Source: Naegleria gruberi
Taxonomy: Eukaryota
NCBI GenBank assembly: GCA_000004985.1
Contig: GG738916.1
Direction: 5' to 3' (one strand)
Length of the DNA stretch: 64,000 bases
Shown: one piece after another, positions 1-64,000 of the stretch
Numbering within the stretch: the first letter of the stretch is position 1
Layout of the letters: each line of letters opens with the position of its first letter
Program-made: the position numbers and the translations under genes
Notes under the pieces: model-generated
Seen by the model: only the letters and a program-made list of their open reading frames with translations
Databases searched by the model: none
Told to the model about the DNA's origin: nothing

Positions 1-504
1 AATTGTGCAATGAATGAAACGCCAGTGGATCCATCAAATAATCATCATATCACAACGATTGGAATGGATTTTGCCATTAAGAATTTCCATTTTGGAGATA
101 CCACTAAAGTCAAGCTGGTAAGTAACATTTCAAACTGACTTTGCAAACTCTAACAGCAATTGTGGGATCAATGTGGACCAGAACGTTTTCGTCAAATAAC
201 TCTTCCATTCTATAGACATGCATCGGTTATTCTCTTACTGGTCGATCCTTCATCAACTCATGTTCTTCGATCAATGAATGAAAAAGTGGAAGTAATCAAA
301 AATAATGCTACAAAACCAGAAGTTATTCTAATCACAACAAAGAAAGATAAGAAAGATGAAGTGAGATTAATTTCAAATGAGCAAGCTGACAAATTAGCCT
401 ATGACAATTTTGGAACTTTACATTTGGATATTACCAATACTCAATTGGAAGAACCCAAAAATATTATTTGGTATTGTGCTTTACTCAAGTATTTACTTTC
501 TTAA
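1..504 (+). CDS. Small GTPase of the Ras/Rab superfamily, 3' partial gene (window starts inside it). Exon 1 is 1..117, a 39-nt intron lies at 118..156 (GTAAGT...AACAG), exon 2 is 157..504. The G3 motif is atypical (WDQCGPERF instead of WDTAGQERF) and there is no C-terminal prenylation Cys.
   Basis: Translation of 1..117 gives ...ITTIGMDFAIKNFHFGDTTKVKL, which joins in frame to QLWDQCGPERFRQITLPFYRHASVILLLVDP... (switch II and G4-like NKxD region, ITTKKD) after removal of the GT..AG intron. Family assignment rests on motif order only. Confidence 0.55.
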
Positions 505-737
505 TTTTAGTACATGTACTGGAAGAATGGTCAAATCTGTCAAATCAAGTATTTTAGATTGGAATTCCATATCATAGGAACAAGTATTATTGTACATTAT
601 TATTAAATGGTTTACCACCCGAGTTCACTCTCCCATCAAGACTCTTTTGAAAATTAAAAACAAAATTAATCAACTGACGTCATTCAATTCACATTGAGCT
701 GGCCATGTTCCATTAAGATTGTTTTTTAATTAAAAAA

Positions 738-2468
738 ATGAAAAAACTATGTGCCAAGAGATGGGATCACAAATGTCCAATCATTTTCCATAACACTCTT
801 TCCGAGCCCATTCAAATGATCTGGATTGATTATGAGGGAAATGAACAACCGTTTACAGTTTTAAATTCTGGCGGGAAATGTTGTCAGCAAGCCGGTGCTA
901 CTCATCCTTTCATAATGAGAAGAATGAATGATGAGAAGAGGAAGGTTGTATCGATTTTTGTTCCGACAGAAGAGACTGTTGATTATTTTGAGGTTGTTCC
1001 TGGAATGTTTATGTATGATGAGGAGAGGGATGGGAAAATGGTTGATGAAGATGATGAAGAAATTGTGGTGGGTGATCAAGTGGAGGAGATAGAGGAAGAA
1101 ATAATTGAGGACCAATCAAAACACGTAACAATTTGCAAGATGACAAAAGCTCGTGAGGAGGATTGGAAATTAATTAGGTCAAGATTTGATGGACATGAAC
1201 TTGTGGATATTAGCATTAGAAATGATACATCTAGGAAATATAATGTATTTAGGGTAGACGAGGAAGGAAATCAAACTTCTCACGGATATTCAGCCCCAAT
1301 CTCAACTTTCTGGGCTACATTTGCATATCCAGGAAACGTATTTTTATTGAAGAACGAATGTGGTTCAGTTGAGTTTGTCTTGAAAGTTTCAGATAAGTCC
1401 ACCGTGTATATTATTGAATCTAACTATCTGGAGTCAACAGCATGTATTGATGATGATAAACAGTCTAGTTGCAGAAATATCCTATTGAAGAATGAAGATA
1501 AGAGAATCGGTCCTCGTAAAATGGGGTTCAATTCTCCTGAAATTGTTCAAGATATTGTTAATGAGCTAAAAAGGAGGAATTCGAAATTTATAGATGAAGA
1601 CTTTCCTCCAAGGAGTGATTGTGTTAGAGCTCAAAATTTATTCAAAAGACCTGCTATTTTCAAGAATATTTCTGTCATGGATCCAATTCAAGGAAAATTA
1701 GAAGATTGCTTTTTAATATCTAGTATTAGTGGGGCTGCATTAAGAACTAGATTATTGAGGAAAGTATTCACTCATTGTGAGGCCATAGATCCAAAGCTAG
1801 GTCTTTATGCTTTGACATTCTATTTAGAGCCAAATAATGAGAAAATGACTCTTCTATTGGATGATTATTTGCCTGCTGAAAATGGACATTTAAAGTTTGC
1901 TCATTCTCAAGATAGAGGAGAGTTGTGGATTTCTCTTATTGAAAAAGGCATTGCAAAATTGGTTGGAGATTATGACAAGATTAACCCTCAAACGAATTCT
2001 CATCTATTCTATCCCTCTAATATTCTTTCATTGCTCCTTGGTGGGAGATCAAAACAATTAGATTGGTTCTCTGGTCAAAGTACAACAGCAACTGATATGA
2101 TGAAGAAGGGAACTTTCTGGCCTCTCATTGAAAAACTAATGGACAGCTCATTAAGCGTTCCGGTTTGTGGAACCAAACCAGGTAAAGAAGGATCTGATTC
2201 GATCAATTCTAATGGCCTTGTAAATGCTCACGGTTATTCGCTTCTTAGCTATAGAAAATTCCCAGAACATGATTTGAAATTGGTCAACCTGAGAAATACA
2301 TGGGGAAGAATTGAGTACAATGGACCATGGTCAGATAATAGTCCAGAGTGGGATCAATATCCAGATGTTAAAAAAGCACTTGAATATCGAAATGCAGATG
2401 ACGGATGTTTCTATATGACCTATGAAGCATTTGAGAATTGTTTCGGAATTGTTTGGTGGAACGATTAA
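738..2468 (+). CDS. Calpain-like cysteine protease (CysPc catalytic domain in the C-terminal half, acidic N-terminal region).
   Basis: The catalytic triad context is conserved: QGKLEDCFLISSI (Cys), NAHGYSLL (His), LVNLRNTWG (Asn), followed by NGPWSDNSPEW typical of calpain domain IIb. The ORF is a single 576-aa frame ending in TAA. Confidence 0.8.
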   Translation: MKKLCAKRWDHKCPIIFHNTLSEPIQMIWIDYEGNEQPFTVLNSGGKCCQQAGATHPFIMRRMNDEKRKVVSIFVPTEETVDYFEVVPGMFMYDEERDGKMVDEDDEEIVVGDQVEEIEEEIIEDQSKHVTICKMTKAREEDWKLIRSRFDGHELVDISIRNDTSRKYNVFRVDEEGNQTSHGYSAPISTFWATFAYPGNVFLLKNECGSVEFVLKVSDKSTVYIIESNYLESTACIDDDKQSSCRNILLKNEDKRIGPRKMGFNSPEIVQDIVNELKRRNSKFIDEDFPPRSDCVRAQNLFKRPAIFKNISVMDPIQGKLEDCFLISSISGAALRTRLLRKVFTHCEAIDPKLGLYALTFYLEPNNEKMTLLLDDYLPAENGHLKFAHSQDRGELWISLIEKGIAKLVGDYDKINPQTNSHLFYPSNILSLLLGGRSKQLDWFSGQSTTATDMMKKGTFWPLIEKLMDSSLSVPVCGTKPGKEGSDSINSNGLVNAHGYSLLSYRKFPEHDLKLVNLRNTWGRIEYNGPWSDNSPEWDQYPDVKKALEYRNADDGCFYMTYEAFENCFGIVWWND

Positions 2469-2710
2469 TCATTTCTAATTAATTTAATAGCTCCAACTGA
2501 ATACTAAAGCTCAAGCTTTGCGTGTTGGTTGCATTTATTTTCCATCACAATGCTGAAACAACTTACCAAATGTGACTTACAAGACATTGTAATGTTGTCT
2601 TTGAATTGTAGCTTGTAATGGAAAAATGGCGTTCAAAAAAAAAATAGCATGTTGAATAGCTTGCTGTCCATCATTCTGAGAAAATATCAATCCATCAATA
2701 ATAGCACAAC

Positions 2711-4459
2711 TTGATAATAATTAATAGTATTAACATGATGAATTATTGTAAAATATTACAATTGAGTCAAGATATATTATGCAATGTAATTATTCCCTAC
2801 TGTAATTCACATACTTTGATTGCTTTTGCTGGGGTTTGTTCCGAGTGGAGAAGAATTGTCAAAGAAAGTGATACTAGAGGAATCAAGTGTGTAAATGTGA
2901 AGCATAAATCAGCAAGATACAGATTTGAATCATTAAATGATGAGGAGGAAATGAGTGGATTAATGAAAGGTGACCTCTTGCAAATATTCTCACAAATGGA
3001 AATAAGAACTTTTCCAGAATTTGAGGAAACTATTTTTCTTAACAGATCTTTTTTTAAAAAGTTATTCAATTCAAAAAAACTGGAATTATTGACATTACAA
3101 AATACTAATATTATTACAATTATTATTCCTGCTAAAGATATTTCACCAATTATAACTCTGAAATTAATAAGTGTTCAAATGGAAGTTGAAAATTTAAGAA
3201 CTATATGCACTAATTTACTAAATTTAACAGATCTAACATTAATTGATAATGGGCTTGATTATAAGGCAACACTTGTATTGACCAAATCAAAGTTGACTCG
3301 TCTAACACATCTTACACTTCGTAATAGAATTGGAGATGAAGGTGTTAATCAATTATTGACTCAACCAGGAAATATTAGAACTTTGAAACATATTAACTTT
3401 GTTGCAAGACCTCCAGAATCATCTCAAAAAGACAATATTTCATACATAGCACCAATTAATAGTTCAATGTTACCAAATCTTGAATCTTTTTCAATAGATT
3501 TGGAGATGTCTACAAAATCAATTATGAATGTGTTGAATAGTGGTAATTCATGGAGAGAATTGACTTTTTTTCACTCACATTTAAATAGTGAATGTATGAA
3601 ACAAATTGGAAAAATTCATACACTCCAAAAACTTTGTTTTCAATCAAAATTGGAAGTAGATTTACCTTACAGATGTTTATTACCTCTTCAAAATAATCTC
3701 ACTCATCTAGAAATTGGTCCTGTTGACAATAATACATTCTCCGAATTGAGTGAGGGTAACTTTGTTAATTTGAAATATTTATGCATTCTAAATACAAAAC
3801 AAGGAAATGAAATAGATGAATATGTAATACGAAAATTCTGTGAAAAAGTTCAAAATCTAACCTATTTAGAGTTAAGAAGAGTAGTAATGAAAAGTGGATG
3901 TATGAATCACATATCCCAACTTTCAAAAATTACTGATTTACGAATTATTCAAACACATATTGATAGTGAAGAAATGAAATATTTATCAAGAATGAGTAAC
4001 TTGACAACATTATATTTAGGAAGTGAAATTACATTTGATGGAATTTCATATTTATGCAACGGAAATTTACTAAATTTACACACTTTAAAGTTTACAAGAG
4101 TTCCTTCAGGCAAGTTCAAATATGACTCAAAGTTTACATCAAGTTTAGCTCATTCAAATTTTCCAAAATTAAGATATTTGAGTTTTTATTATGAATTTGA
4201 TATTTATGCAACTGATATGTTACATTCTGGTCCATCTCTGAAAAATTTGATACATTTAGAACTTTATTGGGTAGATTTAACAATTACACCTATTTTAGTA
4301 CCTATAGTCAATAATCTGGCGCCTAAATATCTGACTGGAATTGGAGGCTTTCCAAAGCTTAAAGCTTTCTCACCAGAAGCCATACCACAATTAAGACAAC
4401 CAACAAAAATCAACTATATGACTGGACATACCGATATACGAATTGATGAATTTATTTAA
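2711..4459 (+). CDS. F-box-like/LRR (RNI-type leucine-rich repeat) protein, copy B of a triplicated gene. The true start is probably the MM codons near 2735.
   Basis: There is an N-terminal F-box-like motif (ILQLSQDILCNVIIPYCNSHTLIAFAGVCSEWRRIV) followed by about 15 LRR-like units (LTHLTLRNRIGDEGVNQLL...). It is more than 95% identical to the genes at 20527..22365(-) and 51448..53166(+), except at the extreme C-terminus. Confidence 0.65.
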   Translation: MIIINSINMMNYCKILQLSQDILCNVIIPYCNSHTLIAFAGVCSEWRRIVKESDTRGIKCVNVKHKSARYRFESLNDEEEMSGLMKGDLLQIFSQMEIRTFPEFEETIFLNRSFFKKLFNSKKLELLTLQNTNIITIIIPAKDISPIITLKLISVQMEVENLRTICTNLLNLTDLTLIDNGLDYKATLVLTKSKLTRLTHLTLRNRIGDEGVNQLLTQPGNIRTLKHINFVARPPESSQKDNISYIAPINSSMLPNLESFSIDLEMSTKSIMNVLNSGNSWRELTFFHSHLNSECMKQIGKIHTLQKLCFQSKLEVDLPYRCLLPLQNNLTHLEIGPVDNNTFSELSEGNFVNLKYLCILNTKQGNEIDEYVIRKFCEKVQNLTYLELRRVVMKSGCMNHISQLSKITDLRIIQTHIDSEEMKYLSRMSNLTTLYLGSEITFDGISYLCNGNLLNLHTLKFTRVPSGKFKYDSKFTSSLAHSNFPKLRYLSFYYEFDIYATDMLHSGPSLKNLIHLELYWVDLTITPILVPIVNNLAPKYLTGIGGFPKLKAFSPEAIPQLRQPTKINYMTGHTDIRIDEFI

Positions 4460-5459
4460 TTAAGCCAATTAATAATTCTTACTTCTAGCACTCCAGAGAA
4501 GATCAAACCAAGTTATCTTTGTTATTAATAATTCGACTAAATCTGAAATATTTGTTACTATAGAGCTATTTATTATAACCTGCACCAAAAAAAATGAGGT
4601 TTATAAGGCAAGCACTGGAGGTTGTAGTGCCTCAATCGGAACAAGGGACCATTTTAATGATGTTTATTGGAACGTGCTCCTTACACTGAAAAAGTTCAAA
4701 ACGGAAATATTGAATGGGTTCCTCATGATGAGTTGGAATTTACCACAAAAACTCAAACTTTATTATCACAAATGAGAGTGTTATGAATGGGTCATCAGGT
4801 GGTTGTTTACAATCTTATCAATGCCAAAAAACTCAAGTTGGTGAGTATACAATTGTTGAATTTCATGGAATTCACTTTGGAGGAGAATTTTGAAAGTGTC
4901 AACATTGCTTGAAGAATATCAAACACTTGAAAGAGAAGAATATCAGATGGTCTGATTGGAATCGATATATTAATAAGTGGGACCATTGTACCTGTAAATC
5001 ACCAACCGGTTTAGCTTACAACTACTCTGTCTCTGTTCATCATCCACTATTTAAAGATGAAAACAAAAAGCTAATTCTTGAGGATTTATTGGAGTTATTG
5101 GATGTTAATATTGAAGATGAACGGTTGGCAAGATTAAAAGAATACCTCCAATAGTAAGATCCCTGTAAGAAAACACTTTCTGTATGATAGATCCCAACTA
5201 AACATAACATTGATATTTACCCATAGAATCTTCAATATCTGATATAAGAAAGAAGGAATTGTTTATAAACATTTATTTATTGGTGGCAATACCATGTTGG
5301 AGGGACTAACTTCTATAGCTCCAGAATATTTCAAGGTAAATGCTCCACCTGAGAGAAAATACTGGTAGTTCAATGTTTGACCATCTTACCTGTTGAAAAT
5401 AGAGCGAGAAGCTTCATAATAATACAATTAGTACATAATTGGTTTATATACATGTGAAA

Positions 5460-5529
5460 TCGGGTGTGGTATAGTGGTAGCATTCCAGACTGTCACTCTG
5501 GCGACCCGGGTTCAATTCCCGGCACTCGA
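5460..5529 (+). tRNA. tRNA-Asp(GUC): tRNA-Asp, anticodon GUC (no encoded CCA, consistent with a eukaryotic gene).
   Basis: Cloverleaf elements are all present. The acceptor stem is tcgggtg/cactcga (one G-U pair). The D-loop is agtggtag. The anticodon stem is ccaga/tctgg with the loop ctGTCac. The T-arm is ccggg-ttcaatt-cccgg. An oligo-T tract lies downstream (5537-5541). Confidence 0.85.
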
Positions 5530-5930
5530 GATCAATTTTTAACTTTATCTCCAATAAATGATTATTACTTTTTACATCCAGGTAGGGATGATATGTAATC
5601 TAGCTAAATATCAATTTTCAAAGTTTCATCTCTTAAAACCACCGAGAAAATAATCAAAGATTTGTCACTCTCATTTAGCTTAAAAATATTACCAAGTTGC
5701 TGCAAGTTCCAAGTTCCTTGCCTTTCAAATTATTTCCGCTTATCAATCAAACTAGAAACAATTCTATTGGTTGATACACCACCAATCTTTCAAAATTGTC
5801 TCCTTTCCACTCCCAATTTGCAACAAGTTTGAACTTTAAAATAGTTATAAATACTTTCATTGTATTCGAAACTTTAGAAAAACAACAAAACAAATATCTA
5901 AACAACTAAAACAACTCAAAACTAATCAAA

Positions 5931-6383
5931 ATGATGCTTAATTGTCAATTCAGTGATGAAATTATCAAAACCTATGAAGAAATGAGAATGGGAAAGGGTT
6001 CGAATAAGGATAACAAGTTCCTCGTATTAAAAATGCAAGAAAGTTCCATTCAAATCGATCAAGAATTGTCTCAACTCTCTTCATTGGAAGAATTGACTTC
6101 CAATCTCCCACCAAAGAATTCTCGTTTCATTTGCTATCATTTAAGTTTCGAAATGCCATCTCAAAACGAAAGTTGTCAAATCAGAGAAGGAACCAGAACC
6201 AAAATGATGTTTCTCACATGGTGTCCAAACGAAACCAATGTTAAGGAAAAGTTTCAAGTAGCTGCCACTGTCAAAACAGTTAAACAAAAATTAAATGGTT
6301 TGAGTGCAACTATTCACTGCTCAACCAAGAGTGAAATTGATGAAAAGACAATGATTGAAAATTGTTTAACTTTTATGAAATGA
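5931..6383 (+). CDS. Cofilin/ADF-family (ADF-H domain) actin depolymerising factor.
   Basis: The protein is 150 aa with the ADF-H hallmarks ...SRFICYHLSF...KMMFLTWCPNETNVKEKFQVAATVKTVKQKLNGLSATIHCSTKSEI... (compare cofilin CRYVVxDY...KIxFVxWCPDxAxIKxKMxxASSKDxLxKxLxGI). Confidence 0.75.
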   Translation: MMLNCQFSDEIIKTYEEMRMGKGSNKDNKFLVLKMQESSIQIDQELSQLSSLEELTSNLPPKNSRFICYHLSFEMPSQNESCQIREGTRTKMMFLTWCPNETNVKEKFQVAATVKTVKQKLNGLSATIHCSTKSEIDEKTMIENCLTFMK

Positions 6384-6396
6384 GTTTGTTTAACAT

Positions 6397-6933
6397 TCAC
6401 AATTTGCTAGATAACCAATCTAAACCTTCGAATAAACCAGTGCCATTCATTGCGCTACATGGTTGGATGTACCAATCTTGTTTGATCGAATTTAAGCGCA
6501 ATATCTTTGAAAGATCTGTAACATTGGTGGCTCTTGGTATATCTTGCTTATTAGCCCATACTAATAACTTGGCATTTGATAGTGATGGATCTTCCATAAC
6601 TTTATGCAATGTTTCTGAAACCTCTTCAAACCTCTCTCTATCATTCGAATCGACGATGAATATGACAGCATCTGTTCCATTATAATAGTGTCTCCACAAG
6701 GTTCTAATCTTATCCTGACCACCAATATCAAAAACTCTGAATTGAACTCTCTTATATTGAATCACTTCAGCATTGAAACCAATAGTAGGAATAGTATCTA
6801 CATTCTCATCTAATTGAATCTTGTACAGAGTTGATGTTTTACCAGCTGCATCCAAACCTAAAAAGAGAATTTTGGCTTGCTTGTTTTCGAATAAGGACAA
6901 GTTCTTGATCATGTTAGAAAGCAATTGACCCAT
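6397..6933 (-). CDS. ARF-family small GTPase (Arf/Arl). The likely start is the internal MGQLLSN, a myristoylation-type Gly2; the ORF as listed extends 18 codons further upstream.
   Basis: [12 protein letters not shown]...[18 protein letters not shown]...TIPTIGFN...[17 protein letters not shown]...VDSNDRERF...WANKQDIP...[20 protein letters not shown]. All the ARF G-box motifs are present. Confidence 0.85.
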
Positions 6934-7234
6934 TGTTGCGTAATGTATTTTGTTGTAGCTTGAAGTATTGTTGCTGTTTTTTTTCAATTTGTTGTTGAGT
7001 AATTTTCATTCAAGTTCAATGCAAAGGTTGTTTTTAAAGTGAAATCCTCGCTATCATTTCGTCACCATTTTTTGTAAACTTCGTCATTAGATAAAAATAG
7101 ACTGTTTTTAAAAAGACAGCAACAATAAGAACCAATGTAGGGAGAAATATTAAAAACAATATTTATTCTCTTCTTCTAAAAGGTAAAATAAAAGCAATAG
7201 TTTTTAATGTTAAAGAATTGAGCTTAATAAAAAA

Positions 7235-7352
7235 GACTACAGCACCACAGGTTCCCAAGTTGTCTCCAACCTCAGTACTGATGTGGCTCGACGATGCTTA
7301 ACTTCTCAAATCGGACGGGATGAGGTGCATTCATCGTGATATGGCCGTAGCC
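7235..7352 (-). rRNA. 5S: 5S ribosomal RNA gene (about 118 nt), lying outside any rDNA unit, followed by an oligo-T Pol III terminator (7231-7234 on the minus strand).
   Basis: The minus-strand read is GGCTACGGCCATATCACGATGAATGCACCTCATCCCGTCCGATTTGAGAAGTTAAGCATCGTCGAGCCACATCAGTACTGAGGTTGGAGACAACTTGGGAACCTGTGGTGCTGTAGTCTTTT. This matches the conserved 5S blocks (CTACGGCCATAC, ATCCCGTCCGATCT, GAAGTTAAGC, TTAGTACT, GGGAGAC, CTGGGAA, GGTGCTGTAGGCTTT). Confidence 0.85.
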
Positions 7353-7878
7353 ATTCCCTATGTATAAATCTTAATGTTGAATAAGAATATTACTGATTTT
7401 TAAATCTAATGTTTTCGTCTATGAATTCTATCTATTCTAACAATATTCTTTTCAATTTACAATTAAGACGGGAAGCCTGCCAGGAATATGGCGACAATCC
7501 CGCTACAGTCTTTGACTGTATGAACAGTGAAGGCAACGATCTTGCGATAGTTGGTTTGTTCAATTTGGTTGAGGAAATTAAGAAGATAACTGGCCTACTA
7601 TTTATTTGTTGGCAATTAGCAAAAAGTTCTTCTTAAATTTTGGTTTGATTCTTTCCCTCAATATTTAAAGCCAAATTGAATGTTCAACCCCAAACTAAAT
7701 ACAAAAACAGTCATCAAAATGTTTTCAACATGGTTAAACAGCAACAATTTAATATACTAATTTGTTAACAAATTATTAATCACTTTGATGTTTTTGATGT
7801 TGTTGTATTCATCGGATCACCTTCATCATCAAAATAATAATAATTTATTAATAAATATTTAAAAAACAAGAAGAAAAA

Positions 7879-9741
7879 ATGAGCGGAATGCCTCAACCAC
7901 GTTCTCCATCTGCTGGTCCACCTCCACCTTCAAGCGGTAGTAGCAGACATCACCACAGCAGTAGTAGTAGAGGTTCCTCTTCTTCCTCTCATCATCGTAG
8001 TGGCGGAAGTAGTAGTGGTTCCCATCATAGATCTGGAAGCTCTAGCAGAGACTCTCATCGTGACTCTCACCGATCATCATCTTCATCAAGAAATTCTAGT
8101 AATCCATCTAGTTCTCATCCACACGATGACAAAAGAAAACGTCCATCATCCTCTAAATCATCATCATCTAAACATCGCTCTAGTGGCTCTAGTAGCAAAC
8201 ACGATAGTCGTTCACAACGTTCTAAACCATCATCCTCAAATACTGTCAAAGCTCCTCCATTGTTTAAAACTGTTGAACATCCATTGAAGGAATTGGTAAA
8301 GAGTTCATTCCTTTGTAATATGAAATTCCAAACAGGTTTACCAGAAATTTTATTGGATCCTGTTTTATTAGAATATCCAAAGGATTTTACAGAAAATTTC
8401 ATCGGATACAAAACAACAAGTTTAGAAAAGAATCACAAATTCGAATTATTGACAGAAAATAATTTAGGAATCAACATGAATCTGATTAATCCTTTTGTAT
8501 ATTATAAAGATGAATCTGCCAAACTTGATCCTGAAGATGAATTATTATTGAAACCAGTTAAATCAGCAAAGAAGGAAATTGCTCGTGAATTGGTTGAAAA
8601 CTTGTCATCAAGACCATCCTGGCTTAAAGCTCCAACTTATGTTGATATGATCAATTATAAGAAGGCTGTTAAAGGTTATGGCGAAGATTTAATTCAAGAT
8701 GTTGAAGAAGAACATGTTCAGAAAATCAAACCAAAAACAGTTCCTAGAAAAGTCGAAGAAAAGAGTAGATTTGAAAAGGCTAAACAATTAGATGCCAAAT
8801 TCCAATCAGATACCTTAACCAGAACATTACCAAATGGTCAAAAAGTTAAAGCTATTGCTTGCTATTCACTTTTACCTAATTTTGCCACAATGGGCACTAA
8901 ATTTATGGCTGCAAACTTTGGAAGTGATAATCATACATTATTAGGAAAGAGAGGACGTTTTGGTGAATTAACAGCAAAGGATGCTAGTGATTCCCTTATT
9001 CTCATTCAACCAACAGATGATATTATTTTAGCAGAAAAGGCAGCTGATGACAGAAATGTTCAAGTTGCTCAATACTATGTTCCAGTTTCTAATAATGATG
9101 AAGAGGAATTATTTAATAGTGAAAAGACTGTTGGTAATATTGTGGAATTAGTTCGTGAATATGGTGGTACAATCTATGAAAAGAATAGCTCCAATGTTCA
9201 AGTTAATAAGGAAAATGAAAAGAGATTCAAATTACCAAACCACTTAATGTCTAAAGATAAGATGACCCAAGCAGAAATTGAACCGTGTGTTGCTTTGAGA
9301 TTTGATGACAATACCAGTCAATGTGTATATTCCTACATTCAAGAAGGTGTCAACTTTAAGGTCTTACCAAAGAAGAAGAAACGTAGAGTTTTCACTAAAG
9401 TTAAATTGAATGGTAAAAATCCAGATGAAGAAGTTCAATTCGAATCTCTGACAGATATCATTGCCAGCACTGAAGAACTTGGAGCAACTAAGCAAGGACC
9501 TTCTTATGAAGATGAAGAAATGCAAGAAGAAACAACTCAACAACAATCAGAAGAAGAGGAAGAAATTATTTCACCATCCGATAGAGGATCAGCAAAGAAG
9601 AGAGCTGTTCAATCCGATGATGAAGATGAAAACATGGAAGAAAGTGCACCAAATGGTGGTGAAGAAAACATGCCATCCTCTCCGACTATTGGTGATCAAC
9701 GTGCACCTTTATCCGAAGATGAATATGATGAAGAAGAATAA
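7879..9741 (+). CDS. paf1: RNA polymerase II-associated factor Paf1 homologue, with an about 130-aa N-terminal Ser/Arg/His-rich (RS-like) extension and an acidic C-terminal tail.
   Basis: The core (FIGYKTTSLEKNHKFELLTENNLGINMNLINPFVYY) aligns to the Paf1 signature ([35 protein letters not shown]). The C-terminal E/D/S-rich tail is as in Paf1 orthologues. Confidence 0.75.
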   Translation: MSGMPQPRSPSAGPPPPSSGSSRHHHSSSSRGSSSSSHHRSGGSSSGSHHRSGSSSRDSHRDSHRSSSSSRNSSNPSSSHPHDDKRKRPSSSKSSSSKHRSSGSSSKHDSRSQRSKPSSSNTVKAPPLFKTVEHPLKELVKSSFLCNMKFQTGLPEILLDPVLLEYPKDFTENFIGYKTTSLEKNHKFELLTENNLGINMNLINPFVYYKDESAKLDPEDELLLKPVKSAKKEIARELVENLSSRPSWLKAPTYVDMINYKKAVKGYGEDLIQDVEEEHVQKIKPKTVPRKVEEKSRFEKAKQLDAKFQSDTLTRTLPNGQKVKAIACYSLLPNFATMGTKFMAANFGSDNHTLLGKRGRFGELTAKDASDSLILIQPTDDIILAEKAADDRNVQVAQYYVPVSNNDEEELFNSEKTVGNIVELVREYGGTIYEKNSSNVQVNKENEKRFKLPNHLMSKDKMTQAEIEPCVALRFDDNTSQCVYSYIQEGVNFKVLPKKKKRRVFTKVKLNGKNPDEEVQFESLTDIIASTEELGATKQGPSYEDEEMQEETTQQQSEEEEEIISPSDRGSAKKRAVQSDDEDENMEESAPNGGEENMPSSPTIGDQRAPLSEDEYDEEE

Positions 9742-9805
9742 ATTTTAATTTATATTAATATAATTACGTGATTTTTAAATATTATGTTTTAATGTATTAT
9801 CAAAT

Positions 9806-10436
9806 TTAAGCAGATCTTGGCTTGGAGATGTAGTTCACACCAAATGAAGACAACAACAATGAAGCAACATAGTTGATACGGACATCAATTCTCTTCAAGG
9901 AATAGAAAGAGAAGAACAAAACCAAAGCGAAGAAGATAATGTTAGAAATGAACAAAGCGTGACCAGTAGCTCCTAATTCAGCCAACTTATCCTTCTTGGC
10001 ATAAGCTTCTTCCTTATCCTTCTTGTTGAATGAACCCTTAGCATTGGTAACAATCTTTTCATAGTTATCAGTCAAAATTGGCTTCTTACGCAAATAATTG
10101 AAAACATAAGCTTTAGAAAGGAAATAAGCAGAAACACAAGAGACGATGAGGAAGAGTAAAATAGTACCTCCAGTGAATTCCAAATTCAAAACTCCTTGGA
10201 AAAGATCTAATATTGTTCATCAATAATAAAATCAATCATCATCATATAATAAATTTGATCGAAATTTAAGTTCATAAATTTAAATACTAACATGATGGTA
10301 AAATAGTGGAAACTAATGCTACAAGATAGAAGAAGAGATTTTGATTAAAGTTGATAGTTCTGTCCTTTTTGGCTTCTCTTACGAGTTGGGTCAAAACTTT
10401 TTCGTCTTCCTTCTTAGCGGCGAGTCTGGTTGACAT
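9806..10436 (-). CDS. ssr3: Translocon-associated protein subunit gamma (TRAP-gamma/SSR3). It has two exons: exon 1 is 10436..10293, an 86-nt intron lies at 10292..10207 (donor GTTAGTATTT), exon 2 is 10206..9806. There is an apparent 1-nt frame slip in exon 1 near 10320.
   Basis: Exon 1 encodes MSTRLAAKKEDEKVLTQLVREAKKDRTINFNQNLFFYL...LVSTILPS. Exon 2 encodes ...LFQGVLNLEFTGGTILLFLIVSCVSAYFLSKAYVFNYLRKKP...EAYAKKDKLAELGATGHALFISNIIFFALVLFFSFYSLKRIDVRINYVASLLLSSFGVNYISK, which is colinear with human SSR3 (4 TM). The listed ORF start is a TTG; the real structure requires splicing. Confidence 0.6.
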
Positions 10437-10769
10437 TTTTTATGTGTGTTGTGTGGTTTTACTTGCTTGTTTGCTGAAGCTCATTTTTCACCACGTCAGC
10501 TGCAAAGCTTGAAAAAAATTCAAATGTTTACAAAAAATCATTAGAAAACACAGCACCAACAAACGATGACTCATCACCATTATCAACATTAACACAAAAA
10601 GAAAAACCCTAAAGAGACCTCTTATTATTCATGGAATAAAGATTACTTTGAGTGATTAGGAAATTTATTAAAAACAATATGTGGTGTGTGGGATAACAAT
10701 TTTGTCAACAAGAATTTATTGTCGGAAGTTGTGCTGATTATATCTGTTCAACATTGAGCTGCAATATTA

Positions 10770-11153
10770 ATGAGATGATGAAGATTGATTGTTTGATCGA
10801 GATGGAAGCTTGGATCTTCTCTCAACAAGTTGCACTTCTTTATCAACCTGTTTAGAACAAAAATCCATACCAAAGAGAAGAATCGAGGAAGATTGATGAA
10901 GTCTTTTGAATAATTGGAATATATTCTTTTAATAGTAGCACTTACTGCTTTTCCTTCTCAATAATGATATTCATATTATCACCTTGAATAAGGATGAGTA
11001 TTGGAAACATGAGATAATGCTGATTTACTTACTACACTCTTTCAAGCCTTTCAAAATTTCCTCAAGATTAGTCAAGGCTGATGATTTTTCTGCACTCAAA
11101 CCCTTTCTGTTTTGGTTTGATAGAGAAGATTCTCCTGGGGTTTGTTTAGGCAT
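10770..11153 (-). CDS. Possible small multi-exon gene of unknown function (MPKQTPGESSLSNQNRKGLSAEKSSALTNLEEILKGLKEC..., GT..AG introns). Very tentative.
   Basis: An ATG at 11153 (minus) opens a 40-codon exon that ends at a GTAAGT donor. Downstream short exons follow with AG acceptors. There is no recognisable domain. Confidence 0.2.
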
Positions 11154-11477
11154 GTTTTTTTAGAATGTTTAATTGATTTTGTCGTCCTTAATCATAACAC
11201 TATTGTACAATTGACATGGTGCTCAACATTGGATGAAGGAATAAATTTGACATTTAACAGAAGAAATTCCTCTGCTATCGAATTTTCACAATACATTACT
11301 ACAACATTGTTTCATCATTACGAAACTATTATTAAAGTTATTTGTTGCTCATCATACAATTCATAGATAATTCTTCTTGCTAGTTTTCTTCTCCATTCAA
11401 CTCATCAAAGGCCGGTAAGCAGCCGGAAAGAAAAACCACAATACAAAAAAAATACATTAACACCCTCACCCTTCACC

Positions 11478-13155
11478 ATGTCTGTTGTATTTGACGAATT
11501 TGGAAGACCATTCATCATCCTCAGGGAACAAGATAAGAAACAAAGATTGAAGGGATTGGAAGCCATCAAGGTTTGTACTGATAATTATCATGAATCACCA
11601 ATATAAAAATTGTACCGAATATTTTTGACTTCTATACAACAATAACAACAATATCAATCATAATAATAATTTAATAATATCTAATACAACAACAACAACA
11701 ACAACAATTAAATAGGCTAACATCCAAGCTGCTATTAAAGTTGTGAATACATTAAAGACCTCTCTTGGTCCAAGAGGGATGGATAAGATGATGGTCAGTC
11801 CCGATGGAGATGTTACAGTGACTAACGATGGTGCTACAATCCTTGAAAAAATGCAAGTCAACCATCAAGTTGCTAAGCTTTTAGTAGAACTTTCTCAATC
11901 ACAAGACGACGAAATTGGTGATGGTACCACTGGTGTTGTTGTTTTGGCTGGAGCTTTGCTCGAAAAATCATTGGAATTACTTGATCGTGGTATTCACCCA
12001 ACCAAGATTTCTGAAGGATATGAAAAGGCTTGCGAATTTGCCTGTGATGAATTGGAAAAAATCAGTGATAGACTTGAATTCTCAAAGGATAATATTGAAC
12101 CACTTTTCAAGACTGCTTCCACAACACTTAACTCTAAGATTATTAACAAGTTTAGAGAAAAGTTCGCCAAGATGTGTGTTGATGCTGTTCTTGATGTTGC
12201 CGATATTGACAGAAAGGATGTTAACTTGGATTTGATTAAAGTTGAAGGAAAGACTGGTGGTAGACTCGAAGATTCATGCCTTGTTGATGGTATTGTTGTT
12301 GACAAAGAAATGAGTCACCCACAAATGGTTAAATCAATTGAAAATGCCAAGATTGCTATTTTGACTTGCCCATTCGAACCTCCAAAGACCAAGAATAAGG
12401 GTAACGTTGAAATTGACACTGTTGAAAAGTATAATTCATTGTATGAACTCGAACAAAACTACTTTGTTGAACAAGTTAAGAGATGTAAAGACTCTGGAGC
12501 CAACCTCATTATTTGTCAATGGGGCTTTGATGATGAAGCTAACCACTTGCTTCTCCAAAATGAACTTCCATCCGTTCGTTGGGTTGGTGGTGTTGAAATT
12601 GAATTGATTGCTATTGCCACTGGAGGCCGTATCATTCCAAGATTTGAAGAATTGTCAGCTGACAAGTTGGGTTCTGCTGGAAGAGTCCGTGAAGTCACTT
12701 TCGGTACAACATCTGATAAGATGATTTTCATTGAAAACTGTGCTAACACTAAGGCTGTCACTATCTTTGTCAGAGGTGGTAACAAGATGATCATTGAAGA
12801 AGCCAAGAGATCTATCCATGATGCTCTCTGCGTTGTAAGAAACCTTGTCAGAGACAATAGAATTGTTTATGGTGGTGGTTCTGCTGAAATTGCTTGTTCA
12901 TTGAGATTATCTAACGAAGCTGATAAGGTTACAGATGTTGACCAATATGCTATTAGATCTTTTGCAGATGCTTTGGAATTCGTTCCGCTTGCTCTTGCTC
13001 AAAACTCTGGTTACAATCCAATCGAATTTGTTTCAAATGTCAAGGGCGAACAATGTATGAATAAGGGAACTAAGGACATGAAGGACCAAGGAGTCTTTGA
13101 AACACTTGTCGGTAAGCAACAACAAATGAGGCTGGCCAGTCAAGTTGTCAGATGA
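11478..13155 (+). CDS. cct5: T-complex protein 1 subunit epsilon (CCT5). Exon 1 is 11478..11570, a 145-nt intron lies at 11571..11715, exon 2 is 11716..13155. The C-terminus appears truncated by a 1-nt frame slip at about 13150; the next frame continues with MILKID, as in CCT5 orthologues.
   Basis: [31 protein letters not shown] joins across the intron to [43 protein letters not shown]...[12 protein letters not shown]...[27 protein letters not shown]...GGGSAEI. This is colinear with human CCT5 along the whole length. Confidence 0.9.
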
Positions 13156-13635
13156 TCTTGAAGATAGACGGTAATTATTTTTTTTTTATATTATTTTCTT
13201 ACATTATTTTAACAAACTTCTATTGTTTAATTATTCGGATATTATTAAATCGTTACTCAAAAATTTTCACAGATGGTAAGTATTTTAAAAATCATTTACA
13301 AATTTACCTTTATTATAGTGATAATGAACAACTCAAGCCAATTCTAAATCAACTTTTTTACATTTTACAACCAAATAAATTATTTAATTTTATAAAATTT
13401 TGCAAAGTGGTGCTCTTTGGATAACTTGAGTGATTTATCCGTTTACAAAAGTAATAAGAAAATTCACATTCTGTTTGTTAATGAATTTGCCATTACAATA
13501 ATTTCTTATTGGAATGTGTTGTGACAATTGCTTAGGCTTCTACATGCACTATCGAATGTTTGCTTTCACGGTTCAGTTCGGTTTTCAACCATACCCTACA
13601 ATGTATAATTCATCGTTCGAGTAACATGAAATAAT

Positions 13636-14400
13636 TTATTCATCTTTGGTTTTTTTGTAAAGTCTATATCTTCTTTTCTTAAAACACAAACAACAAAAGC
13701 TACTAGGAATGCAACAACCAGCACATATAATAACTTTGCATCCTGTACAAAGTGATAAATATTTTGCAAATTTGGGAATTGAGACAAACTTATATTGGAG
13801 TAATATAGAAAGAGACCAAGTTGTAAAATTGAGAATACATAAAACCAATAAACCCCAACTGAGTCCTGTAATTCTTTCAAAGTCTTTAGATTTGCAATTA
13901 TTATAAGCTCCATTTACTAGAACAAATAATACAATTGAACTAATAGACCACACAATACCAAATATTAAACAAATAATTAGCAAAGCAGATCCTGCCTTTG
14001 AATTTCGATATTCCCTTTCTTGTAAATCTATTGAAAAATATGAATACCAAATAAAAGTTGCCGGAACAGCTAAGAGTATGAAAAAACACCTCATATAGTC
14101 AAAGAACATTGTTTGGAAAGCAATACTTGTATAGTCTCTAGAGTCAACTATTATGGATCCAGGAGATGTACTGTTGGTATTTGTTATATTGGCCATTGTT
14201 GTTGTGTTTGTTTCTGTAGTAGATGATAAAGAACAACCATAACCAGGTACATTATTCACAATGATATATGGGTCTGTTTGTAATCTTGAAGCATTACTCC
14301 AAAAAGCTGCATGGCCAATACATGAAATAAATATCATGAGAAAGTTAAATAGGGTTAGGTACTTTCTGATGCGTTCGTTATCTTCTAGTTTGTCTGTCAT
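13636..14400 (-). CDS. Tetraspan (4-TM) membrane protein with a poly-Cys C-terminal tail, member of a six-gene local family (family T).
   Basis: There are four hydrophobic helices with a large first extracellular loop (WSNASRLQTDPYIIVNN..., N-glycosylation sequons). The C-terminal tail is CTGCKVIICAGCCIPSSFCCLCFKKRRY. It is paralogous to 43218..44306 (WINASRLYTEPNII...). Confidence 0.55.
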   Translation of the reverse strand: MTDKLEDNERIRKYLTLFNFLMIFISCIGHAAFWSNASRLQTDPYIIVNNVPGYGCSLSSTTETNTTTMANITNTNSTSPGSIIVDSRDYTSIAFQTMFFDYMRCFFILLAVPATFIWYSYFSIDLQEREYRNSKAGSALLIICLIFGIVWSISSIVLFVLVNGAYNNCKSKDFERITGLSWGLLVLCILNFTTWSLSILLQYKFVSIPKFAKYLSLCTGCKVIICAGCCIPSSFCCLCFKKRRYRLYKKTKDE

Positions 14401-14531
14401 GGTTGTATCGGTATTTTTTTTAGGGTGTGAAAGTTAAGTTGACAATTATGCATAATTAAATTAATTAAATGGTTATTCGAATATTTTATTCGAAAGCTTG
14501 ATAATTATTAGCGAAGAATCATCACACAAGC

Positions 14532-15983
14532 TTATTGATTCAAAACATTTGTTCGTATTGTTCTGGGGTTTGAAGCATTTGGACGTTTTCTCACCACATT
14601 GTGCGTTTGTTGAAGGTAATATGGATCGTTTTGCAAATAAAGAGGGTTTCTATCAATTTTGTGAATTTGGTTAAACGTTCTCACAAATTCTGAAACGTTT
14701 CTATCTTTGGATTCATCCTCATCCCAAAAGACCTTGTCAATTATTGTTGAGATTGCATCACGAATGAGCTTACCATATCGTTTGTGGAACGTCATGCTAT
14801 AGTAACAAATATAAGACAATACCCAAATAAAAACCTGAGCCAACGCCAAAACAAAGACTGTTAACACAACATTAAGTTTGTCTTGTGCATTGGAGGAACA
14901 ATCAGTGTAGACTGCAATGTGCCAAGAAAATTGAATGACCACAGAAGCTACAGCAACAATACATGAAATTCCAAATGAAAGAATTAAGAGAGAGAAACTG
15001 AACATGTCCATAAAATAGTCATATGCTTGATCTCTAACTTGGGAATTAAAATCACCAAACCAAGTAATTGCAAGAGGAACAGCAATAGCAACAATATAAT
15101 TTCTAACAAATTCTGTCAAACCAACCAAAACACTGCTATTATACTGTTCAAATCTTTGGCAACTATCACTAGGAGGATTTGCAACATAGCCATTATTAAT
15201 GATCATCAAATTAGAATCAGTCAATAAACGATTCAACATGGTAAAGAAAATAGCATATGAGACACATGTTGTCATCAAAAACAGGACTGAAAAGCAGCTT
15301 ATCATACTTCTAACTGCTTCATTGGTGGTTTTTTGGTAGCTGTAGAATTCACTATCCAAAAATAAGTCTTTGAGTGATTCTAATGTTTCGTGGTCAATTT
15401 CTTTTGTATTGTTTCTACTCTTTGAAAGTTTAGAAGAACGTAGGATTTTGATTTGTTCATACGCATCTTTAAATTCTTTAGGTGGAAGAGTATCCTTTAC
15501 AAATCTATCAAACTTTTCAATAATTATTCCATAGTCATCGTGCACAATATTTTTGCGTGTCATGGTTGACATTAGTCGAGTGTAAGATATCAACTTTTGA
15601 GCAAGAGACATATTTGGACCAATGTTATTACTACCACCATGTGAAATCAAGGTATTTCCAATATTTAATGTTTGCATAGGTCCATTGGTACCAATAACTA
15701 TAGATGTAACAGGTTGACCACCTGTTGATGAACTTGGTATTACACCATCAGATAAACTATTAATTGTGGAAATTGAGTTGTTAGTTCTTGTCAATACTAT
15801 CTCATCTGTTATGGGTTCAATTTGAGTCAAGACATTTTGTGTTGCTTGCAAATGATTATTTGGTACAACAATAAGAGTTTGTGGTGGTAATGATGATGAG
15901 CGTTGTGGTACTTCCTCCTCGATAATAGTAAGCTCCTCCTCCTCCTCACTCACCAAATTGTTTCTGTTGTTGGATGCTGACAT
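14532..15983 (-). CDS. Family-T tetraspan membrane protein with an about 230-aa N-terminal cytoplasmic extension.
   Basis: It shares FRNYIVAIAVPLAITWF and IWVLSYICYY blocks with 40330..41220 (FRNYLTVIAIPAGISFF, ILWLICYICF). The C-terminal half has four TM segments. Confidence 0.55.
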   Translation of the reverse strand: MSASNNRNNLVSEEEEELTIIEEEVPQRSSSLPPQTLIVVPNNHLQATQNVLTQIEPITDEIVLTRTNNSISTINSLSDGVIPSSSTGGQPVTSIVIGTNGPMQTLNIGNTLISHGGSNNIGPNMSLAQKLISYTRLMSTMTRKNIVHDDYGIIIEKFDRFVKDTLPPKEFKDAYEQIKILRSSKLSKSRNNTKEIDHETLESLKDLFLDSEFYSYQKTTNEAVRSMISCFSVLFLMTTCVSYAIFFTMLNRLLTDSNLMIINNGYVANPPSDSCQRFEQYNSSVLVGLTEFVRNYIVAIAVPLAITWFGDFNSQVRDQAYDYFMDMFSFSLLILSFGISCIVAVASVVIQFSWHIAVYTDCSSNAQDKLNVVLTVFVLALAQVFIWVLSYICYYSMTFHKRYGKLIRDAISTIIDKVFWDEDESKDRNVSEFVRTFNQIHKIDRNPLYLQNDPYYLQQTHNVVRKRPNASNPRTIRTNVLNQ

Positions 15984-16089
15984 TATTTTTTAAAAATGTG
16001 GAAAATTTTAAAAAAACTTTTAAAAAAATCACCTTATAACCATGAATACCAAAAGTGATTTTAAATCCAAAACAGAAAAAATAGCCTAA

Positions 16090-17646
16090 ATGCGCCTGTT
16101 ACCTTTTCTAAAGTTGAATAACAAACCAAGAAGAGAATCAGCACGGCAATTATTGCTCTCTGATGATATTATTTACATTATTCTTCCATGCTTGCATCAA
16201 AATGAAATTATTAAATTTGCTGGTGTTTGTTCATCGTGGAGAAGAATTGTTATTGATGCTTCCGAAGGTAGTTTCTCTAATGTATTATATCATAGGAGTG
16301 AATTTAAGAAAATACCAATGAAAATGGAGAACAAGAGTGAAAACCAACAAGTTTTATTAATGTTTTCAAAATTTGATTTCTCTGATTGCAATTTAACTTT
16401 ATCACAATTCAAAAGAATATTCATGTCAACTAAATTGACATCATTGACACTATGCCGTACAAATATTATGATTTTCCCTTCTGAATCACTCACATTTCTA
16501 ACCATTAATCAAATTAATCTTTCTCTAAACAATATTGAACAATTAATATTTCAATTTAAAAATTTGAAAAATTTAATTTTATTACATACTAATGTTGATT
16601 GTGAGTGCATTGATCTTATTATTAATAATAATCAATTAGAGAGTCTTATTATTGAGCAGAAAATAATATCTGAGAGAGGATTCTCTGCCGTGTTCAATCC
16701 TCATTTCAATTCATCACTCAATACCCTTCATGTTAAGAGTTTGAACACAGAGGAATTTCTTAGTTTTAATATTGATACACTTAAATTTCCTCATTTGAGA
16801 ACATTGGAAATTATTGGATTATTTGATAGATTAGTGCTTGAGAAAATATTTAATTATGGTCTTGAATTAACGTATTTAGCAATATTGACAACGAGCATTA
16901 TGAGCTACGATGTTGATTTTTCATATGTACATCAAATACCCTCTCTCAAATCATTTTCCTATAATGGACCTCTTAATAATGTAGATGTTCAACAATTTCT
17001 TAATAAGGATATGGAACATATTCTGTTTTCAGATCTTGACACAGTATCATCATTGAATTTATCTAGAATACTTTGTGACAAATATACTAGTTTAATTTCA
17101 TTAGAGCTTTCAAATTGTGAATTACCTACAAATTGTGGACAATACATTTACAATTTAAAACACTTGACAAAACTAGATATGGGATATAGTAAAATACAAT
17201 CAACAATTTGTGGATATATTTTCAAGATGAAAACTCTGGTTCATCTCAATCTAAAATGTTGTAAATTAAGAGATGACGGATTGAAGTATTTAGAACATCA
17301 CAACTTGGATAATATACAGACATTAATTCTAGAAGAAAACGAATTTACATATATTGGCTTTGAATACTTAATTCGTGCCAAATTTCACCGTCCATTGAAA
17401 TATCTTTCCATTTTTGACCATATTAATAATAAGGGAACAATACATTTTGACACTGACCACACTCTTAATGTTAAAACACTCTTTATTTGTGATAGGTATA
17501 TAGATTATAGGGGAGTAATTTCTATTCTACAAAATTGTATAATAGAAGAATTAATTATCAAGAAACCACAATTACTCTATCTTGGATCACACTCCATTAA
17601 ACAACTTTCAAAGAAGAATCACGTGAAGGTAGTAATGTTTATATAA
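16090..17646 (+). CDS. F-box-like/LRR protein, a divergent paralogue of the triplicated gene.
   Basis: An N-terminal F-box-like motif (LLLSDDIIYIILPCLHQNEIIKFAGVCSSWRRIV) is followed by LRR-like repeats. Confidence 0.55.
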   Translation: MRLLPFLKLNNKPRRESARQLLLSDDIIYIILPCLHQNEIIKFAGVCSSWRRIVIDASEGSFSNVLYHRSEFKKIPMKMENKSENQQVLLMFSKFDFSDCNLTLSQFKRIFMSTKLTSLTLCRTNIMIFPSESLTFLTINQINLSLNNIEQLIFQFKNLKNLILLHTNVDCECIDLIINNNQLESLIIEQKIISERGFSAVFNPHFNSSLNTLHVKSLNTEEFLSFNIDTLKFPHLRTLEIIGLFDRLVLEKIFNYGLELTYLAILTTSIMSYDVDFSYVHQIPSLKSFSYNGPLNNVDVQQFLNKDMEHILFSDLDTVSSLNLSRILCDKYTSLISLELSNCELPTNCGQYIYNLKHLTKLDMGYSKIQSTICGYIFKMKTLVHLNLKCCKLRDDGLKYLEHHNLDNIQTLILEENEFTYIGFEYLIRAKFHRPLKYLSIFDHINNKGTIHFDTDHTLNVKTLFICDRYIDYRGVISILQNCIIEELIIKKPQLLYLGSHSIKQLSKKNHVKVVMFI

Positions 17647-17701
17647 AGATTCATTTCATTCATTTATTTGATTATCCAGAGTTGTGGTTTTTATCTTGAT
17701 T

Positions 17702-19195
17702 TCAATAAGTTCTGTTTAAATCATTTTCTAGTTCCAACCAATGCCAACTTTTCCATTTCTCAATTGCTTGTTTTTGAGGTTCATTTTTAAGCTTGGTGAT
17801 GGCAACATCCAGCTCATGCTGTCTATTTCCAATTTCTCTGTGTTGAAGTTCAATTTCTTCAGTGGAGTTAGATGCTTGAATAACAGGCTCTGTAAATAAC
17901 ACACTATAGTTCACATTTTGAATGCTGTGTGTTTTGGTATTGTGATAGCTGTAGTATTTTCTTTTCTTTTGGTTTTTTGCCTTCCTAAATTGTCTATTCA
18001 TTAAAATTCTAAAACAACCGAATGCAGGTATAAACAGCATAAACAAAATACTACCAACAACTTGAGTCCAAAATGCACCAAGCATGAGCTTTAGGTATTC
18101 ATTTGGAGCTATTAAATTAATGGCTGTATTAAAACTGATACCAATGGCAATGTTTAAGATAATGGTAATAAAAGTAATGAATTTAAATGTAACCTCGAGA
18201 ACATTTGTAACGGTATCACTATTAATCAATATACTCTTATTGTTGATTGAATTTAACATGGCATCCATAATTGTCAAAAAGGCTGCATATGAACCTGTTT
18301 TGAAAAAGCTTGAATTTAAAATATCGACTATAGAAGCCAATATTTTGCTATCTCTGAAGTTTTGATTATGATCAGTATACTGAGTAGTATCATTTCTGCT
18401 GAAGTAGCTTGGATAGATACCTATAGGGCCTTGTTTGTCAATTCCTAACCCTGACAAAGTGTCGAAGGGAATGAGATCACTAAGAGTGGTCATTACAATT
18501 AACAAACTGATAGCAGCACCGAACGCAAGATTGTACCATGAAACAAGTGAGGTTTCTCTTTTTTGAACAAAGTCCTTCTTGTTTGTTTTGATATCTTTCT
18601 CAAGAGTTTCGTATTTCTTTTCAACTTCTCTTATAGCTGTAAGAAATTTTCTTTTCCCCTCCCAACCATTTTTAGCATCTTGGTTAGCAAACAGATTTAC
18701 TAAAGCTTCAACATCTTCTACCAAAACATTTCCATCAACAAGGATAACACTATTATAAATATTTTTGTAAAGGCTATTCAACTTTGTAATATCTACACCG
18801 TGCCAAAACGATGTCCAAGTAGTTGCACCATTCTCCCCAAAATAAAAATCGTAAAAAGCTATTTCAGTGTTGACTGGTGAATCTGGTATTTTGCTAATTA
18901 CACCCTTCAAACCATAGTAGCTAGTGGCAATCAACTCAATTCTCTCTCCAACATAGTCTGTAGTGTCAATTCCTTCTAAATCACCCAAAGTGTTGTACTT
19001 TCGTATTTTCTCAACATTTGCTTGTACAAAATTATGACAGTTGTGGAAGGATGTAGAGGCAAATTTGATAAGTTTTCCCACCTTTTTCCATTTTTTGTAA
19101 CGCCAAGCATAGTCGCTGGTGTCTCCTGTGCGTGCCACAATACCACAACAACCTTTGTTGGTTTTCTTGCCTTTTGCTTTGTTCTGAGATGACAT
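17702..19195 (-). CDS. Family-T tetraspan membrane protein with an about 220-aa N-terminal domain. It is transcribed divergently from its paralogue at 19362..20504.
   Basis: ...KRETSLVSWYNLAFGAAISLLIV (TM1) is followed by a loop and three further TMs. The architecture is conserved with 19362..20504 (...PREASLIALFNISFGIWMGLFLL). Confidence 0.5.
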   Translation of the reverse strand: MSSQNKAKGKKTNKGCCGIVARTGDTSDYAWRYKKWKKVGKLIKFASTSFHNCHNFVQANVEKIRKYNTLGDLEGIDTTDYVGERIELIATSYYGLKGVISKIPDSPVNTEIAFYDFYFGENGATTWTSFWHGVDITKLNSLYKNIYNSVILVDGNVLVEDVEALVNLFANQDAKNGWEGKRKFLTAIREVEKKYETLEKDIKTNKKDFVQKRETSLVSWYNLAFGAAISLLIVMTTLSDLIPFDTLSGLGIDKQGPIGIYPSYFSRNDTTQYTDHNQNFRDSKILASIVDILNSSFFKTGSYAAFLTIMDAMLNSINNKSILINSDTVTNVLEVTFKFITFITIILNIAIGISFNTAINLIAPNEYLKLMLGAFWTQVVGSILFMLFIPAFGCFRILMNRQFRKAKNQKKRKYYSYHNTKTHSIQNVNYSVLFTEPVIQASNSTEEIELQHREIGNRQHELDVAITKLKNEPQKQAIEKWKSWHWLELENDLNRTY

Positions 19196-19361
19196 TCTCA
19201 GTCCTGTAACCTTGTGTTATTTTTTCTCGGCTATTAAAAGTATATTAACTTTTAAACAGAAAATAATACGGTGCGATTGAGCTCTTGAATGGTTTTGTCT
19301 GGTTGACCGTGAAACCTAATTCAATTTTTGGATAAAAAAAATATTAAAGAGCACTTTCAGC

Positions 19362-20504
19362 ATGGTTAACATTCGTGATTTTGATAAACAGCCTGAAGCA
19401 CGAAGTAAAGCAGCACGAAATGAAGCAACCCTAAAAGAAGAAGAGGACAACACCACACTTTATCAATGGTTCCTAGATCTTGGTAGAGCAATCCAAAATG
19501 CAGGTACAGAAGATAGTCCCTTGTCTAAATTGATGTTAGTTTCCAAAGAACAATGGTTTTTGGATGCCAAAGAATTTGTTTTTAAGCCACCTAAAACACA
19601 ATACAAACATAGATATGTTCTTGTACTTATTTCCAATTTGAAGACTTTGATTGTTGGTACTGAAATTTTACTCAAGAAAAAAGACGACAATGTTGATAAA
19701 ATAGAGCAGCTAACCAGTATAAGAGCTTTGGAAGAAAAGTATTTGGGGTTTAAGAAATCGATCAAGACTCAACAAAACTCATTGCAAAAGCCAAGAGAAG
19801 CTTCATTGATAGCATTGTTCAACATATCATTTGGAATTTGGATGGGTTTGTTCCTTTTGTTGTTGTCCCTTGGTTCAAATGCTGGTTTTGCTTACAAAGT
19901 TGAGACAACTGCAAATGATTTGGCAAAAGCCATAAATTCTACATTCATATCAAAACCTATTAGCAACATGACACTTAATTCTTCAAGCAATATCACACCA
20001 AACAATATAACAAACCACAATGAAGAGATCATTGCAGACATTCGTTGGTACATGGCATCAAGAGGATTCACCAATTTATTCAGCCTTTTCAGTAGCAGTG
20101 TTGTTCGTATTACAACTTTTTCAATCCTGATTACCATTATTGACTTGCTTCTTGGACTTGAATTTAAGGATTACCTTACCTCTGCCTCCTTTAAAAAGAG
20201 AAGACAATATTTTTTCTATACTTTTTACTTTTGGATTAGTTCTGGATTTTTAGCTCACCTTTTTATTTTTGTACTCTTTGTAGCATTGTTTAATGGTGCA
20301 GTAATTGGTGATGGAACAATGTCCTTTCAAACTTTTGTGTCAGTGGTCAAGTCTGTGCAGATTGTTGGCCTAATTGGAATGTCTGTTGTATTGCTCTCTA
20401 CTGTATTCATCAAAATTTTCCTGGTTTGGCAAGTAAGGAAGAGTGAAGAAAGATTTGTTGGTTCTAAAAAATCTAAAGGTTGCTGCCGTTGCTTTTGTTG
20501 TTAA
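19362..20504 (+). CDS. Family-T tetraspan membrane protein that ends in a KSKGCCRCFCC poly-Cys tail.
   Basis: It is paralogous to 17702..19195. Four TM segments sit in the C-terminal half and the extreme C-terminus is Cys-rich. Confidence 0.5.
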   Translation: MVNIRDFDKQPEARSKAARNEATLKEEEDNTTLYQWFLDLGRAIQNAGTEDSPLSKLMLVSKEQWFLDAKEFVFKPPKTQYKHRYVLVLISNLKTLIVGTEILLKKKDDNVDKIEQLTSIRALEEKYLGFKKSIKTQQNSLQKPREASLIALFNISFGIWMGLFLLLLSLGSNAGFAYKVETTANDLAKAINSTFISKPISNMTLNSSSNITPNNITNHNEEIIADIRWYMASRGFTNLFSLFSSSVVRITTFSILITIIDLLLGLEFKDYLTSASFKKRRQYFFYTFYFWISSGFLAHLFIFVLFVALFNGAVIGDGTMSFQTFVSVVKSVQIVGLIGMSVVLLSTVFIKIFLVWQVRKSEERFVGSKKSKGCCRCFCC

Positions 20505-20526
20505 TAATATAAATTAGTTTGCTTTA

Positions 20527-22365
20527 TTAAATAAATTCATCAATTCGTATATCTGTATATGCAATCAAATAGTTGATTTTTGTTGGTTGTCTTAATTGTG
20601 ATATGACTTTTGCTTTAAGGGCTGCAAAACCTCCAATTCCAGTCAGATATTTAGGTGCCAGATTATTGACTATAGGTACTAAAATAGGTGTAATTGTTAA
20701 ATCTACCCAATAAAGTTCTAAATGTATCAAATTTTTCAGAGATGGTCCAGAATGTAACATATCAGTTGCATAAATATCAAATTCATAATAAAAACTCAAG
20801 TATCTTAATTTGGGAAAATTTGAATGAGCTAAACTTGATGTAAACTTTGAGTCATATTTGAACTTGCCTGAAGGAACTCTTGTAAACTTTAAAGTTTGTA
20901 AATTTAGTAAATTTCCGTTGCATAAATATGAAATTCCATCAAATGTAATTTCACTTCCTAAATATAATGTTGTCAAGTTACTCATTCTTGATAAATATTT
21001 CATTTCTTCACTATCAATATGTGTTTGAATAATTCGTAAATCAGTAATTTTTGAAAGTTGGGATATGTGATGCATACATCCACTTTTCATTACTACTTTT
21101 CTTAACTCTAAATAGGTTAGATTTTGGACTTTTTCACAGAATTTTCGTATTACATATTCATCTATTTCAGTTCCTTGTTTTGTATTTAGAATGCATAAAT
21201 ATTTCAAATTAAGAAAGTTACCCTCACTCAATTCAGAGAATGTATTATTGTCAACAGGACCAATTTCTAGGTGAGTGAGATTATTTTGAAGAGGTAATAA
21301 ACATCTGTAAGGTAAATCTACTTCCAATTTTGATTGAAAACAAAGTTTTTGGAGTGTATGAATTTTTCCAATTTGTTTCACACATTCACTATTTAAATGT
21401 GAGTGAAGAAAAGTCAATTCTCTCCATGAATTACCACTATTCAACACATTCATAATTGATTTTGTCGACATCTCCAAATCTATTGAAAAAGATTCAAGAT
21501 TTGGTAAAATTGAACTATTAATTGGTGCTATGTATGAAATATTGTCTTTTTGAGATGATTCTGGAGGTCTTGCAACAAAGTTAATATGTTTCAAAGTTCT
21601 AATATTTCCTGGTTGAGTCAATATTTGATTAACACCTTCATCTCCAATTCGATTACGAAGTGTAAGATGTGTTAGACGAGTCAACTTTGATTTGGTCAAT
21701 ACAAGTGTTGCCTTATAATCAAGTCCATTATCAATTAATGTTAGATCTGTTAAATTTAGTAAATTAGTGCATATAGTTCTTAAATTTTCAACTTCCATTT
21801 GAACACTTATTAATTTCAGTGTTGTAATTGGTGAAATATCTTTAGCAGGAATAACAATTGTAATAATATTAGTATTTTGTAATGTCAATAATTCCAGTTT
21901 TTTTGAATTGAATAACTTTTTAAAAAAAGATCTGTTAAGAAAAATAGTTTCCTCAAATTCTGGAAAAGTTCTTATTTCCATTTGTGAGAATATTTGCAAG
22001 AGGTCACCTTTCATCAATCCACTCATTTCCTCCTCATCATTTAATGATTCAAATCTGTATCTTGCTGATTTATGCTTCACATTTACACACTTGATTTCTC
22101 TAGTATCACTTTCTTTTACAATTCTTCTCCACTCGGAACAAACTCCAGCAAAAGCAATCAAAGTATGCCAATTAAAATAGGGAATAATAACATTGCAAAA
22201 TATATCTTGACTCAATTGTAATATTTTGGAATAAATCATCATGTTAATACTATTATCTGTTGTTGTTGTGCTATTACTATCGGTTGTTGTGTTATTATTG
22301 ATGGATTGATAGTGGGTACTTTCTCTAGAAAAACAACAGAATGATGGACAACAAGTTGTCAACAT
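20527..22365 (-). CDS. F-box-like/LRR protein, copy A of the triplicated gene. The ORF as listed includes an N-terminal extension; the probable physiological start is MMIYSKILQ at about 22245.
   Basis: It is near-identical to 2711..4459 and 51448..53166. The upstream element that is conserved in all copies (catgttgacaacttgttgtccatcattctg) is in frame here. Confidence 0.65.
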   Translation of the reverse strand: MLTTCCPSFCCFSRESTHYQSINNNTTTDSNSTTTTDNSINMMIYSKILQLSQDIFCNVIIPYFNWHTLIAFAGVCSEWRRIVKESDTREIKCVNVKHKSARYRFESLNDEEEMSGLMKGDLLQIFSQMEIRTFPEFEETIFLNRSFFKKLFNSKKLELLTLQNTNIITIVIPAKDISPITTLKLISVQMEVENLRTICTNLLNLTDLTLIDNGLDYKATLVLTKSKLTRLTHLTLRNRIGDEGVNQILTQPGNIRTLKHINFVARPPESSQKDNISYIAPINSSILPNLESFSIDLEMSTKSIMNVLNSGNSWRELTFLHSHLNSECVKQIGKIHTLQKLCFQSKLEVDLPYRCLLPLQNNLTHLEIGPVDNNTFSELSEGNFLNLKYLCILNTKQGTEIDEYVIRKFCEKVQNLTYLELRKVVMKSGCMHHISQLSKITDLRIIQTHIDSEEMKYLSRMSNLTTLYLGSEITFDGISYLCNGNLLNLQTLKFTRVPSGKFKYDSKFTSSLAHSNFPKLRYLSFYYEFDIYATDMLHSGPSLKNLIHLELYWVDLTITPILVPIVNNLAPKYLTGIGGFAALKAKVISQLRQPTKINYLIAYTDIRIDEFI

Positions 22366-22507
22366 GCTCTCTTATTTTTTTTTGAACCTTAACTCCATTT
22401 TCCCCATTTTTCTTTTGATTCGGCAAAATACACAAAAACGTACAAAAATGTAAAAAATATTACAACGATGACTTTTGAAAGAGTTTACCAAAACCGACTG
22501 TTAAAAA
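22366..22507. promoter_or_regulatory. Shared divergent (bidirectional) intergenic promoter region between F-box/LRR copy A and NHL-EGF copy 1. It is duplicated almost exactly at 51228..51447.
   Basis: A 142-bp AT-rich spacer lies between two divergently oriented ATGs. The same sequence separates the copy C pair. Confidence 0.4.
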
Positions 22508-23791
22508 ATGAAGAGAGCTCGAGATGAAATGAGAAGCGCAAACAACATTGTCCTGTTATTATTCTTGTTGATGATGATGACAATCTTTTCCACAACAACA
22601 ACAGCAGCAACTACAAGTTCCACCACTAAATTATCATATATTTCAACAATTGCAGGAAGTGGATTAATATCAGCAGCAGGTATGGAAGGAGATGGTGGTT
22701 TGGCTATCAATGCCCAATTAAATTCTCCCTCCTATTCAATAAGTATTTCCCCTCTCAGCAATAATAATTACACTGAAACACTTATTGTCGATACACAAAA
22801 TGGAAGAATTAGAAAAATATTTATGAATGGTACAATTTTCACATTACCAATTAATATGCAAACAGGTAACAAGTTTAAACCAACCATGGCTGTTTTATTT
22901 AGAAATGAATTATACATGACAGATGTGTTAAATCATAGAATTCTTTCTGTTTGCCTTTCACGTTATTTGGTGACCATTGTTTCTGGAAAGCAAAACTGTA
23001 ATGAACATTCTGATTGTGATGGTTTTAGTGGTGATGGTGGTTTAGCTAGTAGAGCAAAATTAAATTCACCTAATGGTCTCTCTATTTCTCAGAATGGTGA
23101 AATTTACATTGCTGACACATTGAACCATAGAATCAGAAAGATTAATAGTTATGGAGTGATTTCAACTATTGCTGGAACTGGTAGAGCATCCTTTGGTGGT
23201 GATGGTGGATTTGCTGTTCTTTCACAATTAAACTCTCCAAATGGTGTTCATATTTCACAGAATGGTGAAATTTACATTGCTGATACATTGAACCATAGAA
23301 TTAGAAAGATTAATAGTTATGGTGTGATTTCAACAGTGGCAGGAACTGGTAGAGCATCATTTGGTGGTGATGGTGGTTTGGCTATAAACTCTCAATTGAA
23401 TTCACCATATGGCGTCCATGTTTCACAGAATGGTGAAATTTACATTGCTGACACATTGAATCATCGAATTAGAAAGATATTTGTGAATGGAACTATTACA
23501 ACCATTGCTGGAAGTAGTAGCGATGGATCATTTGGTGGTGATGGTGGTTTGTCAATTGCGAGTCGACTTAATTCTCCTAAAGGTGTTTTTGTTTCTCCAA
23601 ATAATAATGAAATATTAATTGCAGACACATCAAATAACAGGATTAGAAAGATCATTGAATGTGGTACAACTCTTCAATTTACACAAGATTTCAATGGAGC
23701 TATGAGTTGTGTGAATACATGCAATGGAACACGATCCAATTCAAAATCAGTTTGTAATGGCAATGGTATCTGTAATGGTTTTAATGAATGT
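22508..23791 (+). CDS. NHL-repeat/EGF-repeat giant surface protein, copy 1 (5' part only). The signal peptide, about six NHL repeats and the first two EGF repeats are present; the rest is lost in the assembly gap at 23792..23841.
   Basis: MKRARDEMRSANNIVLLLFLLMMMTIF is the signal peptide. NHL units are repeated (LNSPNGLSISQNGEIYIADTLNHRIRKI...). The first about 1.2 kb is more than 95% identical to copies 2 and 3. Confidence 0.7.
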
Positions 23792-23841
23792 NNNNNNNNN
23801 NNNNNNNNNNNNNNNNNNNNNNNNNNNNNNNNNNNNNNNNN
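23792..23841. other. Assembly gap (50 N).
   Basis: A run of n characters. Confidence 0.99.
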
Positions 23842-24157
23842 CACCGAATAGTCACTGAATGTTTACCATATAATAACCGAATGGTTACTGAATATTTATT
23901 GAATAGTTACCCACCAATTTCATTCCTTTACCCAACAATCAACCGACTACCAACCAACTAACACTGAACTAAAACGGTCAGGCGATTATGGGCTGATATT
24001 CGATTAATTTCTGGAAAATCGTTCAGTTATTTTCGGAAACAAGTTGGGGGAAATTAGGGTTGTAGTCGGTGGTAGTAGGGTTGTGGATGGGGTTTAGACG
24101 GAACATAGCCAACTAAAAACCAACTATAACACTGTCTATTACCCAAGTACTCCACTC
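23842..24157. repeat. Anomalous GC-richer, non-coding island with short direct repeats (gaatRgtYactgaat, three copies) and an imperfect inverted repeat (caaccgactaccaacc and ggttgtagtcggtggtag). It lies immediately after an assembly gap and may be a transposable element or MITE fragment, or a mis-join.
   Basis: Composition and word content differ sharply from the flanking AT-rich DNA. The motif family gactacc/ggtagtc recurs next to another gap at 31681..31900. Confidence 0.3.
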
Positions 24158-24179
24158 TTAGGAGAGAGCTCGAGATGAA

Positions 24180-27100
24180 ATGAGAAGCGCAAACAACATT
24201 GTCCTGTTATTATTCTTGTTGTTGATGATGACACTCTTTTCCACAACAACAACAATAGGATACTTTTCGTATGTGAAAGCAACAACTGCAAGTTCCACCA
24301 CTAAATTATCATATATTTCAACAATTGCAGGAAGTGGATTAATGGCAGCATCAGGTATGGAAGGAGATGGTGGTTTGGCTATCAATGCCCAATTAAATGC
24401 TCCCTCCTATTCAATAAGTATTTCCCCTCTCAACAATAATAATTACACTGAAACACTTATTATAGATACACAAAATGGAAGAATTAGAAAAATATTTATG
24501 AATGGTACAATTTTCACATTACCAATTAATATGCAAACAGGTAACAAGTTTAAACCAACCGTGGCTGTTTTATTTAGAAATGAATTATACATGACAGATG
24601 TGTTAAATCATAGAATTCTTTCTGTTTCTCTGTCAAGTTATTTGGTGACCATTGTTTCTGGAAAGCAAAACTGTAATGGACATTCTGATTGTGATGGTTT
24701 TAGTGGTGATGGTGGTTTAGCTAGTAGAGCAAAATTAAATTCACCAAATGGTCTCTCTATTTCTCAGAATGGTGAAATTTACATTGCTGACACATTGAAC
24801 CATAGAATCAGAAAGATTAATAGTTATGGAGTGATTTCAACTATTGCTGGAACTGGTAGAGCATCCTTTGGTGGTGATGGTGGATTTGCTGTTCTTTCAC
24901 AATTAAACTCTCCAAATGGTGTTCATATTTCACAGAATGGTGAAATTTACATTGCTGATACATTGAACCATAGAATTAGAAAGATTAATAGTTATGGTGT
25001 GATTTCAACAGTGGCAGGAACTGGTAGAGCATCCTTTGGTGGTGATGGTGGTTTGGCTATAAACTCTCAATTGAATTCACCATATGGCGTCCATGTTTCA
25101 CAGAATGGTGAAATTTACATTGCTGACACATTGAATCATCGAATTAGAAAGATATTTGTGAATGGAACTATTACAACCATTGCTGGAAGTAGTAGCGATG
25201 GATCATTTGGTGGTGATGGTGGTTTGTCAATTGCGAGTCGACTTAATTCTCCTAAAGGTGTTTTTGTTTCTCCAAATAATAATGAAATATTAATTGCAGA
25301 CACATCAAATAACAGGATTAGAAAGATCATTGAATGTGGTACAACTCTTCAATTACACAAGATNNNNNNNNNNNNNNNNNNNNNNNNNNNNNNNNNNNNN
25401 NNNNNNNNNNNNNNNNNNNNNNNNNNNNNNNNNNNNNNNNNNNNNNNNNNNNNNNNNNNNNNNNNNNNNNNNNNNNNNNNNNNNNNNNNNNNNNNNNNNN
25501 NNNNNNNNNNNNNNNNNNNNNNNNNNNNNNNNNNNNNNNNNNNNNNNNNNNNNNNNNNNNNNNNNNNNNNNNNNNNNNNNNNNNNNNNNNNNNNNNNNNN
25601 NNNNNNNNNNNNNNNNNNNNNNNNNNNNNNNNNNNNNNNNNNNNNNNNNNNNNNNNNNNNNNNNNNNNNNNNNNNNNNNNNNNNNNNNNNNNNNNNNNNN
25701 NNNNNNNNNNNNNNNNNNNNNNNNNNNNNNNNNNNNNNNNNNNNNNNNNNNNNNNNNNNNNNNNNNNNNNNNNNNNNNNNNNNNNNNNNNNNNNNNNNNN
25801 NNNNNNNNNNNNNNNNNNNNNNNNNNNNNNNNNNNNNNNNNNNNNNNNNNNNNNNNNNNNNNNNNNNNNNNNNNNNNNNNNNNNNNNNNNNNNNNNNNNN
25901 NNNNNNNNNNNNNNNNNNNNNNNNNNNNNNNNNNNNNNNNNNNNNNNNNNNNNNNNNNNNNNNNNNNNNNNNNNNNNNNNNNNNNNNNNNNNNNNNNNNN
26001 NNNNNNNNNNNNNNNNNNNNNNNNNNNNNNNNNNNNNNNNNNNNNNNNNNNNNNNNNNNNNNNNNNNNNNNNNNNNNNNNNNNNNNNNNNNNNNNNNNNN
26101 NNNNNNNNNNNNNNNNNNNNNNNNNNNNNNNNNNNNNNNNNNNNNNNNNNNNNNNNNNNNNNNNNNNNNNNNNNNNNNNNNNNNNNNNNNNNNNNNNNNN
26201 NNNNNNNNNNNNNNNNNNNNNNNNNNNNNNNNNNNNNNNNNNNNNNNNNNNNNNNNNNNNNNNNNNNNNNNNNNNNNNNNNNNNNNNNNNNNNNNNNNNN
26301 NNNNNNNNNNNNNNNNNNNNNNNNNNNNNNNNNNNNNNNNNNNNNNNNNNNNNNNNNNNNNNNNNNNNNNNNNNNNNNNGCCAATTCTGTGAAATTCCAA
26401 TTTGTAATGGAACAATGGCAACTGATGCTTTGGTTTGTAATGGCAATGGTACATGTATTCAACCAGATATATGTAATTGTACTTCAGAATGGGGTGGACA
26501 GTATTGTGAAATTCCATATTGTAATGGAATATTGGCAAATAATATATCTGCTTGTGAAGGACATGGTAACTGTATTAGCCCAAATATTTGTGAGTGTAAT
26601 TCGACATATGGTGGAGAATTTTGTGAATCTCCAAAATGTAACTTTACACTGGCAACTGATCCTTATGTATGTACTGGAAATGGAGAATGTATTCAACCAG
26701 ATGAATGTATTTGTAATACCAATTGGACTGGTCAATTCTGTCAAACTCCACTTTGTAATGGTACGAGTGCAACTGATGCATTGGTTTGTAATGGAAACGG
26801 TCAATGTGTGAGTCCAAATATTTGTGAATGTAATTCAAGTTGGTCAGGAGAACTTTGTGAAATTCCAATTTGTAATGGAACTTTGGCCATTGATGAATTT
26901 GTGTGTAGTGGTAATGGTGCATGTATTGGTCCAGATGTTTGTGAGTGCAATTCTACATGGGGTGGACAATATTGTGAATCTCCAAAATGTAACTCTACAC
27001 TGGCAACTGATCCTTATGTATGCAATGGTAATGGAGAATGTTTTCAACCCAATGAATGTATTTGTAATTCAAATTGGACAGGTCCATTTTGTGAAATTCC

Positions 27101-29044
27101 AATATGTAATGGTATTAAGGCTACCAATGATAGTAATTCAACTTTAACCACCAATGAAACAGTGGTGTGTAGTGGAAATGGTCTTTGCATTCGTCCAGAC
27201 GAATGTTTATGTAATTCAAATTGGGCAGGTCAATATTGTGAAATTCCAATATGTGGAGATGTTTTGGCAACCAATGAAACAGCATGTAATGGCAATGGTA
27301 AATGTGTTCAACCAAATGAATGCATTTGCGACTCAAATTGGACAGGTCAATTATGTGAAACTCCAATATGTAGTGGTATAATTTCCACTAATATATCTGT
27401 TTGTAGTAGAAAGGGTGATTGTGTTGGTGCCAATCTTTGTATCTGTTTAACTGGTTGGGGAGGTGAAGATTGTTCCACACCAATTTGTAATAATATTCTA
27501 TCTACCAATGCTACTACCAATACTGATAGTAATGGAACTATAGTTAGCAATAATACATTGGTGTGTAGTGGACATGGTGAATGTACTAGTCCAAATCAAT
27601 GCAATTGTAATTTAAATTGGGGTGGTAAACAATGTGAAATACCTAAATGTCAAGGTATTTTGGCTAATAATGAGGCAGTTTGCAACTCTAGAGGATATTG
27701 TGTCAATGAAAATCAATGTCAATGTAATGAAATGTGGGGAGGTCAATTTTGTGAAATTCCATTTTGTAATGGAACTTTAGCCACTGATTCAAATGTGTGT
27801 AATTCATTGGGAGTATGTGTTGGTCCAAATCAATGTAAATGTCTCTCAGGTTGGGGTGGTAAACTATGTACAATACCATCATGTAATGGAATTCTTGCAT
27901 TTGATGAGAATGAAGTGTGTATCGCAAAGAGTAATGCATGTAGTGGAAATGGAAAGTGTATTGATCTTAATCGATGCAAATGTGACAAAGGTTGGACTGG
28001 ACCATTATGTTCAACACCAACATGTAATGGAACATCGGCCACTGAACTAACTGTTTGTAATGGTTTTGGAGTGTGTGTTGCACCAGATACGTGTAATTGT
28101 TATAGANNNNNNNNNNNNNNNNNNNNNNNNNNNNNNNNNNNNNNNNNNNNNNNNNNGCAACACCAACATGTAATGGAATTGTTGCCACAGATCCAAACGT
28201 GTGCAATTCAAGTGGTGTTTGTGTCGATTNTGATAAGTGTGAATGTTTTTCTGGTTATGGAGATGCATTCTGTGGCACTCCAACTTGTAATGGAATTCTA
28301 GCAACTCAAATTAATGTAGAAGTAGCTGTTTGTAGTGGTCGTGGAGTGTGTTTGGGACCAAATAAGTGTGTCTGTGAACCGAATTGGGGTGGTTTCATGT
28401 GTAATATTCCAAAATGCTACGATATTGAAGGAGACAAGAAAGGTGCTTGCTTTGGAAATGGTGATTGTATAGCAGTTGACTCATGTAAATGTTATCAAGG
28501 TTATATTGGTTATGATTGTCGTACTGTTGCTCCTGATAATAATTGTGGTGGATCAGGTTCAGGAACTACTTTTTGGGATGTTGTCTTGGAGGGTATGAAG
28601 ATAATTCGTACAGTGTTATCCGGTGCAGTGTCACTAGCTAGTTCAATTAGTGATGTTATTTCATCCTTAGGAAAAGGTTTGATTGACCTTCTTGGAGGAA
28701 TTGTTCCAAGCATTGCAAATATTTTCAGCTCCATTCCAAAATTAATAGAGAAAATTATTTCCTTTATTATCAGTACGGCAGAGAAGTTTATTAACTTTAT
28801 TCTCGGTTTATGGACAAAGATATTAGATTTTATATCATGGTTATTGACCTATCTTCCAAAAATATTTTCTGGAGTTACAACTCAACAAGTGGCAACAGTT
28901 TTGATTGTCATTGGTGTTGTCATACTTTTAATCATTATTTGTGTATTGTTGTATTTACTTAGTCCATATGTTACATTGGTACTTGAATTTTTCAAAATTA
29001 TTACCAGTTTTTGCTCAGCTCGTAAGAAGGCACTTAAGGAGTAG
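24180..29044 (+). CDS. NHL-repeat/EGF-repeat giant surface protein, copy 2, lying in tandem with copy 1. It is interrupted by assembly gaps (25364..26379 and 28107..28156, plus a single n at 28230), so the reading frame appears broken. The C-terminal Gly-rich hydrophobic domain and TM anchor lie at 28540..29044.
   Basis: The N-terminus starts at the second Met of the copy 1 sequence (MRSANNIV...). The EGF region 26380..28275 is near-identical to copy 3 in inverse orientation; the same alternate-frame ORFs appear on both. The tail after about 28275 diverges. Confidence 0.7.
25364..26379. other. Assembly gap (1016 N) inside NHL-EGF copy 2.
   Basis: A run of n characters. Confidence 0.99.
28107..28156. 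other. Assembly gap (50 N) inside NHL-EGF copy 2. There is an additional single n at 28230.
   Basis: A run of n characters. Confidence 0.99.
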
Positions 29045-29171
29045 TACAATTATAAACCATTTAGTTGTTGTTTCCAATAATCTCAAAAATATTAGATTTT
29101 TTCCCTTGGTCAACCAAAGTTTTCTTGATTAGTTTCAAAAGAAAAGAGACAATAATAAACAAATTCTCAAT

Positions 29172-31185
29172 TTATTTAGGTACCAACTTTTTCTTTTCAA
29201 TAGAATCGCCAGAACAACAACATCTTGCAACACAACAGCAACAAATTGTCAATGAAATGGTAATCAATACAAATAAAACTGATACACCAACAACAACAGC
29301 AATAACTCTGTTTGTGTTAAGTGAAGAAGTATCAAGGAAATCTATAAAGATGAAAGAATCCAAAAAGTCAACAATAACTTGCTTCACTTTGTAGTAAACA
29401 TATAAAAGTTCACCCCAGAAACTACTTGCTGGTGCTTTGTTATCAACTAATGTACCATTGGATGCAATGTAAAAATCATACTCAACTACGAGTGAGGAAG
29501 TATAGGTACCACAAGTGAGAGTCATCATTGCATAGCCTGTGAAATTTTTGGTTGGATAAATTGTAATTGAGTTTGTATCAGAATTTGACAAGGATACATA
29601 AGTTGGTGTAAATGAAGGTGTAGATGATTCAAAGAAACAACCTTGTTGAGTTTTAGATTTAACTACACAAGATGTTGATAAACAACTGACAAGAGTTGGT
29701 TGTGAATTGTCAGTTGTCAATATTGTCATGTTACCAACAATTTTCAATGAAACTGATGCTAATGAAACACCTTTAAATGAAATTGAAGAAAGAACTGTTG
29801 GATCAGTTGGTTCAACAGTAACTGGAATAAAAGATGCTCCATTACGTGTTTCACCTTTGAAAGAAACACGTTTAAGCATATTATCAGGCCAAGTATATGC
29901 TAATATTTGTGTATCTGCATCTCCTTTGATTAATTGTGGGTTAGAATCACCACCATCAGTATATCTCTCTATATAGATACAATTTGGTTCCTTGAAAAAA
30001 AGTTTGGTAGAAATGACTGGATTGGAGTTGATTGAATTTTCTTTGAAATTATAAATTTTAAAATTTCCAGTTATAGAACCACAAGTAGTTGATAAAGTAA
30101 GACTATTTGAAGTTTCAGTGGATTTCCAGCAAGAATTCCTTCAATATTGCTACCAATAATAATAGGTTCAGTTGAATCTATACCTAAATAACCAAATCCT
30201 AGAATATTTTCAGGCCTACTAATGGCATGTGAAATACATCCTTTGAAGCAATGATGGATGCTTGTAAATTCAAATCTGAATATTCGGCAAATTTGGCCAA
30301 GAAAGAAGCTCTACTTGCAGCATGGGCCTCTAAAATACGTCTAGTAATAGAGGCATTATCAAAAGAAGCTACAGTATAAGCAGGGGAACTTTCACAACCA
30401 GTTGAAAAGTGTACCATTGATTGAATTTCTGAGAGTTCAGGAAGTGTAACATCAAAATTACAACTACCTCTTGGTGATTGACAATTATATTTGATTTCAC
30501 TGTTTTTAATATTGCTGACCTTAATCCAACCAATCTTTGAAATATCAGAAACGTTAAAACCATTTACTACTGAAGAAGGTAGTAAGTAAAAATCTGATTT
30601 AGATGTTAAATCAATAACTGAATAATCTGCAACAAATGGAAGGGTAGTTGAATTTAAATCCATAATGAAATTTAAACCAGTGTAACCAATTGGAATTGAT
30701 GCTTGATTATTTACAACTGAAACTTGAGAAGAACTTCCTTGATATTTAACAGTAATAAAACCGCTATAGGTAGGAGGATCCAATTTACAAACTTTGAAAC
30801 GTCTAAAAGCTTCAAATGCCAAATTATAACAAGAAGTACTATAACCTGGGTCAGTGTTTGGAATACTAAAAGAAACGGTGTTCAAATAGTTATTACCTGT
30901 AAAATCAGGTGGAGAACAAACATTGCTTTTTGAGCAAGCAGAAGTATATCTTGGAATTGGATCATCTGTATAATAACAACTAGAAGATGATAATTTAACA
31001 ATAAAATCCATTCCAAGTGTAATATCAACAATGGAATTGTCATCTGTAATCTTGAAACAAACTTTGTCATTCAATGTTCGGGTATAACCAGTATCAACAG
31101 AATAAATACAACTGGTTGAATTATTGGCACCAAGGCATGACTTTTGTTGACCTTTAGAAAGTGCTATTGGAAGACACTGTTCATA
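29172..31185 (-). CDS. Large type I membrane protein, paralogue of 32620..34749. Its 5' end lies in the gap at 31186..31680 and there is an apparent 1-nt frame break near 30150. The C-terminal TM is followed by a CCCCVARCCCSGDS poly-Cys tail.
   Basis: The pieces 30199..31074 and 29172..29879 align colinearly with the N- and C-terminal halves of the 709-aa paralogue (CYNLAFEAFRRFKVCKL..., ...FIPVTVEP...TCGTYTSSL...). The intervening 29880..30198 also aligns, but in a shifted frame. Confidence 0.5.
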
Positions 31186-31680
31186 NNNNNNNNNNNNNNN
31201 NNNNNNNNNNNNNNNNNNNNNNNNNNNNNNNNNNNNNNNNNNNNNNNNNNNNNNNNNNNNNNNNNNNNNNNNNNNNNNNNNNNNNNNNNNNNNNNNNNNN
31301 NNNNNNNNNNNNNNNNNNNNNNNNNNNNNNNNNNNNNNNNNNNNNNNNNNNNNNNNNNNNNNNNNNNNNNNNNNNNNNNNNNNNNNNNNNNNNNNNNNNN
31401 NNNNNNNNNNNNNNNNNNNNNNNNNNNNNNNNNNNNNNNNNNNNNNNNNNNNNNNNNNNNNNNNNNNNNNNNNNNNNNNNNNNNNNNNNNNNNNNNNNNN
31501 NNNNNNNNNNNNNNNNNNNNNNNNNNNNNNNNNNNNNNNNNNNNNNNNNNNNNNNNNNNNNNNNNNNNNNNNNNNNNNNNNNNNNNNNNNNNNNNNNNNN
31601 NNNNNNNNNNNNNNNNNNNNNNNNNNNNNNNNNNNNNNNNNNNNNNNNNNNNNNNNNNNNNNNNNNNNNNNNNNNNNNNN
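31186..31680. other. Assembly gap (495 N) covering the 5' end of the type I membrane protein paralogue.
   Basis: A run of n characters. Confidence 0.99.
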
Positions 31681-31900
31681 TATTTATTTAGTAAAAATTG
31701 TGTAATCGGCAATTTAAATGTGCGAATGACTTTTGTGGCTCAATGGCTTGGTTGACTACCTACCTACGCTTTGGTGTGGCCACAACATGAACCACCTGGA
31801 TTGTTGACTGGGATCCACACTCTTTTCACAACAATTTACTCCCACAACGTGTATCAGAGAAACTAAACTAAAGGTACGAAACTAAACGAAACCAACCTAA
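31681..31900. repeat. GC-richer non-coding island directly after an assembly gap (ggcttggttgactacctacctacgctttggtgtggccacaacatgaaccacctgg...). Possibly a fragment of the same repeat family as 23842..24157.
   Basis: It shows a local composition shift and shares the gactacc / ggttg word family with the other island. Confidence 0.25.
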
Positions 31901-32009
31901 TCATCAAAGTTAACAAGAACATACAATTAGAATAACAAAATCACAATTGTACCATTCCTTTTCAACCAATTATTGATTGTGTTTTTCACAAATTCTTAAA
32001 TTGATAAAA

Positions 32010-32468
32010 ATGAGCAAAATCCAAGAGACATTTTGTCCTGCCATTGAACAGTTGGATCTTACATTGAAAAAGTACAATTTTATTTCTCTATCTAAAGTGA
32101 TTTATTTATACACATGGGTATCTTCAATTACATCAACAACAATTGCTGCCACTTGTCTAATTTTTATGTTTTGTATAATGATTAGTTCCATTCCCGATAT
32201 TTTCAAAACTAATGGAAAGCTTGGTAATTTTTTAGAGAAACGAAAGACAACCTCTACCATGTGGAGGATATTGACACAATACTCAATTCTATTACTTTAT
32301 AGCTTTTGGACAGTTTTTACAAGAACATTTTCATGTGTATTTTATATCGTTTCATCCATTCCTTTATTAATTCCATTATTAATGTACATGATAACTCTGT
32401 CAACTTATCGATTTTTATTACAGGAACTCACAGTAGTGGTTTTACAAATATGTAAAGGAGATTTCTAA
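32010..32468 (+). CDS. Small hypothetical multi-pass membrane protein (three or four predicted TM segments). The start is probably MSKIQETF.
   Basis: It is an uninterrupted ORF with hydrophobic segments (VSSITSTTIAATCLIFMFCIMISSI; LLLYSFWTVFTRTFSCVFYIVSSIPLLIPLLMYMITL). It has no similarity to other genes in the window. Confidence 0.3.
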   Translation: MSKIQETFCPAIEQLDLTLKKYNFISLSKVIYLYTWVSSITSTTIAATCLIFMFCIMISSIPDIFKTNGKLGNFLEKRKTTSTMWRILTQYSILLLYSFWTVFTRTFSCVFYIVSSIPLLIPLLMYMITLSTYRFLLQELTVVVLQICKGDF

Positions 32469-32619
32469 TAAATTATTGGATATCTATTCATTGAAATATT
32501 GTCATGATTCAATAATTTGGGTAGCAATCATTAAACACCACAAGAGATTCTAACAGAATTTTAACTAATCTGTACGAAATCTTGAATGATCAAATCAAAT
32601 GAAACTAATCTTTAAATGT

Positions 32620-34749
32620 TTATTGATTCATACAACAAAACAAGATGGTTACAATTATAGTTGTGAAAATAGCAAGTAAAGTAAAGATTCCAATAGTTAT
32701 CAAGGCCCTCTTCAAACCAGATGTACCATAAAAAGAGGAGATATCATAGTCGAATGAGTCAAAAAACTCAACGAACACTTTCTTCATCTCAGCATATAAA
32801 TAATTCAATTCAGTTGTCCAACTATTAGAAGGAGGATCAATGTCAACGACAGTACCATTAGGTAAGAGTTTGAAATTATAGTCCATCAATAAACTTGATG
32901 AGTATTTACCACAGGTAACTATCATTTCAATGGTACCTGTAAAGTCCTTGGTTGGATAGATCATTAGCTGATTTTTTCTTGAAACTTGAAGTGGTGCGTA
33001 TGTAGGTCTAAAAACTGCTGGTTTTGACTCAAACCAACAACCTTGTTCATCTTTTGAAGAAATTACACATGTTGTGGAGCTACAATTCATCAATGTTACT
33101 TGTGATCTTACTTTTGGTATTGGTATGGTCAATTCTCCACCAACTTGAATAGAAATTGAAGTTAATGAAGAAAGTGAAATTGTAACTGTTGCAAGAGCAG
33201 TTGTATCAAGAGGTTCTACAGTTACTGGAATGAATCCACGTTCAGTATTGTTACCATAAAAAGTAATACGCTTGAGCATATTATCAGGCCAAGTATATGC
33301 AGTCAACTCTGTGTTTTGTGGTGTATCATAACCACCAAGTCCTTGCCATGCAAAAGGTCCATCACGATTAATTGCATCATACCTTTGAATATATGTACAT
33401 GAAGAATTGAAAGAGTACATATATGTAGAAACAGCAGTTGGATTATTTGGAATTGCCTTCTCAAGTGCATGATAAACTTTAGCATCTCCAGAAATAACGC
33501 CACAATTTGTCATTCTATCTGAAACAGTTTCTGTTGATGAGTATGTAACACTTGGTATACCATTAATATCATTACCAATAATAATAGGTTCACCATTAGA
33601 ATCCACACCCAAATAACCATATCCCAAAATATGCTCAGGTCTAGCAATCGCATGAGAGATGAAATCCTTACTAGCTGAAATGGATAAAGCTAAATTCTTG
33701 TCTGAATAAACGGATGATTTAGTTAGCATGGATGCTCTATTGGCTGAATTGAGCTCTAAAATACGTCTTGTGATGGATGCATTATCAAATGAAAGAGTAG
33801 TGGTGCTAGGATTTTTACAATCTGTTGAAAAGTGCATTAGAGATTGTAATACTGAAGTTTGAGGAAGCGTTACATTAAAATTACATGTACCTCTTGGTGA
33901 TTGACAATTAATCATTGATTCTGCGTTATTAACATTATTAACTTTTACCCAACCAATTCTTGAAACATCATTGGTGCTTTCTGAATTTACCATTGAATAA
34001 GGTAAAAAGTAAAAATCTGTTTGCGCAGTCAAGTCAACCACAACAAAATCAGTACTAAATGGGAGAGTAGATGATGTTAAATTAACTACAACACTGACAC
34101 CAGAGGTTCCAAGTTTAACAACACCAACATTATTAGCAATAGGTATGGTGTATGTTAATTCTTGATAGGTAGCAATCACTGAACCAGAATAGGTTGGTTT
34201 GTTTAATTTACAAACCTTAAAACGTCTAAAAGCTTCAAAGGCAACATTGTAACAAGCTCTACTGTAACCTTGCTGTTTGTAAGTTGGAGTTTTATATGAA
34301 AAACTAGAAGGATAAGTATTACCAGTAAAACTTGGTGGTGTACAAACATCAGTACTGCTACAAAATGCTGTATATCTTGGAAGAGGATCGTCAGTATAAT
34401 AACAATAGGAAGATGACAATACAGCAGAAAAATCATCACCTAAAGTAATATTTACCATAGAACTGTCATCGGTCAATTTAAAACAATAATTATCACCAGT
34501 ATAGGAGGTTGTGAGAGCTGTGTTAATATTATACACACAAGCTGTATCAGAACAGGATATCTGTTTTGTTGGAGAAATTGAAACAGGAAGACAATCCTGT
34601 TGGTGAGTGGAAGAAATAGAAACCAAAAGACATGACAATATCAACAACAATACCACGGTGGTAGGAGTGAGCTGCATTTTTTCAAAGTCAATTTTACGAT
34701 TTTGACCATTTTTACCACGATTATCATGACTACCAAAACTGTTAAACAA
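32620..34749 (-). CDS. Large type I membrane protein (709 aa). It has a signal anchor, a Cys-containing extracellular domain with many N-glycosylation sequons, and a C-terminal TM with a short LFCCMNQ tail. It sits in tandem with its paralogue at 29172..31185.
   Basis: It is a single intact ORF. The N-terminal hydrophobic segment is TVVLLLILSCLLVSIS and the C-terminal TM is ALITIGIFTLLAIFTTIIVTILF. No known domain is recognised. Confidence 0.55.
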   Translation of the reverse strand: MFNSFGSHDNRGKNGQNRKIDFEKMQLTPTTVVLLLILSCLLVSISSTHQQDCLPVSISPTKQISCSDTACVYNINTALTTSYTGDNYCFKLTDDSSMVNITLGDDFSAVLSSSYCYYTDDPLPRYTAFCSSTDVCTPPSFTGNTYPSSFSYKTPTYKQQGYSRACYNVAFEAFRRFKVCKLNKPTYSGSVIATYQELTYTIPIANNVGVVKLGTSGVSVVVNLTSSTLPFSTDFVVVDLTAQTDFYFLPYSMVNSESTNDVSRIGWVKVNNVNNAESMINCQSPRGTCNFNVTLPQTSVLQSLMHFSTDCKNPSTTTLSFDNASITRRILELNSANRASMLTKSSVYSDKNLALSISASKDFISHAIARPEHILGYGYLGVDSNGEPIIIGNDINGIPSVTYSSTETVSDRMTNCGVISGDAKVYHALEKAIPNNPTAVSTYMYSFNSSCTYIQRYDAINRDGPFAWQGLGGYDTPQNTELTAYTWPDNMLKRITFYGNNTERGFIPVTVEPLDTTALATVTISLSSLTSISIQVGGELTIPIPKVRSQVTLMNCSSTTCVISSKDEQGCWFESKPAVFRPTYAPLQVSRKNQLMIYPTKDFTGTIEMIVTCGKYSSSLLMDYNFKLLPNGTVVDIDPPSNSWTTELNYLYAEMKKVFVEFFDSFDYDISSFYGTSGLKRALITIGIFTLLAIFTTIIVTILFCCMNQ

Positions 34750-34802
34750 TACATGAAGAGCTCACAAGTCAAAAGTGTGCGAAAGGTTTTCGTGTAAAAA
34801 GG

Positions 34803-37800
34803 TTGCGTGTGAAAAAAATGACAATTTTGAAAAGTGTGTTGCCTTCTAAAGCAGCACCTGTTATTGTTGCGTTTATTGGTGTGGTGATGGTATTGGTTCT
34901 CCATATTTCATTTGTGCAGTCCCAAATACGTTCTCTATCGACTTTTTACTCTACAGGTACATGGATTTCGTCTGTTGTTGTTGATTCTAGCAATACAATT
35001 TATTTCGCATCAAACAATAGATTGTTTAGTCTTCCAAGTGGTTCAGAAACACCTACAGTAATTGCAGGCAGTGGTTTAAACGTATTTTCTGATGGACCAG
35101 CAATGAGTAGTGGAATTCAATCAGTTAAAGCAATGTATTATTGTGCCAATAATGACATTTTATTTATTGACAATGACAGATTGAGAAAACTTTCACAAGG
35201 TATTGTTTCAACATTGGCAGGTACAAAAGAAGCTGGATTTAATGGAGATGGTATTCCAGCTGTTAGTGCTCAGTTAAATTCACCATTAGGTGTTTCAATG
35301 TCAAAAGGCGGTGAAATTTATATTGCAGATAAACTAAATCATAGAATTAGAAAGATTGATATCTTTGGTAAAATTACAACAATTGCAGGAACTGGACAAG
35401 CAGGTTATAATGGTTAGTATTTATTTAAATTCTTTTTTACTAATAATCTTAAAGGTGAATCACAACCAGCAGAATCTGCCTATTTAAATGGTCCAGCAGG
35501 TATTTTTCTTGATGAAAATGATAACATTTTCATAGCAGAAGATTTGGGACATAGAGTAAGATTCATTGATAGATCCACCTCTCTTATTGTAACGTTGGCC
35601 GGAACTGGAGAACCAGGATATGGAGGTGATGGTTCTTTAGCAACTCAAGCTCAACTTAATGGACCAGAGGCTGTTATCCTTTCTGGAACTGGAGCTGTCA
35701 TTATTTCTGATACATATAATCATGCTATAAGAACAATTTTAGATAATAATCTCATTACAATTGCTGGAACTCTTGGTACCAATGGAGATAGTGATGGTAG
35801 TTTGGAAACAAAGCTATATTATCCTATGGGTCTTACTATTACACCATATCAAGCACTATTAATTGCCGACTCATGGAATGACAAAATCAAAATGTTAATT
35901 GATGAGGCCCCAATGATGGCGCTAGCAACAGATTGTAATAATTTTGCCATGGCATGTTGTGTGAATGTTATTGATCGTAATCCATTTGCTACTCAATGCC
36001 ATTGTATATCTGGATGGGATGGAACATATTGTGATATACCAGTGTGTAATGGTGTGAGGGCTGATAGAGGTGCATGTGGTGGTTCATCTAAGGGAGATTG
36101 TACATCTCCAAATAAGTGCACTTGTAAGAATGGATATTATGGTAGTGATTGCTCTCAATTTTCTTGTCCTGGACGTTATGAAGACAGTATAGATTGTTAT
36201 GGTCATGGAACATGTATTGCTCCAAGTACTTGCTCTTGTGATGCTGGGTATTCAGGATATTTTTGTGATCAATTCCCTTGTCCAGATTGTCATGGACATG
36301 GAGTTTGTACTGGTCCAAACACTTGCTATTGTCTTACTGCTGGATGGAAAGGTTCAGATTGTTCCATTCCAATTTGTTTTGGAAATAGTCAGGATTCAGC
36401 ATGTAGTGGTCCAACCAATGGTAAATGTACAAGCCCTGATGGTTGTTCTTGTAACTCTGGATGGACAGGAAATAATTGCCAAACACCAACATGTACAAAT
36501 AATTGTAATGGTCGTGGTGAATGTGTAGGTCCAAACACTTGTTCATGTATCTCTGGATGGGGAGGTGTTGATTGTTCAATGCCTGCCTGTAATTGCCCAG
36601 CAGTTGGTTATCAATATTGTGCCGGCCCAAATACTTGTGCTTGTATTTCTGGATATTCAGGTCCAAATTGTGATATTCCTGTTTGTAGTGGTGGTTGTGG
36701 GAATGGTTATTGTTCAAGCCCAGGTACATGCACTTGTAACCCAGGATGGACTGGTGCAGATTGTTCAACTTTTACATGCACAAATGGTTGTAACTCTCAT
36801 CAACAGTGTACAGGTCCCAATACTTGTACTTGTAATGCTGGATATTCAGGTCCAAACTGTGAAAGTTTTTCATGTTCAAATAATTGCAATGGTCATGGAA
36901 TGTGTGTTGCTCCAAACACTTGTGCTTGTTATTCTCGGTGGTCAGGTTCAGATTGTTCCATTCCTCAGTGTGATACTGGATGTAATGGACATGGTACTTG
37001 TGTTGGTCCAAATGTTTGTGTTTGTAATTCTGGATGGGCAAGTCATTCAACAGGTTGTAACACATTTACTTGTCCAAATGATTGTAGTGGTCATGGAACT
37101 TGTGATGGTCCAAACAGTTGTACTTGTAATTCTGGATGGACAGGCTTAGATTGTTCCATTGTTTTTTGTTTTGGAAATACTCAGGATTTAGCATGTAGTG
37201 GTCCAACAAATGGAAAATGTACAAGTCCAGATGTTTGTTCTTGTAATTCTGGATGGACAGGAAATAATTGCCAAACACCAATATGTACAAATGGATGTGG
37301 TTCAAATGGAGTTTGTACAGCTCCAAACACATGTACTTGTAATGATGGTTGGATGGGTAGTGATTGTTCACTTCCTATTTGCCCAAATCAATGCAGTGCT
37401 CATGGAAAATGTGTGTCTCCTGCTATTTGTTCTTGTACTGCTGGTTGGACTGGAAATGATTGTGGTATGGCAATTTGTACTAGTGGATGTTTACAAGGAA
37501 GTTGTACATCTCCAAATACGTGTACTTGTAAAGAAGGATGGAAAGGTACAGACTGTTCAATTCCTTCATGTTACGGAAACATTCAGAGTTTGGCATGTAG
37601 TGGTCCTACACATGGTAAATGTGTAAGTCCTGATATTTGTAATTGTACAAGTGAATGGACAGGTCTCAATGTGACAAACCAGTATGCATTAATGGATGTG
37701 GTAATTCAAATCAAGGATTGTGTGTAGCTCCAAATACATGTGAATGTAAAGAAGGATGGAATGGTACAGACTGTTCAATTCCTATTTGTTTTGGAAATAG

Positions 37801-39244
37801 TCAAGATTCAGCATGTAATGGTCCTACACATGGTAAATGTGTAATCTTGCTGTTTGCGATTGTACAAGTGAATGGACAGGATCTCAATGTGAAATCCCTG
37901 TATGTAGAGTGGATGTGGTAGTTCAAATCAAGGATTATGCGTAGCTCCAAACACATGCGAATGTAAAGAAGGATGGACTGGAGCAGATTGCTCCATTGCT
38001 ATTTGCTTTGGAAACATTCAGATTTGGCATGTAGTGGTCCTACACATGGTAAATGTTTGAGTCCAGATGCGTGTAATTGCACAAGTGAATGGACAGGTCC
38101 TCAATGTGACAAACCAGTATGCATTAATGGATGTGGTAATTCAAATCAAGGATTGTGTGTAGCTCCAAATACATGTGAATGTAAAGAAGGATGGACTGGT
38201 ACAGACTGTTTAACCCCTATTTGTTTTGGAAATAGTCAAGATTCATCATGTAATGGTCCTACACATGGTAAATGTGTAGATCTTGCTGTTTGCGATTGTA
38301 CAAGTGAATGGACAGGATCTCAATGTGAAATCCCTGTATGTAAGAGTGGATGTGGTAGTTCAAATCAAGGATTATGCGTAGCTCCAAACACATGCGAATG
38401 TAAAGAAGGATGGACTGGAGCAGATTGCTCCATTGCTATTTGCTTTGGAAAAACTCAAGATTCAGCATGTAATGGTACAAATGGTAAATGTGTTAGTCCA
38501 GATGCCTGTAATTGCACAAGTGAATGGACAGGATCTGAATGTGAAAAACCAGTATGCATTAATGGATGTGGTAATTCAAATCAAGGATTGTGTGTAGGTC
38601 CAAACATTTGTAGATGTAAAGAAGGATGGACGGGTAAAAATTGTTTAACTCCAATCTGTTTTGGAAAGGTAAATAACGCAGCCTGTAATAGTATACTACA
38701 TGGACAATGTGTTTCTCCAAATGTTTGCCAATGCAATTCTGGTTGGATGGGACGTAATTGTACAATTCCTGTTTGTTTTGATGAATTTGGTGCTGTTACT
38801 GCATGTGGTTCTCCACAAGTGGTATGTGAATTGGGTTGGACAGGTATTGATTGTTCTGTTCCTGTTTGTTTTGATATTAATAATCCAGGTTGGGCAGGAG
38901 CAGATTGTACCACTCCTATTTGTTATGGAAAAATCAATCCAAGTGCTTGTAGTGGTTCCTCTCATGGAAAATGTATTGCTCCTAATTTTTGTAAATGTGA
39001 TCCAAAATGGATGGGAAAGGATTGTTCACAAACTGCATGCTTTGGAATTTCACAATTCGATAATAATGTATGTAATGGAAGAGGAAAGTGTATTGATTAT
39101 AATACGTGCCATTGTAATGATGGTTCTAGTGGCAACGCTTGTGAAAAACAAGATTTCTCATGGCAATATGTTATTGCCACTGCAATGATTTTATTGCCAA
39201 CAATTGTTGTCTACTACTTTTCAAAATCCGAGTATTTTAAATAA
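34803..39244 (+). CDS. Second NHL-repeat/EGF-repeat giant type I surface protein, a distant paralogue. It has a signal peptide, four or five NHL repeats, about 60 EGF repeats, a C-terminal TM (YVIATAMILLPTIVVYYF) and a short tail. Exon 1 is 34803..35412, a 42-nt intron lies at 35413..35454 (donor GTTAGTATTT), exon 2 starts at 35455. The frame is disrupted by single-nt deletions inside a near-identical internal tandem repeat (about 37650-38050).
   Basis: NHL motifs (LNSPLGVSMSKGGEIYIADKLNHRIRKI) are present. EGF units have the form CxCxxGWxGxDCSxPxC. The frame is restored in 37973..39244, which ends TAA after a TM segment. Confidence 0.6.
37600..38470 (+). repeat. Intragenic tandem array: two and a fraction copies of an about 435-bp unit (about 145 aa, four to five EGF repeats each) at about 95% identity. 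The first copy carries about four 1-nt deletions relative to the second.
   Basis: The unit anchor ggtcctacacatggtaaatgt recurs at about 37605, 37820, 38040 and 38260. Tgtaagagtggatgtggtagttc in the second copy reads tgtagagtggatgtggtagttc in the first. Confidence 0.7.
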
Positions 39245-40329
39245 TCAATCTCTTGGTAATGTTATTGGCTGAGTGCATTTTTTTCTTAAAAACCATCAAG
39301 GCGAAATTAAGGCTCGGCTAAGAACTGAACAACAAAGAGGTGAATAATAAATTGCTTAAATAATTGTTCATCTTGGATTAGAACAACCATTCCGGTGATA
39401 ATATGTTAATTCTATTTTTTCCAAACTTCATAAAAAAATATTCAACATTTCTTCTACTCAAGGAGACATGATGATTTTCGGAGTGGTTTTACATCATGAA
39501 ACCACCAAACTTTCACATCATCATCTCAACATGATCTATATAGTAATAATAATAGTAATTTTTATTGGTGGATTATCATCATGAAATTGGAATTTATTTT
39601 TCATGATGGAAAATCATAAGTTGGTGTTCCATCATCGGATCATTCACCAACCATCGTCATTATTGTTTTCCATCAATATAATAATAGTATTTGTGGAAAT
39701 TAATTTTTAGTAATGTAATTTTGGTGAAATGTCAAAATTTTCACTAAATTCATCATCACTGCTGGATCTACTGGACAAGTTGGAAAACTGTCAATGTATT
39801 ATTGTTCGGAATGGTCAATAGTAGGTAGGAGAACTTTCTCTTATCAATTTTGGTCAAGTTATGATAGGGATAGGTACATGTGAATTTTGAAAAAGTACAT
39901 GGACCATAACTCAACATGTACTTCACCAACTTAAATCATGTCTTTTAGTACTACTGTTTAAATAGATAATAAACATCATATTTATTATCAGATTTTCGTC
40001 ATGTTGTCAATTTACCAAGTTCCGATATTTCATGCTACCAGAGTTGATTCATAGCCCAATTACAAATCAAACAACAATAAAACAACAATAAAACAATAAT
40101 CTAGGTCTTAATGCCCATTAATACTAGATATTAAAAAGTAATCTTCCTTTTTTTCCTTGCATTGGATCCATGACAGAATATTCTTGAAAATAGCAGGTCT
40201 TTTGAATAAAATTTGAGCTCTAACACAATCATTTATTATGTTTTTGAGAAAACAGAGAGTTATTACGTCACAATGTACGAAGTGAGACTCAAGAAGAAGA
40301 CATACTGAAATAATAACTTAATAAACAAT

Positions 40330-41220
40330 TTAATTATCTGATGCAAAACCAAGGACAGACTCTCTAAATTGTTGAACAGGATTAGCACCACAAAATAGAA
40401 TCTTAATAAACTGTGCTTTCCAACCGTCTTCAACATCCTCAAAAAATCGGAAACAAATATAACAAATCAACCACAAAATTACTTGCAAAACACAAATTCC
40501 CAATGCACCACTAGCTACTGAAAGTTTAGGCAATGGATCTCTTGCACCCTTTCCAAACATGTATGTAAAAGGATCACCAATTAAAAAGAGAGCACTAACC
40601 AATGCCAAAACAAATGAACAAAAAACTGAAACAACACAAAAACCAACCAATACTCTACTGAAGCGTAATTTAACCTCTTTGTTTCTGACACCAACTACAA
40701 AATTAGAAAAAAAGGAAATGCCTGCAGGAATTGCAATTACAGTCAAGTAATTTCTAAAAAATTCATTGGTATTACTAAAGAAAGAAACAAAGAAAATTAT
40801 TAAGTTTTCTCTCTCAGTTGGAGGATGATCATTATCATATGATACTTGTATAGTATTATAATTTGGATCTGTCAATAACTTTGAAACCAGTGTCCAGAAA
40901 ACAGCATACGAAATTGAACTCAAAATAATCATTAAAAAAGAGATGAAACTAATGAATTTACCAACAATAATGGTAATGAATTCATCTTTTAACCAATTGT
41001 ACATTTCATCTTCCTTTCCTTCCTTATCTTGAACTGCTTGAGCATATGGTAGAGGTAGAGTAAGCTTTTCAAACCTGGCTTCATGGTCTCCTAAACTTTC
41101 CATTTCCAATAACATATTAACAATATTGCCTTCTGACTTTTTTGTTGATGTTCGTGTATGTGGTGTTTTTGGTGTTGGAGTTATAATGGTGGTTGCTTCT
41201 CTAAAGTTGGGGTTTTGCAT
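40330..41220 (-). CDS. Family-T tetraspan membrane protein.
   Basis: It has four TM segments. It shares FRNY..IAIP and ILWLICYICFRFF blocks with 14532..15983. Confidence 0.5.
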   Translation of the reverse strand: MQNPNFREATTIITPTPKTPHTRTSTKKSEGNIVNMLLEMESLGDHEARFEKLTLPLPYAQAVQDKEGKEDEMYNWLKDEFITIIVGKFISFISFLMIILSSISYAVFWTLVSKLLTDPNYNTIQVSYDNDHPPTERENLIIFFVSFFSNTNEFFRNYLTVIAIPAGISFFSNFVVGVRNKEVKLRFSRVLVGFCVVSVFCSFVLALVSALFLIGDPFTYMFGKGARDPLPKLSVASGALGICVLQVILWLICYICFRFFEDVEDGWKAQFIKILFCGANPVQQFRESVLGFASDN

Positions 41221-41316
41221 TTTTTTTTGAATTTTTTATTATTTATATTTTATCAAATTTTTTAAAATTGTACAAAATGGGTGCACATACATAAAAAGAA
41301 AGTAAACTCTTTAATA

Positions 41317-43077
41317 TTAAATAAATTTTTTTGGAAAGAGCCATACATATTCGTTTTGAAAATGATTTGCTGCTCTTTGTGAAACTTCATACTCACCAAA
41401 ATTCATACCATCATTATATTGAGATGATGATGAAAATATTCTTATACTGTTTTCACTTGCTTTAATTATTTGTAAATTTGGAAATAATGGTTGCAACCAC
41501 CATGTATGGTTATTATCAAAACAATTACGAATTAGTAAAGTTTTCAATTTTGGTAAATTTGATATTTGAAAGAAATTTAATTCTTTCAAATTATGTGAAT
41601 GAATTGAAAGTGTAGTTAGTGAATTAAAAGTAAAAGATGTTTCACTATAAAATTCCAATCTAATATAAAGGTATTCTAAATTTGGTAATTTACAAAGTAA
41701 TTTCAAATCAATTTCGCTAATAGGATTACGAAATGTTAAATCTCTCAATGTTGATATTTCAGATATGTGATGAAATATATTCTTATTATATTTTAAAGAA
41801 ATGTTAAGAATTAATATTTCTAAATTTAATTTACTCAATTCTGATAAATCAATATTATATTCTGATTCAAAATAAAAATATTTAATATTTTTAAATGATT
41901 CCACATTTAATCTATCAGGTAACGGAGTTTCCTTTATAAGATTTAAATGTAAATATTTTAGAGATGGCATTTTCACATTAGAGGCCAAATCCCATGGTTT
42001 TGAATATTTTGTAGTGGAATGATGTTTTTTTGCATATTCATCTATATATAATAATTCTAATGAAGGAAGATTATCAATATTTGTCATCATTTCTGTTCTA
42101 TTTAAAAATAATTTTTTTAAATTTTGTAAATTTTCACTCGAATTAAATTGTAATTTTTCAATAACTTTTCTAATAGTTCCAAATCCAAATTCTTGTAATT
42201 TTGAAATATTATTTGAATTTAATACATTACTAATTGATTCTAATGTATAAATATAGGTAATATCAAGAAATAAATATTTTAAATTTGGAAATGAATTAAA
42301 ATCAAACGTAAAATTATTTAATTTTCCATTACTTGTTGTATAATATTCTTTTACAAATATTCTAATATCAATGAGATTGGATATTGTTGATGGATTAAAT
42401 ATTCCATTTAATAATTTTACAATTTTTTTTTGATTTTCAGGTAATAATTGTAAATGGAGTGTTTCTAATTTATGACAATGTGTACTCAGAAATGATTCCG
42501 TGTTAATTAAACATTCTGTTACTCCCATTCCTAAACTTAAATATTTCAAATTTGGAAGTGCATTAAATAAAGCACGTAAATCTTTCTTTTTCATTTTACA
42601 ATTTAATCCTAATTCAGTAATATTGGATTGTTTTACAGAATTGAATGGTATATTATTTTTAACAATACAAGAATCAATAAATAAACTTTGTAATTTCATT
42701 GAAGAAAGTAGAGTTTTAAATGTTGATTTTGGTATTGTTTGAAACAAATTCAATGTTATGGAAGAAAAGAATTGAAAAAATTCAAATGCATTAGTAATAA
42801 ATCTATAATAACCTATTGAATAAGAGTTTAAAATAAAATTTGTAAATTCCTTTCGGAATGGTTGTTGAACAACAAATCTCCAATATCTACAAACAAATGA
42901 TATTTTAATATAATCTTGTTGATTAAGAAATTGAAATATTATTATTAAAATATCATTAGGAATAAAATTATTGTTATCACTATTATTATAATTATTGTTA
43001 TCACTATTATTAGTATTATTATTGTTATTATTCTTGTTATTGTTGTGTGTCAAAGCCTTGTGTAAAAAAGAAAGCAT
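41317..43077 (-). CDS. F-box-like/LRR protein with an N-terminal poly-Asn tract.
   Basis: The N-terminus is MLSFLHKALTHNNNKNNNNNNTNNSDNNNYNNSDNNNF. The F-box-like motif is PNDILIIIFQFLNQQDYIKISFVCRYWRFVV. LRR-like repeats follow. Confidence 0.55.
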   Translation of the reverse strand: MLSFLHKALTHNNNKNNNNNNTNNSDNNNYNNSDNNNFIPNDILIIIFQFLNQQDYIKISFVCRYWRFVVQQPFRKEFTNFILNSYSIGYYRFITNAFEFFQFFSSITLNLFQTIPKSTFKTLLSSMKLQSLFIDSCIVKNNIPFNSVKQSNITELGLNCKMKKKDLRALFNALPNLKYLSLGMGVTECLINTESFLSTHCHKLETLHLQLLPENQKKIVKLLNGIFNPSTISNLIDIRIFVKEYYTTSNGKLNNFTFDFNSFPNLKYLFLDITYIYTLESISNVLNSNNISKLQEFGFGTIRKVIEKLQFNSSENLQNLKKLFLNRTEMMTNIDNLPSLELLYIDEYAKKHHSTTKYSKPWDLASNVKMPSLKYLHLNLIKETPLPDRLNVESFKNIKYFYFESEYNIDLSELSKLNLEILILNISLKYNKNIFHHISEISTLRDLTFRNPISEIDLKLLCKLPNLEYLYIRLEFYSETSFTFNSLTTLSIHSHNLKELNFFQISNLPKLKTLLIRNCFDNNHTWWLQPLFPNLQIIKASENSIRIFSSSSQYNDGMNFGEYEVSQRAANHFQNEYVWLFPKKFI

Positions 43078-43217
43078 TTTTTTTAAAAGTCATGAGGAGG
43101 AATATGCCTTCCTTTTAAAATATTGAAACATTGAATCGTTCGTGTATTTAAATTTTCCAAACATAGCAACCAACTCAATTGAGACATTAAATTATTGTTG
43201 GTTGTGTTTAAAAAAAA

Positions 43218-44306
43218 ATGTTACCAGCAGAAAGAACGGATCGTTTCAATAAGAAGGAGGCTCAAAAGAAAAATGGAAATTTCTTGCAAATTCAAAGGAA
43301 TGAATTACGTATGGAAGAGTTAAGAAAACAAATTGAGGAGCTAAAGATCGAAAATTCATTACTATATGAACAAAGTATTGAATTGGCCAACACTCAAGAA
43401 ACATTAAAGAATACTAATGATGAGTACAAACGTGAAAATTCAAAATTAGAACAAGAAAACATTGAACAAAAGAGTGATTTGGCCAAAATTAAAGGACTAA
43501 CTAAATTCTTACCTCCTGAATTTACTGCAACTGATGGTTTTGAAGTTAGTCAACAAGTAACCACTACAAATGTTAAGAATGAGAATAGATCAAGATTGTG
43601 GTGTTTTTCACTTTTACAATTTATTACTTTAATGATTTGTGCAGCAACTTTGACACTTTATTGGATTAACGCTTCAAGATTATATACAGAACCTAACATT
43701 ATTAAGATGGTAACTGCTGAATTTGAGTGTCCCGCCAATAATTCTACTGTTAATTCAACAACAACTGATATTATTAGTTTCTATTCTACTACTAATTCAA
43801 CTAGTAATGATAGCACTACTGAACCAATTACAAAAAGAACAGAGGTTGCAACTATTGAAAGCGTTACAGGTTGGATCATGGTCTTGGATTTTTTTAGAAC
43901 TTACTTGATGATTTTGATTATTCCTTCTTCAATTATTTGGTACACTTACTATACAGAAGATTATGAAACCAAAGAATTGAAACACAAATCAAACAAGTGT
44001 AATTTTACTTGTCAAGCCTTTATATGTTCACTTGCATTTGTATTATTGTTAGGATGTTTAATTTTCTTTGGTTATGCTGAGAATACTCTTTCATGGCAAT
44101 GTCCAACAGTATCAAATCCATTGGTTATTTATCTTTCTATGGGAATGTTTTTATGCTCTCTTTTATCTATTATTTTGTACTTTATACAAACTTGTTGTCA
44201 CTCTAGACTATTTAAAGAAAAACCAATCAGAGATGGAACTTTTAAAACAGGATTATTGGTCATAAGAAATATTAACAAGTTGCATGGCATTACAAAAAAA
44301 AAATAA
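43218..44306 (+). CDS. Family-T tetraspan membrane protein with an N-terminal coiled-coil-like region.
   Basis: WINASRLYTEPNIIKM... and IIPSSIIWYTYYTEDYE... parallel 13636..14400 (WSNASRLQTDPYII..., AVPATFIWYSYFSIDLQE...). Confidence 0.55.
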   Translation: MLPAERTDRFNKKEAQKKNGNFLQIQRNELRMEELRKQIEELKIENSLLYEQSIELANTQETLKNTNDEYKRENSKLEQENIEQKSDLAKIKGLTKFLPPEFTATDGFEVSQQVTTTNVKNENRSRLWCFSLLQFITLMICAATLTLYWINASRLYTEPNIIKMVTAEFECPANNSTVNSTTTDIISFYSTTNSTSNDSTTEPITKRTEVATIESVTGWIMVLDFFRTYLMILIIPSSIIWYTYYTEDYETKELKHKSNKCNFTCQAFICSLAFVLLLGCLIFFGYAENTLSWQCPTVSNPLVIYLSMGMFLCSLLSIILYFIQTCCHSRLFKEKPIRDGTFKTGLLVIRNINKLHGITKKK

Positions 44307-44603
44307 ATATGCTATTTGTTTTTAATTCCAACTTTATTGTTCATGTTTTACCATCAAACATGTTTGAAATTGACGTTAATCTGGTGATGAGCCTGTTGTG
44401 TGTCATAATTATCGCACGATGAGACTACCCCTGTTGTGTTGCCAAAAGTTGTTCTGGTGATTCTGTTGAAAATAAAAGTCCTAAATTGAGAATTGGTTTA
44501 TTATCTCATGCAATAAAATCTATCTCTTTTGAAATAATAAAGACAAAGAAAACTTTGGTTGACCAAGAGAAAAAAATCTTGTTTTTGAGATTGTTTGAAA
44601 CAA

Positions 44604-47600
44604 CTACATGTTGTACTCCTTAAGAGCTTTTTCACTACTTGCTAATGCACTCGAAACACCTTTGACAAATTGAAGTGCAATTGTAATATATGGACTAAGG
44701 AAAGATAACAATACTATAATAATGATCAAAAGTAGTGCAACACCAATGATTACTAAAACTGTTACCACTTGTTGAAGCGTAATTCCAGAAAATATTTTTG
44801 GAAAATAAATCACTGCCCATTCTATAAATTCAACAAATGTTGTCCACAAATTGAGAATAAAGTTAATAAACTTCTCTGCATTGCTAATCAAAAAGTTCAG
44901 AATTTTCTCCATTAATTTTGGAATGGAGCTGAAAATATCTGCAATGTTTGGAATAACTCCTCCAAAAAGGTCAATAAAACCAGTTCCTAAGGATTCAATA
45001 ACATTACCAATTGAACTACCTATAGATGCTGCACCAGATGCCATATCACCAATTAAATCCCAACCTTCCACAAGAACATCCCAAAAAGAGGCACCTCTAC
45101 GTGAGTCACCACAATTCTTGTCAGGAACAACACTACTACAATCATAATCCATATAACCCTGATAACATTTACATGTATCAACTGCTATACAATCACCATG
45201 TCCAGAACATACTTCTTTCTTGTCTCCTGAAATATCGAAACATTTTGGAAAGCCACACATGAAACCACCCCAATTCGGTTGACAGATACACTTATTTGGT
45301 CCCAAACACAATCCACGACCACTACACACAGCTCCTTCTACATTAATGTGAGTGGATAAAATGCTATTACAACTTAAAGTGCCACAGAATGCATCTCCAT
45401 AACCAGAAAAACATTCACACTTATCAAAATCGACACAAACACCACTTGAATTGCACACGTTTGGATCTGTGGCAACAATTCCATTACATGTTGGTGTTGC
45501 ACATAATTTTCCACCCCATGAATTGCAACTACATTCATCATTCTCAATACAAATACCCCTCGAGTTACATACTGTTGGATCTGTGGCCAAAGTTCCATTA
45601 CATGTTGGAACGGTACAGAATTCACCTCCCCAATCTCTATAACAATTACACTTATCTGGTGCAACACACACTCCAAAACCATTACAAACAGTTAGTTCAG
45701 TGGCCGATGTTCCATTACATGTTGGTGTTGAACATAATGGTCCAGTCCAACCTTTCTCACATTTGCATCGATTAAGATCAATACACTTTCCATTTCCACT
45801 ACATGCATTACTCTTTGCGATACACACTTCATTCTCATCAAATGCAAGAATTCCATTACATGATGGTATTGTACATAGTTTACCACCCCAACCTGAGAGA
45901 CATTTACATTGATTTGGACCAACACATACTCCCAATGAATTACACACATTTGAATCAGTTGCTAAAGTTCCATTACAAAATGGAATTTCACAAAATTGAC
46001 CTCCCCACATTTCATTACATTGACATTGATTTTCATTGACACATTTTCCTCTAGAGTTGCAAACTGCCTCATTGTTAGCCAATATACCTTGACATTTAGG
46101 TATTTCACATTGTTTACCACCCCAATTTAAATTACAATTGCATTGATTTGGACTAGTACATTCACCATGTCCACTACACACCAATGTATTATTGCTAACT
46201 ATAGTTCCATTACTATCAGTATTGGTAGTAGCATTGGTAGATAGAATATTATTACAAATTGGTGTGGAACAATCTTCACCTCCCCAACCAGTTAAACAGA
46301 TACAAAGATTGGCACCAATACAATCACCCTTTCTACTACAAACAGATATATTAGTGGAAATTATACCACTACATATTGGAGTTTCACATAATTGATCTGT
46401 CCAATTTGAGTCGCAAATGCATTCATTTGGTTGAACACATTTACCATTGCCATTACATGCTGTTTCATTGGTTGCCAAAACATCTCCACATATTGGAATT
46501 TCACAATATTGACCTGCCCAATTTGAATTACATAAACATTCGTCTGGACGAATGCAAAGACCATTTCCACTACACACCACTGTTTCATTGGTGGTTAAAG
46601 TTGAATTACTATCATTGGTAGCCTTAATACCATTACATATTGGAATTTCACAAAATGGACCTGTCCAATTTGAATTACAAATACATTCATTGGGTTGAAA
46701 ACATTCTCCATTACCATTGCATACATAAGGATCAGTTGCCAGTGTAGAGTTGCATTTTGGAGATTCACAATATTGTCCACCCCATGTAGAATTGCACTCA
46801 CAAACATCTGGACCAACACATGCACCATTACCACTACACACAAATTCATAAATGGCCAAAGTTCCATTACAAATTGGAATTTCACAAAGTTCTCCTGACC
46901 AACTTGAATTACATTCACAAATATTTGGACTCACACATTGACCGTTTCCACTACAAACCAAAACATCAGTTGCACTCGTACCATTGCAAAGTGGAGTTTG
47001 ACAGAATTGACCAGTCCAATTACTATTACATAAACATTGGTCTGGATTAATACATATACCATTAGTGTTACAAACTGATTCATTTGTGGCTAAAGTTCCA
47101 TTACAGATTGGAATTTCACACAAATAACCTCCCCATGTTGAATTACATTCACAGGTGTCTGGACTGACACAAATACCATTACCACTACAAACTGATAAAT
47201 CTGTACCAGCTGTTCCATTACAAAGTGGAGTTTGACAGAATTGACCAGTCCAATTGGTATTACAAATACATTCATCTGGTTGAATACATTCACCATTTCC
47301 ATTACATACATAAGGATCAGTTGCCAGTGTAGAGTTACATTTTGGAGATTCACAAAATTCTCCACCATATGTCGAATTACACTCACAAATATTTGGGCTA
47401 ATACAGTTACCATGTCCTTCACAAACAGATATATTATTTGCCAATATTCCATTACAAAATGGAATTTCACAATACTGTCCACCCCATTCTGAAGTACAAT
47501 TACATATATCTGGTTGAATACATGTACCATTGCCATTACAAACCAAAGTATCAGTTGCCATTGTTCCATTACAAATTGGAATTTCACAAAATTGGCCTGT

Positions 47601-50600
47601 CCAATTGGAATTGCAAAAACATTCATCTGGATTAATACAAATACCGTTGCTGTTGCACACTGTGTCATTGGTAGCTAACGTTCCATTACAAACTGGGACT
47701 TGACAAAATTGTCCACCCCATTCTGATGTACAAACACATTCATCTGGTTGAATACATATTCCATTGCCATTACATACAGTTTCGTTGGTGGCTTCAGTAC
47801 CATTACATATTGGAATTTCACAAAATTGACCTGTCCAATTGTAATTGCAAAGACATTCGTCAGGTTGAATACATGCTCCATTGTTGTTACAAACAAAAGG
47901 ATCAGTTGCGAGTGTAGAGTTGCATTTTGGAATTTCACATAAATCACCTCCCCATGTTGAATTGCAGTTACAAATATTTGGATTAATACATTCACCATTA
48001 CCACTACAAACTGATAAATCTGTACCAGCTGTACCATTACAAAGTGGTGTTTCACACAATTTACCAGTCCAATTTGTATTACAAATGCATTCATCTGGTT
48101 GAACACATTCGCCATTACCATTACAAACAGAATAGTTGTTAGCTAAAGTTCCATTACAAATTGGAATTTCACAAAATTCTCCACTATATGTCGAATTACA
48201 CTGACAAAGATTTGGACCAACACATGCACCGTTACCGCTACATACAGATTCGTTAGTGGCTTCTGTTCCATTACAAATTGGAATTTCACAAAATTGCCCA
48301 GTCCAATTGGAATTACATAAACATTCATCTGGGCGAATGCAAAGACCATTTCCACTACACGCCACTGTTTCATTGGTGGCTAATGTCGCATTGCTATCAT
48401 TGGTAGCTTTAATACCTCCACAGATTGGAATTTCACAATAAGGACCTGTCCAATTTGAATTACAAAAACATTCATCTGGCTGAATACATTCTCCATTACC
48501 ATTACAAACAAAAGGATCAGTTGCATTTGTTCCATTACATACTGGAATTTCACAAAATTGACCAGTCCAATTCGAGTTACATTCACAAATATTTGGACTA
48601 ATACATTTACCATGTCCTGCACAAACAGATGTATCATTAGCAAGAGTATCATTACATATTGGAATTTCACAAAATTCTCCACTCCAAGTTGAATTACATT
48701 CACAAACATCTGGACTAATACAAATACCATTACCACTACATACTGTTGAGTTTGCATCCTCTAGGGTTACATTACAGAGAGGAAATTGACAAAATGGACC
48801 ATAATACCCTGATTGACAATCGCAAGTGTCCAGTGAAGTACATATTCCATGAGAAGTACAAACTGTAGAATTTGTACTTTCAATTGAATTACAAGTTGTC
48901 ATATTACAATAAGTTCCAAAGTATCCACTTGTACAAACACAATTATCACTTGAAATGCACAATCCATGAGAATTGCAAACAGTAGTTTCATTTCCTGAAA
49001 TGTTAAAGCAAGTTGGAATTTCACATTGATATCCTGAATAGCCATCATTACATACACATGTATCGTTTGCAACACATGTTCCGTTTTGATTATTACAAAC
49101 CATTGAATCATTTCCCAATATTGAAAAACAAATTGGAATTTCACAATATTGACCTGTAAATCCTGATTCACAATCACAAGTTTCTGGGCTAGTGCAATTA
49201 CCAACACCATTACAAACACTTGAACTATTTGAAAGTGTATTGTTACAAATAGAAAGCTCACAACACACTCCAGCATATCCCTGACAAATACAAGGATCAT
49301 TAGTATCAATCAGAGCAAATGATGTTAAATGGGATGTTTCACAAATAACAGTACTAGAATTCACCATTTTAGTTCTTACACCATCAGATTTCCATGTATT
49401 TTCAATCCTATCCAAATACATACATGTTAAATTGGATGATTTGGTTATGTTTTGTGAGTGTAATGGAATGATCAAAGTGATTGGCTTGTTCAATTGTTTT
49501 ACAATAACTTCTTTACCACTATCACTCAGTAAAGAAACAGAAACTATAGCACTTTTAACTTTAGGTGTTATCTTATCAATATAAATTGATGAAAATAGAA
49601 TTAATGAGCTATCACTGTTCAATCCACTTGTTGAAATCAAATCACTACTCAATGTGGAAGGAAGTGAAATTTGAATACCCATATTAGTATTCGAATAACT
49701 ATAAGAAACATAAATATTCTTCGAATTTAAATCACCCAATTGATTTGCAACTTGATAATTGTAGGATGTGACATTTGTTGAAACAGCTATTGAACAATAA
49801 GATCCAATCCAACCGTAATTGCAAACACAAGTTTCTGGACTAGTACAATTTCCAACACCATTACAAACCTTCTTACTTGTAGCAAGTGTACCATTACAAA
49901 TTGGTGTTTGACAATATTGACCTCCCCAAGTTGAATTACATTTACATTCATTAAAACCATTACAGATACCATTGCCATTACAAACTGATTTTGAATTGGA
50001 TCGTGTTCCATTGCATGTATTCACACAACTCATAGCTCCATTGAAATCTTGTGTAAATTGAAGAGTTGTGCCACATTCAATGATCTTTCTAATCCTGTTA
50101 TTGGATGTGTCTGCAATTAATATTTCATTATTATTTGGAGAAACAAAAACACCTTTAGGAGAATTAAGTCGACTCGCAATTGACAAACCACCATCACCAC
50201 CAAATGATCCATCGCTACTACTTCCAGCAATGGTTGTAATAGTTCCATTCACAAATATCTTTCTAATTCGATGATTCAATGTGTCAGCAATGTAAATTTC
50301 ACCACTCTGTGAAACATGGACGCCATATGGTGAATTCAATTGAGAGTTTATAGCCAAGCCACCATCACCACCAAATGATGCTCGACCAGTTCCTGCTACT
50401 GTTGTAATCAGTCCGTTAACAAATATCTTTCTAATTCTATGGTTCAATGTATCAGCAATATAAATTTCACCATTCTGAGAAATATGAACACCATTTGGAG
50501 AGTTCAATGGTGAAAGAACAGCAAATCCACCGTCACCACCAAATGATGCTCTACCAGTTCCAGCAATAGTTGAAATTACACCATAACTATTAATCTTTCT

Positions 50601-51227
50601 GATTCTATGGTTCAATGTGTCAGCAATGTAAATTTCACCATTCTGAGAAATAGAGAGACCATTTGGTGAATTTAATTTTGCTCTACTAGCTAAACCACCA
50701 TCACCACTAAAACCATCACAATCAGAATGTTCATTACAGTTTTGCTTTCCAGAAACAATGGTCACCAAATAACTTGACAGAGAAACGGAAAGAATTCTAT
50801 GATTTAACACATCTGTCATGTATAATTCATTTCTAAATAAAACAGCCATGGTTGGTTTAAACTTGTTACCTGTTTGCATATTAATTGGTAATGTGAAAAT
50901 TGTACCATTCATAAATATTTTTCTAATTCTTCCATTTTGTGTATCGACAATAAGTGTTTCAGTGTAATTATTATTGTTGAGAGGTGAAATACTTATTGAA
51001 TAGGAGGGAGAATTTAATTGGGCATTGATAGCCAAACCACCATCTCCTTCCATACCTGCTGCTGCCATTAATCCACTTCCTGCAATTGTTGAAATATATG
51101 ATAATTTAGTGGTGGAACTTGTAGTTGCTGCTGTTGTTGTTGTGGAAAAGATTGTCATCATCATCAACAAGAATAATAACAGGACAATGTTGTTTGCGCT
51201 TCTCATTTCATCCAGAGCTCTCTTCAT
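44604..51227 (-). CDS. NHL-repeat/EGF-repeat giant surface protein, copy 3. It is intact (2207 aa, no gaps) and shows the full architecture. The domains in order are: signal peptide; six to seven NHL repeats (aa about 45-385); two EGF repeats; an about 165-aa domain ending in a GPS/GAIN-like motif (aa about 480-645); about 45 tenascin-type EGF repeats rich in N-glycosylation sequons; an about 120-aa Gly-rich amphipathic domain; a TM anchor; and an about 30-aa tail.
   Basis: It is a continuous ORF on the minus strand. The signal peptide is MKRALDEMRSANNIVLLLFLLMMMTIF. The GPS-like motif is TCMYLDRIENTWKSDGV...STVICETSHLTSFALI. The C-terminal TM is VVTVLVIIGVALLLIIIIVLL. Confidence 0.8.
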   Translation of the reverse strand: MKRALDEMRSANNIVLLLFLLMMMTIFSTTTTAATTSSTTKLSYISTIAGSGLMAAAGMEGDGGLAINAQLNSPSYSISISPLNNNNYTETLIVDTQNGRIRKIFMNGTIFTLPINMQTGNKFKPTMAVLFRNELYMTDVLNHRILSVSLSSYLVTIVSGKQNCNEHSDCDGFSGDGGLASRAKLNSPNGLSISQNGEIYIADTLNHRIRKINSYGVISTIAGTGRASFGGDGGFAVLSPLNSPNGVHISQNGEIYIADTLNHRIRKIFVNGLITTVAGTGRASFGGDGGLAINSQLNSPYGVHVSQSGEIYIADTLNHRIRKIFVNGTITTIAGSSSDGSFGGDGGLSIASRLNSPKGVFVSPNNNEILIADTSNNRIRKIIECGTTLQFTQDFNGAMSCVNTCNGTRSNSKSVCNGNGICNGFNECKCNSTWGGQYCQTPICNGTLATSKKVCNGVGNCTSPETCVCNYGWIGSYCSIAVSTNVTSYNYQVANQLGDLNSKNIYVSYSYSNTNMGIQISLPSTLSSDLISTSGLNSDSSLILFSSIYIDKITPKVKSAIVSVSLLSDSGKEVIVKQLNKPITLIIPLHSQNITKSSNLTCMYLDRIENTWKSDGVRTKMVNSSTVICETSHLTSFALIDTNDPCICQGYAGVCCELSICNNTLSNSSSVCNGVGNCTSPETCDCESGFTGQYCEIPICFSILGNDSMVCNNQNGTCVANDTCVCNDGYSGYQCEIPTCFNISGNETTVCNSHGLCISSDNCVCTSGYFGTYCNMTTCNSIESTNSTVCTSHGICTSLDTCDCQSGYYGPFCQFPLCNVTLEDANSTVCSGNGICISPDVCECNSTWSGEFCEIPICNDTLANDTSVCAGHGKCISPNICECNSNWTGQFCEIPVCNGTNATDPFVCNGNGECIQPDECFCNSNWTGPYCEIPICGGIKATNDSNATLATNETVACSGNGLCIRPDECLCNSNWTGQFCEIPICNGTEATNESVCSGNGACVGPNLCQCNSTYSGEFCEIPICNGTLANNYSVCNGNGECVQPDECICNTNWTGKLCETPLCNGTAGTDLSVCSGNGECINPNICNCNSTWGGDLCEIPKCNSTLATDPFVCNNNGACIQPDECLCNYNWTGQFCEIPICNGTEATNETVCNGNGICIQPDECVCTSEWGGQFCQVPVCNGTLATNDTVCNSNGICINPDECFCNSNWTGQFCEIPICNGTMATDTLVCNGNGTCIQPDICNCTSEWGGQYCEIPFCNGILANNISVCEGHGNCISPNICECNSTYGGEFCESPKCNSTLATDPYVCNGNGECIQPDECICNTNWTGQFCQTPLCNGTAGTDLSVCSGNGICVSPDTCECNSTWGGYLCEIPICNGTLATNESVCNTNGICINPDQCLCNSNWTGQFCQTPLCNGTSATDVLVCSGNGQCVSPNICECNSSWSGELCEIPICNGTLAIYEFVCSGNGACVGPDVCECNSTWGGQYCESPKCNSTLATDPYVCNGNGECFQPNECICNSNWTGPFCEIPICNGIKATNDSNSTLTTNETVVCSGNGLCIRPDECLCNSNWAGQYCEIPICGDVLATNETACNGNGKCVQPNECICDSNWTDQLCETPICSGIISTNISVCSRKGDCIGANLCICLTGWGGEDCSTPICNNILSTNATTNTDSNGTIVSNNTLVCSGHGECTSPNQCNCNLNWGGKQCEIPKCQGILANNEAVCNSRGKCVNENQCQCNEMWGGQFCEIPFCNGTLATDSNVCNSLGVCVGPNQCKCLSGWGGKLCTIPSCNGILAFDENEVCIAKSNACSGNGKCIDLNRCKCEKGWTGPLCSTPTCNGTSATELTVCNGFGVCVAPDKCNCYRDWGGEFCTVPTCNGTLATDPTVCNSRGICIENDECSCNSWGGKLCATPTCNGIVATDPNVCNSSGVCVDFDKCECFSGYGDAFCGTLSCNSILSTHINVEGAVCSGRGLCLGPNKCICQPNWGGFMCGFPKCFDISGDKKEVCSGHGDCIAVDTCKCYQGYMDYDCSSVVPDKNCGDSRRGASFWDVLVEGWDLIGDMASGAASIGSSIGNVIESLGTGFIDLFGGVIPNIADIFSSIPKLMEKILNFLISNAEKFINFILNLWTTFVEFIEWAVIYFPKIFSGITLQQVVTVLVIIGVALLLIIIIVLLSFLSPYITIALQFVKGVSSALASSEKALKEYNM

Positions 51228-51447
51228 TTTTTAACAGTCGGTTTTGGTAAACTCTTTCAAAAGTCATCGTTGTAATATTTTTTACATTTTTGTACGTTTT
51301 TGTGTATTTTGCCGAATCAAAAGAAAAATGGGGAAAATGGAGTTAAGGTTCAAAAAAAATAAGAGAGCATGTTGACAACTTGTTGTCCATCATTCTGTTG
51401 TTTTTCTAGAGAAAGTACCCACTATCAATCCATCGATAATAACACAA
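51228..51447. promoter_or_regulatory. Shared divergent intergenic region for the copy C gene pair (duplicate of 22366..22507). It contains the conserved element gcatgttgacaacttgttgtccatcattctg at 51367..51397.
   Basis: The sequence is identical to the copy A spacer. The conserved element is also retained at 2648..2678 upstream of the unpaired copy B. Confidence 0.4.
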
Positions 51448-53166
51448 TTGCCGATGAAATATTCTAAAATATTGCAAGTGAGTCAAGATATATTTTGCAA
51501 TGTAATTATTCCCTATTTTAATTCACATACTTTGATTGCTTTTGCTGGAGTTTGTTCCGAGTGGAGAAGAATTGTCAAAGAAAGTGATACTAGAGGAATC
51601 AAGTGTGTAAATGTAAAACATAAATCAGCAAGATACAGATTTGAATCATTAAATGATGAGGAGGAAATGAGTGGATTAATGAAAGGTGACCTCTTGCAAA
51701 TATTCTCACAAATGGAAATAAGAACTTTTCCAGAATTTGAGGAAACTATTTTTCTTAACAGATCTTTTTTTAAAAAGTTATTCAATTCAAAAAAATTGGA
51801 ATTATTGACATTACAAAATACTAATATTATTACAATTATTATTCCTGCTAAAGATATTTCACCAATTACAACACTGAAATTAATAAGTGTTCAAATGGAA
51901 GTTGAGAATTTAAGAACTATATGCACTAATTTACTAAATTTAACAGATCTAACATTAATTGATAATGGACTTGATTATAAGGCAACACTTGTATTGACCA
52001 AATCAAAGTTGACTCGTCTAACACATCTTACACTTCGTAATCGAATTGGAGATGAAGGTGTTAATCAAATATTGACTCAACCAGGAAATATTAGAACTTT
52101 GAAATATATTAACTTTGTTGCAATACCTCCAGAATCATCTCAAAAAGACAATATTTCATACATAGCACCAATTAATAGTTCAATTTTACCAAATCTTGAA
52201 TATTTTTCAATAGATTTGGAGATGTCGACAAAATCAATTATGAATGTGTTGAATAGTGGTAATTCATGGAGAGAATTGACCTTTCTTCACTCACATTTAA
52301 ATAGTGAATGTGTGAAACAAATTGGAAAAATTCATACACTCCAAAAACTTTGTTTTCAATCAAAATTGGAAGTAGATTTACCTTACAGATGTTTATTACC
52401 TCTTCAAAATAATCTCACTCATCTAGAAATTGGTCCTGTTGATAATAATACATTCTCTGAATTGAGTGAGGGTAACTTTCTTAATTTGAAATATTTATGC
52501 ATTCTAAATACAAAACAAGGAAATGAAATAGATGAATATGTAATACGAAAATTCTGTGAAAAAGTTCAAAATCTAACCTATTTAGAGTTAAGAAAAGTAG
52601 TAATGAAAAGTGGATGTATGAATCACATATCCCAACTTTCAAAAATAACTGATTTACGAATTATTCAAACACATATTGATAGTGAAGGAATGAAATATTT
52701 ATCAAGAATGAGTAACATGACAACATTATATTTAGGAAGTGAAATTACATTTGATGGTATTTCATATTTATGCAAGGGAAATTTACTAAATTTACACACT
52801 TTAAAGTTTACAAGAGTTCCTTCAGGCAAGTTCAAATATGACTCAAAGTTTACATCAAGTTTAGCTCATTCAAATTTTCCAAAATTAAGATATTTGAGTT
52901 TTTATTATGAATTTGATATTTATGCAACTGATATGTTACATTCTGGACCATCTCTGAAAAATTTGATACATTTAGAACTTTATTGGGTAGATTTAACAAT
53001 TACACCTATTTTAGTACCTATAGTCAATAATCTGGCACCTAAATATCTGACTGGAATTGGAGGTTTTGCAGCCCTTAAAGCAAAAGTCATATCACAATTA
53101 AGACAACCAACAAAAATCAACTATTTGATTGCATATACAGATATACGAATTGATGAATTTATTTAA
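51448..53166 (+). CDS. F-box-like/LRR protein, copy C. The start is probably MKYSKILQ at 51454.
   Basis: It is near-identical to copies A and B. It shares the C-terminus GIGGFAALKAKVISQLRQPTKINYLIAYTDIRIDEFI with copy A. Confidence 0.65.
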   Translation: MPMKYSKILQVSQDIFCNVIIPYFNSHTLIAFAGVCSEWRRIVKESDTRGIKCVNVKHKSARYRFESLNDEEEMSGLMKGDLLQIFSQMEIRTFPEFEETIFLNRSFFKKLFNSKKLELLTLQNTNIITIIIPAKDISPITTLKLISVQMEVENLRTICTNLLNLTDLTLIDNGLDYKATLVLTKSKLTRLTHLTLRNRIGDEGVNQILTQPGNIRTLKYINFVAIPPESSQKDNISYIAPINSSILPNLEYFSIDLEMSTKSIMNVLNSGNSWRELTFLHSHLNSECVKQIGKIHTLQKLCFQSKLEVDLPYRCLLPLQNNLTHLEIGPVDNNTFSELSEGNFLNLKYLCILNTKQGNEIDEYVIRKFCEKVQNLTYLELRKVVMKSGCMNHISQLSKITDLRIIQTHIDSEGMKYLSRMSNMTTLYLGSEITFDGISYLCKGNLLNLHTLKFTRVPSGKFKYDSKFTSSLAHSNFPKLRYLSFYYEFDIYATDMLHSGPSLKNLIHLELYWVDLTITPILVPIVNNLAPKYLTGIGGFAALKAKVISQLRQPTKINYLIAYTDIRIDEFI

Positions 53167-53231
53167 CAATTCTACAACTCTTGCTTCTAACACTCTAGAG
53201 AATATCATAAAATCAAGATATAACCCTAGTA

Positions 53232-53345
53232 CAAATTGCCATACCACAATCATTTCCAGTCCAACCAGCATTACAAGAACAAAGACACACATTTTCCGTG
53301 AGCATTGCATTGATTTGGGCACAACATAAGTTAGAACATCCAGGT
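53232..53345 (-). pseudogene. Degenerate fragment of an EGF-repeat gene (relic, about 110 bp) in the 3' flank of F-box/LRR copy C.
   Basis: The minus-strand sequence tgtgcccaaatcaatgcaatgctcacggaaaatgtgtgtc..tgttcttgtaatgctggttggactggaaatgattgtggtatggcaatttgtact matches 37381..37480 of the 34803..39244 gene (CPNQCSAHGKCVSPAICSCTAGWTGNDCGMAICT). It carries an 8-nt deletion and has no flanking ORF. Confidence 0.6.
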
Positions 53346-53496
53346 CCAAATGATTTTCAGAAACGGATGGATTTTGGTTATATAGAAACCCAACAGTTCT
53401 CTTTAAAATTTGACAACAATGTAATTGAGAAATATGCAGTAATGTAGTTTAACAAATCTGTCTGCAAAGTTTCCAACAAATATCACATTAAAGAAT

Positions 53497-54781
53497 TTAT
53501 TGTTGAGGAATTGATGGAAAATATTGATCAACTAAATGCTTTGAAAGTAATTGGTCAACCATTTCACATGGAATCAATTCTGGATAGTAAACTCCCATTA
53601 TACATCCAGTAATAGCTCCATATGTATCAGCATCTGCTCCAGTTAATACTGAAAATATGACAGATTCGAAACCTCTTGGTTGATCCTCAAATACCCATGA
53701 AGGTAATTGAGGAGGACATTCAACTTTTCTATCAAAGTTTACCGAATCAACTTTAGCAGAGTGATAAAGACACCATAAAGCAATCTTTAAACTCAAAACA
53801 CTCCATCCTGAAATATTCTTGTAATTGAAATTGTATGGATTAAATGTTTCGAACTCTTTCAAGTTTCCTAAAACTTTCTTTTCTTCCATTTCTAATGCCT
53901 TCTTTCCACCATTATTCTTAATCCATTCCAAAATTATAGGATGAACCTTCTTTTCATTACATAATTGTTTAAAATTGAACCATTCACCTGTCTTTCCACA
54001 TAAAATATTAGTAACAGTTTCAGTAGTAATAATTTCTAATGGTTTTTGATTTCTATACGATTCCAAAGCTCTATGAATTACAATTGAATGAACAATACAT
54101 GGAAGAATTGCCTCAAATGTATAATGAGTAATAATAGAATGTAATATAGTCCATTCCAATATCTGTGAAATGTCACTACTCAATAATGGAATAACTCCAT
54201 TTCTCATGAGAGCTCCATTTGAAGGTGGAGATTGATTTTCATTAAACAATTCCAAAGATCCACAACTCCAATAATTTTCCTTACTTTGTGAATGAGCTCT
54301 TTTAGCATATAAAAGTGATTTTCTTGTTGTAAAACCAACATCCTTTGGTTCCTTATTGAGCCATTCTAAAAATTTATCACAAACATGTTCTGGATTGAAT
54401 TGAGAATTACACTCGTGAAAACTTTGTAAAATTGCCAAGGCCATCTGATGGTAATTTTGTAAATATTTCAATAATTATTACAATAAATTTACAATAACAT
54501 ACATCACTATCATCTGTTGATTCACCCTTCTTCCAAGTTAAATTAGCACACAATTCAAATGGCCATCCAGCTTTTTCACTCTTAATTAAATTTTGAACTT
54601 GATTTGGATGTTTGAATTCACTTGTGGATCCCAAACAATCTCCGATAATTAGTCCGAAAATGGTTGATTTTTTAATATCGGACAAGTTGGAAGAGAAATT
54701 GTAATAGTTTATCAATGGGATAGATGAGTCAGAGGAGGATGGAAAGAGCTTGCGAGTAGTGGTACTTGGATGTTGAGACAT
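53497..54781 (-). CDS. ADP-ribosylglycohydrolase (ARH) family protein. It has two exons: exon 1 is 54781..54503, a 58-nt intron lies at 54502..54445 (GTATGT...ATCAG), exon 2 is 54444..53497.
   Basis: Exon 1 encodes ...IFGLIIGDCLGSTSEF...GESTDDSD. Exon 2 begins MALAILQSFHEC... and contains the C-terminal VLTGADADTYGAITGCIMGVYY block. These are the GxxxGDAxG, GxxTDDT and DxDT motifs of the ARH fold. The splice junction restores the colinear TDDSD-MALA sequence. Confidence 0.75.
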
Positions 54782-54907
54782 TTTTTTTTATGAAATTTTT
54801 ATTGTTGTAAAATTCTTCTTTTTTTGTAACGTGACGATATCAAGTTCACAGTTCATTGATGTAAATTGTAAACTTCAATAATAATAATAAATCTTTCTGT
54901 AAATAGT

Positions 54908-56370
54908 TTATTCAACTGTTGATGTTTCTTTTTGATACATTGTCCAAAATCTATTCAAAACCCTTTTGATAATTTCCATTTTTGGTTTTACAACAGTGGA
55001 AATTGACAATGATACAGAATCTTGAAATTTTCTAATTCTATCATTTTCATTTGCTTCCTTTTCTTCAGTTACTGAATAGATTACAATTCCAATAACAAGA
55101 ATCACCAATGAAACAACATCAAACATACTCAATTGAGATTCCAATGCTTCTCCTGCAATGAATTTCAATAAAAAGAAGAGATTTGAAAGAGCTAATCTGG
55201 AAACAGCTGCAATGACAGCTAGTGTTGAACTTCCATATTGGAAAACATATAACTTTCCAAAATTAGAAAATTCCAAATATGTAAAACTTACTTCTAAGGT
55301 TGCGTAGGTAAAATTAAAGAATATATCTGCCCAGAAAACAAGTGGAAATGATTCACATCTATCAGGTGATGATCCACCAACAATTGAATTAATTCCAACA
55401 CTACATTTAATCCCATTCCAAATATAGGTATTTAAATCAGACCATGAAATTGAAACTGTTTGTGGAATTGGTACAAAAACAAATACAGATGTAATAATAC
55501 CAAATAAAACTTGCCAAACTGAAACCCAATAATTAACTAACCATACATCCAATTTTTCCTTTTTTAAACATTTTTCCTTATATACATTACTTGCTGCTTG
55601 TGGAATATTGGAACAAAATAAAAGTAAAATCCACAACCAATCCATAGATGATGATGAAGCAATACTAGATGCATCTTCCTGTGCAAAAACTGGATATAAA
55701 TTAATTATCAAACCACATAAAACAAGTAAAACTCCTGAAAAGTGAAAAGTATTGTAACGAGTGTGGAGGAATGTGAAACTCATGATAATGTTAATGAGAA
55801 TTACGGATTGACTGAGCATGGTATTGAGACTACCACTGACATAGGCTGCTGGAATGGTTTGGAGTGTGTTTGTGGCATTATCTAGGAAGGCCATGATTAC
55901 ATACTTAATTTGGGAAGTACTATTTTTGGAAATAGTTGTAAAAATTAATAGTTTGAATTTGATACATACTCTCATTTTTTTTGTAATTTTACCTCTCCAT
56001 ATTTGAAATACAACAATTGGAGCCAAAATTACAACATACACAACATTTACCAAATTTGTCAACATGTAACTGTTACTAATTCTACCAAATATGTTACATC
56101 TTTCACTACTTACATGTAATTTTGAATTTCATATGTTAATCTCACATATAAAACAGTATCACAACTTCTAGCAATGACCATAATACATGTCAATGCATAA
56201 ACAATTAGAAATCTCCACCATTTAGATTTCTTACTTGGCAAATTAACATCTTTTTGTGCTTCATCACTGCTTGTTTGCATGTTATCTTGATTATCAATAT
56301 TGTCATCATCTTGAATTGAAGTGTTAATTGAGAAATCCTTTGCTAAAAGTGCAGTTTCTTCTTGAGCCAT
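54908..56370 (-). CDS. CRT-like (chloroquine-resistance-transporter-like, drug/metabolite transporter superfamily) membrane transporter. Exon 1 is 56370..56114, a 38-nt intron lies at 56113..56076, exon 2 is 56075..54908.
   Basis: The total length is about 470 aa with about 10 TM segments. IMAFLDNATNTLQTIPAAYVSGSLNTMLSQSVILINIIMSFTFLHTRY aligns to the PfCRT core ([50 protein letters not shown]). C-terminal blocks are also colinear. Confidence 0.7.
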
Positions 56371-57031
56371 TTTTTATGTGTTTTGTTTTGATAAACTGTT
56401 GAAAATGGAGCAGTGAAATAGTTCTACGACGGAGTTGGAGTGAGAATAAGAAGGATATGTGTGTGAAATTGGTAGAATAAAGTGCATTTTCGAATTGGAG
56501 GAAGGAAAATCACCGAGAATCAAGTGCAAATACCATTATCTATTCTCATGGATATGGAAACAAGTATTATTCAGAACATGAATTCCATACCAAGATACTC
56601 AATATGATTCAATTGCATTTTAAGGAAAATAAGGTAAACTGTAAAATTCTTTCCTTAACAACAATCATTATTCGAAAATGACTAGTAGAATTACCATATA
56701 TTACAAGGAAAGAGATAAACTTAAGATGCAATCAAACTTAGTATGTGTTTAGAAATTACTATATATGAATTGGCGCCAAATTTTCCCGTTCACTATCCCA
56801 TCAAAAAAAATACAACAACGATATTTTAATGTTTGTTGACTTGTTCCGAGCATGAAAATTTTCATTGGAACCAACATCAAAGCCTATAAATCAATACATG
56901 TTCGGAAGAGATGATGGAAATATTAACCTGAGAGGGGTTCTATCAACAACTATCAACAACTTACTAAAACATCAACAACTTTATAATTGCTTCATAATAA
57001 CAAAAGCAAAAAGAATTCAATTAATATATAT

Positions 57032-59682
57032 ATGACTAGAGTATCACCCTATATTGTCGATCATCAACAAGAACAACCGAATGCTGAAAAGAATGATGAT
57101 GGTGGTGTTGGAGCAGCACAATTATTTTCTGATACCGCCGATAATGCTTCTTCACTAATGAGTAGTAGTGAATATTCGACAACTCATAAAAGTGTTTCCT
57201 TCTTTACTTCTATTAAATTTTGTTTAATATTGGCAAAGTTTATGGTTGTCTTGTTGAGTGTATCAACATTGTCTATTATTTGGATTAGTAGTTTTGCACC
57301 AACTGTTTCAGAATTAAGTAGTAAAGTGAGAGATTCTGAAATTAATGTAATTATTAAGAATACTGTCAATACATTGAGTGAGATTGCTCATGTTGGAAAG
57401 ATAATGAGACAACAAGTTTTAAGTTATGGATATGGAATATCAGATTATTCAAAGGTTGAAGTTAGTATGTATGGAAATTATAAGGTAAGACTTGTTGTTG
57501 TTTTTAATTGTCAATTAATTGTCATTTATTGTAAACAACTAACATGTCATCATCATGAAACAACTTACATGTATAGACCTCTCAAGAATTATATGGTGGT
57601 GTAACTATTGCTAGTTATATTGGAGATCCATATAATAATTGTTTTGGAACAATGACATGGACATCTACTGCATCAGGAGCTGCCACATTTAACATTACAC
57701 CAACTGATTTTCAAATCTTTTATTGTGCTAGTATGTCAGATAATGAAAGATGTATTAGAGATTCAACTCCAAATGAGGTGTTAGGATTCTATGATATGAA
57801 AATACTTATTGAATCATGTAATAATTATCCAAATGATGTGGTATTTACACCTAGTTTTGCTGATCCTATACTTCCTCAATATACTTGGGTCAGTATGCTT
57901 TCATGTGTACCAAGAACAACACCTGATGCATATGGAAATAAGTTTTCTCTCTATTATGGAATGGATTTGACAATTACTTCCATTTCTGATTTTTTGAAGA
58001 ATAAGACTAGATCAATATATGGAGCTAGAGGATTCTTTATAGAAACCAAGTCAAGTTACCTAATTGCAGTTGATAGTGATATTCCCACATCTAAATCTCT
58101 ATCAGATGGAACTATTCAAAGATTTACCATTTACACAATTGATGATAAGGAAGTAGTCATGTTTTCACAAACTATTCTCTCATCAATTGGATCATTAACA
58201 ACATTAACATGTAACTCTCTCAATATTATATCAGATTCATCTCATTACATTCTTTCATATAGACTTTGTACAGATACTCATATTGATTGGGTTTTAGTTT
58301 ATGTTGTTCCTCAATGGAATTACATTTCTTCTACAATTATTGCTGTCATTATTGCCATGATTGGTAGTATTTTAATTATTTGTATTGGTATCATTGTTGC
58401 TACATTTGTTTCTCTCAAGATTGTTAAACCATTTTATAGTTTAATTTGAAAGTGTAGCGAATATGAATTTGGATGAAATGTCAATAAGAGAATCTGGTTT
58501 CTCTGAAGTTAAACAACTTCAAAAACAGTTCATTTTCATGGTTAATCGTATCAAGTTATACAAGTCATTCATACCTTCACATTTGTTATCTGAAATTGAG
58601 AATAATTCTGCAGAAAATTTACCAATGATGGTAAGAGATGACAAGACAGCAAGTCTAGCAGAAGAATCAACACAAGTGGGAGAAGAACAATCCTCTATTA
58701 CAGGTTCAAGATTTTCACATGATGATAGCCATAGACAGAGTTTTAAGAAAATCAAAAGAAGAATGGAAAATATCAATAGATTTGCATTATATCTTGAAAC
58801 TAAATCTGTAACACTATTAATGACCAAACTAAGAGGATTGAATGAGTGGGTTGAACATCTTCTACCAAGTGAAACTGTCATATTATTAACTGATGTTTTT
58901 GATATCATGAATGGCATTTCTAGACTTGCTAGAGGTGCTCATTTGAGTCTTTTTGAAAATGATTCAATCATGTTGAGTTTTAATGCAGTTGGTCAAGAAG
59001 AATCAAATCATCAAGAGAAGGCACTTAATGCTTCTAGAATGCTCGTTGAAAAACTTTCAAATGTAAAGTCTACAAAATGGAGGAATCATCAACTTTTGAG
59101 TAAGAGACCAAAACTTGCAGATGCACTCAAATTCAATTTTGCCATCACTACACAAGAGAGTGTATGTGGTAATATTGGAACCAAAGATTCAAAATACTTT
59201 ACAATTATGGGAAGTGGAAAGAATAATTTGGAAAACATGTTACACTCTTCTAGCTCATTAGATGTTCAAATAGTTTGTTCAGATAATGTTAAATTAGTTT
59301 GTGAAAATAGTTTCATGATGAGATTACTCTTTCCATTCACTTTCTTAAATGATAGCTCACTATCTAATAGACAAGATGAATCAATCACAAGAAATGGATA
59401 TGTCTATCAAGTAGGTTCAGCACTTGCCACCTCCAATGATGATGAATGGATGTAAGTAACTTAAATTTAAATCAAAACTAACTCATTTTAAACAATAGGT
59501 ATGAACTTGAAGATCAACAAAAGAAGAATATTTGGAATTTATATAATGAAGGAGCACAACTCTTCCAACAACAAGCATATGAGAGTGCATTGGAAAAGTT
59601 TGAAAAGTTCAGTAATGAAAATCCAAATGATAAAGCTGTTCGACACATGATTTCCCTTTGTAGCATTCCATCAACCAAATGA
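57032..59682 (+). CDS. Receptor-type protein with a divergent class III nucleotidyl-cyclase-like (CHD) domain. The domain order is TM1, an about 300-aa extracellular Cys-containing sensor domain, TM2, a cytoplasmic cyclase-like domain, and a short helical C-terminal exon. Exons are 57032..57484, 57577..58449 (there is probably a 1-nt insertion artefact at about 58446, and the frame continues at 58450..59451), and 59499..59682. Introns are 57485..57576 and 59452..59498.
   Basis: The TMs are FCLILAKFMVVLLSVSTLSIIWI and STIIAVIIAMIGSILIICIGIIVATFVSL. The cytoplasmic region VILLTDVFDIMNGISRLA...LSLFENDSIMLSFNAVG...NASRMLVEKL...KFNFAITTQESVCGNIGTKDSKYFTIMGSGKNNLENM is colinear with the CHD motifs (FADIVGFT...KTIGDAYM...RIGIHTGPVVAGVIG..YDVWGDTVNLASRM). 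The two listed ORFs are separated only by an out-of-frame TGA; removing one T in the ATTT run fuses them. Confidence 0.5.
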
Positions 59683-59706
59683 ATCAGAGTTCTATAACAC
59701 ACTTGT

Positions 59707-60462
59707 TTACTTCTTTTTTTTAGAAGGAGGATCATCATCTGAAGAAGAAGGAGGTGGTGCTATTGTTGTTGGAACTACCAATACCTTTCCTTTTCTCAAT
59801 CTCTTCAATTGAGAGGGAAGTCCTGGCATTACTTGCTCTGAAAAAGCAACACAATGATTCTGTTCAACATGTGTTTTGAGTTCATTCATGCTAAATACCT
59901 CATAAACATTTTCCTTACAAACTTTACAATATTTAACATTTGGAGAGACAACTTTAAAGGCATTTGATTTAAGTGGACATTCATATTCCCATTCACAATT
60001 CTCAATGAATTGACTATCCTTATCAATTCTAAACACCTTATCAATGGATGTATTGATCACTCTCTCTTTCAAAAGTGGTAATTCATTTGGAAATTTGTTT
60101 TGCAAGTGAGTCACTCTTCTTCTCATGACATGCATCCAATTCTTTATATTCAAAGTTTGTGAATAATTTGGAAAATAATGGAGAACGATAGGTTTCCAAA
60201 TGACTTGTTGAACAACATTACACGATTCATCCTTCTTATAATTATCCTTGATAGCAATCAATTGAGCATCAATATTCTTCTTACTCAAATCTTTCTTTCT
60301 CTTTGCAATGGCTTCAACTTTTTCCACTGTCAAGTTGAAGAATACTTCCAACATGTTTTTATCACATCTTGCAAAGTTGTTCAAATCTCCAAGTGGAAGA
60401 AAAGCACCAACTGCAATGAGCATATCCTTGTTCAAAGAGGTTCCGTTCAGTGTGGATGCCAT
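59707..60462 (-). CDS. Hypothetical protein (251 aa) with a weak F-box-like N-terminal motif, a Cys-containing central region and a Pro/Ser/Asp/Lys-rich tail.
   Basis: It is an intact ORF. MLIAVGAFLPLGDLNNFARCDKNM is F-box-like. ...CPLKSNAFKVVSPNVKYCKVCKENV may be a zinc-ribbon-like element. There is no confident family assignment. Confidence 0.35.
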   Translation of the reverse strand: MASTLNGTSLNKDMLIAVGAFLPLGDLNNFARCDKNMLEVFFNLTVEKVEAIAKRKKDLSKKNIDAQLIAIKDNYKKDESCNVVQQVIWKPIVLHYFPNYSQTLNIKNWMHVMRRRVTHLQNKFPNELPLLKERVINTSIDKVFRIDKDSQFIENCEWEYECPLKSNAFKVVSPNVKYCKVCKENVYEVFSMNELKTHVEQNHCVAFSEQVMPGLPSQLKRLRKGKVLVVPTTIAPPPSSSDDDPPSKKKK

Positions 60463-60596
60463 TTTTTTGGATTTTGGATTTTTAGTGTCATGCTAAATTT
60501 CAAATCTTACAATTATGGCATGTATTAATTGGGCATGTAACCCCTCATCTTGTTAAAATAATCCTTTTTATTAAGAAAATAAATTCTCATTCATTC

Positions 60597-62288
60597 TCAT
60601 TCCACCAATGAAGCAATAAAATCATTTTGATCCACTAATCGTTGTTGTAAATCTAATAAATCTTGTAAACATAAAGTTTCAACATTTTCAAATAATTCAA
60701 TTGGAATATTTGTTTCATCTTTTTCAATAATATTTAATAAATCTCTTCTCATAACATTTATATTTGGTAAATTTAATTCCAATGGAGCAGATAGACTAAT
60801 ATAGGAATCAATCATTTTCAAAGCCTTTTCTTTTCTATCCTTTTTAGGTAATTTTTTAAATTTTTGAATATCAGTCCAACATAATACTGGTTCAGGTGTA
60901 TAACTTCTACGTGCAAAATCTAGAAATATTGAATATGTTTTTGGATCTTTAAGTAATATTTCAGTTGTACTAAATGAAGTAATATTTCTATTTTTACTAT
61001 TTATAGAAAATAATCCACCATTTCTAATAAAATCCAATCTAATATCATAACATACAGGTAATACAACACATACAAATATTTCAAATACACTTCCTGCTAA
61101 TAAAACTAATAAGTAAGGTACAAAATAATCAACTAATTCAGCAATTATAGGAATACTTCCCAAAACAATAAATAAAATTACTAAAAATGGTTGAACAATA
61201 ACATGTACAAGTGTTTCCTTTTTAATATTCCATGTATCTCTATCTGATCTAATACATAATACTAATGTAATCCATTCAACTATATAATAAACTAATGCTT
61301 CTGCTATAATTATACCAAACATGGCACTAGATCCAATACATCCATATGAGAATTGAAAAAATCCAGGAATTACAAAGAAATGAGGTTCATTTTCATTTTT
61401 AGTATTGGAATGAATAATTTCATCAATTCCACCTAAAATTATCCAAAATAGAATTTGACTAAGAAAACATAAAAAATAGGCTGAAATTACAAATGTATGA
61501 CTTGTCATGAATTGATAAAATTTAAATATTCTCCATTCTTTTTTTGTTATTAATCTCTTTTCTATATTATTTTCATTATTTTCATTATTTAATTCTATAT
61601 TAGTATTTTCATTATTATTTTCATTGATATTTAATTCTATATTATTTTCATCATTTAATTCTATAGAATTAGAAATATGAATACTATTATTTAATTCAAT
61701 TTCTTTTATATTATTTTTTAATTCCATATTAGTAAGTGATATTCCATTTTTAGAATTAATAATTAAATAATTATCATTATATATTCTAGTTTTAAATAAA
61801 TTTAATTTATAACTAAAATATAATTTTAAACATCTACAAGTGACAGGTAAACTAGTTAATGGACCAGCAACAAAGAAACTCAAAGTATATAAACTACATG
61901 GAAATACCTTTCTTCCAATAATTATTCGAAGTGAAAATATGACAACAAAAAAACAAGATGAAAGCATTGTTAAAAACATGTGTGAAATACTTCTAGCTTG
62001 AATATTACCTGATTTACGTTTCCAAATAATTGAAATTGATGTGAAAAATAATAAAAAAAGATAAAATATTAGAAAGGCTAACATTAATGCGAATGATACA
62101 TTAGTATCGGGACACATTTGATTTTCAATACTGGGATTTAATTCTCTACTTAGACCTATTGTAAATAATATTGGATGACAATAAGTTGTTGTCGTGTTAT
62201 TAGTAGTGGAATTAGTAGAATTACTATTCGAAAGTGCAATAATATTACTATTCGAAAGTAGTTGTTGTGCGATAGTTTCCAGCATCAT
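60597..62288 (-). CDS. Seven-transmembrane receptor-like protein with a C-terminal RGS (regulator of G-protein signalling) domain; the 7TM-RGS architecture is as in plant RGS1. It has a long Asn/Glu-rich cytoplasmic loop.
   Basis: There are multiple TM segments in the first 450 aa. The C-terminal RGS box is SFSTTEILLKDPKTYSIFLDFARRSYTPEPVLCWTDIQKFKK...KALKMIDSYISLSAPLELNLPNINVMRRDLL...LFENVETLCLQDLLDLQQRL. Confidence 0.55.
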   Translation of the reverse strand: MMLETIAQQLLSNSNIIALSNSNSTNSTTNNTTTTYCHPILFTIGLSRELNPSIENQMCPDTNVSFALMLAFLIFYLFLLFFTSISIIWKRKSGNIQARSISHMFLTMLSSCFFVVIFSLRIIIGRKVFPCSLYTLSFFVAGPLTSLPVTCRCLKLYFSYKLNLFKTRIYNDNYLIINSKNGISLTNMELKNNIKEIELNNSIHISNSIELNDENNIELNINENNNENTNIELNNENNENNIEKRLITKKEWRIFKFYQFMTSHTFVISAYFLCFLSQILFWIILGGIDEIIHSNTKNENEPHFFVIPGFFQFSYGCIGSSAMFGIIIAEALVYYIVEWITLVLCIRSDRDTWNIKKETLVHVIVQPFLVILFIVLGSIPIIAELVDYFVPYLLVLLAGSVFEIFVCVVLPVCYDIRLDFIRNGGLFSINSKNRNITSFSTTEILLKDPKTYSIFLDFARRSYTPEPVLCWTDIQKFKKLPKKDRKEKALKMIDSYISLSAPLELNLPNINVMRRDLLNIIEKDETNIPIELFENVETLCLQDLLDLQQRLVDQNDFIASLVE

Positions 62289-62829
62289 TTCTTGTTGATG
62301 ATGAAGTTGTGATTGTGTGATGTTTTTTTAAAGTGGAAACAGTCAACACAGATGATTATGATATTTCTCCACAACAATATGGAAATGCAACTGTTACAAG
62401 AGAGAATCTCAACTAGAATTGGCAGAGCCTTTTAAAGAAAAATTATGGCGCCAAATAATGATTTTGGTTTGTTCGAAAAATATTGTATCGCATTGTATCA
62501 AGGCTAATGATGATGGTGATGGTGTTAAATAGATATCATTTCTAAATAGATGTCAGGGAATTTTGCATCTCATCATTGAAACTTTCCATATCATTCAAAA
62601 TGGAAATTTGTAATATTCGGATATGATTATTTAATACCCGAAATCCGAAACACCTTCCATTTAAATTTCTATAAATCGAATGAAATCCAATTTCATTAAA
62701 GCCTTAACACTTCTCATTGACCAATGTAATATAAATAATAATTAAATTAAATGATAATTAATATAAAATGAATTTAAATAAATAATAATAAATAAATAAT
62801 ATAAATGAATTTTTGAATAAATTTAAAAT

Positions 62830-63864
62830 TTAATGAATACCAAATACAGAATGTAAAACCAATGACATGAGAGTAAGTGAAAAAGCAGATAAACAATGAG
62901 CTTCATATCCTTGATAAAGTGCTAATACACCTTCTTCTCTAATAATTTTTTTAGCACATTGAATTGTATTTGTAAATTTTCTATCTTCAGATTTTTTACA
63001 TGCTTGTAATTGTAATCTTCTACTAATAGTATCTAATGGATAAGCTAATGCAGATGCACTAGCAATACATAATTGTGCTAATATAATTTCAGATATTACA
63101 ATACTCCATTGTGACATGTTGTCAAAATAGAGTGATGGACGAATATTTCTCAATATTTGATAAATTAATGAAAATGATTTTCTATAAATTAAACCACCTA
63201 ATATATAAGTAATAAATCCATGATAATGTGATACTAATCCACTTTCATTACTTCTCTTAATAAAGTAATCAATTACACCTGAATATTGTTTTTCATTATT
63301 ATGAATATTATTATTACCATCATTCTTATTCTTATTATTATTATTATTAGCACCACCATAATTTAAATGATGAACATGTTCATCTACCAATAATATTGTT
63401 TTACATTGTTCTAATGGATAGGAAATGATTGAATTAATAATTGAGGCTAAAAGTGGAGAGTTTGAAATATTGGTAAATACAAATCTAGACACTGGAATGG
63501 TTGAATAATGAACCAATAAAACACTTGCTAATTGTGCTGAAAAACCTTTCCATAAACTGAGAATACCTTCTTGTTTAATTATTTTAATTCCACAATCTAT
63601 TACATTACTACTATTACTGGTATTATTATTATTAGTATTATTAGTATTATTGGATGATGATGATTTTAATGATGATGGATCGGAAAGGCTTTGTTTAGTA
63701 GTATTGGTAGTAGTTTTAATATCATTTTGTGTTTGAAGGATAATTCTAATTCTATTGAATGGTGATGATATGATGGCACGTGAGATGGGACTAACAAGTC
63801 CAATTAATTGTTCACTTAGAATGGCTGATGCTGATAATGTAAATGTTGTTGACATTTTTTTCAA
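62830..63864 (-). CDS. Mitochondrial carrier family (SLC25) protein with Asn- and Thr-rich low-complexity inserts.
   Basis: The carrier signature PLDTISRRLQLQ (PxD/ExxK/RxR/KxQ) is present. The tripartite repeat organisation is YSGVIDYFIKRSNESG...; ...FTNTIQCAKKIIREEGVLALYQGYEAHCLSA. There are six hydrophobic helices. Confidence 0.7.
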   Translation of the reverse strand: MKKMSTTFTLSASAILSEQLIGLVSPISRAIISSPFNRIRIILQTQNDIKTTTNTTKQSLSDPSSLKSSSSNNTNNTNNNNTSNSSNVIDCGIKIIKQEGILSLWKGFSAQLASVLLVHYSTIPVSRFVFTNISNSPLLASIINSIISYPLEQCKTILLVDEHVHHLNYGGANNNNNKNKNDGNNNIHNNEKQYSGVIDYFIKRSNESGLVSHYHGFITYILGGLIYRKSFSLIYQILRNIRPSLYFDNMSQWSIVISEIILAQLCIASASALAYPLDTISRRLQLQACKKSEDRKFTNTIQCAKKIIREEGVLALYQGYEAHCLSAFSLTLMSLVLHSVFGIH

Positions 63865-64000
63865 TCAATTTCAATTATAAAAAGTTGCACAAAGCCTTCA
63901 ATTTTATTATTCACAAGCCTTGATGTTGTTCGTGATGATATGGTTTAATCATCTAAATAACTTATGTTGAACAATAATGGAGAATGGAAGTCCGTATCAT

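What the first reader, a model, noticed from the sequence alone, without database searches (positions are those of the whole stretch)
13636..20504. Cluster of six paralogous tetraspan membrane proteins with poly-Cys tails, interleaved with F-box/LRR genes
Six genes encode proteins sharing a four-TM core with a large first extracellular loop and conserved blocks (WxNASRLxTxPxII; FRNYxxxIAxPxxIxWF; IxWxLxYICY). They are 13636-14400, 14532-15983, 17702-19195, 19362-20504, 40330-41220 and 43218-44306. They carry variable N-terminal cytoplasmic extensions and Cys-cluster tails (CAGCCIPSSFCCLCF, KGCCRCFCC) typical of multiply palmitoylated proteins. They occur as divergent or tandem pairs and repeatedly sit next to F-box/LRR genes (16090-17646 and 41317-43077). 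There is no detectable similarity to tetraspanins, claudins or PMP22 at the motif level. The family appears lineage-specific and locally expanded, and it is physically embedded in the NHL-EGF / F-box duplication. This suggests a functionally linked membrane-signalling or recognition neighbourhood.
Basis: seen in the sequence. Interest (0 to 1): 0.6.

Follow-up and report, generated by a model that had tools for sequence, protein, structure and literature searches.

The report
Orphan four-pass membrane genes in Naegleria
The six genes are real but form two unrelated, uncharacterised four-pass membrane-protein families (four genes plus two) known only from the amoeba Naegleria gruberi and a few environmental contigs, and their position beside F-box/LRR genes recurs on those contigs; function is untested.

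Summary
All six ORFs exist at the stated coordinates. They are not six paralogues.

**Family A** is M1, M2, M5 and M6. It is one family with two old subtypes, M1/M6 and M2/M5 (hhalign 99.3%).

**Family B** is M3 and M4. They are related to each other and share the architecture, but show no detectable homology to family A (hhalign 0.2-2%).

The source is Naegleria gruberi (Heterolobosea), not an amoebozoan.

New points:
- An M2-type gene followed by an M1-type gene recurs on another contig.
- An M2-type gene head-to-head with an FL_16090-type F-box gene recurs at two loci (three contigs).
- One Cys in each outer loop is kept, or lost in both loops (M5).
- M4 and M5 appear unannotated.

The 94-97% identical F-box/NHL-EGF duplication stops short of the membrane genes. 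Poly-Cys tails occur in only some members.

My best reading, which is inferred, is S-acylated, glycosylated heteromeric membrane scaffolds co-regulated with SCF adaptors. Interest is moderate to low.

The parts
13636..14400 (-). M1: family A, M1/M6 subtype, 254 aa (NAEGRDRAFT_74679, D2W001). Four TM helices. Motifs FWSNASRLQTDP and YMRCFFILLAVPATFIWY. Tail with 8 Cys.
14532..15983 (-). M2: family A, M2/M5 subtype, 483 aa (NAEGRDRAFT_74680, D2W002). About 220 aa of low-complexity cytoplasmic N-terminus, then the 4-TM core. It lies directly upstream of M1 on the same strand.
15984..16089 (.). 106-bp AT-rich spacer between the divergently transcribed M2 and F-box/LRR gene FL_16090. Presumed bidirectional promoter.
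   Evidence: the same head-to-head layout is seen in L004, L005 and L006
16090..17646 (+). FL_16090: F-box/LRR protein, 518 aa, head-to-head with M2.
   Evidence: (F-box-like 15.9 bits, below the cut-off). Relatives in L004 and L005 pass the PF00646 cut-off.
17702..19195 (-). M3: family B, 497 aa (NAEGRDRAFT_53624, D2W003). About 215 aa cytoplasmic N-terminal region with a KGCCG motif, then a predicted 4-TM region.
19196..19361 (.). 166-bp spacer between the divergent M3 and M4.
19362..20504 (+). M4: family B, 380 aa. Four hydrophobic segments, 5 sequons in the first outer loop, C-terminus KGCCRCFCC. Not present in the protein collections, so apparently unannotated.
20527..22365 (-). FL_20527: F-box/LRR protein, convergent with M4. 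It is part of the recent 94-97% identical duplication. N-terminus MLTTCCPSFCCFS.
40330..41220 (-). M5: family A, M2/M5 subtype, 296 aa. Lacks the Cys in both outer loops. Not present in the protein collections, so apparently unannotated.
41317..43077 (-). FL_41317: F-box/LRR protein, 586 aa. It lies upstream of M5 on the same strand and head-to-head with M6.
   Evidence: (F-box-like 32.4 bits, above the 24.3 cut-off)
43078..43217 (.). 140-bp spacer between the divergent FL_41317 and M6.
43218..44306 (+). M6: family A, M1/M6 subtype, 362 aa (NAEGRDRAFT_74690, D2W010). Coiled-coil-like N-terminus, YWINASRLYTEP motif, TCCH at the end of TM4.
29172..34749 (-). Two tandem 'T1' genes for Cys-rich type-I membrane glycoproteins: 32620-34749, and 29172-31683 broken by an assembly gap. 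This family is the downstream neighbour of M1-type genes on contigs L001 and L002.

Best explanation
The locus holds two separate orphan families of four-pass membrane proteins from Naegleria gruberi.

**Family A (M1, M2, M5, M6).** It has two ancient subtypes, M1/M6-type and M2/M5-type. These occur in equal numbers and as neighbours. The predicted topology has both termini in the cytoplasm. The first outer loop is long and rich in glycosylation sequons. The outer ends of TM1 and TM2 carry conserved charged motifs: [FY]W..[AS].[RK]L.T[DE]P and [DE][FY].[RK].[YF]....P....[WF][FY]. One cysteine in each outer loop probably forms a loop-to-loop disulfide. In many members, cytoplasmic cysteine clusters lie next to TM4, in positions expected to be S-acylated.

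**Proposed role (inferred).** One subunit of each subtype assembles into a heteromeric, lipid-anchored surface-membrane scaffold or receptor. This works like tetraspanin- or claudin-type organisers but is not related to them. The gene for one subunit shares a short bidirectional promoter with an F-box/LRR gene. The SCF ubiquitin-ligase adaptor it encodes would control turnover of the complex or of its partners.

**Family B (M3, M4).** It has an analogous architecture and probably arose independently, or has diverged beyond recognition.

**What is shown:** family limits, subtypes, conserved residues, hydropathy and sequon layout, conserved gene order, and purifying selection on M2.

**What is inferred:** topology, disulfide, S-acylation, heteromer formation and coupling to SCF.
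For: - **Family A is one family with two subtypes.** hhalign of M1-type against M2-type gives 99.3%, E 2.8e-20 over 177 columns. An NJ tree splits the subtypes in 100% of bootstraps.
- **Mirrored branching.** The tree gives (M5,(M2,P0006)) at 98% and (M6,(M1,(P0008,(P0007,P0015)))) at 70%.
- **Equal numbers of the two subtypes.** Two plus two in the window. Three plus three clusters come from the two samples that share an identical contig.
- **The tandem order M2-type then M1-type recurs.** Window M2 then M1 with a 131-bp gap; L001 P0006 then P0015 with a 46-bp gap.
- **M2-type head-to-head with an F-box gene recurs.** Seen in L004/L005 and L006, where the F-box gene's best window match is FL_16090 (E 1e-13 to 1e-15 and 6e-6, against 1e-3 to 1e-5 for the other F-box/LRR genes). 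The F-box domain is confirmed for L004 and L005; the L006 ORF scores below both F-box cut-offs.
- **Outer-loop cysteines.** Seven of eight complete members have exactly one Cys in the second outer loop and one clear Cys in the first (M1 has a further Cys at the TM2 boundary). M5 has none in either loop.
- **Topology.** Sequons are concentrated in the first outer loop and Lys/Arg in the N-flank, the inner loop and the tail.
- **Cys-rich tails.** 8-9 Cys in M1, P0007 and P0015; 3 in P0006 and P0008.
- **Structure model.** AF2 gives four long helices, pLDDT 70.8, pTM 0.61.
- **Purifying selection on M2.** Between two N. gruberi-like strains that are 98.2% identical, M2 has 12 nucleotide differences but only 3 amino-acid changes.
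Against: - No experiment and no expression data; no paper mentions the locus tags.
- The genome is compact, with 22-166 bp spacers everywhere in this stretch, so sharing a short spacer is the default rather than a sign of co-regulation.
- F-box/LRR genes are common here: 5 in 64 kb.
- The evolutionary distance to the metagenome organism could not be calibrated, so conserved gene order may be plain inheritance.
- In L001 and L002 the neighbours are T1 glycoprotein genes, not F-box genes.
- The two window trios are arranged differently, and FL_16090 and FL_41317 are not each other's closest relatives.
- Cys tails are absent from M2, which has no tail Cys, and nearly absent from M5, which has one.
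- The M1-type branch order has only 70% bootstrap support.
Confidence: 0.4

Rival explanations
1. Neutral history only. Old tandem duplicates of fast-evolving orphan membrane genes have simply stayed linked. Their position next to F-box/LRR genes, in the window and on the metagenome contigs, reflects a compact genome, an abundant F-box/LRR family and inherited gene order. There is no functional coupling and no obligate pairing of subtypes.
For: - Spacers are short throughout the region.
- There are five F-box/LRR genes in 64 kb, three of them recent copies.
- Neighbours differ between loci: T1 genes in L001 and L002, F-box genes in L004-L006.
- The two window trios have different arrangements.
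- Divergence from the metagenome organism is not calibrated.
Against: - The head-to-head F-box partner on L004/L005 and L006 is specifically the FL_16090 type.
- The M2-type then M1-type order is retained although the proteins have drifted to about 31-33% identity.
- The subtype trees mirror each other.
Confidence: 0.35
2. One family after all. M3 and M4 are extremely diverged members of the same 4-TM family as M1, M2, M5 and M6.
For: - Same architecture: variable cytoplasmic N-terminus, four hydrophobic segments, a sequon-rich first outer loop, and terminal Cys clusters.
- Physical interleaving in the window.
- A family B fragment lies next to an M1-type remnant on L003.
- The only hhalign match, though insignificant, aligns TM1 and the start of the first outer loop in register.
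Against: - hhalign probability is 0.2% and 2%.
- No BLASTP link.
- None of the family A motifs is present, and there are no outer-loop cysteines.
- The family A HMM does not hit M3 or M4 in the six-frame window scan.
- The AF2 model of family B was unusable at pLDDT 38.6, so fold comparison was impossible.
Confidence: 0.1
3. Pore or channel subunits. Family A proteins oligomerise into a channel, in the manner of Orai, CALHM, pannexin or LRRC8 four-pass subunits with cysteine-stabilised outer loops.
For: Four long helices extending beyond the membrane. One conserved Cys per outer loop. Conserved charged residues at the outer ends of TM1 and TM2.
Against: - No Pfam, PDB sequence or fold match to any channel family.
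- No conserved polar pore-lining pattern was identified.
Confidence: 0.07
4. A self/non-self or mating-type recognition locus. Polymorphic surface proteins (the 4-TM families, T1 glycoproteins, teneurin-like NHL-EGF proteins) are kept together with F-box adaptors. Dictyostelium tgrB1/tgrC1 is a comparable case, recalled from general knowledge.
For: - The region from 13 to 53 kb is dominated by predicted surface proteins.
- P0004 is a 78%-identical copy of M3 on a 1.8-kb scaffold, and could be a very divergent haplotype.
- Evolution between taxa is fast, at about 30% identity.
Against: - Between two N. gruberi-like strains M1 and M2 are nearly identical, with 1 and 3 amino-acid changes. That is not hyper-polymorphic.
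- No mating or kin-recognition system is described for Naegleria in what I could search.
Confidence: 0.06

Closest known systems
Tetraspanins (Pfam PF00335)
   Same: Four TM helices with both termini in the cytoplasm, juxtamembrane cysteines that are S-acylated, a glycosylated outer loop, and a role as membrane organisers. This is the working model borrowed here.
   Different: Tetraspanins have a small first and a large second outer loop with a CCG motif. Family A has the reverse: a first loop of 44-75 aa, a second of 15-17 aa, and one Cys in each. There is no Pfam, PDB or fold match.
Claudin / PMP22 / EMP / MP20 superfamily (PF00822, PF13903), including the fungal Sur7/Fig1-like proteins
   Same: Four TM helices, a large first outer loop, a short second loop, cytoplasmic termini, and S-acylation in some members.
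   Different: Claudins carry a W-GLW-C-C signature with two cysteines inside the first loop, and a beta-sheet outer domain. Most family A members have a single Cys in the first loop. The model shows a disordered first loop flanked by helical extensions and no beta-sheet. No sequence or fold match was found.
Large-pore and related four-pass channel subunits (connexin, pannexin/innexin, LRRC8, CALHM, Orai)
   Same: Four TM helices, cytoplasmic termini, and cysteines in both outer loops that could cross-link them. An association with LRR proteins is reminiscent of LRRC8.
   Different: No sequence or fold match. Family A has one Cys per loop rather than two or three. The LRR protein here is a separate F-box gene product, not a fused domain.
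FBXL-type F-box/LRR substrate adaptors of SCF ubiquitin ligases (the neighbouring genes)
   Same: An N-terminal F-box followed by LRRs. FL_41317 passes the Pfam cut-offs, and the FL_16090-type relatives on L004 and L005 pass PF00646.
   Different: FL_16090 itself scores below the cut-off (15.9 bits). No substrate is known. The three recent copies begin with a Cys cluster, MLTTCCPSFCCFS, which suggests membrane anchoring.

Membership tests
Tetraspanin (PF00335) | Significant match to the family profile | tested here: not met
   No PF00335 hit at E<=1 for any of the six proteins or for the 11 family A members.
Tetraspanin (PF00335) | Small first outer loop and a large second outer loop with a CCG motif | tested here: not met
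   The first loop is 44-75 aa and the second 15-17 aa with a single Cys.
Claudin/PMP22 (PF00822, PF13903) | Significant match to the family profile or fold | tested here: not met
Claudin/PMP22 (PF00822, PF13903) | W-GLW-C-C signature with two Cys in the first outer loop, and a beta-sheet outer domain | tested here: not met
   One clear Cys in the first loop (M1 has a second at the TM2 boundary), and no beta-strands in the model.
Connexin / pannexin / LRRC8 / CALHM / Orai channels | Profile or fold match, and multiple paired Cys in both outer loops | tested here: not met
Family A as defined here (M1/M2/M5/M6 and metagenome relatives) | Motif [FYW][FW]..[ALVS][SN][RK]L.T[DE][PS] at the outer end of TM1, and [FYM][FVM]R.[YF]....[AIL].P....[WF][FY] entering TM2 | tested here: met
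   Both motifs are present in M1, M2, M5 and M6 and absent from M3 and M4. They are conserved in P0006-P0008, P0015 and P0012.
Family A as defined here | M3 and M4 score against the family profile | tested here: not met
   hhalign 0.2% and 2%. The HMM scan of the six-frame window hits only the four.
S-acylated (palmitoylated) membrane proteins | Cytoplasmic cysteines next to a TM helix | tested here: met
   M1 tail has 8 Cys. M4 ends KGCCRCFCC. M3 has an N-terminal KGCCG. M6 has TCCH at the end of TM4. P0007 and P0015 have 9 Cys. M2 has no tail Cys and M5 has one.
S-acylated (palmitoylated) membrane proteins | Thioester-linked fatty acid actually attached | not testable with these tools
   Needs acyl-biotin exchange or metabolic labelling.
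F-box/LRR (FBXL) adaptors, for the neighbouring genes | F-box domain above the Pfam cut-off, plus LRRs | tested here: inconclusive
   FL_41317: met (32.4 bits against a 24.3 cut-off). FL_16090: below cut-off (15.9 bits). FL_20527: LRR_14 only, at 33 bits against a cut-off of 40. L004 and L005 relatives pass PF00646 with 20.9-21.9 bits against 20.5.

The most novel reading that the evidence does not exclude
A conserved three-gene surface module specific to Naegleria-like heteroloboseans. It would consist of one M2-type subunit, one M1-type subunit and a dedicated F-box/LRR SCF adaptor transcribed from a shared promoter. The two subunits would form an obligate, disulfide-braced, S-acylated heteromeric receptor or scaffold. 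The partner ubiquitin-ligase adaptor would set its abundance, and it might act together with the neighbouring T1 and teneurin-like NHL-EGF glycoproteins in cell-surface recognition. This would be a previously undescribed kind of four-pass membrane complex with no relative in other eukaryotes.
Probability: 0.15. Interest if true: 0.55.

Novelty: new variant of a known kind. Interest (0 to 1): 0.35.

Why it matters
If the pairing and the SCF coupling are real, Naegleria would carry its own invention of a four-pass membrane organiser, unrelated to tetraspanins and claudins. That would give a handle on surface biology in a deep-branching eukaryote that is a model for the pathogen N. fowleri.

On a practical level, the work defines an undescribed family with motifs and a profile, and splits it correctly from a second family. 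It also points to two apparently unannotated genes, M4 and M5, and corrects the taxonomic attribution.

The family is tiny: 10 clusters at 50% identity among 1.84 billion proteins. No function is known, so the wider impact is limited for now.

Tried and rejected
- **Word-index homology searches.** Searches with A3, A2 and A4 returned almost only self hits. The exhaustive HMM scan was needed to find relatives.
- **Viral origin.** No relatives in IMG/VR and no BFVD fold match. Rejected.
- **Family B structure.** AF2 from three sequences gave pLDDT 38.6, which is unusable, so it was not searched.
- **T1 neighbour structure.** The T1 profile has no PDB sequence hit and no Pfam hit.
- **Exact look-ups.** Look-ups of M2, P0001 and P0004 contigs failed.
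- **Weak HMM hit.** The hit at 56987-57604 (E 0.11) is not a family member: its hydropathy and sequence differ.
- **Literature.** No paper mentions the locus tags. Searches on Naegleria with F-box or tetraspanin gave nothing relevant.
- **'Part of the recent duplication'.** Rejected from the repeat boundaries.


Full report
**1. What is in the sequence**

The six ORFs are present, uninterrupted, at the stated coordinates and strands:
- M1 13636-14400 (-)
- M2 14532-15983 (-)
- M3 17702-19195 (-)
- M4 19362-20504 (+)
- M5 40330-41220 (-)
- M6 43218-44306 (+)

The window has about 32% G+C.

Four of the proteins are database entries labelled 'predicted protein [Naegleria gruberi]'. They are M1 = NAEGRDRAFT_74679, M2 = _74680, M3 = _53624 and M6 = _74690, all on a 245-kb scaffold. 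The organism is therefore a heterolobosean, not an amoebozoan.

M4 and M5 were not found in any form in the 15-billion-protein collection. They appear to be unannotated genes.

**2. Six paralogues, or four plus two**

All-against-all BLASTP links M1, M2, M5 and M6. E-values run from 1e-7 to 1e-16, except M2-M6 at 0.007. The closest pairs are M1-M6 and M2-M5. M3 links to M4 (E 1e-7; 27% identity overall). Nothing links the two groups.

Profile-profile comparison of the groups gives 0.2% probability. With an 11-sequence profile it gives 2%. An HMM of the four-gene group, run over the six-frame translation of the whole window, hits only those four. The M3/M4 profile hits only those two.

The first two blocks are in all four; the third is only in M1 and M2.

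I call the two groups family A and family B. Family B does share the architecture: four hydrophobic segments, a sequon-rich first outer loop and terminal Cys clusters. Homology between the families cannot be shown.

**3. Family A in detail**

It has two subtypes that are clearly homologous. hhalign of M1-type against M2-type gives 99.3%, E 2.8e-20, over 177 columns.

An AlphaFold2 model of the M1 core, built from an 11-sequence alignment, has pLDDT 70.8 and pTM 0.61. It shows four long helices and a disordered first outer loop.

Features by region:
- N-glycosylation sequons are concentrated in the first outer loop (0-5 per protein).
- Lys/Arg are concentrated in the N-flank, the inner loop and the tail. 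This fits both termini being cytoplasmic.
- Seven of eight complete members have exactly one Cys in the second outer loop and one clear Cys in the first. M1 has a further Cys at the TM2 boundary. M5 has none in either loop. This pattern is what a loop-to-loop disulfide predicts, but the disulfide is inferred.
- Cys-rich tails are strong in M1 (8 Cys), P0007 and P0015 (9 each). They are modest in P0006 and P0008 (3 each). M6 has only a juxtamembrane TCCH. M2 has no tail Cys and M5 has one.

The poly-Cys tail is therefore frequent but not defining.

**4. How widespread**

An exhaustive HMM scan of 1.84 billion representative proteins found only 10 clusters at E<=1e-3. Three are N. gruberi proteins (M1, M2, M6). 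Seven contain only unnamed ENA or JGI metagenome proteins. No hit has an NCBI or UniProt source other than N. gruberi.

Further searches found no relative:
- Pfam on all six proteins and on all 11 aligned members
- PDB sequence profiles
- BFVD
- IMG/VR scans

**5. Neighbourhood in the window**

The gene order, is:
calpain; F-box/LRR; Paf1; CCT; M1; M2; F-box/LRR (FL_16090); M3; M4; F-box/LRR (FL_20527); NHL; NHL-EGF; two 'T1' Cys-rich type-I glycoprotein genes; EGF genes; M5; F-box/LRR (FL_41317); M6; a 2207-aa NHL-EGF gene; F-box/LRR (FL_51448).

Self-BLASTN shows a recent duplication:
- 20524-23791 matches 53169-49944, inverted, at 96.5% identity.
- 2631-4473 matches 22387-20513 at 94%.
- Further blocks lie inside the NHL-EGF genes.

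This duplication carries only F-box/LRR and NHL/EGF genes. Its edges fall at 20513-20524 (the M4 stop codon is at 20504) and at about 44431 (the M6 stop is at 44306).

The membrane genes abut the duplication and are not embedded in it. The F-box genes that touch family A genes (FL_16090, FL_41317) are old and divergent, at 25-33% identity to the others.

Spacers are short throughout, 22-166 bp. That is normal for this compact genome.

**6. Related loci elsewhere**

- **L008** (ENA ERZ929261) is a 98.2% identical copy of window 12142-17673 from an N. gruberi-like strain. M2 differs at 12 nucleotides but only 3 residues. M1 differs at 2 nucleotides and 1 residue. FL_16090 differs at 12 nucleotides and 7 residues. 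M2 is under purifying selection, and M1 and M2 are not hyper-polymorphic.
- **L001** (ENA ERZ27315067, 40% G+C) carries an M2-type gene (P0006) followed 46 bp later by an M1-type gene with a 9-Cys tail (P0015). A T1-family gene comes next. The window has the same M2 then M1 order.
- **L002 and L007** carry M1-type genes. In L002 two T1-family genes follow.
- **L004/L005** are the same locus seen in two samples. **L006** is a separate locus. All carry M2-type genes head-to-head, 52-92 bp apart, with F-box ORFs. The best window match of those ORFs is FL_16090 (E 1e-13 to 1e-15 for L004/L005, and 6e-6 for L006). The other F-box/LRR genes score 1e-3 to 1e-5. F-box domains pass the Pfam cut-off in L004 and L005. 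The window has the same layout for M2 and FL_16090, with a 106-bp spacer.
- **L003** comes from the same sample as L008 and has 32% G+C. It carries a family B fragment, an M1-type remnant and an F-box/LRR gene. It may be a second locus in the same species. 'All members lie in this window' is therefore true only for annotated proteins.

An NJ tree splits the subtypes in 100% of bootstraps and gives mirrored orders: (M5,(M2,P0006)) at 98% and (M6,(M1,(P0008,(P0007,P0015)))) at 70%. This fits an ancestral M2-type/M1-type pair that duplicated before N. gruberi and the metagenome organism separated.

**7. Interpretation**

Shown:
- There are two orphan families.
- Family A has two paired subtypes with conserved outer-face motifs.
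- Gene order with the partner subtype and with an FL_16090-type F-box gene is conserved.

Inferred:
- Family A proteins are glycosylated, disulfide-braced, S-acylated heteromers of one subunit of each subtype. They act as membrane scaffolds or receptors.
- The divergently transcribed F-box/LRR SCF adaptor is co-regulated with them, and may control their turnover or that of their partners.

I put this at about 0.4.

The main rival, at about 0.35, is neutral history: old tandem duplicates in a compact genome rich in F-box/LRR genes, with gene order simply inherited. I could not calibrate the distance to the metagenome organism, which is the key weakness.

Channel-subunit and recognition-locus readings are not excluded but have little support.

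**8. Verdict**

The families are undescribed, but the architecture is a familiar one. The family is tiny and lineage-restricted, and no function is known.

Interest is moderate to low (0.35). The most novel reading not excluded is a dedicated 4-TM pair plus SCF adaptor module, at about 0.15 probability.

Noticed in passing
window 22327-22365 (-) and 51228-51447 (+): The recent F-box/LRR copies begin MLTTCCPSFCCFS. This N-terminal Cys cluster resembles the M1 tail CCIPSSFCC. The same codons lie upstream of the TTG start listed for the 51448 copy. These SCF adaptors may themselves be membrane-anchored by S-acylation.
   Followed up: partly
window 29172-34749 (-); L001 3739-5814 (-); L002 1787-3865 (+) and 3969-4589 (+): An orphan family of roughly 700-aa Cys-rich type-I membrane glycoproteins ('T1'). 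It has no Pfam or PDB sequence match and has Cys-rich cytoplasmic tails (LFCCMNQ; CCCCVARCCCSG). It is the downstream neighbour of M1-type genes on two metagenome contigs and lies between the two family A clusters in the window.
   Followed up: partly
window about 31190-31690: An assembly gap (a run of N) interrupts the second T1 gene, so 30199-31683 and 29172-29879 are probably parts of one gene.
   Followed up: no
window 19362-20504 (+) and 40330-41220 (-): M4 and M5 are intact, conserved ORFs, yet they are absent in any form from the 15-billion-protein collection. They appear to be missing from the N. gruberi gene set.
   Followed up: partly
window 2631-4516, 20513-23791, 49944-53221, 24163-28106, 45636-47359: There are three 94-97% identical copies of an F-box/LRR gene. 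Two of them are paired divergently with an NHL or NHL-EGF (teneurin-like) gene, which points to a very recent segmental duplication. The EGF arrays also show extensive internal repeats at 65-80% identity.
   Followed up: partly
P0004 (NAEGRDRAFT_54957, a 1789-bp N. gruberi scaffold): A 362-aa fragment 78% identical to M3. It is either a paralogue elsewhere in the genome or a strongly diverged second haplotype of the M3 locus. The contig could not be retrieved.
   Followed up: partly
L003 (ENA ERZ929261, 5034 bp, 32% G+C): This contig comes from the same sample as the 98%-identical N. gruberi-like contig L008. It holds a family B fragment (3-428 -), an M1-type remnant split at about 1327-1433 and lacking TM3 and TM4 (1252-1676 +), and an F-box/LRR gene (3353-5032 +). 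It may be a second, partly decayed locus in the same species.
   Followed up: partly
window 17702-19195 (-) against 19362-20504 (+): In family B the Cys cluster sits at the N-terminus in M3 (KGCCGIV, residues 14-20) and at the C-terminus in M4 (KGCCRCFCC). Both ends are predicted to be cytoplasmic.
   Followed up: no

What the first reader, a model, noticed from the sequence alone, without database searches (positions are those of the whole stretch)
20527..53166. Triplicated F-box/LRR gene, twice paired head-to-head with a giant NHL-EGF surface protein, arranged as an inverted segmental duplication
The F-box-like/LRR gene occurs three times (2711-4459, 20527-22365, 51448-53166). Two copies are paired, across an identical about 150-220-bp divergent promoter, with a more than 2000-aa type I surface protein (NHL propeller, GPS-like motif, about 45-50 EGF repeats, Gly-rich domain, TM anchor). 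The two pairs lie on opposite strands about 22 kb apart, and a third surface-protein copy sits in tandem after the first. Over about 6 kb the duplicated copies are almost identical, which points to recent duplication or ongoing gene conversion. Identity collapses in the last about 250 codons (juxtamembrane domain, TM and tail). A locus of divergently transcribed, rapidly homogenised or diversified surface-receptor genes is what kin- or allorecognition systems look like, for example the tgrB1/tgrC1 locus in Dictyostelium and fungal het loci. An adjacent F-box/LRR partner would be a novel pairing for such a locus. The intervening 20 kb is itself filled with other expanded membrane-protein families.
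Basis: partly seen in the sequence, partly recalled or inferred. Interest (0 to 1): 0.8.

Follow-up and report, generated by a model that had tools for sequence, protein, structure and literature searches.

The report
Duplicated F-box and surface-protein gene pair
In the amoeba Naegleria gruberi, a pair of neighbouring genes (a ubiquitin-ligase adaptor and a giant cell-surface protein) has been copied in reverse orientation and partly kept alike by gene conversion. This is an ordinary lineage-specific gene-family expansion in a gap-ridden draft assembly, with no evidence that it is a self-recognition locus.

Summary
The window is part of a Naegleria gruberi NEG-M scaffold. The inverted duplication is real. 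The left arm (20524-29238) matches the right arm (53169-44431), with a 15.2-kb spacer. Each arm carries an F-box/LRR gene head-to-head with an NHL-GPS-EGF type I membrane protein gene.

The left surface gene is split into four contigs. The "third tandem copy" is one 1.5-kb contig with gaps on both sides. Only the right gene (2207 aa, about 37 EGF repeats rather than 45-50) is intact.

Synonymous divergence varies significantly along the arms: 0.02 in the EGF array, 0.06-0.08 in the LRR and NHL parts, and 0.23 in the last 300 codons. The 205-bp shared spacer has no substitutions. LRR copies are mosaics, including a fourth copy on another scaffold. This points to an old duplication followed by patchy gene conversion.

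The ectodomain is under purifying selection (omega 0.2-0.5). N. lovaniensis has a single F-box/LRR ortholog with an NHL-repeat relic head-to-head, so the pairing is ancestral. N. fowleri lacks the partner.

The allorecognition reading fails the features I could test. Polymorphism of the surface gene could not be tested.

The parts
2735..4459 (+). F-box/LRR copy 1 (GenBank EFC37617). It lies downstream of a calpain gene and has no NHL-EGF partner.
   Evidence: Exact cluster look-up. It is 94-96% identical to the other copies, with dS 0.063 and omega 0.36. Its position after calpain is confirmed in an independent metagenome contig, L004, at 99% identity.
20527..22365 (-). F-box/LRR left copy (EFC37661, annotated from the internal Met at 22242). 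This is the ancestral, syntenic position.
   Evidence: Synteny with N. lovaniensis locus L001: Z-family neighbour downstream and NHL relic upstream.
22303..22507 (.). Shared divergent spacer, left arm: about 205 nt with no substitutions relative to the right arm.
   Evidence: Global alignment and multiple alignment.
22508..23791 (+). Left NHL-EGF gene, 5' part (contig A): signal peptide plus NHL repeats. It ends at a 50-N gap.
   Evidence: Pfam TEN_NHL and NHL hits. It is 97% identical to the right copy, with dS 0.076 and omega 0.20. Gap positions.
23842..25363 (+). Contig B, the supposed 'third tandem copy'. It is a gap-bounded 1.5-kb duplicate of the gene's 5' end, with unrelated sequence upstream.
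   Evidence: dS is 0.025 to contig A and 0.084 to the right copy. Private changes are 13 nonsynonymous to 1 synonymous, three of them in the last three codons before the gap.
26380..28106 (+). Left NHL-EGF gene, EGF-array part (contig C), with gaps on both sides.
   Evidence: 98-100% identical to right 47596-45636 apart from a 234-nt indel. dS 0.023 and omega 0.49.
28157..29044 (+). Left NHL-EGF gene, 3' end (contig D): last EGFs, orphan C-terminal region, TM segment and tail. Similarity to the right arm continues to 29238.
   Evidence: 80% nucleotide identity, dS 0.227, dN 0.191, omega 0.84. The last 177 aa are 60% identical.
44604..51227 (-). Right NHL-GPS-EGF gene: an intact, gap-free 2207-aa ORF encoding a type I membrane protein.
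   Evidence: ORF list, Pfam, TM scan and sequence. No near-identical protein was found in the database.
50073..51095 (-). NHL beta-propeller region (about six 56-aa repeats, aa 45-385).
   Evidence: Pfam NHL and TEN_NHL hits. 168-nt tandem period.
49308..49430 (-). GPS motif (...C-x9-W...ICETSHL/TSFALID, aa 600-640). It sits between EGF 2 and EGF 3, about 1500 aa from the TM segment.
   Evidence: Pfam PF01825, E 4.8e-7, 30.6 bits against a 22.5 cutoff. Sequence.
45135..49295 (-). Array of about 35 teneurin-type EGF repeats with a 117-nt period.
   Evidence: Pfam EGF_Teneurin, EGF_2 and EGF_TEN hits. Tandem Repeats Finder. 228 Cys in the whole protein.
44607..45137 (-). Orphan C-terminal 177 aa: a Gly/Ser/Ile-rich hydrophobic region, the TM segment (aa 2154-2172) and a tail of about 35 aa.
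   Evidence: No homologs in the word-indexed search. Only two marginal hits, at E 1e-4 and 9e-4, among 1.84 billion representatives. No Pfam match.
51228..51453 (.). Shared divergent spacer, right arm.
51454..53166 (+). F-box/LRR right copy (EFC37623 is a truncated 499-aa model of it).
   Evidence: dS to the left copy is 0.057 with omega 0.20. The AF2 model has pLDDT 80 and its best PDB matches are TIR1, COI1 and FBXL2-SKP1.
34803..39244 (+). Diverged third NHL-EGF paralog in the spacer. It is split into three ORFs, lacks a GPS motif and has a TM segment at its end.
   Evidence: Pfam. BLASTP 36-43% to the right gene..
41317..43077 (-). Diverged F-box/LRR paralog (25-28% identity) with a significant Pfam F-box hit. 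It lies head-to-head with a 4-TM family gene at 43218-44306.
16090..17646 (+). Another diverged F-box/LRR paralog, head-to-head with the 4-TM family gene 14532-15983.

Best explanation
The locus is a genuine, N. gruberi-specific inverted segmental duplication of a two-gene block.
- One gene encodes a cytosolic F-box/LRR protein, most likely an FBXL-type substrate receptor of an SCF ubiquitin ligase.
- The other encodes a giant type I surface glycoprotein: signal peptide, six-bladed NHL propeller, two EGFs, a GPS motif, about 35 EGFs, an orphan hydrophobic region, a TM segment and a short tail.

The block sits in a cluster of at least five locally expanded gene families. The left arm is the ancestral site. 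The head-to-head pairing of an F-box/LRR gene with an NHL-repeat membrane protein gene predates the N. gruberi / N. lovaniensis split.

The original duplication is relatively old (dS 0.2-0.4 at the 3' end). Later non-allelic gene conversion homogenised about 7.5 kb, comprising the LRR gene, the spacer, the NHL part and the EGF array. It left a mosaic of tracts of different age, and sequence was also exchanged with the other F-box/LRR copies.

Both kinds of gene remain under purifying selection, so they are probably functional.

Shown: the duplication, its boundaries, the mosaic divergence, the domain content and the synteny.
Inferred: the surface protein acts as an adhesion or particle-sensing receptor, the GPS motif may allow shedding of the NHL head, and the F-box protein is an SCF adaptor.

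The gaps and the stray contig B on the left arm are assembly damage. It was probably caused by the near-identical arms and the internal 117- and 168-nt repeats.
For: - Organism: exact protein matches to N. gruberi EFC37616, EFC37622 and EFC37660 on a 245-kb scaffold.
- Arms and identity profile.
- Unique flanks: the right arm, and contig A of the left arm, are gap-free and continuous with unique flanking genes.
- Divergence along the arms: dS 0.057 (LRR), 0.076 (NHL), 0.023 (EGF array) and 0.227 (3' end). Omega is 0.20, 0.20, 0.49 and 0.84 respectively. The heterogeneity is significant: EGF array against 3' end p=7e-12, NHL against EGF array p=0.0035.
- Spacer: 0 substitutions in about 205 nt.
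- Mosaic LRR copies: EFC35768 has a left-type 5' end and a copy-1-type 3' end. Fifteen consecutive copy-1-private sites lie at the 3' end. Eight of 10 differences between strains in copy 1 equal the state of a paralog.
- Relatives: one ortholog cluster each in N. lovaniensis and N. fowleri. N. lovaniensis has NHL-repeat ORFs plus a TM ORF on the opposite strand directly upstream, and a homolog of 19362-20504 downstream.
- F-box: significant in the paralog, sub-threshold at the same position in all orthologs, and an N-terminal profile hits the Skp2 F-box at E 4e-4.
- Structure: the best matches are TIR1, COI1, FBXL2-SKP1 and KDM2A-SKP1.
- Surface protein domains.
Against: - About 2.3 kb of the left surface gene is missing. 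Whether the left gene is intact and how many EGF units it has are unknown.
- Contig B and the 9.7-kb scaffold show that the true copy number and arrangement are unresolved.
- The zero-substitution spacer could reflect selection on a shared promoter rather than recent conversion.
- Omega of 0.84 in the last 294 codons, with one 50-codon block at 1.9, leaves room for relaxed or positive selection there.
- There are no expression, interaction or population data. All functional statements are inferred from domains.
- The metagenome contigs used as a second strain may be chimeric short-read assemblies.
Confidence: 0.75

Rival explanations
1. Recognition locus. The duplicated, divergently transcribed pairs would form a self/non-self, kin or mating recognition system, comparable to Dictyostelium tgrB1/tgrC1. 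The surface protein would be the polymorphic determinant and the F-box/LRR protein a novel intracellular partner.
For: - The structural dynamics resemble what is described for the tgrBC locus, namely duplications, inversions and intralocus recombination (PMC12745789). Here there is an inverted duplication, gene conversion and a stray extra copy.
- The determinant would be a large surface glycoprotein.
- Omega rises to 0.84 in the C-terminal 294 codons.
- F-box/LRR copy 1 differs 5 times more between two strains than the adjacent calpain gene: 1.9% against 0.35%, p=9e-4.
Against: - One partner is cytosolic (F-box plus LRR solenoid), so this is not a ligand-receptor pair of membrane proteins.
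- The NHL and EGF ectodomain is homogenised and under purifying selection, with omega 0.20-0.49.
- The divergent part comprises the last EGFs, the juxtamembrane region, the TM segment and the tail. Its dS is raised as well.
- Most between-strain differences in the LRR gene are paralog-derived variants.
- N. lovaniensis keeps only a relic of the partner and N. fowleri keeps none.
- The closest N. lovaniensis NHL-EGF gene is not next to an F-box gene.
- Short divergent spacers are the norm in this window.
- From general knowledge, no aggregation or somatic fusion stage is known in Naegleria.
Confidence: 0.06
2. Assembly artefact. The two arms, contig B and the 9.7-kb scaffold would be uncollapsed haplotypes or mis-scaffolded pieces of a single locus.
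For: - Four N runs interrupt the left arm.
- Contig B duplicates the 5' end of the gene and floats between gaps. Its private changes look like neutral drift or read errors: 13 nonsynonymous to 1 synonymous, with three in the last codons before the gap.
- The scaffold distance from the end of contig A to the start of contig C (2588 nt) is close to the 2347 nt expected for a single gene. Contig B therefore looks like an intruder.
- A fourth LRR copy sits on a small unplaced scaffold.
Against: - Both the right arm (44431-53169) and the outer part of the left arm (contig 1-23791) are gap-free and continuous with different unique genes.
- The arms differ by 2-8% at synonymous sites and by 20% at the 3' end. 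Two strains differ by about 0.35-1% in the flanks.
- The arms differ by a two-EGF-unit indel and by a 36-41-nt indel near the LRR start.
- Independent metagenome contigs contain copy 1 next to calpain, plus a second, distinct LRR type.
- This rival is likely correct only for the 'third tandem copy'.
Confidence: 0.08
3. Functionally coupled module. The F-box/LRR protein and the NHL-EGF membrane protein would be co-regulated from a conserved bidirectional promoter and work together. For example, the SCF adaptor could control turnover or signalling of the receptor. That would explain why they are inherited and duplicated as a unit. This reading is compatible with the best explanation.
For: - The pair was duplicated as a unit.
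- The head-to-head arrangement with an NHL-repeat membrane gene is shared with N. lovaniensis.
- The spacer has 0 substitutions in 205 nt, against dS 0.06-0.08 in both flanking genes.
- Two diverged F-box/LRR paralogs in the window are also head-to-head with membrane-protein genes.
Against: - Copy 1 of the F-box/LRR gene persists without a partner, with omega 0.36.
- The N. lovaniensis partner is degenerate and abuts the LRR start codon. N. fowleri has none, yet both keep the F-box/LRR gene.
- The cytoplasmic tail of the surface protein is only about 35 aa.
- The identical spacer lies inside a wider tract of about 99% identity, so recent conversion explains it equally well.
- Divergent spacing of 100-230 nt is the norm here.
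Confidence: 0.2

Closest known systems
Dictyostelium tgrB1/tgrC1 allorecognition locus
   Same: Adjacent, divergently transcribed genes lie in a region that undergoes duplication, inversion and intralocus recombination or conversion (PMC12745789). One product here is a large type I surface glycoprotein.
   Different: - Both Tgr partners are polymorphic membrane proteins forming a ligand-receptor pair (PMC11088635 and PMC12142906 abstracts). Here one partner is a cytosolic F-box/LRR protein.
- The domains are NHL, GPS and EGF. That the Tgr proteins are instead built of IPT/TIG-type domains is my recollection and was not checked here.
- The ectodomain is homogenised and under purifying selection.
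- Polymorphism is unmeasured.
- No aggregative stage is known in Naegleria.
FBXL-type F-box/LRR substrate receptors of SCF ubiquitin ligases (Skp2, FBXL2, TIR1/COI1)
   Same: The protein has an N-terminal F-box-like helix bundle followed by a long LRR solenoid. A profile of the N-terminus hits the Skp2 F-box. The full-length model aligns best with TIR1, COI1, FBXL2-SKP1 and KDM2A-SKP1.
   Different: - The F-box scores below Pfam's threshold in the triplicated gene.
- The sequence reads LSQDI where F-boxes usually have Leu-Pro (the usual motif is from memory).
- Skp1 binding and substrates are unknown.
- The gene is single-copy in N. lovaniensis and N. fowleri but has at least 4 copies in N. 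gruberi.
Teneurins
   Same: Pfam's teneurin-derived models TEN_NHL, EGF_Teneurin and EGF_TEN give the strongest matches. Both are large cell-surface proteins.
   Different: - No YD/RHS shell or toxin-like domain was found.
- The orientation is type I, with an N-terminal signal peptide and a C-terminal TM segment. Teneurins are type II (general knowledge).
- The NHL domain precedes the EGF array.
- There are about 37 EGFs, against about 8 in teneurins (general knowledge).
GAIN/GPS autoproteolytic proteins (adhesion GPCRs, polycystin-1)
   Same: The GPS motif scores above Pfam's gathering threshold and has an intact HL/T site followed by SFA.
   Different: - The motif lies about 1500 residues from a single TM segment rather than next to a 7TM or 11TM domain.
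- It appears to have only one of the two disulfide pairs I recall for canonical GPS motifs (C...W...C-E-T-S-H-L-T).
- The GAIN fold could not be modelled (pLDDT 37).
N. gruberi NHL-EGF-GPS receptor kinase EFC41150 and N. lovaniensis C9374_014632
   Same: These are the closest eukaryotic relatives found. They have NHL propellers followed by teneurin-type EGF arrays and a TM segment.
   Different: - EFC41150 carries a cytoplasmic protein kinase domain and has its GPS-like motif next to the TM segment.
- C9374_014632 has no GPS motif and is not next to an F-box gene.
- Neither shares the C-terminal 177 aa.

Membership tests
tgrB1/tgrC1-type allorecognition locus | Adjacent, divergently transcribed gene pair | tested here: met
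   Head-to-head pairs lie at 20527-22365(-)/22508(+) and 44604-51227(-)/51454(+). Divergent spacers of 106-226 nt are common in this window, so this feature has little discriminating power.
tgrB1/tgrC1-type allorecognition locus | Both partners are membrane proteins forming a ligand-receptor pair | tested here: not met
   The partner is an F-box/LRR solenoid protein with no TM segment or signal peptide.
tgrB1/tgrC1-type allorecognition locus | Extreme polymorphism between natural isolates | not testable with these tools
   No second-strain sequence of the surface gene could be retrieved. Only 524 nt of F-box/LRR copy 1 could be compared. It is 1.9% different against 0.35% in calpain, and the differences are mostly paralog-derived variants.
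tgrB1/tgrC1-type allorecognition locus | Diversifying selection on the extracellular recognition domain | tested here: not met
   Between paralogs, omega is 0.20 (NHL) and 0.49 (EGF array). The divergent 3' end has omega 0.84 with dS also raised to 0.23. This is a paralog comparison, not a population test.
Fungal het loci | HET, NACHT/NLR or other known incompatibility domains | tested here: not met
   Pfam scans of all large ORFs in the region found none.
FBXL (F-box/LRR) SCF substrate receptors | N-terminal F-box | tested here: met
   Pfam is sub-threshold in the triplicated gene (E 0.0085) and in its orthologs, but at the same position in each. It is significant in the paralog 41317-43077 (32.4 bits against a 24.3 cutoff). 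A profile of five N-termini hits Skp2 at E 4e-4, and F-box proteins dominate the hit list.
FBXL (F-box/LRR) SCF substrate receptors | C-terminal LRR solenoid | tested here: met
   Pfam LRR_14. The AF2 model has pLDDT 80 with alternating strand and helix repeats. Foldseek matches TIR1 and COI1 at E 1e-10 over about 565-630 alignment columns.
FBXL (F-box/LRR) SCF substrate receptors | Binds Skp1 and recruits substrates for ubiquitination | not testable with these tools
   This needs biochemical assays.
Teneurins | Type II orientation with YD-repeat shell and C-terminal toxin-like domain | tested here: not met
   There are no YD/RHS Pfam hits. The protein has an N-terminal signal-like segment and a C-terminal TM segment.
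GAIN/GPS autoproteolytic domain proteins | GPS motif with HL/T(S) cleavage site | tested here: met
   PF01825 at 30.6 bits against a 22.5 cutoff. The sequence is ICETSHLTSFALID.
GAIN/GPS autoproteolytic domain proteins | GAIN fold preceding the GPS motif, adjacent to a multi-pass TM domain | tested here: inconclusive
   The single-sequence AF2 model is unusable (pLDDT 37). The only TM segment is about 1500 aa away.
Segmental duplication with non-allelic gene conversion | Paralogous blocks of more than 1 kb at more than 90% identity with distinct unique flanks | tested here: met
Segmental duplication with non-allelic gene conversion | Mosaic divergence, or sites among copies that are phylogenetically incompatible | tested here: met
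   dS heterogeneity is significant. All four combinations of variants occur among the four NEG-M LRR proteins, for example at columns 129 and 539. Private sites are clustered.

The most novel reading that the evidence does not exclude
The F-box/LRR plus NHL-GPS-EGF pair could be a functionally coupled, fast-turning-over recognition module of Naegleria, used for self, mating-partner or prey recognition. Local inverted duplication and gene conversion would generate new receptor variants, and a dedicated SCF adaptor would read out or control the receptor. That would make it an independently evolved analogue of the Dictyostelium tgrBC hypermutable locus with an unprecedented intracellular partner.
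Probability: 0.06. Interest if true: 0.75.

Novelty: new member of a known kind. Interest (0 to 1): 0.3.

Why it matters
As it stands, the finding mainly matters for annotation and assembly.
- A 2207-aa NHL-GPS-EGF surface protein gene appears to have no gene model in the N. gruberi protein set.
- The left arm of the locus is mis-assembled or incomplete.
- An F-box/LRR gene that is single-copy in N. lovaniensis and N. fowleri has at least four copies in N. gruberi, and these exchange sequence by gene conversion.

It is a clean small example of concerted evolution in a heterolobosean genome. It also shows that a GPS motif can sit inside an NHL-EGF adhesin-like protein outside animals and Amoebozoa.

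It would become important only if strain data showed exceptional polymorphism, or if the pair proved to be functionally coupled.

Tried and rejected
- Genomic context of N. gruberi proteins via the look-up of encoding contigs: N. gruberi is not on record, so other NHL-EGF or F-box pairs in this genome and the 9.7-kb scaffold could not be read.
- Full-length search with the giant protein: it was swamped by bacterial NHL-repeat proteins, and only two Naegleria relatives surfaced.
- Search with the C-terminal 177 aa: no hits. The exhaustive HMMER search gave two marginal, repeat-like hits (E 1e-4 and 9e-4) carrying only sub-threshold Pfam matches. I treat them as noise.
- JGI metagenome scan with the F-box/LRR alignment: 354 pattern matches, none confirmed.
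- AF2 of the GPS region without an alignment: pLDDT 37, unusable, so no fold search was run.
- Sequence profile of the whole F-box/LRR protein against PDB: only generic LRR hits. The N-terminal profile was needed to see the F-box.
- Literature: no paper combines Naegleria with NHL and EGF proteins. F-box/LRR mentions concern Legionella effectors. The N. gruberi genome paper is not held, so NEG-M heterozygosity could not be checked. No telomere data exist for Naegleria.
- Similarity between the C-terminus of the N. lovaniensis relic and the N. gruberi C-terminus: none.
- Haplotig reading for the two main arms: rejected, because the flanks are unique and divergence is far above the between-strain level.

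Full report
SOURCE AND CONTEXT
Three ORFs of the window are exact matches to Naegleria gruberi proteins EFC37616, EFC37622 and EFC37660, all on one 245,038-bp scaffold. The window is therefore nuclear DNA of the heterolobosean amoeboflagellate N. gruberi NEG-M. It is about 32% G+C and gene-dense, with calpain, Paf1, TCP-1, CRT-like and RGS genes around the finding.

The window contains five runs of N: 23792-23841 (50), 25364-26379 (1016), 28107-28156 (50), 28230 (1) and 31186-31680 (495). They change the reading of the left half of the finding.

THE OBSERVATION
A BLASTN of the window against itself and local alignments show two arms.
- The left arm is 20524-29238.
- The right arm is 53169-44431, in inverted orientation.
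- The spacer between them is 15.2 kb.

The right arm is gap-free. The left arm is four contigs:
- Contig A, 20524-23791, is 96.5% identical to the right arm.
- Contig B is 23842-25363.
- Contig C, 26380-28106, is 98-100% identical apart from a 234-nt indel (two EGF units).
- Contig D, 28157-29238, is 80% identical, falling from 93% to 67% toward the end.

The outer boundary is sharp and lies 3 nt beyond the stop codon of the F-box/LRR gene.

Each arm carries an F-box/LRR gene head-to-head with an NHL-EGF gene. A third F-box/LRR copy (2735-4459) lies downstream of a calpain gene without a partner.

The spacer is remarkably conserved. About 205 nt upstream of the surface-gene ATG has no substitution and one poly-T length difference.

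CONTIG B
The supposed third tandem surface-protein copy is contig B only.
- It is 1.5 kb long and bounded by gaps on both sides.
- It repeats codons 2-401 of the gene.
- It has unrelated, non-coding, unique sequence upstream (23842-24162), lacks the first ATG and carries a 24-nt in-frame insertion.
- It is closest to contig A (dS 0.025).
- Its private changes are 13 nonsynonymous to 1 synonymous, three of them in the last three codons before the gap. That is the pattern of a decaying fragment or of read errors.
- The scaffold distance from the end of A to the start of C (2588 nt) is close to the 2347 nt expected for one gene. The B-to-C gap (1016 N) is far from the 2449 nt expected if B were the 5' end of the gene that contains C.

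I regard B as an unplaced piece of another copy, or a divergent allele, that was dropped into the gap. This is suggestive only, because the 50-N gaps are nominal.

THE GENES
The right surface gene is a single 6.6-kb ORF of 2207 aa. Its parts are:
- a signal-like hydrophobic N-terminus (aa 14-32);
- NHL repeats with a 56-aa period (about six blades);
- two EGFs;
- a 165-aa non-EGF region ending in a GPS motif (ICETSHLTSFALID; Pfam PF01825, 30.6 bits against a 22.5 cutoff);
- about 35 further teneurin-type EGF repeats with a 39-aa period (228 Cys in all, so about 37 EGFs, not 45-50);
- a 120-aa Gly/Ser/Ile-rich hydrophobic region;
- one strong TM segment (aa 2154-2172) and a tail of about 35 aa.

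There is no YD shell, and the orientation is type I. Despite the Pfam model names, it is not a teneurin.

Neither the whole protein nor its last 177 aa finds a near-identical entry in the protein collection, although neighbouring N. gruberi proteins are present. The gene therefore appears to be unannotated. An exhaustive HMMER search with the C-terminal 177 aa gave only two marginal hits. The nearest eukaryotic relatives are an N. gruberi NHL-EGF-GPS receptor kinase (EFC41150) and an N. lovaniensis NHL-EGF membrane protein.

The F-box call for the triplicated gene rests on four lines.
- A diverged paralog in the window (41317-43077) has a significant Pfam F-box hit that aligns with the same N-terminal segment.
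- Sub-threshold F-box hits occur at that position in the gene and in its N. lovaniensis and N. fowleri orthologs.
- A profile of five N-termini hits the Skp2 F-box at E 4e-4, and F-box proteins dominate the hit list.
- An AF2 model (pLDDT 80, pTM 0.78) has as its best solved matches TIR1, COI1, FBXL2-SKP1 and KDM2A-SKP1 over nearly its full length.

It is best described as an FBXL-type protein with a weak F-box.

HISTORY OF THE DUPLICATION
Nei-Gojobori estimates between the arms are:

| Segment | dS | omega |
|---|---|---|
| F-box/LRR gene | 0.057 | 0.20 |
| NHL part | 0.076 | 0.20 |
| EGF array (contig C) | 0.023 | 0.49 |
| Last 294 codons | 0.227 (dN 0.191) | 0.84 |

The differences in dS are significant: EGF array against 3' end p=7e-12, NHL against EGF array p=0.0035. 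Together with the zero-substitution spacer, this is a mosaic of tracts of different age, which a single clock-like duplication would not produce.

The collapse of identity at the 3' end affects synonymous sites as much as replacement sites. It therefore marks the limit of homogenisation, or an older paralogous segment, rather than a hotspot of positive selection. Constraint there is nevertheless weaker.

The F-box/LRR copies tell the same story.
- The three window copies are about equidistant (dS 0.057-0.064), but copy 1 has 15 consecutive private sites at its 3' end.
- A fourth NEG-M copy on a 9.7-kb scaffold (EFC35768) combines a left-type 5' end with a copy-1-type 3' end.
- In a second strain, recovered from an ENA/Logan metagenome and 99% identical over window 1-3258, 8 of 10 differences in copy 1 equal the state of a paralog.

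All of this indicates non-allelic gene conversion. The caveat is that short-read metagenome contigs can be chimeric.

COMPARISON WITH RELATIVES
The F-box/LRR gene has one ortholog cluster each in N. lovaniensis (42% identity) and N. fowleri (41%).

In N. lovaniensis:
- The region directly upstream, on the opposite strand, holds two to three degenerate NHL repeats followed by an ORF with a TM segment and a short tail.
- That ORF abuts, and partly overlaps, the start of the F-box/LRR gene.
- Downstream lies a homolog of window gene 19362-20504.

The left arm is therefore the ancestral position. The head-to-head pairing of this F-box/LRR gene with an NHL-repeat membrane gene predates the split of the two species. 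The N. lovaniensis partner has no EGF array and looks like a relic.

N. fowleri has no NHL sequence next to its ortholog. The closest N. lovaniensis NHL-EGF gene is not beside an F-box gene. The pairing is therefore specific to this locus and is not a rule for the two families.

THE WIDER LOCUS
All-against-all BLASTP of the window ORFs and a hydrophobicity scan show at least five locally expanded families:
- F-box/LRR: five genes;
- NHL-EGF: three genes plus contig B;
- a 4-TM family: 13636, 14532, 40330 and 43218;
- a type I glycoprotein family of about 700 aa: 29172-31074 and 32620-34749;
- a multi-TM family: 17702 and 19362.

Two of the diverged F-box/LRR genes are also head-to-head with 4-TM genes. 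However, divergent spacers of 106-226 nt are the norm in this window, and these pairs are related by duplication. The arrangement is weak evidence for functional coupling.

INTERPRETATION
The best-supported reading is an ordinary, though nicely documented, lineage-specific inverted segmental duplication with subsequent gene conversion. It lies inside a cluster of expanding gene families, and the draft assembly has damaged it.

The recognition-locus idea shares the structural dynamics described for the Dictyostelium tgrBC region (PMC12745789). It fails on the features that could be tested:
- the partner is cytosolic;
- the ectodomain is conserved and homogenised;
- the relatives have lost or degraded the partner.

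The defining feature, extreme polymorphism between isolates, could not be tested for the surface gene.

A functional link between the two genes remains possible. They were duplicated as a unit, the adjacency is ancestral and the spacer is identical. Recent conversion explains these facts equally well. In addition, copy 1 and the orthologs in the relatives persist without an intact partner.

VERDICT
The allorecognition part is not supported. Novelty: a new member of a known kind. Interest: 0.3.

Noticed in passing
window 44604-51227 (-): The intact 2207-aa NHL-GPS-EGF ORF has no near-identical entry in the protein collection, which does hold its N. gruberi neighbours. Its last 177 aa hit nothing. 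It appears to lack a gene model in the N. gruberi annotation. Short fragment models under about 450 aa cannot be excluded.
   Followed up: partly
L001 20870-21094 (N. lovaniensis PYSW02000018.1, contig end): The N. lovaniensis ortholog of the F-box/LRR gene lies about 9 kb from a contig end. That end consists of about 15 tandem copies of CTCTTTGGGTTTACT followed by irregular G/T-rich GGTTT-type sequence, so it may be subtelomeric. The motif is absent from the window, and no Naegleria telomere data were found in the literature.
   Followed up: partly
window 13636-14400, 14532-15983, 40330-41220, 43218-44306: This is a family of four diverged 4-TM membrane proteins with no Pfam match. Two members lie head-to-head with diverged F-box/LRR paralogs (16090-17646 and 41317-43077), in mutually inverted orientation. 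This hints at an older round of block duplication.
   Followed up: partly
window 29172-31074 (interrupted by N at 31186-31680) and 32620-34749 (-): Two paralogous type I glycoprotein genes of about 700 aa (44-56% identity) have no Pfam match. The second lies head-to-head, 128 nt away, with the diverged NHL-EGF paralog.
   Followed up: no
window 34803-39244 (+): The third, diverged NHL-EGF gene is split into three ORFs, by introns or frameshifts. It has no GPS motif. It contains a 435-nt super-repeat of 2.5 copies at 93% identity, which suggests recent internal repeat expansion.
   Followed up: no
window 17702-19195 (-) and 19362-20504 (+): These are two paralogous multi-TM genes in divergent orientation. 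The second has a homolog next to the F-box/LRR ortholog in N. lovaniensis (L001 11829-12378), which anchors the synteny.
   Followed up: partly
window 5460-5530 (+): A tRNA-Asp (GTC) gene.
   Followed up: no
window 23202-23401 and 50334-50558 (codons 224-298 of the surface gene): 20 of the 24 changes private to the right copy in the NHL region fall within codons 224-298, inside the 168-nt tandem NHL repeats. This patch either escaped homogenisation or was converted from another repeat unit.
   Followed up: no
L004 and L005 (ENA ERZ929261 / Logan ERR1078381): A public metagenome run contains a Naegleria strain about 99% identical to NEG-M over window 1-3258. It has at least two distinct F-box/LRR sequence types. 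It could serve as a second strain for polymorphism analysis if its reads were reassembled.
   Followed up: partly
P0068 (N. gruberi EFC41150, other scaffold): N. gruberi encodes a 2807-aa receptor kinase with several NHL propellers, an EGF array, a GPS-like motif next to the TM segment and a cytoplasmic kinase domain. NHL-EGF ectodomains are therefore used in signalling receptors in this organism.
   Followed up: no

What the first reader, a model, noticed from the sequence alone, without database searches (positions are those of the whole stretch)
34803..39244. Second NHL/EGF giant gene with a near-identical internal tandem repeat and frame-disrupting single-base deletions
A distant paralogue of the NHL-EGF family (about 60 EGF units, C-terminal TM) contains two and a fraction copies of an about 435-bp unit at about 95% identity (37600-38470). 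The first unit differs from the second by about four 1-nt deletions. These break the reading frame at 37650-38050 even though the flanking sequence, more than 3 kb on each side, is in frame. This may be a recently expanded repeat inside a functional gene with consensus errors from a repeat-collapsed draft assembly. Alternatively it may be a gene caught in early pseudogenisation. The gene also shows a 42-nt intron with the unusual shared donor GTTAGTATTT, which recurs in the SSR3 intron.
Basis: seen in the sequence. Interest (0 to 1): 0.5.

Follow-up and report, generated by a model that had tools for sequence, protein, structure and literature searches.

The report
Naegleria NHL-EGF gene, probable assembly frameshifts
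A surface-protein gene of a Naegleria amoeba recently duplicated a four-EGF-module block, and the four single-base deletions that break its reading frame all lie in one repeat copy of a gapped draft assembly, so they are most likely sequencing or assembly errors and the finding is ordinary.

Summary
The core observation holds. A + strand gene (ATG 34818, 42-nt intron 35413-35454, stop 39244) carries a tandem repeat of 434-438 nt at 37590-38667 (2.5 copies). Copy 1 lacks exactly four single bases, after 37664, 37843, 37905 and 38022. Restoring them gives one open 1462-aa frame: signal peptide, six NHL blades, about 30 teneurin-type EGF modules (not 60), one C-terminal TM helix and a 7-residue tail.

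The organism is a Naegleria species. The gene is a distant paralogue (37-45% in the NHL part) of three near-identical NHL/EGF genes in the window.

I read the deletions as consensus errors, at about 0.6:
- The window is a scaffolded draft with five N gaps, four of them inside the neighbouring NHL/EGF genes.
- All four deletions fall within 358 nt of one unit (P about 0.002 if random).
- Three lie in 320 nt otherwise 100% identical to copy 2.
- Another 1-nt deletion sits 3 nt from a gap edge.
- Splicing and frameshifting do not fit.

A very young pseudogene or null allele remains possible (about 0.25). No independent sequence of the repeat was found, so reads are needed. Interest is low.

The parts
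34818..35412 (+). Exon 1: start codon, signal peptide or anchor (hydrophobic stretch about aa 6-37), and NHL blades 1-3 with the start of blade 4
   Evidence: Sequence reading, translation, hydropathy
35413..35454 (+). 42-nt intron, phase 1: donor GTTAGTATTT, TACTAAT branch-like motif, AAAG acceptor, in-frame TAG
   Evidence: GC is 14% against about 35-40% in the exons. Splicing restores the 19-residue spacing between AGTG and LNGP seen in the neighbouring blades.
35455..39244 (+). Exon 2 through the TAA stop. It is open only after four 1-nt repairs.
34935..35894 (+). NHL beta-propeller region (six blade-like repeats, about aa 40-345), interrupted by the intron
   Evidence: Pfam NHL. PDB sequence hits to teneurin-like protein 9ifo/9pt5 (E 6e-59), NHLRC2, TRIM71 and Pizza designs.
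35946..39145 (+). Array of about 30 teneurin/tenascin-type EGF modules
   Evidence: Pfam EGF_TEN 2.6e-123 and EGF_Teneurin 6.4e-75. 30 CxC..C signatures. PDB teneurin-3/-2 EGF region, E 4e-17.
37590..38023 (+). Repeat copy 1 (four EGF modules; 434 nt, should be 438). It carries all four deletions.
38024..38461 (+). Repeat copy 2 (438 nt, intact frame)
38462..38667 (+). Partial, more diverged repeat copy 3 (in frame, with one codon missing)
37664..37665 (+). Deletion 1: GGT(C)CTC. It lies in a 115-nt block otherwise identical to copy 2.
37843..37844 (+). Deletion 2: GTA(G)ATC. It lies in a 205-nt block otherwise identical to copy 2.
37905..37906 (+). Deletion 3: TGT(A)AGAG. It lies in the same 205-nt identical block.
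38022..38023 (+). Deletion 4: CAGA(G)TTTGG at the copy 1/copy 2 junction, relative to the junction at 37575-37600
39167..39223 (+). C-terminal transmembrane helix, followed by a 7-residue tail (SKSEYFK) and the stop

Best explanation
This is a real, probably functional Naegleria gene for a type I surface protein. The protein has a signal peptide, a six-bladed NHL propeller at the tip, a stalk of about 30 teneurin-type EGF modules, one TM helix and a 7-residue cytoplasmic tail.

The gene recently duplicated a four-EGF cassette (438 nt, 146 aa) in tandem. This is the usual way such arrays grow, by unequal recombination between in-register modules.

The four single-base deletions are not biological. 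They are consensus errors of a scaffolded draft assembly, made where reads from near-identical copies could not be placed or coverage was thin. Four under-called bases within 358 nt and no substitutions is what one poor read or an unpolished stretch would give.

Shown: the gene model, the domains, the repeat, the four sites, the gaps in the assembly and the clustering. Inferred: that the deletions are errors, the mechanism of duplication, and the adhesion or ligand-binding role of the protein.
For: 1. The window is a gapped draft. N runs lie at 23792-23841, 25364-26379, 28107-28156, 28230 and 31186-31680, and four of the five are inside the neighbouring NHL/EGF paralogues. The assembler therefore failed in exactly this kind of sequence.
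2. All four deletions lie within 358 nt of a 4385-nt CDS. Simulated P is 0.0019 for random placement. The other roughly 4 kb of the gene has no stop or frameshift.
3. Deletions 1-3 lie in blocks of 115 and 205 nt that are otherwise 100% identical to copy 2. All 17 substitutions between the copies lie elsewhere. Real independent mutations would be mostly substitutions.
4. All four events are deletions in the same copy. None is in copy 2 or copy 3.
5. A further 1-nt deletion (TTT to TT at 25361) shifts the frame of paralogue 24180.. and sits 3 nt from a gap edge.
6. Long ORFs elsewhere, including a 2207-aa paralogue, are unbroken. A 575-aa stretch matches it at 90% with no gap. The error is therefore local.
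7. Differences between the copies give dN/dS of 0.3-0.5, compatible with a constrained gene, though the numbers are small.
8. Each frame segment between deletions encodes perfect EGF modules.
Against: - No reads, transcripts or second assembly of the repeat could be obtained, so the deletions were never directly shown to be absent.
- Only two of the four sites are in (2-nt) homopolymers, so a simple homopolymer error model does not cover them all.
- Other near-identical duplicates in the window (96-98% over 1.2-1.8 kb) were assembled without frameshifts.
- Large, fast-evolving gene families like this one do shed pseudogenes.
- No orthologue closer than about 40% was found, so conservation of this particular gene is untested.
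Confidence: 0.6

Rival explanations
1. The deletions are real. The gene is a very young pseudogene or a null allele segregating in the population. One unit of the newly duplicated cassette has been hit by four -1 frameshifts, so translation ends at the TAG at 37725-37727 and gives a secreted NHL + 17-EGF fragment with no anchor.
For: - The sequence as given has the deletions.
- The family is multi-copy and locally duplicated, so the loss of one member is tolerable.
- Non-homopolymer sites are less typical of some sequencing error modes.
- Excising the 434-nt unit restores the frame, so such an allele could arise and revert by unequal crossing-over.
Against: - Four independent indels within 358 nt and none in the other 4 kb (P about 0.002).
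- No substitutions in the 320 nt of identical sequence that hold three of them.
- No stop codons or other lesions anywhere else.
- The draft assembly is demonstrably poor in this gene family.
Confidence: 0.25
2. Copy 1 as a whole is an assembly artefact. It would be an extra unit built from poor or mis-joined reads (or from a second haplotype), and the true gene would have one cassette fewer. Removing raw unit 37590-38023 gives an intact 1316-aa ORF.
For: - Excision of exactly one 434-nt unit restores the frame.
- All four lesions are in that unit.
- The assembly is gapped and the family was hard to assemble.
Against: - Copy 1 differs from copy 2 by 12 substitutions clustered in the variable loops of the EGF modules. 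These give sensible amino-acid changes (V/L, I/A, N/T, SI/LT, A/S), as expected of a true paralogous unit and not of read noise.
- Its 3' junction reproduces the upstream junction.
Confidence: 0.1
3. The frame is restored at the RNA or translation level by splicing, programmed +1 ribosomal frameshifting, or insertional RNA editing.
For: None beyond the fact that the flanks are in frame.
Against: - No GT..AG interval with a GTAAG/GTWAGT-type donor restores the frame.
- The region is 40% GC, against 14-17% for the two real introns.
- The first in-frame stop after deletion 1 is 60 nt downstream. A shift at the stop would therefore not recover the EGF sequence.
- From my reading of the sequence, the four sites share no slippery or stop-codon motif.
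- From my own knowledge, not tested here: nuclear insertional editing is not known in Heterolobosea.
Confidence: 0.03

Closest known systems
Teneurins (metazoan Ten-m/Odz) and bacterial 'teneurin-like' proteins
   Same: Both domain types match best here. The NHL part hits the teneurin-like protein 9ifo/9pt5 at E 6e-59 and teneurin-2/-4 NHL at about 1e-8. The EGF cassette hits the teneurin-3/-2 EGF region at E 4e-17. Pfam gives EGF_TEN, EGF_Teneurin and NHL. Both are cell-surface proteins with a propeller plus EGF modules.
   Different: - Teneurins are type II proteins with an N-terminal cytoplasmic domain, 8 EGFs placed N-terminal to the NHL, then a YD/Rhs shell and a toxin-like C-terminus.
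- This protein is type I. Its NHL comes first, about 30 EGFs follow, a TM helix sits at the C-terminus, and Pfam found no YD shell.
- It is not a teneurin.
Tenascins
   Same: Both have tenascin-type 6-Cys EGF modules in long tandem arrays. One metagenome relative is labelled 'tenascin' by its source.
   Different: No heptad assembly domain, FNIII repeats or fibrinogen globe were detected. This protein is membrane-anchored, not secreted into a matrix.
The window's own NHL/EGF paralogues (22508.., 24180.., 44604..51227) and other Naegleria NHL/EGF proteins (N. gruberi P0081/P0250, N. lovaniensis P0111)
   Same: Where the paralogues are complete, they share the architecture: N-terminal signal, NHL blades, then a long EGF array. 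All lie in one genomic neighbourhood.
   Different: - Identity in the NHL part is only 37-45%, while the three paralogues are about 95-98% identical to one another.
- The EGF period differs: alternating 34- and 39-residue modules (218/435 nt) here, against 117-nt units in the paralogues.
Assembly artefacts in near-identical tandem repeats of draft genomes
   Same: The indels are clustered, all deletions, without substitutions, and confined to one copy of a near-identical repeat. The scaffold's N gaps sit in sister genes.
   Different: This is not demonstrated with reads. The sequencing platform is unknown.

Membership tests
NHL-repeat beta-propeller proteins (Pfam PF01436 / TEN_NHL) | Sequence match to the NHL repeat model above the curated cut-off | tested here: met
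   PF01436 scores 44.9 bits against a cut-off of 20, E 8.8e-12. PDB hits to NHL propellers reach E 6e-59.
NHL-repeat beta-propeller proteins (Pfam PF01436 / TEN_NHL) | Five or six tandem blades that can close a propeller | tested here: inconclusive
   Six blade-like repeats can be read in aa 40-345, with a constant 19-residue AGTG..LNxP spacing in blades 3-5. No structure was predicted.
Teneurin/tenascin-type EGF arrays (PF25024, PF23106, PF07974) | Repeated 6-Cys modules with the CxCxxGWxGxxC signature, matching the Pfam models above cut-off | tested here: met
   EGF_TEN 410 bits (cut-off 65), EGF_Teneurin 247 bits, EGF_2 243 bits. 30 signatures counted.
Teneurins | Type II topology with an N-terminal intracellular domain | tested here: not met
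   There is an N-terminal signal-like hydrophobic segment. The only other hydrophobic helix is at aa 1438-1456, followed by 7 residues.
Teneurins | EGF modules N-terminal to the NHL, followed by a YD/Rhs shell and a Tox-GHH-like C-terminus | tested here: not met
   The order here is NHL then EGF. Pfam gave no YD, Rhs or toxin match.
Tenascins | FNIII repeats and a C-terminal fibrinogen-like globe | tested here: not met
   Pfam found no such families.
Processed or decaying pseudogene | Disabling lesions spread along the gene (stops, indels) together with relaxed constraint | tested here: not met
   The lesions are confined to 358 nt. The rest of the 4.4-kb CDS is open. dN/dS between copies is 0.3-0.5 (small numbers).
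Assembly or consensus error | The deletions are absent from raw reads or from an independent assembly of the same strain | not testable with these tools
   A 99.6%-identical strain exists in ENA assembly ERZ929261 for another part of the window. No fragment of this gene is in the protein collection or in JGI metagenomes.
Programmed ribosomal frameshifting | A conserved slippery or stop-codon motif at each shift site | tested here: not met
   From my reading of the sequence, the four sites (GGT|CTC, GTA|ATC, TGT|AGA, AGA|TTT) share no motif. Stops lie tens of nt downstream of the shifts.

The most novel reading that the evidence does not exclude
The four -1 deletions are real and arose together, as a by-product of the duplication event itself. 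One way would be error-prone repair synthesis or template switching while copying the cassette. The new unit would then have been born defective, and the locus would be a null allele that reverts in one step by unequal crossing-over, because excising the 434-nt unit restores the frame. That would be a natural snapshot of mutagenic tandem duplication in a protist surface-protein gene.
Probability: 0.07. Interest if true: 0.35.

Novelty: new member of a known kind. Interest (0 to 1): 0.1.

Why it matters
It matters little beyond annotation.

- If the deletions are errors, the gene should be annotated as one intact 1462-aa NHL-EGF membrane protein, not as two fragments or a pseudogene. The locus also marks a stretch of the assembly that needs polishing.
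- The gene family itself may be of some interest for how Naegleria binds surfaces or prey, but nothing here tests that. The family is a clustered, rapidly duplicating set of type I proteins that combine teneurin-like NHL and EGF domains in a non-teneurin order.
- If the deletions are real, it is one more young pseudogene in an expanding family.

Tried and rejected
1. I looked for the same gene in public data:
- Full repaired protein against 5.8 billion proteins: no self or near-self hit. The best NHL+EGF relative was 35% identical.
- The repeat region alone: nothing above 42%.
- Exact-product look-ups of seven window ORFs: only Paf1 was found, in ENA metagenome assembly ERZ929261, 99.6% identical in DNA. 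It did not lead to the target gene.
- JGI metagenome DNA pattern across deletion 2: none.
- Protein-guided scan: only relatives at 24-38%.

2. Splicing rescue is rejected. 340 GT..AG intervals have the right length class, but none has a GTAAG/GTWAGT donor, and the region is not intron-like in composition.

3. Frameshifting at stop codons is rejected on the positions of the stops.

4. I asked whether deletion sites coincide with places where the A- and B-type 218-nt units differ by offset indels, which would suggest a mixed-read consensus. Three of the four do. The units differ at about one position in five, so this is weak and I do not rely on it.

5. Literature searches found nothing relevant for Naegleria + NHL + EGF or for the ENA project number PRJEB11402.

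6. The species and the sequencing platform could not be fixed:
- CCT-epsilon is 89% identical to N. lovaniensis, 83% to Willaertia, and 93% to an unnamed Logan contig.
- No annotated genome in the collection matches exactly.
Full report
**What is in the sequence**

The window is AT-rich (about 32% GC), gene-dense and poor in introns. A CCT-epsilon gene at 11743-13155 is 89% identical to that of Naegleria lovaniensis and 83% to that of Willaertia magna. The source is therefore a Naegleria species.

No annotated genome in the searched collections matches it exactly. Six of seven exact-product look-ups failed. The seventh (Paf1) matched only a contig of an ENA metagenome assembly, which is 99.6% identical in DNA.

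**The gene model**

- The start codon is at 34818.
- Exon 1 ends at 35412.
- A 42-nt intron occupies 35413-35454. It has the donor GTTAGTATTT, a TACTAAT branch-like motif, an AG acceptor, 14% GC and an in-frame TAG.
- Exon 2 runs from 35455 to the TAA at 39242-39244.
- Splicing restores the exact 19-residue spacing between the AGTG and LNxP motifs that the flanking NHL blades show, so the intron is credible.
- The same 10-nt donor occurs once more, in the 86-nt intron of a TRAP-gamma (SSR3) gene on the minus strand. I confirmed that gene by Pfam on the spliced product.
- Two occurrences against 0.33 expected, reached by 4 of 100 shuffles, is an ordinary donor variant followed by AT-rich intron sequence.

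**The repeat and the deletions**

Tandem Repeats Finder gives a period of 435 with 2.5 copies at 37593-38667, and a nested period of 218.

| Unit | Coordinates | Length | State |
|---|---|---|---|
| Copy 1 | 37590-38023 | 434 nt | carries all four deletions |
| Copy 2 | 38024-38461 | 438 nt | intact frame |
| Copy 3 | 38462-38667 | partial | more diverged, in frame, one codon missing |

- Each full unit encodes four EGF modules. These alternate between a 39-residue type (CFGNSQDSACNGPTHGKC...) and a 34-residue type (CINGCGNSNQGLC...).
- Alignment shows that copy 1 lacks one base after 37664, 37843 and 37905 relative to copy 2.
- Copy 1 also lacks one base after 38022, relative to the equivalent junction at 37575-37600.
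- The three-frame translation shows perfect EGF sequence stepping through frames 0, 2, 1, 0, 2.
- Inserting the four bases gives a 4389-nt CDS with no internal stop.

Three particulars are wrong:
- There are about 30 EGF modules, not 60.
- The downstream in-frame flank is 1.2 kb, not more than 3 kb.
- The repeat extends to 38667.

**What the protein is**

The repaired 1462-aa product has these parts, in order:
- an N-terminal hydrophobic signal;
- six NHL-like blades (aa 40-345);
- a short Cys-rich linker;
- about 30 teneurin/tenascin-type EGF modules;
- one TM helix (aa 1438-1456);
- a 7-residue tail.

By sequence, the NHL part is closest to solved 'teneurin-like' proteins (E 6e-59). The EGF cassette is closest to the teneurin-3/-2 EGF region (E 4e-17).

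The order and topology differ from teneurins: NHL comes first, EGFs second, the TM helix is at the C-terminus, and Pfam found no YD shell. The protein is therefore not a teneurin. It belongs to a lineage-specific family of type I NHL-EGF surface proteins.

Three other members lie in the window, at 22508.., 24180.. and 44604-51227. They are about 95-98% identical to one another at the N-terminus and only 37-45% identical to the target.

By inference, the protein presents a ligand-binding propeller on a long, rigid EGF stalk. With so short a tail, it is more likely an adhesin or binding protein than a signalling receptor. That is inference from architecture only.

**Are the deletions real?**

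I could not obtain reads or an independent sequence. The full protein and the repeat region alone found nothing above 42% identity in 5.8 billion proteins. Two scans of JGI metagenomes found nothing close. The argument therefore rests on internal evidence.

1. The window is a scaffolded draft with five N runs: 50, 1016, 50, 1 and 495 N. Four of them lie inside the neighbouring NHL/EGF genes. One truncates the gene at 22508.., and one changes the frame of the gene at 24180...
2. The four deletions span 358 nt of a 4385-nt CDS. Simulation gives P = 0.0019 for four random sites. The rest of the gene has no lesion.
3. Repaired copy 1 and copy 2 differ by 17 substitutions, clustered at unit positions 34-57, 173-223 and 429-437. 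Positions 58-172 and 224-428 are identical except for deletions 1, 2 and 3. Three indels and no substitution in 320 nt is not what independent mutations give. It is what consensus errors give where reads from two copies cannot be told apart or coverage is thin.
4. All four events are deletions, and all are in one copy.
5. Another 1-nt deletion (TTT to TT at 25361) shifts the frame of a paralogue 3 nt from a gap edge. This shows that the assembly makes such errors at weakly supported positions.
6. Long ORFs elsewhere are intact, including a 2207-aa paralogue and a 575-aa stretch that matches it at 90% with no gap. The problem is therefore local.

**Alternatives**

- *Young pseudogene or null allele.* This cannot be excluded (about 0.25). 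The family is multi-copy. Two of the sites are not in homopolymers. Other 96-98% duplicates in the window were assembled without frameshifts.
- *Copy 1 is itself an artefact.* This is a variant of the artefact reading. Excising the raw 434-nt unit restores an open 1316-aa frame. However, the 12 substitutions in its 5' half are codon-sensible differences in variable loops, which argues that the unit is real.
- *Splicing.* Rejected. No interval with a plausible donor restores the frame, and the region is 40% GC against 14-17% in the real introns.
- *Programmed frameshifting.* Rejected. The sites share no motif, and the stops lie well downstream of the shifts.

**Verdict**

The gene is real and the tandem duplication of a four-EGF cassette is real and recent. 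The four frame-breaking deletions are most probably errors of a gapped draft assembly. The finding is ordinary. Its practical value is to flag a stretch that needs read-level checking and a gene that should be annotated as one intact ORF.

Noticed in passing
window 20513-23791 vs 49944-53207 (inverted), and 2699-4505: There is a segmental duplication of an LRR gene plus the 5' part of an NHL/EGF gene. Identity is 98% (1714 nt) and 97.6% (1506 nt) between the inverted copies. A third LRR-gene copy at 2699-4505 is 96% identical.
   Followed up: partly
window 23792-23841, 25364-26379, 28107-28156, 28230, 31186-31680: Assembly gaps (N runs of 50, 1016, 50, 1 and 495). The first four are inside NHL/EGF paralogues. 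The gene at 22508.. is cut off by a gap after 'CNGNGICNGFNEC', and the frame of 24180.. changes across the 50-N gap.
   Followed up: yes
window 25361: A 1-nt deletion (TTT to TT) relative to the 96%-identical paralogue at 22508.., only 3 nt from the gap at 25364. It shifts the frame at the contig end and is probably a contig-end error.
   Followed up: partly
window 7845-10738 = L008: Contig k127_559977 of ENA metagenome assembly ERZ929261 (run ERR1078381, project PRJEB11402) is 99.6% identical. It has 5 mismatches and 3 small indels, and all the indels are non-coding. A very close strain of this Naegleria is therefore present in that sample.
   Followed up: partly
window 7234-7352 (-) and 5460-5530 (+): A 5S rRNA gene (105 bits) and a tRNA-Asp(GTC) gene lie among the protein-coding genes.
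   Followed up: no
window 46630-48359 (-) and 26382-27114 (+): The large paralogues carry long arrays of 117-nt (39-aa) EGF units at only about 66% identity, 14.8 copies in the 2207-aa gene. This is a different and older repeat architecture from the 218/435-nt cassette of the target.
   Followed up: no
window 23024-23551, 24699-25226, 50184-50711: In the three near-identical paralogues, three successive NHL blades form a 168-nt tandem repeat at 79-82% identity. This suggests the propeller blades themselves were amplified fairly recently.
   Followed up: no
proteins P0241, P0242, P0260: The best database matches to the four-EGF cassette (38-40% identity) are bacterial formylglycine-generating-enzyme family proteins from Bradymonadia/Deltaproteobacteria that carry teneurin-type EGF domains. 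That is an unexpected place for this EGF type.
   Followed up: no
window 11743-13155: The best match to CCT-epsilon is an unnamed Logan contig at 93%, and no N. gruberi protein appears among the hits. The exact species of the window remains unidentified.
   Followed up: partly

What the first reader, a model, noticed from the sequence alone, without database searches (positions are those of the whole stretch)
44604..45140. Gly-rich amphipathic juxtamembrane domain that is the fast-evolving part of the NHL-EGF proteins
The last about 180 aa of copy 3 are GDSRRGASFWDVLVEGWDLIGDMASGAASIGSSIGNVIESLGTGFIDLFGGVIPNIADIFSSIPKLMEKILNFLISNAEKFINFILNLWTTFVEFIEWAVIYFPKIFSGITLQQVVTVLVIIGVALLLIIIIVLLSFLSPYITIALQF.... 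Copy 2 (28540..29044) has the equivalent region. Both consist of glycine-zipper-like small-residue repeats (GxxxG/SxxxG), several amphipathic helices, then the TM and a partly hydrophobic tail. This module is only about 65% identical between copies whose upstream 6 kb are more than 95% identical. It is therefore either exempt from the homogenisation or under diversifying selection. Such a membrane-interacting variable C-terminal module is reminiscent of polymorphic effector and receptor tails, but it has no obvious counterpart in characterised domain families.
Basis: seen in the sequence. Interest (0 to 1): 0.55.

Follow-up and report, generated by a model that had tools for sequence, protein, structure and literature searches.

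The report
Orphan amphipathic membrane anchor, Naegleria NHL-EGF proteins
The tail of two giant Naegleria gruberi surface proteins is a real ~170-residue helical membrane anchor with no known relatives, and it looks fast-evolving mainly because it lies just outside a stretch of DNA that the two gene copies have recently copied from each other, not because selection favours change.

Summary
Copy 3 (44607-45113, minus) and copy 2 (28544-29041, plus) end in a colinear 166-169-aa module, 60% identical in protein and 77% in DNA. There is a sharp identity step.

The step is not at the module. It lies at 28279|28280 = 45378|45377, inside the EGF array and 88 codons upstream. Synonymous divergence jumps from 0.02 to about 0.27 there. 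It stays at that level through the last EGF repeats and the module, and the 3' flank is similarly diverged. This is the end of a gene-conversion or recent-duplication tract.

Inside the module dN/dS is about 1 (CI 0.65-1.6; 0.66 by YN00). Yet there are no internal indels or stops, second codon positions are spared, and hydropathy is kept far better than under neutral simulation. The constraint is on hydrophobic pattern, not on residue identity. Diversifying selection is not shown.

The module has about 100 extracellular residues with one phase-coherent 3.6-3.67-residue (11/18-lag) amphipathic period. An aromatic-rich membrane-seeking stretch, one TM helix and a short tail follow.

No homologue was found in Pfam, PDB, 1.84 billion protein representatives or metagenomes. 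Only weak, periodicity-driven hits to phage tape-measure proteins appeared. It is a lineage-restricted anchor or stalk of modest interest.

The parts
44607..45113 (-). Copy 3 C-terminal module, 169 aa (CGDSRRG...KEYNM); stop codon at 44604-44606.
   Evidence: Translation; alignment with copy 2. No Pfam or PDB family.
44961..45086 (-). Module residues 10-51: Gly/Ser/Ala-rich amphipathic helix A. It ends at the conserved GG-x-x-P hinge (residues 51-55).
   Evidence: AF2 predicts a helix at 10-51, at low pLDDT. Small-xxx-small motifs cluster at residues 22-45. The hendecad register is shown.
44793..44945 (-). Module residues 57-107: amphipathic helix B (IADIFSSIPKLMEKILNFLISNAEKFINFIL...). Its last third, residues 81-104 (44802-44873), is an aromatic-rich, membrane-seeking pre-TM stretch, LWTTFVEFIEWAVIYFP.
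   Evidence: AF2 predicts a helix at 57-107. Hydrophobic moment reaches 0.67. For 19-residue windows starting at residues 75-99, the Wimley-White interfacial sum is -2.6 to -4.3 kcal/mol in copy 3 and -1.8 to -6.7 in copy 2.
44667..44777 (-). Module residues 113-149: single transmembrane helix (core V116-L139) with a conserved LSPY motif and a hydrophobic extension.
   Evidence: Kyte-Doolittle 19-residue mean up to 3.56. WW octanol sum -13 to -14 kcal/mol.
44607..44666 (-). Short, presumed cytoplasmic tail (KGVSSALASSEKALKEYNM) with the conserved KALKE. It is the least conserved part of the module (35% identity over residues 141-160).
   Evidence: The last 22 residues, which span this tail, carry net charge +1 in copy 3 and +3 in copy 2.
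28544..29041 (+). Copy 2 C-terminal module, 166 aa, colinear with copy 3 and without internal gaps; stop codon at 29042-29044.
45114..45377 (-). Copy 3: last ~2.3 EGF repeats (88 codons). They lie on the diverged side of the boundary but outside the module.
   Evidence: aa identity 73%, dS 0.256, omega 0.56. First differences are at 45377, 45376 and 45373.
28280..28543 (+). Copy 2: the matching diverged EGF block. The conversion-tract boundary is at 28279|28280 and lies inside one contig (the gap ends at 28156).
45378..47002 (-). Copy 3 EGF array that is 98.8-100% identical to copy 2 26740-28279: the homogenised tract adjoining the boundary.
   Evidence: 16 differences in 1367 nt, then 0 in 123 nt. 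dS 0.021, dN 0.009 over 455 codons.
44420..44603 (-). 3' flank of copy 3, homologous to 29045-~29240 of copy 2. Identity is ~75-85% with many indels.
   Evidence: Sliding-window identity; pairwise alignment.

Best explanation
The segment is the membrane anchor of a type I giant surface protein of Naegleria gruberi. The protein runs: signal peptide, NHL propeller, GPS-containing domain, ~36 teneurin-type EGF repeats, then this module.

The module is all-helical.
- About 100 extracellular residues keep one continuous amphipathic register with 11/18-residue (hendecad-type) periodicity, punctuated by conserved Gly/Pro hinges.
- The last ~30 of these residues are aromatic-rich and membrane-seeking. 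I infer that they lie in the outer-leaflet interface.
- I infer that the Gly/Ser/Ala-rich distal part packs helix against helix, either within one molecule or between molecules.
- One TM helix and a ~20-residue cytoplasmic tail follow.

Function depends on hydrophobic pattern, not on specific residues. I/L/V/F/M exchanges (first-codon-position changes in NTN codons) are therefore nearly neutral, and dN approaches dS.

The low identity between copies is mainly historical. The paralogues are old (dS about 0.27). Their 5' parts, and the upstream LRR gene shared with copy 1, have been homogenised by gene conversion or re-duplication. That tract ends at 28279|28280 = 45378|45377, 88 codons before the module. 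The module, the last EGF repeats and the 3' flank keep the original divergence.

Shown here: the boundary, the dS step, the hydropathy-only constraint, the periodicity, the TM segment and the orphan status. Inferred: the topology, the in-plane pre-TM helix and the self-association.
For: Organism:
- Three window ORFs match N. gruberi proteins EFC37622.1, EFC37659.1 and EFC37660.1 exactly, and a fourth matches EFC37662.1.

Architecture:
- Pfam finds NHL, TEN_NHL and 36 EGF_Teneurin stretches, plus GPS in the middle domain.

Boundary and age:
- Sliding-window identity is 98-100% and then falls to 67-90%.
- The exact first differences are listed.
- dS is 0.021 upstream against 0.256 in the EGF block after the boundary and 0.275 in the module.
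- The 3' flank is ~75-85% identical with many indels, while the coding block has none internally.
- Identity among the three N-terminal copies is mosaic: copy 1 equals copy 3 in the promoter, and copy 1 equals copy 2 from about 23070 to 23670.
- The block 20527-23791 is 98% identical to 53166-49944.

Constraint:
- Differences by codon position are 49/27/39.
- BLOSUM sum is 528 against 409 +/- 27 under neutral simulation.
- Hydropathy correlation is 0.897 against 0.654 +/- 0.052; 0 of 5000 simulations reach it.
- The probability of no stop codon under neutrality is 0.016.

Structure:
- Fourier power at 3.6 residues is 204-255 against 9 +/- 9 for shuffles. Power at 3.5 is absent. Lag-11 autocorrelation is 0.47-0.58 and lag-18 is 0.38-0.43.
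- Hendecad positions 1, 4, 7, 8 and 11 are hydrophobic in both copies.
- AF2 gives three long helices, 10-51, 57-107 and 113-167.
- Kyte-Doolittle and Wimley-White profiles support the TM and the pre-TM stretch.

Contrast:
- A third EGF-repeat gene in the window ends in a plain TM without this module, so the module is an add-on specific to the NHL-EGF paralogues.
Against: - Only two sequences exist, so site-wise selection cannot be tested. omega of about 1 with an upper bound of 1.6 does not exclude positive selection at a subset of sites.
- The AF2 model has low confidence (pLDDT 58, pTM 0.38). Tertiary arrangement, oligomeric state and in-plane versus bundled geometry are therefore inferred.
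- On the WW octanol scale the pre-TM helix scores -4 to -8 kcal/mol, so a second membrane-inserted segment (a hairpin) is not excluded.
- Net charge of the extracellular part is not conserved (-6 against +1).
- Copy 2 is interrupted by assembly gaps. The near-identical tract adjoins gaps, so some of the homogeneity could reflect assembly of a repeat family.
- Even the window's own protein is absent from the searched protein collections. The lack of homologues is therefore weaker evidence for lineage restriction than it looks.
Confidence: 0.6

Rival explanations
1. The module is a polymorphic recognition or effector tail under diversifying selection. On this view its low identity is driven by positive selection for new specificities.
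For: - omega of about 1.0 is higher than the 0.56 of the adjacent EGF block at the same dS.
- The nucleotide identity of the module (77%) is no higher than that of the aligned non-coding flank.
- First codon positions changed more often than third positions, 49 against 39.
Against: - omega is not above 1 (CI 0.65-1.6; 0.66 by YN00).
- Replacements are overwhelmingly hydropathy-conserving (0 of 5000 neutral simulations reach the observed value).
- The 1st-position excess is what I/L/V/F exchange in NTN codons would produce.
- The identity step is synonymous as well, and lies 88 codons upstream in the EGF repeats.
- The tails are colinear homologues, not cassettes.
- Most of the varying surface is predicted to be buried in membrane or in helix packing, not exposed.
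Confidence: 0.07
2. The module is a membrane-active device rather than a passive anchor. Either the pre-TM helix (residues ~81-104) and the TM form an inserted helical hairpin or re-entrant pair, or the amphipathic helices insert into an apposed membrane in a fusogenic or pore-forming manner. The proposed analogues are the hydrophobic regions of phage tape-measure proteins and viral MPER/fusion segments.
For: - WW octanol sums are below zero (-4 to -8 kcal/mol) for residues 75-105 in both copies.
- Weak hits go repeatedly and almost only to tail tape-measure and other phage tail proteins (E 2e-4 to 9e-4 across 1.84e9 proteins; PHROGs E 1e-4 to 1e-2).
- Forward scores of 36-38 bits exceed reversed (6-21 bits) and shuffled (<=4 bits) controls.
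- Hydrophobic regions of tape-measure proteins have been proposed as membrane-spanning (PMC5099701).
Against: - The pre-TM helix carries 2 charged residues on a clear polar face and has a Kyte-Doolittle 19-residue mean of at most 1.3, which is typical of interfacial rather than spanning helices.
- The tape-measure hits are borderline. They are summed over 4-8 repeat stretches with bias corrections of 21-69 bits, and a reversed tape-measure protein still scores 21 bits. Shared 11/18-residue periodicity (PMC5099701) explains much of the score.
- The same paper concluded that a membrane-insertion role for these regions is doubtful.
Confidence: 0.12
3. The ~100 extracellular residues form a free-standing parallel hendecad coiled coil (dimer or trimer). 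It would stand ~15 nm off the membrane and oligomerise the EGF rods, with no lipid contact apart from the TM helix.
For: - One phase-coherent period of 3.6-3.67 residues runs over 100 residues, with maxima at lags 11 and 18 and no power at 3.5.
- Hydrophobic a/d/e/h-like positions are conserved between the copies.
- Tape-measure proteins share the periodicity; from general knowledge, they form long helical bundles.
Against: - Five to six of 11 positions are hydrophobic, and the polar face is mostly Gly/Ser/Asn with few charges. That is unusually greasy for a soluble coiled coil.
- Conserved Pro55, Pro65 and Pro105 and the GG hinge break the helix.
- The pre-TM third has strongly favourable interfacial partitioning energy.
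- AF2 gives low confidence.
Confidence: 0.15
4. The pattern is an artefact. Either copy 2 is a decaying pseudogene, or the near-identity upstream results from mis-assembly of a repeat family. On this view the 'boundary' says nothing about biology.
For: - Copy 2 is broken by three N runs and changes frame across the 50-N gap.
- omega is about 1 in the module.
- The identical tract is bordered by gaps.
Against: - The boundary lies inside a single contig, 123 nt after the gap.
- The frame change coincides with an arbitrary-length N run.
- The 254 diverged codons contain no stop and no internal indel (for the 166-codon module alone, the probability of no stop under neutrality is 0.016), whereas indels begin right after the stop codon.
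- Hydropathy is conserved far beyond neutral expectation.
Confidence: 0.05

Closest known systems
Hydrophobic and 11/18-residue repeat regions of phage tail tape-measure proteins (e.g. TP901-1 TMP, PMC5099701)
   Same: - All-helical, Gly/Ser/Ile/Leu-rich, with 11- and 18-residue periodicity of hydrophobic and aromatic residues.
- Helix-start motifs of the type [LI]P-x-[IL]-[IL] (SSIPKLMEKI against SAIPKIISGM).
- These are the only proteins retrieved from 1.84e9 representatives and from PHROGs.
   Different: - The scores are borderline and partly due to periodicity.
- This is a eukaryotic type I membrane protein with one copy of the segment next to a TM helix. It is not a phage tail gene and does not have a repeat array hundreds of residues long.
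- There is no evidence of common descent.
Membrane-proximal external regions (aromatic-rich pre-TM helices) of class I viral fusion glycoproteins
   Same: A Trp/Phe/Tyr-rich amphipathic stretch lies directly before a single TM helix, with favourable Wimley-White interfacial energy. It is preceded by long helical segments. The comparison rests on general knowledge of MPERs.
   Different: There is no sequence or fold relationship, no heptad (3.5-residue) repeats, no fusion peptide or cleavage site nearby, and the ectodomain is an EGF rod.
11-mer-repeat lipid-surface amphipathic helices (apolipoproteins, alpha-synuclein, perilipins)
   Same: Hendecad periodicity giving a straight hydrophobic stripe, with Pro punctuation.
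   Different: The polar face is Gly/Ser/Asn/Thr rather than Lys/Glu-rich. Net charge is not conserved (-6 against +1). There was no sequence match. The segment is tethered to a TM helix on the extracellular side.
Teneurin-type NHL + EGF surface proteins (the host protein)
   Same: The host protein matches Pfam TEN_NHL, EGF_Teneurin and EGF_TEN strongly.
   Different: Teneurins are type II proteins with an N-terminal TM and the order EGF, then NHL, then YD shell. Here the order is NHL, GPS, EGF, then a C-terminal TM (type I), and no YD/Rhs shell is present. The module under study has no equivalent in teneurins.
C-terminal polymorphic toxin or effector cassettes (Rhs/CdiA type)
   Same: A conserved long N-terminal part is followed by a more divergent C-terminus after a sharp identity break.
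   Different: The tails are homologous and colinear (60% identity, no internal gaps) and are not unrelated cassettes. The break lies within the EGF repeats and is matched by a synonymous-site step. No toxin or immunity features were found.

Membership tests
Any curated protein domain family (Pfam-A) or solved structure | A significant profile match over the module. | tested here: not met
   Pfam at E<=1 finds only the EGF tail residues and no hit in the module. The PDB profile search gives a best E of 0.64. Foldseek of the low-confidence model against PDB gives a best E of 5.6.
Phage tail tape-measure protein | Significant sequence homology that is not explained by composition or periodicity. 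| tested here: inconclusive
   Three hits at E 2e-4 to 9e-4, with 4-8 stretches each and best single stretches of 17-20 bits. Reversed sequences score 6-21 bits and shuffled ones <=4. PHROGs tape-measure families match at E 1e-4 to 1e-2.
Phage tail tape-measure protein | Encoded in a phage tail gene cluster, as a long (600-3000 aa) protein without a signal peptide or EGF ectodomain. | tested here: not met
   The host is a Naegleria gruberi nuclear gene encoding an NHL-EGF type I protein. The neighbours are F-box/LRR and CRT-like genes.
Phage tail tape-measure protein | 11/18-residue periodicity of hydrophobic and aromatic residues (PMC5099701). | tested here: met
   Lag-11 autocorrelation is 0.47-0.58 and lag-18 is 0.38-0.43; 0 of 2000 shuffles reach these values.
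Glycine zipper (GxxxGxxxG) membrane motif | Consecutive GxxxG repeats conserved between homologues. | tested here: not met
   Copy 3 has one strict GxxxG (GSSIG, residues 32-36), and copy 2 has ASSIS at that place. Only looser small-xxx-small motifs recur, at residues 22-45.
Polymorphic toxin / effector C-terminal cassette | Non-homologous C-terminal domains swapped at a boundary that coincides with the domain start. | tested here: not met
   The tails align without internal gaps at 60% identity. The boundary is 88 codons upstream, at the junction between two EGF repeats.
Sequence under diversifying selection | dN/dS significantly above 1. | tested here: not met
   NG86 gives 1.01 (bootstrap 0.65-1.60), LWL85 1.04 and YN00 0.66. 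A site-wise test is not possible with two sequences.
Gene-conversion / concerted-evolution tract boundary | An abrupt step in synonymous and non-coding divergence, with mosaic identity among paralogues. | tested here: met
   dS rises from 0.021 to 0.26-0.27. The step occurs within 1 nt of 28280. The flank is diverged. The three N-termini show mosaic identity.
Single-pass type I membrane anchor | An N-terminal signal peptide, one hydrophobic span of 20 or more residues near the C-terminus, and a short polar tail. | tested here: met
   The N-terminus is MKRALDEMRSANNIVLLLFLLMMMTIF. The TM core is residues 116-139, with a Kyte-Doolittle mean up to 3.56. The tail is 19-21 residues with net positive charge. 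Topology itself was not tested experimentally.
GPI-anchor signal | The C-terminal hydrophobic stretch ends at or near the C-terminus, with no polar tail. | tested here: not met
   About 19-21 mostly polar or charged residues follow the hydrophobic span in both copies.
Heptad (left-handed) coiled coil | Hydrophobic periodicity of 3.5 residues. | tested here: not met
   Power at 3.5 is 0.4-0.7 against a shuffle mean of 9. The peak is at 3.6-3.67.
11-mer lipid-binding amphipathic helices (apolipoprotein/synuclein/perilipin class) | Hendecad periodicity together with a charged (Lys/Glu) polar face. | tested here: inconclusive
   The periodicity is met. The polar face is mostly Gly/Ser/Asn/Thr, and net charge is not conserved.

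The most novel reading that the evidence does not exclude
The module is a previously undescribed eukaryotic membrane-active or self-assembling hendecad device. On this reading, the ~100-residue amphipathic segment plus the TM helix clusters the ~100-nm EGF rods, or inserts into an apposed (prey or partner) membrane. It would work together with the upstream GPS autoproteolysis site. Its rapid change in residue identity under hydropathy-only constraint would tune paralogue-specific self-association, so that the converted, near-identical ectodomains are sorted into distinct complexes by their unconverted anchors.
Probability: 0.1. Interest if true: 0.6.

Novelty: new variant of a known kind. Interest (0 to 1): 0.3.

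Why it matters
As it stands this is a modest result. It documents an orphan juxtamembrane module in a heterolobosean surface-protein family. It is also a clean example of how a gene-conversion boundary, combined with hydropathy-only constraint, can mimic a 'fast-evolving domain'. dN/dS of about 1 arises here without positive selection, because I/L/V/F exchanges are first-position changes.

If the anchors do confer paralogue-specific assembly or membrane activity, they would explain why conversion stops short of them. That would also give a handle on how Naegleria organises giant adhesin-like proteins at its surface.

The GPS motif, found far from any membrane in the same protein, may be the more interesting lead for specialists in adhesion receptors.

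Tried and rejected
1. Word-index homology search with the module found nothing at E<=10.
2. A search with the first 660 aa was swamped by bacterial NHL proteins and gave no orthologue. The one N. gruberi hit, P0048, ends in a Ser/Thr stalk plus a hydrophobic end and lacks the module.
3. A search with the middle domain found nothing.
4. The exhaustive profile search returned only 3 borderline tape-measure proteins.
5. Metagenome scans by protein pattern and by a degenerate DNA pattern for FSSIPKLxEKI gave chance matches only, as checked by tblastn.
6. Exact-sequence look-ups of the copy-3 protein, tried from both possible start codons, found no record. Neighbouring ORFs identified the organism instead. 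Contig look-ups for three other window proteins also failed.
7. AF2 with the 2-sequence alignment gave pLDDT 58. Foldseek against PDB was uninformative, as expected. I ran no further search on this model.
8. GC3 shows no GC-biased-conversion signature: 0.15 in the converted tract against 0.23 in the unconverted block.
9. Literature searches for Naegleria NHL/EGF or GAIN proteins found nothing relevant.
10. My first guess that the organism was a dictyostelid was rejected.
11. Considered and rejected: a GPI signal, a heptad coiled coil, a conserved glycine zipper and a toxin cassette (see the membership tests).
Full report
**Context**

The window is AT-rich (GC about 0.31) and contains scaffold gaps. 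Four ORFs are exact matches to Naegleria gruberi proteins on a 245-kb scaffold. They are 43218-44306 = EFC37622.1, 14532-15983 = EFC37659.1, 17702-19195 = EFC37660.1 and 29172-29879 = EFC37662.1. Neighbouring ORFs encode F-box/LRR and CRT-like proteins.

ORF 44604-51227(-) encodes a 2207-aa protein, 'copy 3'. It has an N-terminal hydrophobic signal-like sequence and an NHL/TEN_NHL propeller. Two EGF repeats and a ~170-aa middle domain follow, then about 34 more teneurin-type EGF repeats. The segment under study comes last.

Copy 2 (24180-29044, +) is the same gene type, interrupted by N runs. Copy 1 (22508-23791) is an N-terminal fragment that runs into a gap.

**Check of the observation**

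The quoted peptide is correct. The module is 169 aa in copy 3 (44607-45113) and 166 aa in copy 2 (28544-29041). The two align without internal gaps at 60% aa identity and 77% nt identity (115 differences in 498 nt). tblastn finds no third copy in the window.

A 90-nt sliding comparison shows 98-100% identity from 26740 to 28279, then an abrupt fall to 67-90% with a mean of 82%. The first differences are at 28280, 28281 and 28284, which correspond to 45377, 45376 and 45373. They follow 123 identical bases, and before the 50-N gap there are only 16 differences in 1367 nt. The boundary lies inside one contig.

First, only about 3 kb of copy 2 is assembled upstream, so '6 kb' cannot be checked. 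Second, the 'glycine zipper' is not conserved: copy 3 has one strict GxxxG and copy 2 does not keep it.

**Why the tail is divergent**

The step is a step in neutral divergence. Over the 455 codons upstream, dS is 0.021 and dN is 0.009. In the 88 EGF codons just after the boundary, dS is 0.256. In the module, dS is 0.275.

The 3' flank stays alignable for about 190 nt at roughly 75-85% identity, but with many indels.

The boundary is 88 codons upstream of the module, at the junction between two EGF repeats (...AFCGT|PTCNG).

The three N-terminal copies show mosaic identity. Copy 1 equals copy 3 through the promoter and the divergently transcribed LRR gene: 20527-23791 is 98% identical to 53166-49944. 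Copy 1 equals copy 2 from about 23070 to 23670.

This is the signature of concerted evolution, meaning gene conversion or re-duplication, whose tract stops short of the 3' end. The module is therefore not singled out. It shares its age with the last EGF repeats and the flank.

**Selection inside the module**

omega is 1.01 by NG86 (bootstrap 0.65-1.60), 1.04 by LWL85 and 0.66 by YN00. The adjacent EGF block has omega 0.56. The number of amino-acid changes is close to the neutral expectation: identity is 0.60 against 0.56 +/- 0.02.

The kind of change is not neutral, however.
- Differences by codon position are 49/27/39.
- 45% of replacements have a positive BLOSUM62 score, against 26% in simulation.
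- Hydropathy correlation is 0.90 against 0.65 +/- 0.05 in simulation.
- Mean |dKD| is 1.7 against 3.0.
- For each of these last three measures, none of the 5000 simulations was as conservative as observed.
- The chance of escaping stop codons under neutrality is 0.016.
- No indel occurs in the coding block, while indels start right after the stop codon.

My reading is that hydrophobic pattern is under purifying selection and residue identity is nearly free. About 40% of residues are I/L/V/F/M, encoded by NTN codons. First-position changes within that codon set keep the residue hydrophobic. This inflates dN without any positive selection. Diversifying selection is not shown, though it cannot be excluded with only two sequences.

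**Anatomy**

Hydropathy of residues 10-109 carries one phase-coherent periodicity at 3.6-3.67 residues. The power is 204 in copy 3 and 255 in copy 2, against 9 +/- 9 for shuffles. There is nothing at 3.5. The strongest autocorrelations are at lags 11, 7, 18 and 22.

Written in rows of 11, positions 1, 4, 7, 8 and 11 are hydrophobic in both copies, and positions 2, 6 and 9 are polar. Conserved breaks are G51-G52-x-x-P55, P65 and P105-K-I-F-S-G.

AF2 with two sequences gives pLDDT 58 and three long helices, at 10-51, 57-107 and 113-167. Only the secondary structure of this model is usable.

Wimley-White sums are near zero for windows covering roughly residues 10-75. For windows starting at residues 75-99 they are clearly favourable in both copies (interfacial -2 to -7 kcal/mol, octanol -1 to -8). 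They reach -13 to -14 (octanol) for the TM core at residues 116-139.

A conserved LSPY motif and a short tail ending in KALKE follow. That region holds the least conserved stretch of the module (35% identity over residues 141-160).

With the N-terminal signal sequence this gives a type I topology, with the amphipathic 100 residues outside the cell. This topology is inferred.

The 19-21 polar residues after the hydrophobic span argue against a GPI signal.

A third EGF-repeat gene in the window (ending at 39244) goes straight from its last EGF into a plain TM. The module is therefore an addition specific to the NHL-EGF paralogues.

**Relatives**

None were found.
- Pfam: no hit.
- PDB sequences: best E 0.64.
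- Word-index search of 5.8e9 proteins: none.
- Exhaustive profile search of 1.84e9 representatives: three proteins at E 2e-4 to 9e-4. All are phage tape-measure-like proteins with LPxII-type 11-mer repeats.
- PHROGs: many weak tape-measure and tail families at E 1e-4 to 1e-2.
- Two metagenome scans: chance matches only.

Controls show that the tape-measure scores of 36-38 bits are sums over several stretches of 17-20 bits. The reversed proteins still score 6-21 bits and shuffled ones 4 bits or less. Tape-measure proteins are known to carry 11/18-residue periodic repeats and hydrophobic regions (PMC5099701). I therefore read this as convergence of helical periodicity and composition, not as homology.

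One caveat matters here. The copy-3 protein itself is absent from the searched collections. The null result shows that the module is not a widespread domain. It does not prove that the module is species-specific.

**Mechanism: my committed reading**

The module is the anchor and basal stalk of a very long EGF rod.
- The aromatic-rich pre-TM third lies in the outer-leaflet interface.
- The Gly/Ser/Ala-rich helix A and helix B pack against each other or between molecules.
- The TM helix and a short tail fix the protein in the membrane.

My confidence is about 0.6 for the overall account. It is high for the evolutionary part and moderate to low for the geometry.

Rivals:
- An inserted hairpin or membrane-active device (0.12).
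- A free-standing hendecad coiled coil (0.15).
- Diversifying selection on a recognition tail (0.07).
- An assembly or pseudogene artefact (0.05).

**Comparison with known systems and novelty**

The module works like a juxtamembrane amphipathic or MPER-type anchor, with tape-measure-like hendecad periodicity. It is not a member of any tested family (see the membership table). I rate it a new variant of a known kind, with interest about 0.3.

The most novel reading not excluded is that the unconverted anchors give near-identical ectodomains paralogue-specific assembly or membrane activity (probability about 0.1).

**Also seen**

The middle domain matches Pfam GPS above the gathering threshold when scanned alone (30.6 bits against 22.5; E 5e-7). 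It also aligns to the GAIN domain of ADGRG3 (7qu8, E 0.024), with the motif CETSHL|TSFALID. It lies about 1550 residues and about 34 EGF repeats away from the TM helix. From general knowledge, the GPS of adhesion GPCRs and polycystins is juxtamembrane, so this placement is unusual and deserves its own follow-up.

Noticed in passing
window ~49250-49790 (-), copy 3 residues ~480-660: The middle domain carries a GPS motif. Scanned alone, it hits Pfam PF01825 at 30.6 bits (cut-off 22.5), E 5e-7. It also aligns to the GAIN domain of ADGRG3, 7qu8, at E 0.024. The motif is ...TVICETSHL|TSFALID. It was not listed when the whole protein was scanned. It lies ~1550 aa and ~34 EGF repeats upstream of the TM helix, not next to the membrane as in adhesion GPCRs and PKD1.
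   Followed up: partly
window 20527-23791 (+) vs 49944-53166 (-): An inverted segmental duplication at 98% identity. It covers an LRR_14-type gene (20527-22365 and 51448-53166), the divergent promoter and the NHL N-terminus. The homology ends exactly at the stop-codon end of the LRR ORFs.
   Followed up: partly
window 22508-23791 (+): Copy 1 is only an N-terminal NHL fragment that runs into the 50-N gap at 23792-23841. Copy 2 starts ~370 nt later, with an unrelated upstream region (28-45% identity). So this is either a tandem pair whose first member is unassembled or a truncated gene.
   Followed up: partly
window 22500-25363 vs 50046-51230: Identity among the three N-termini is mosaic. Copy 1 equals copy 3 upstream, copy 1 equals copy 2 (100%) from ~23070 to ~23670, and one 100-nt window is only 86-87% identical to copy 3. 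This is typical of repeated short conversion tracts.
   Followed up: partly
window 26380-26740 (+): Just after the 1016-N gap, copy 2 matches copy 3 better in a register shifted by 237 nt, i.e. two EGF repeats (26380-26935 against 47596-47041, 90.5%), than colinearly (60-78%). This points to a difference in repeat number or arrangement between the copies.
   Followed up: no
window 34803-39244 (+): Another large EGF-repeat gene (ORFs 34803-35417, 35544-37727 and 37973-39244). It has no NHL head visible in these ORFs. Its C-terminus goes directly from the last EGF into a plain TM helix and a short tail. It has higher GC (0.40) and strong GC skew.
   Followed up: partly
window 29104-29124 (+) and 44548-44568 (-): A 21-nt block (TCTTGGTCAACCAAAGTTTTC; 20 of 21 identical) is conserved ~60 nt (copy 2) and ~35 nt (copy 3) downstream of the stop codons, inside otherwise indel-rich 3' flanks. 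It may be a 3'-end or UTR element.
   Followed up: no
window 7234-7352 (-) and 5460-5530 (+): A dispersed 5S rRNA gene (105 bits) and a tRNA-Asp(GTC) lie ~1.7 kb apart.
   Followed up: no
whole window: The NHL-EGF proteins of this locus are not present as exact sequences in the public protein collections that were queried, although the flanking genes are (EFC37622, EFC37659, EFC37660, EFC37662). The exhaustive search gave no self-hit either. These genes are probably unannotated, split or differently modelled in the N. gruberi annotation.
   Followed up: partly
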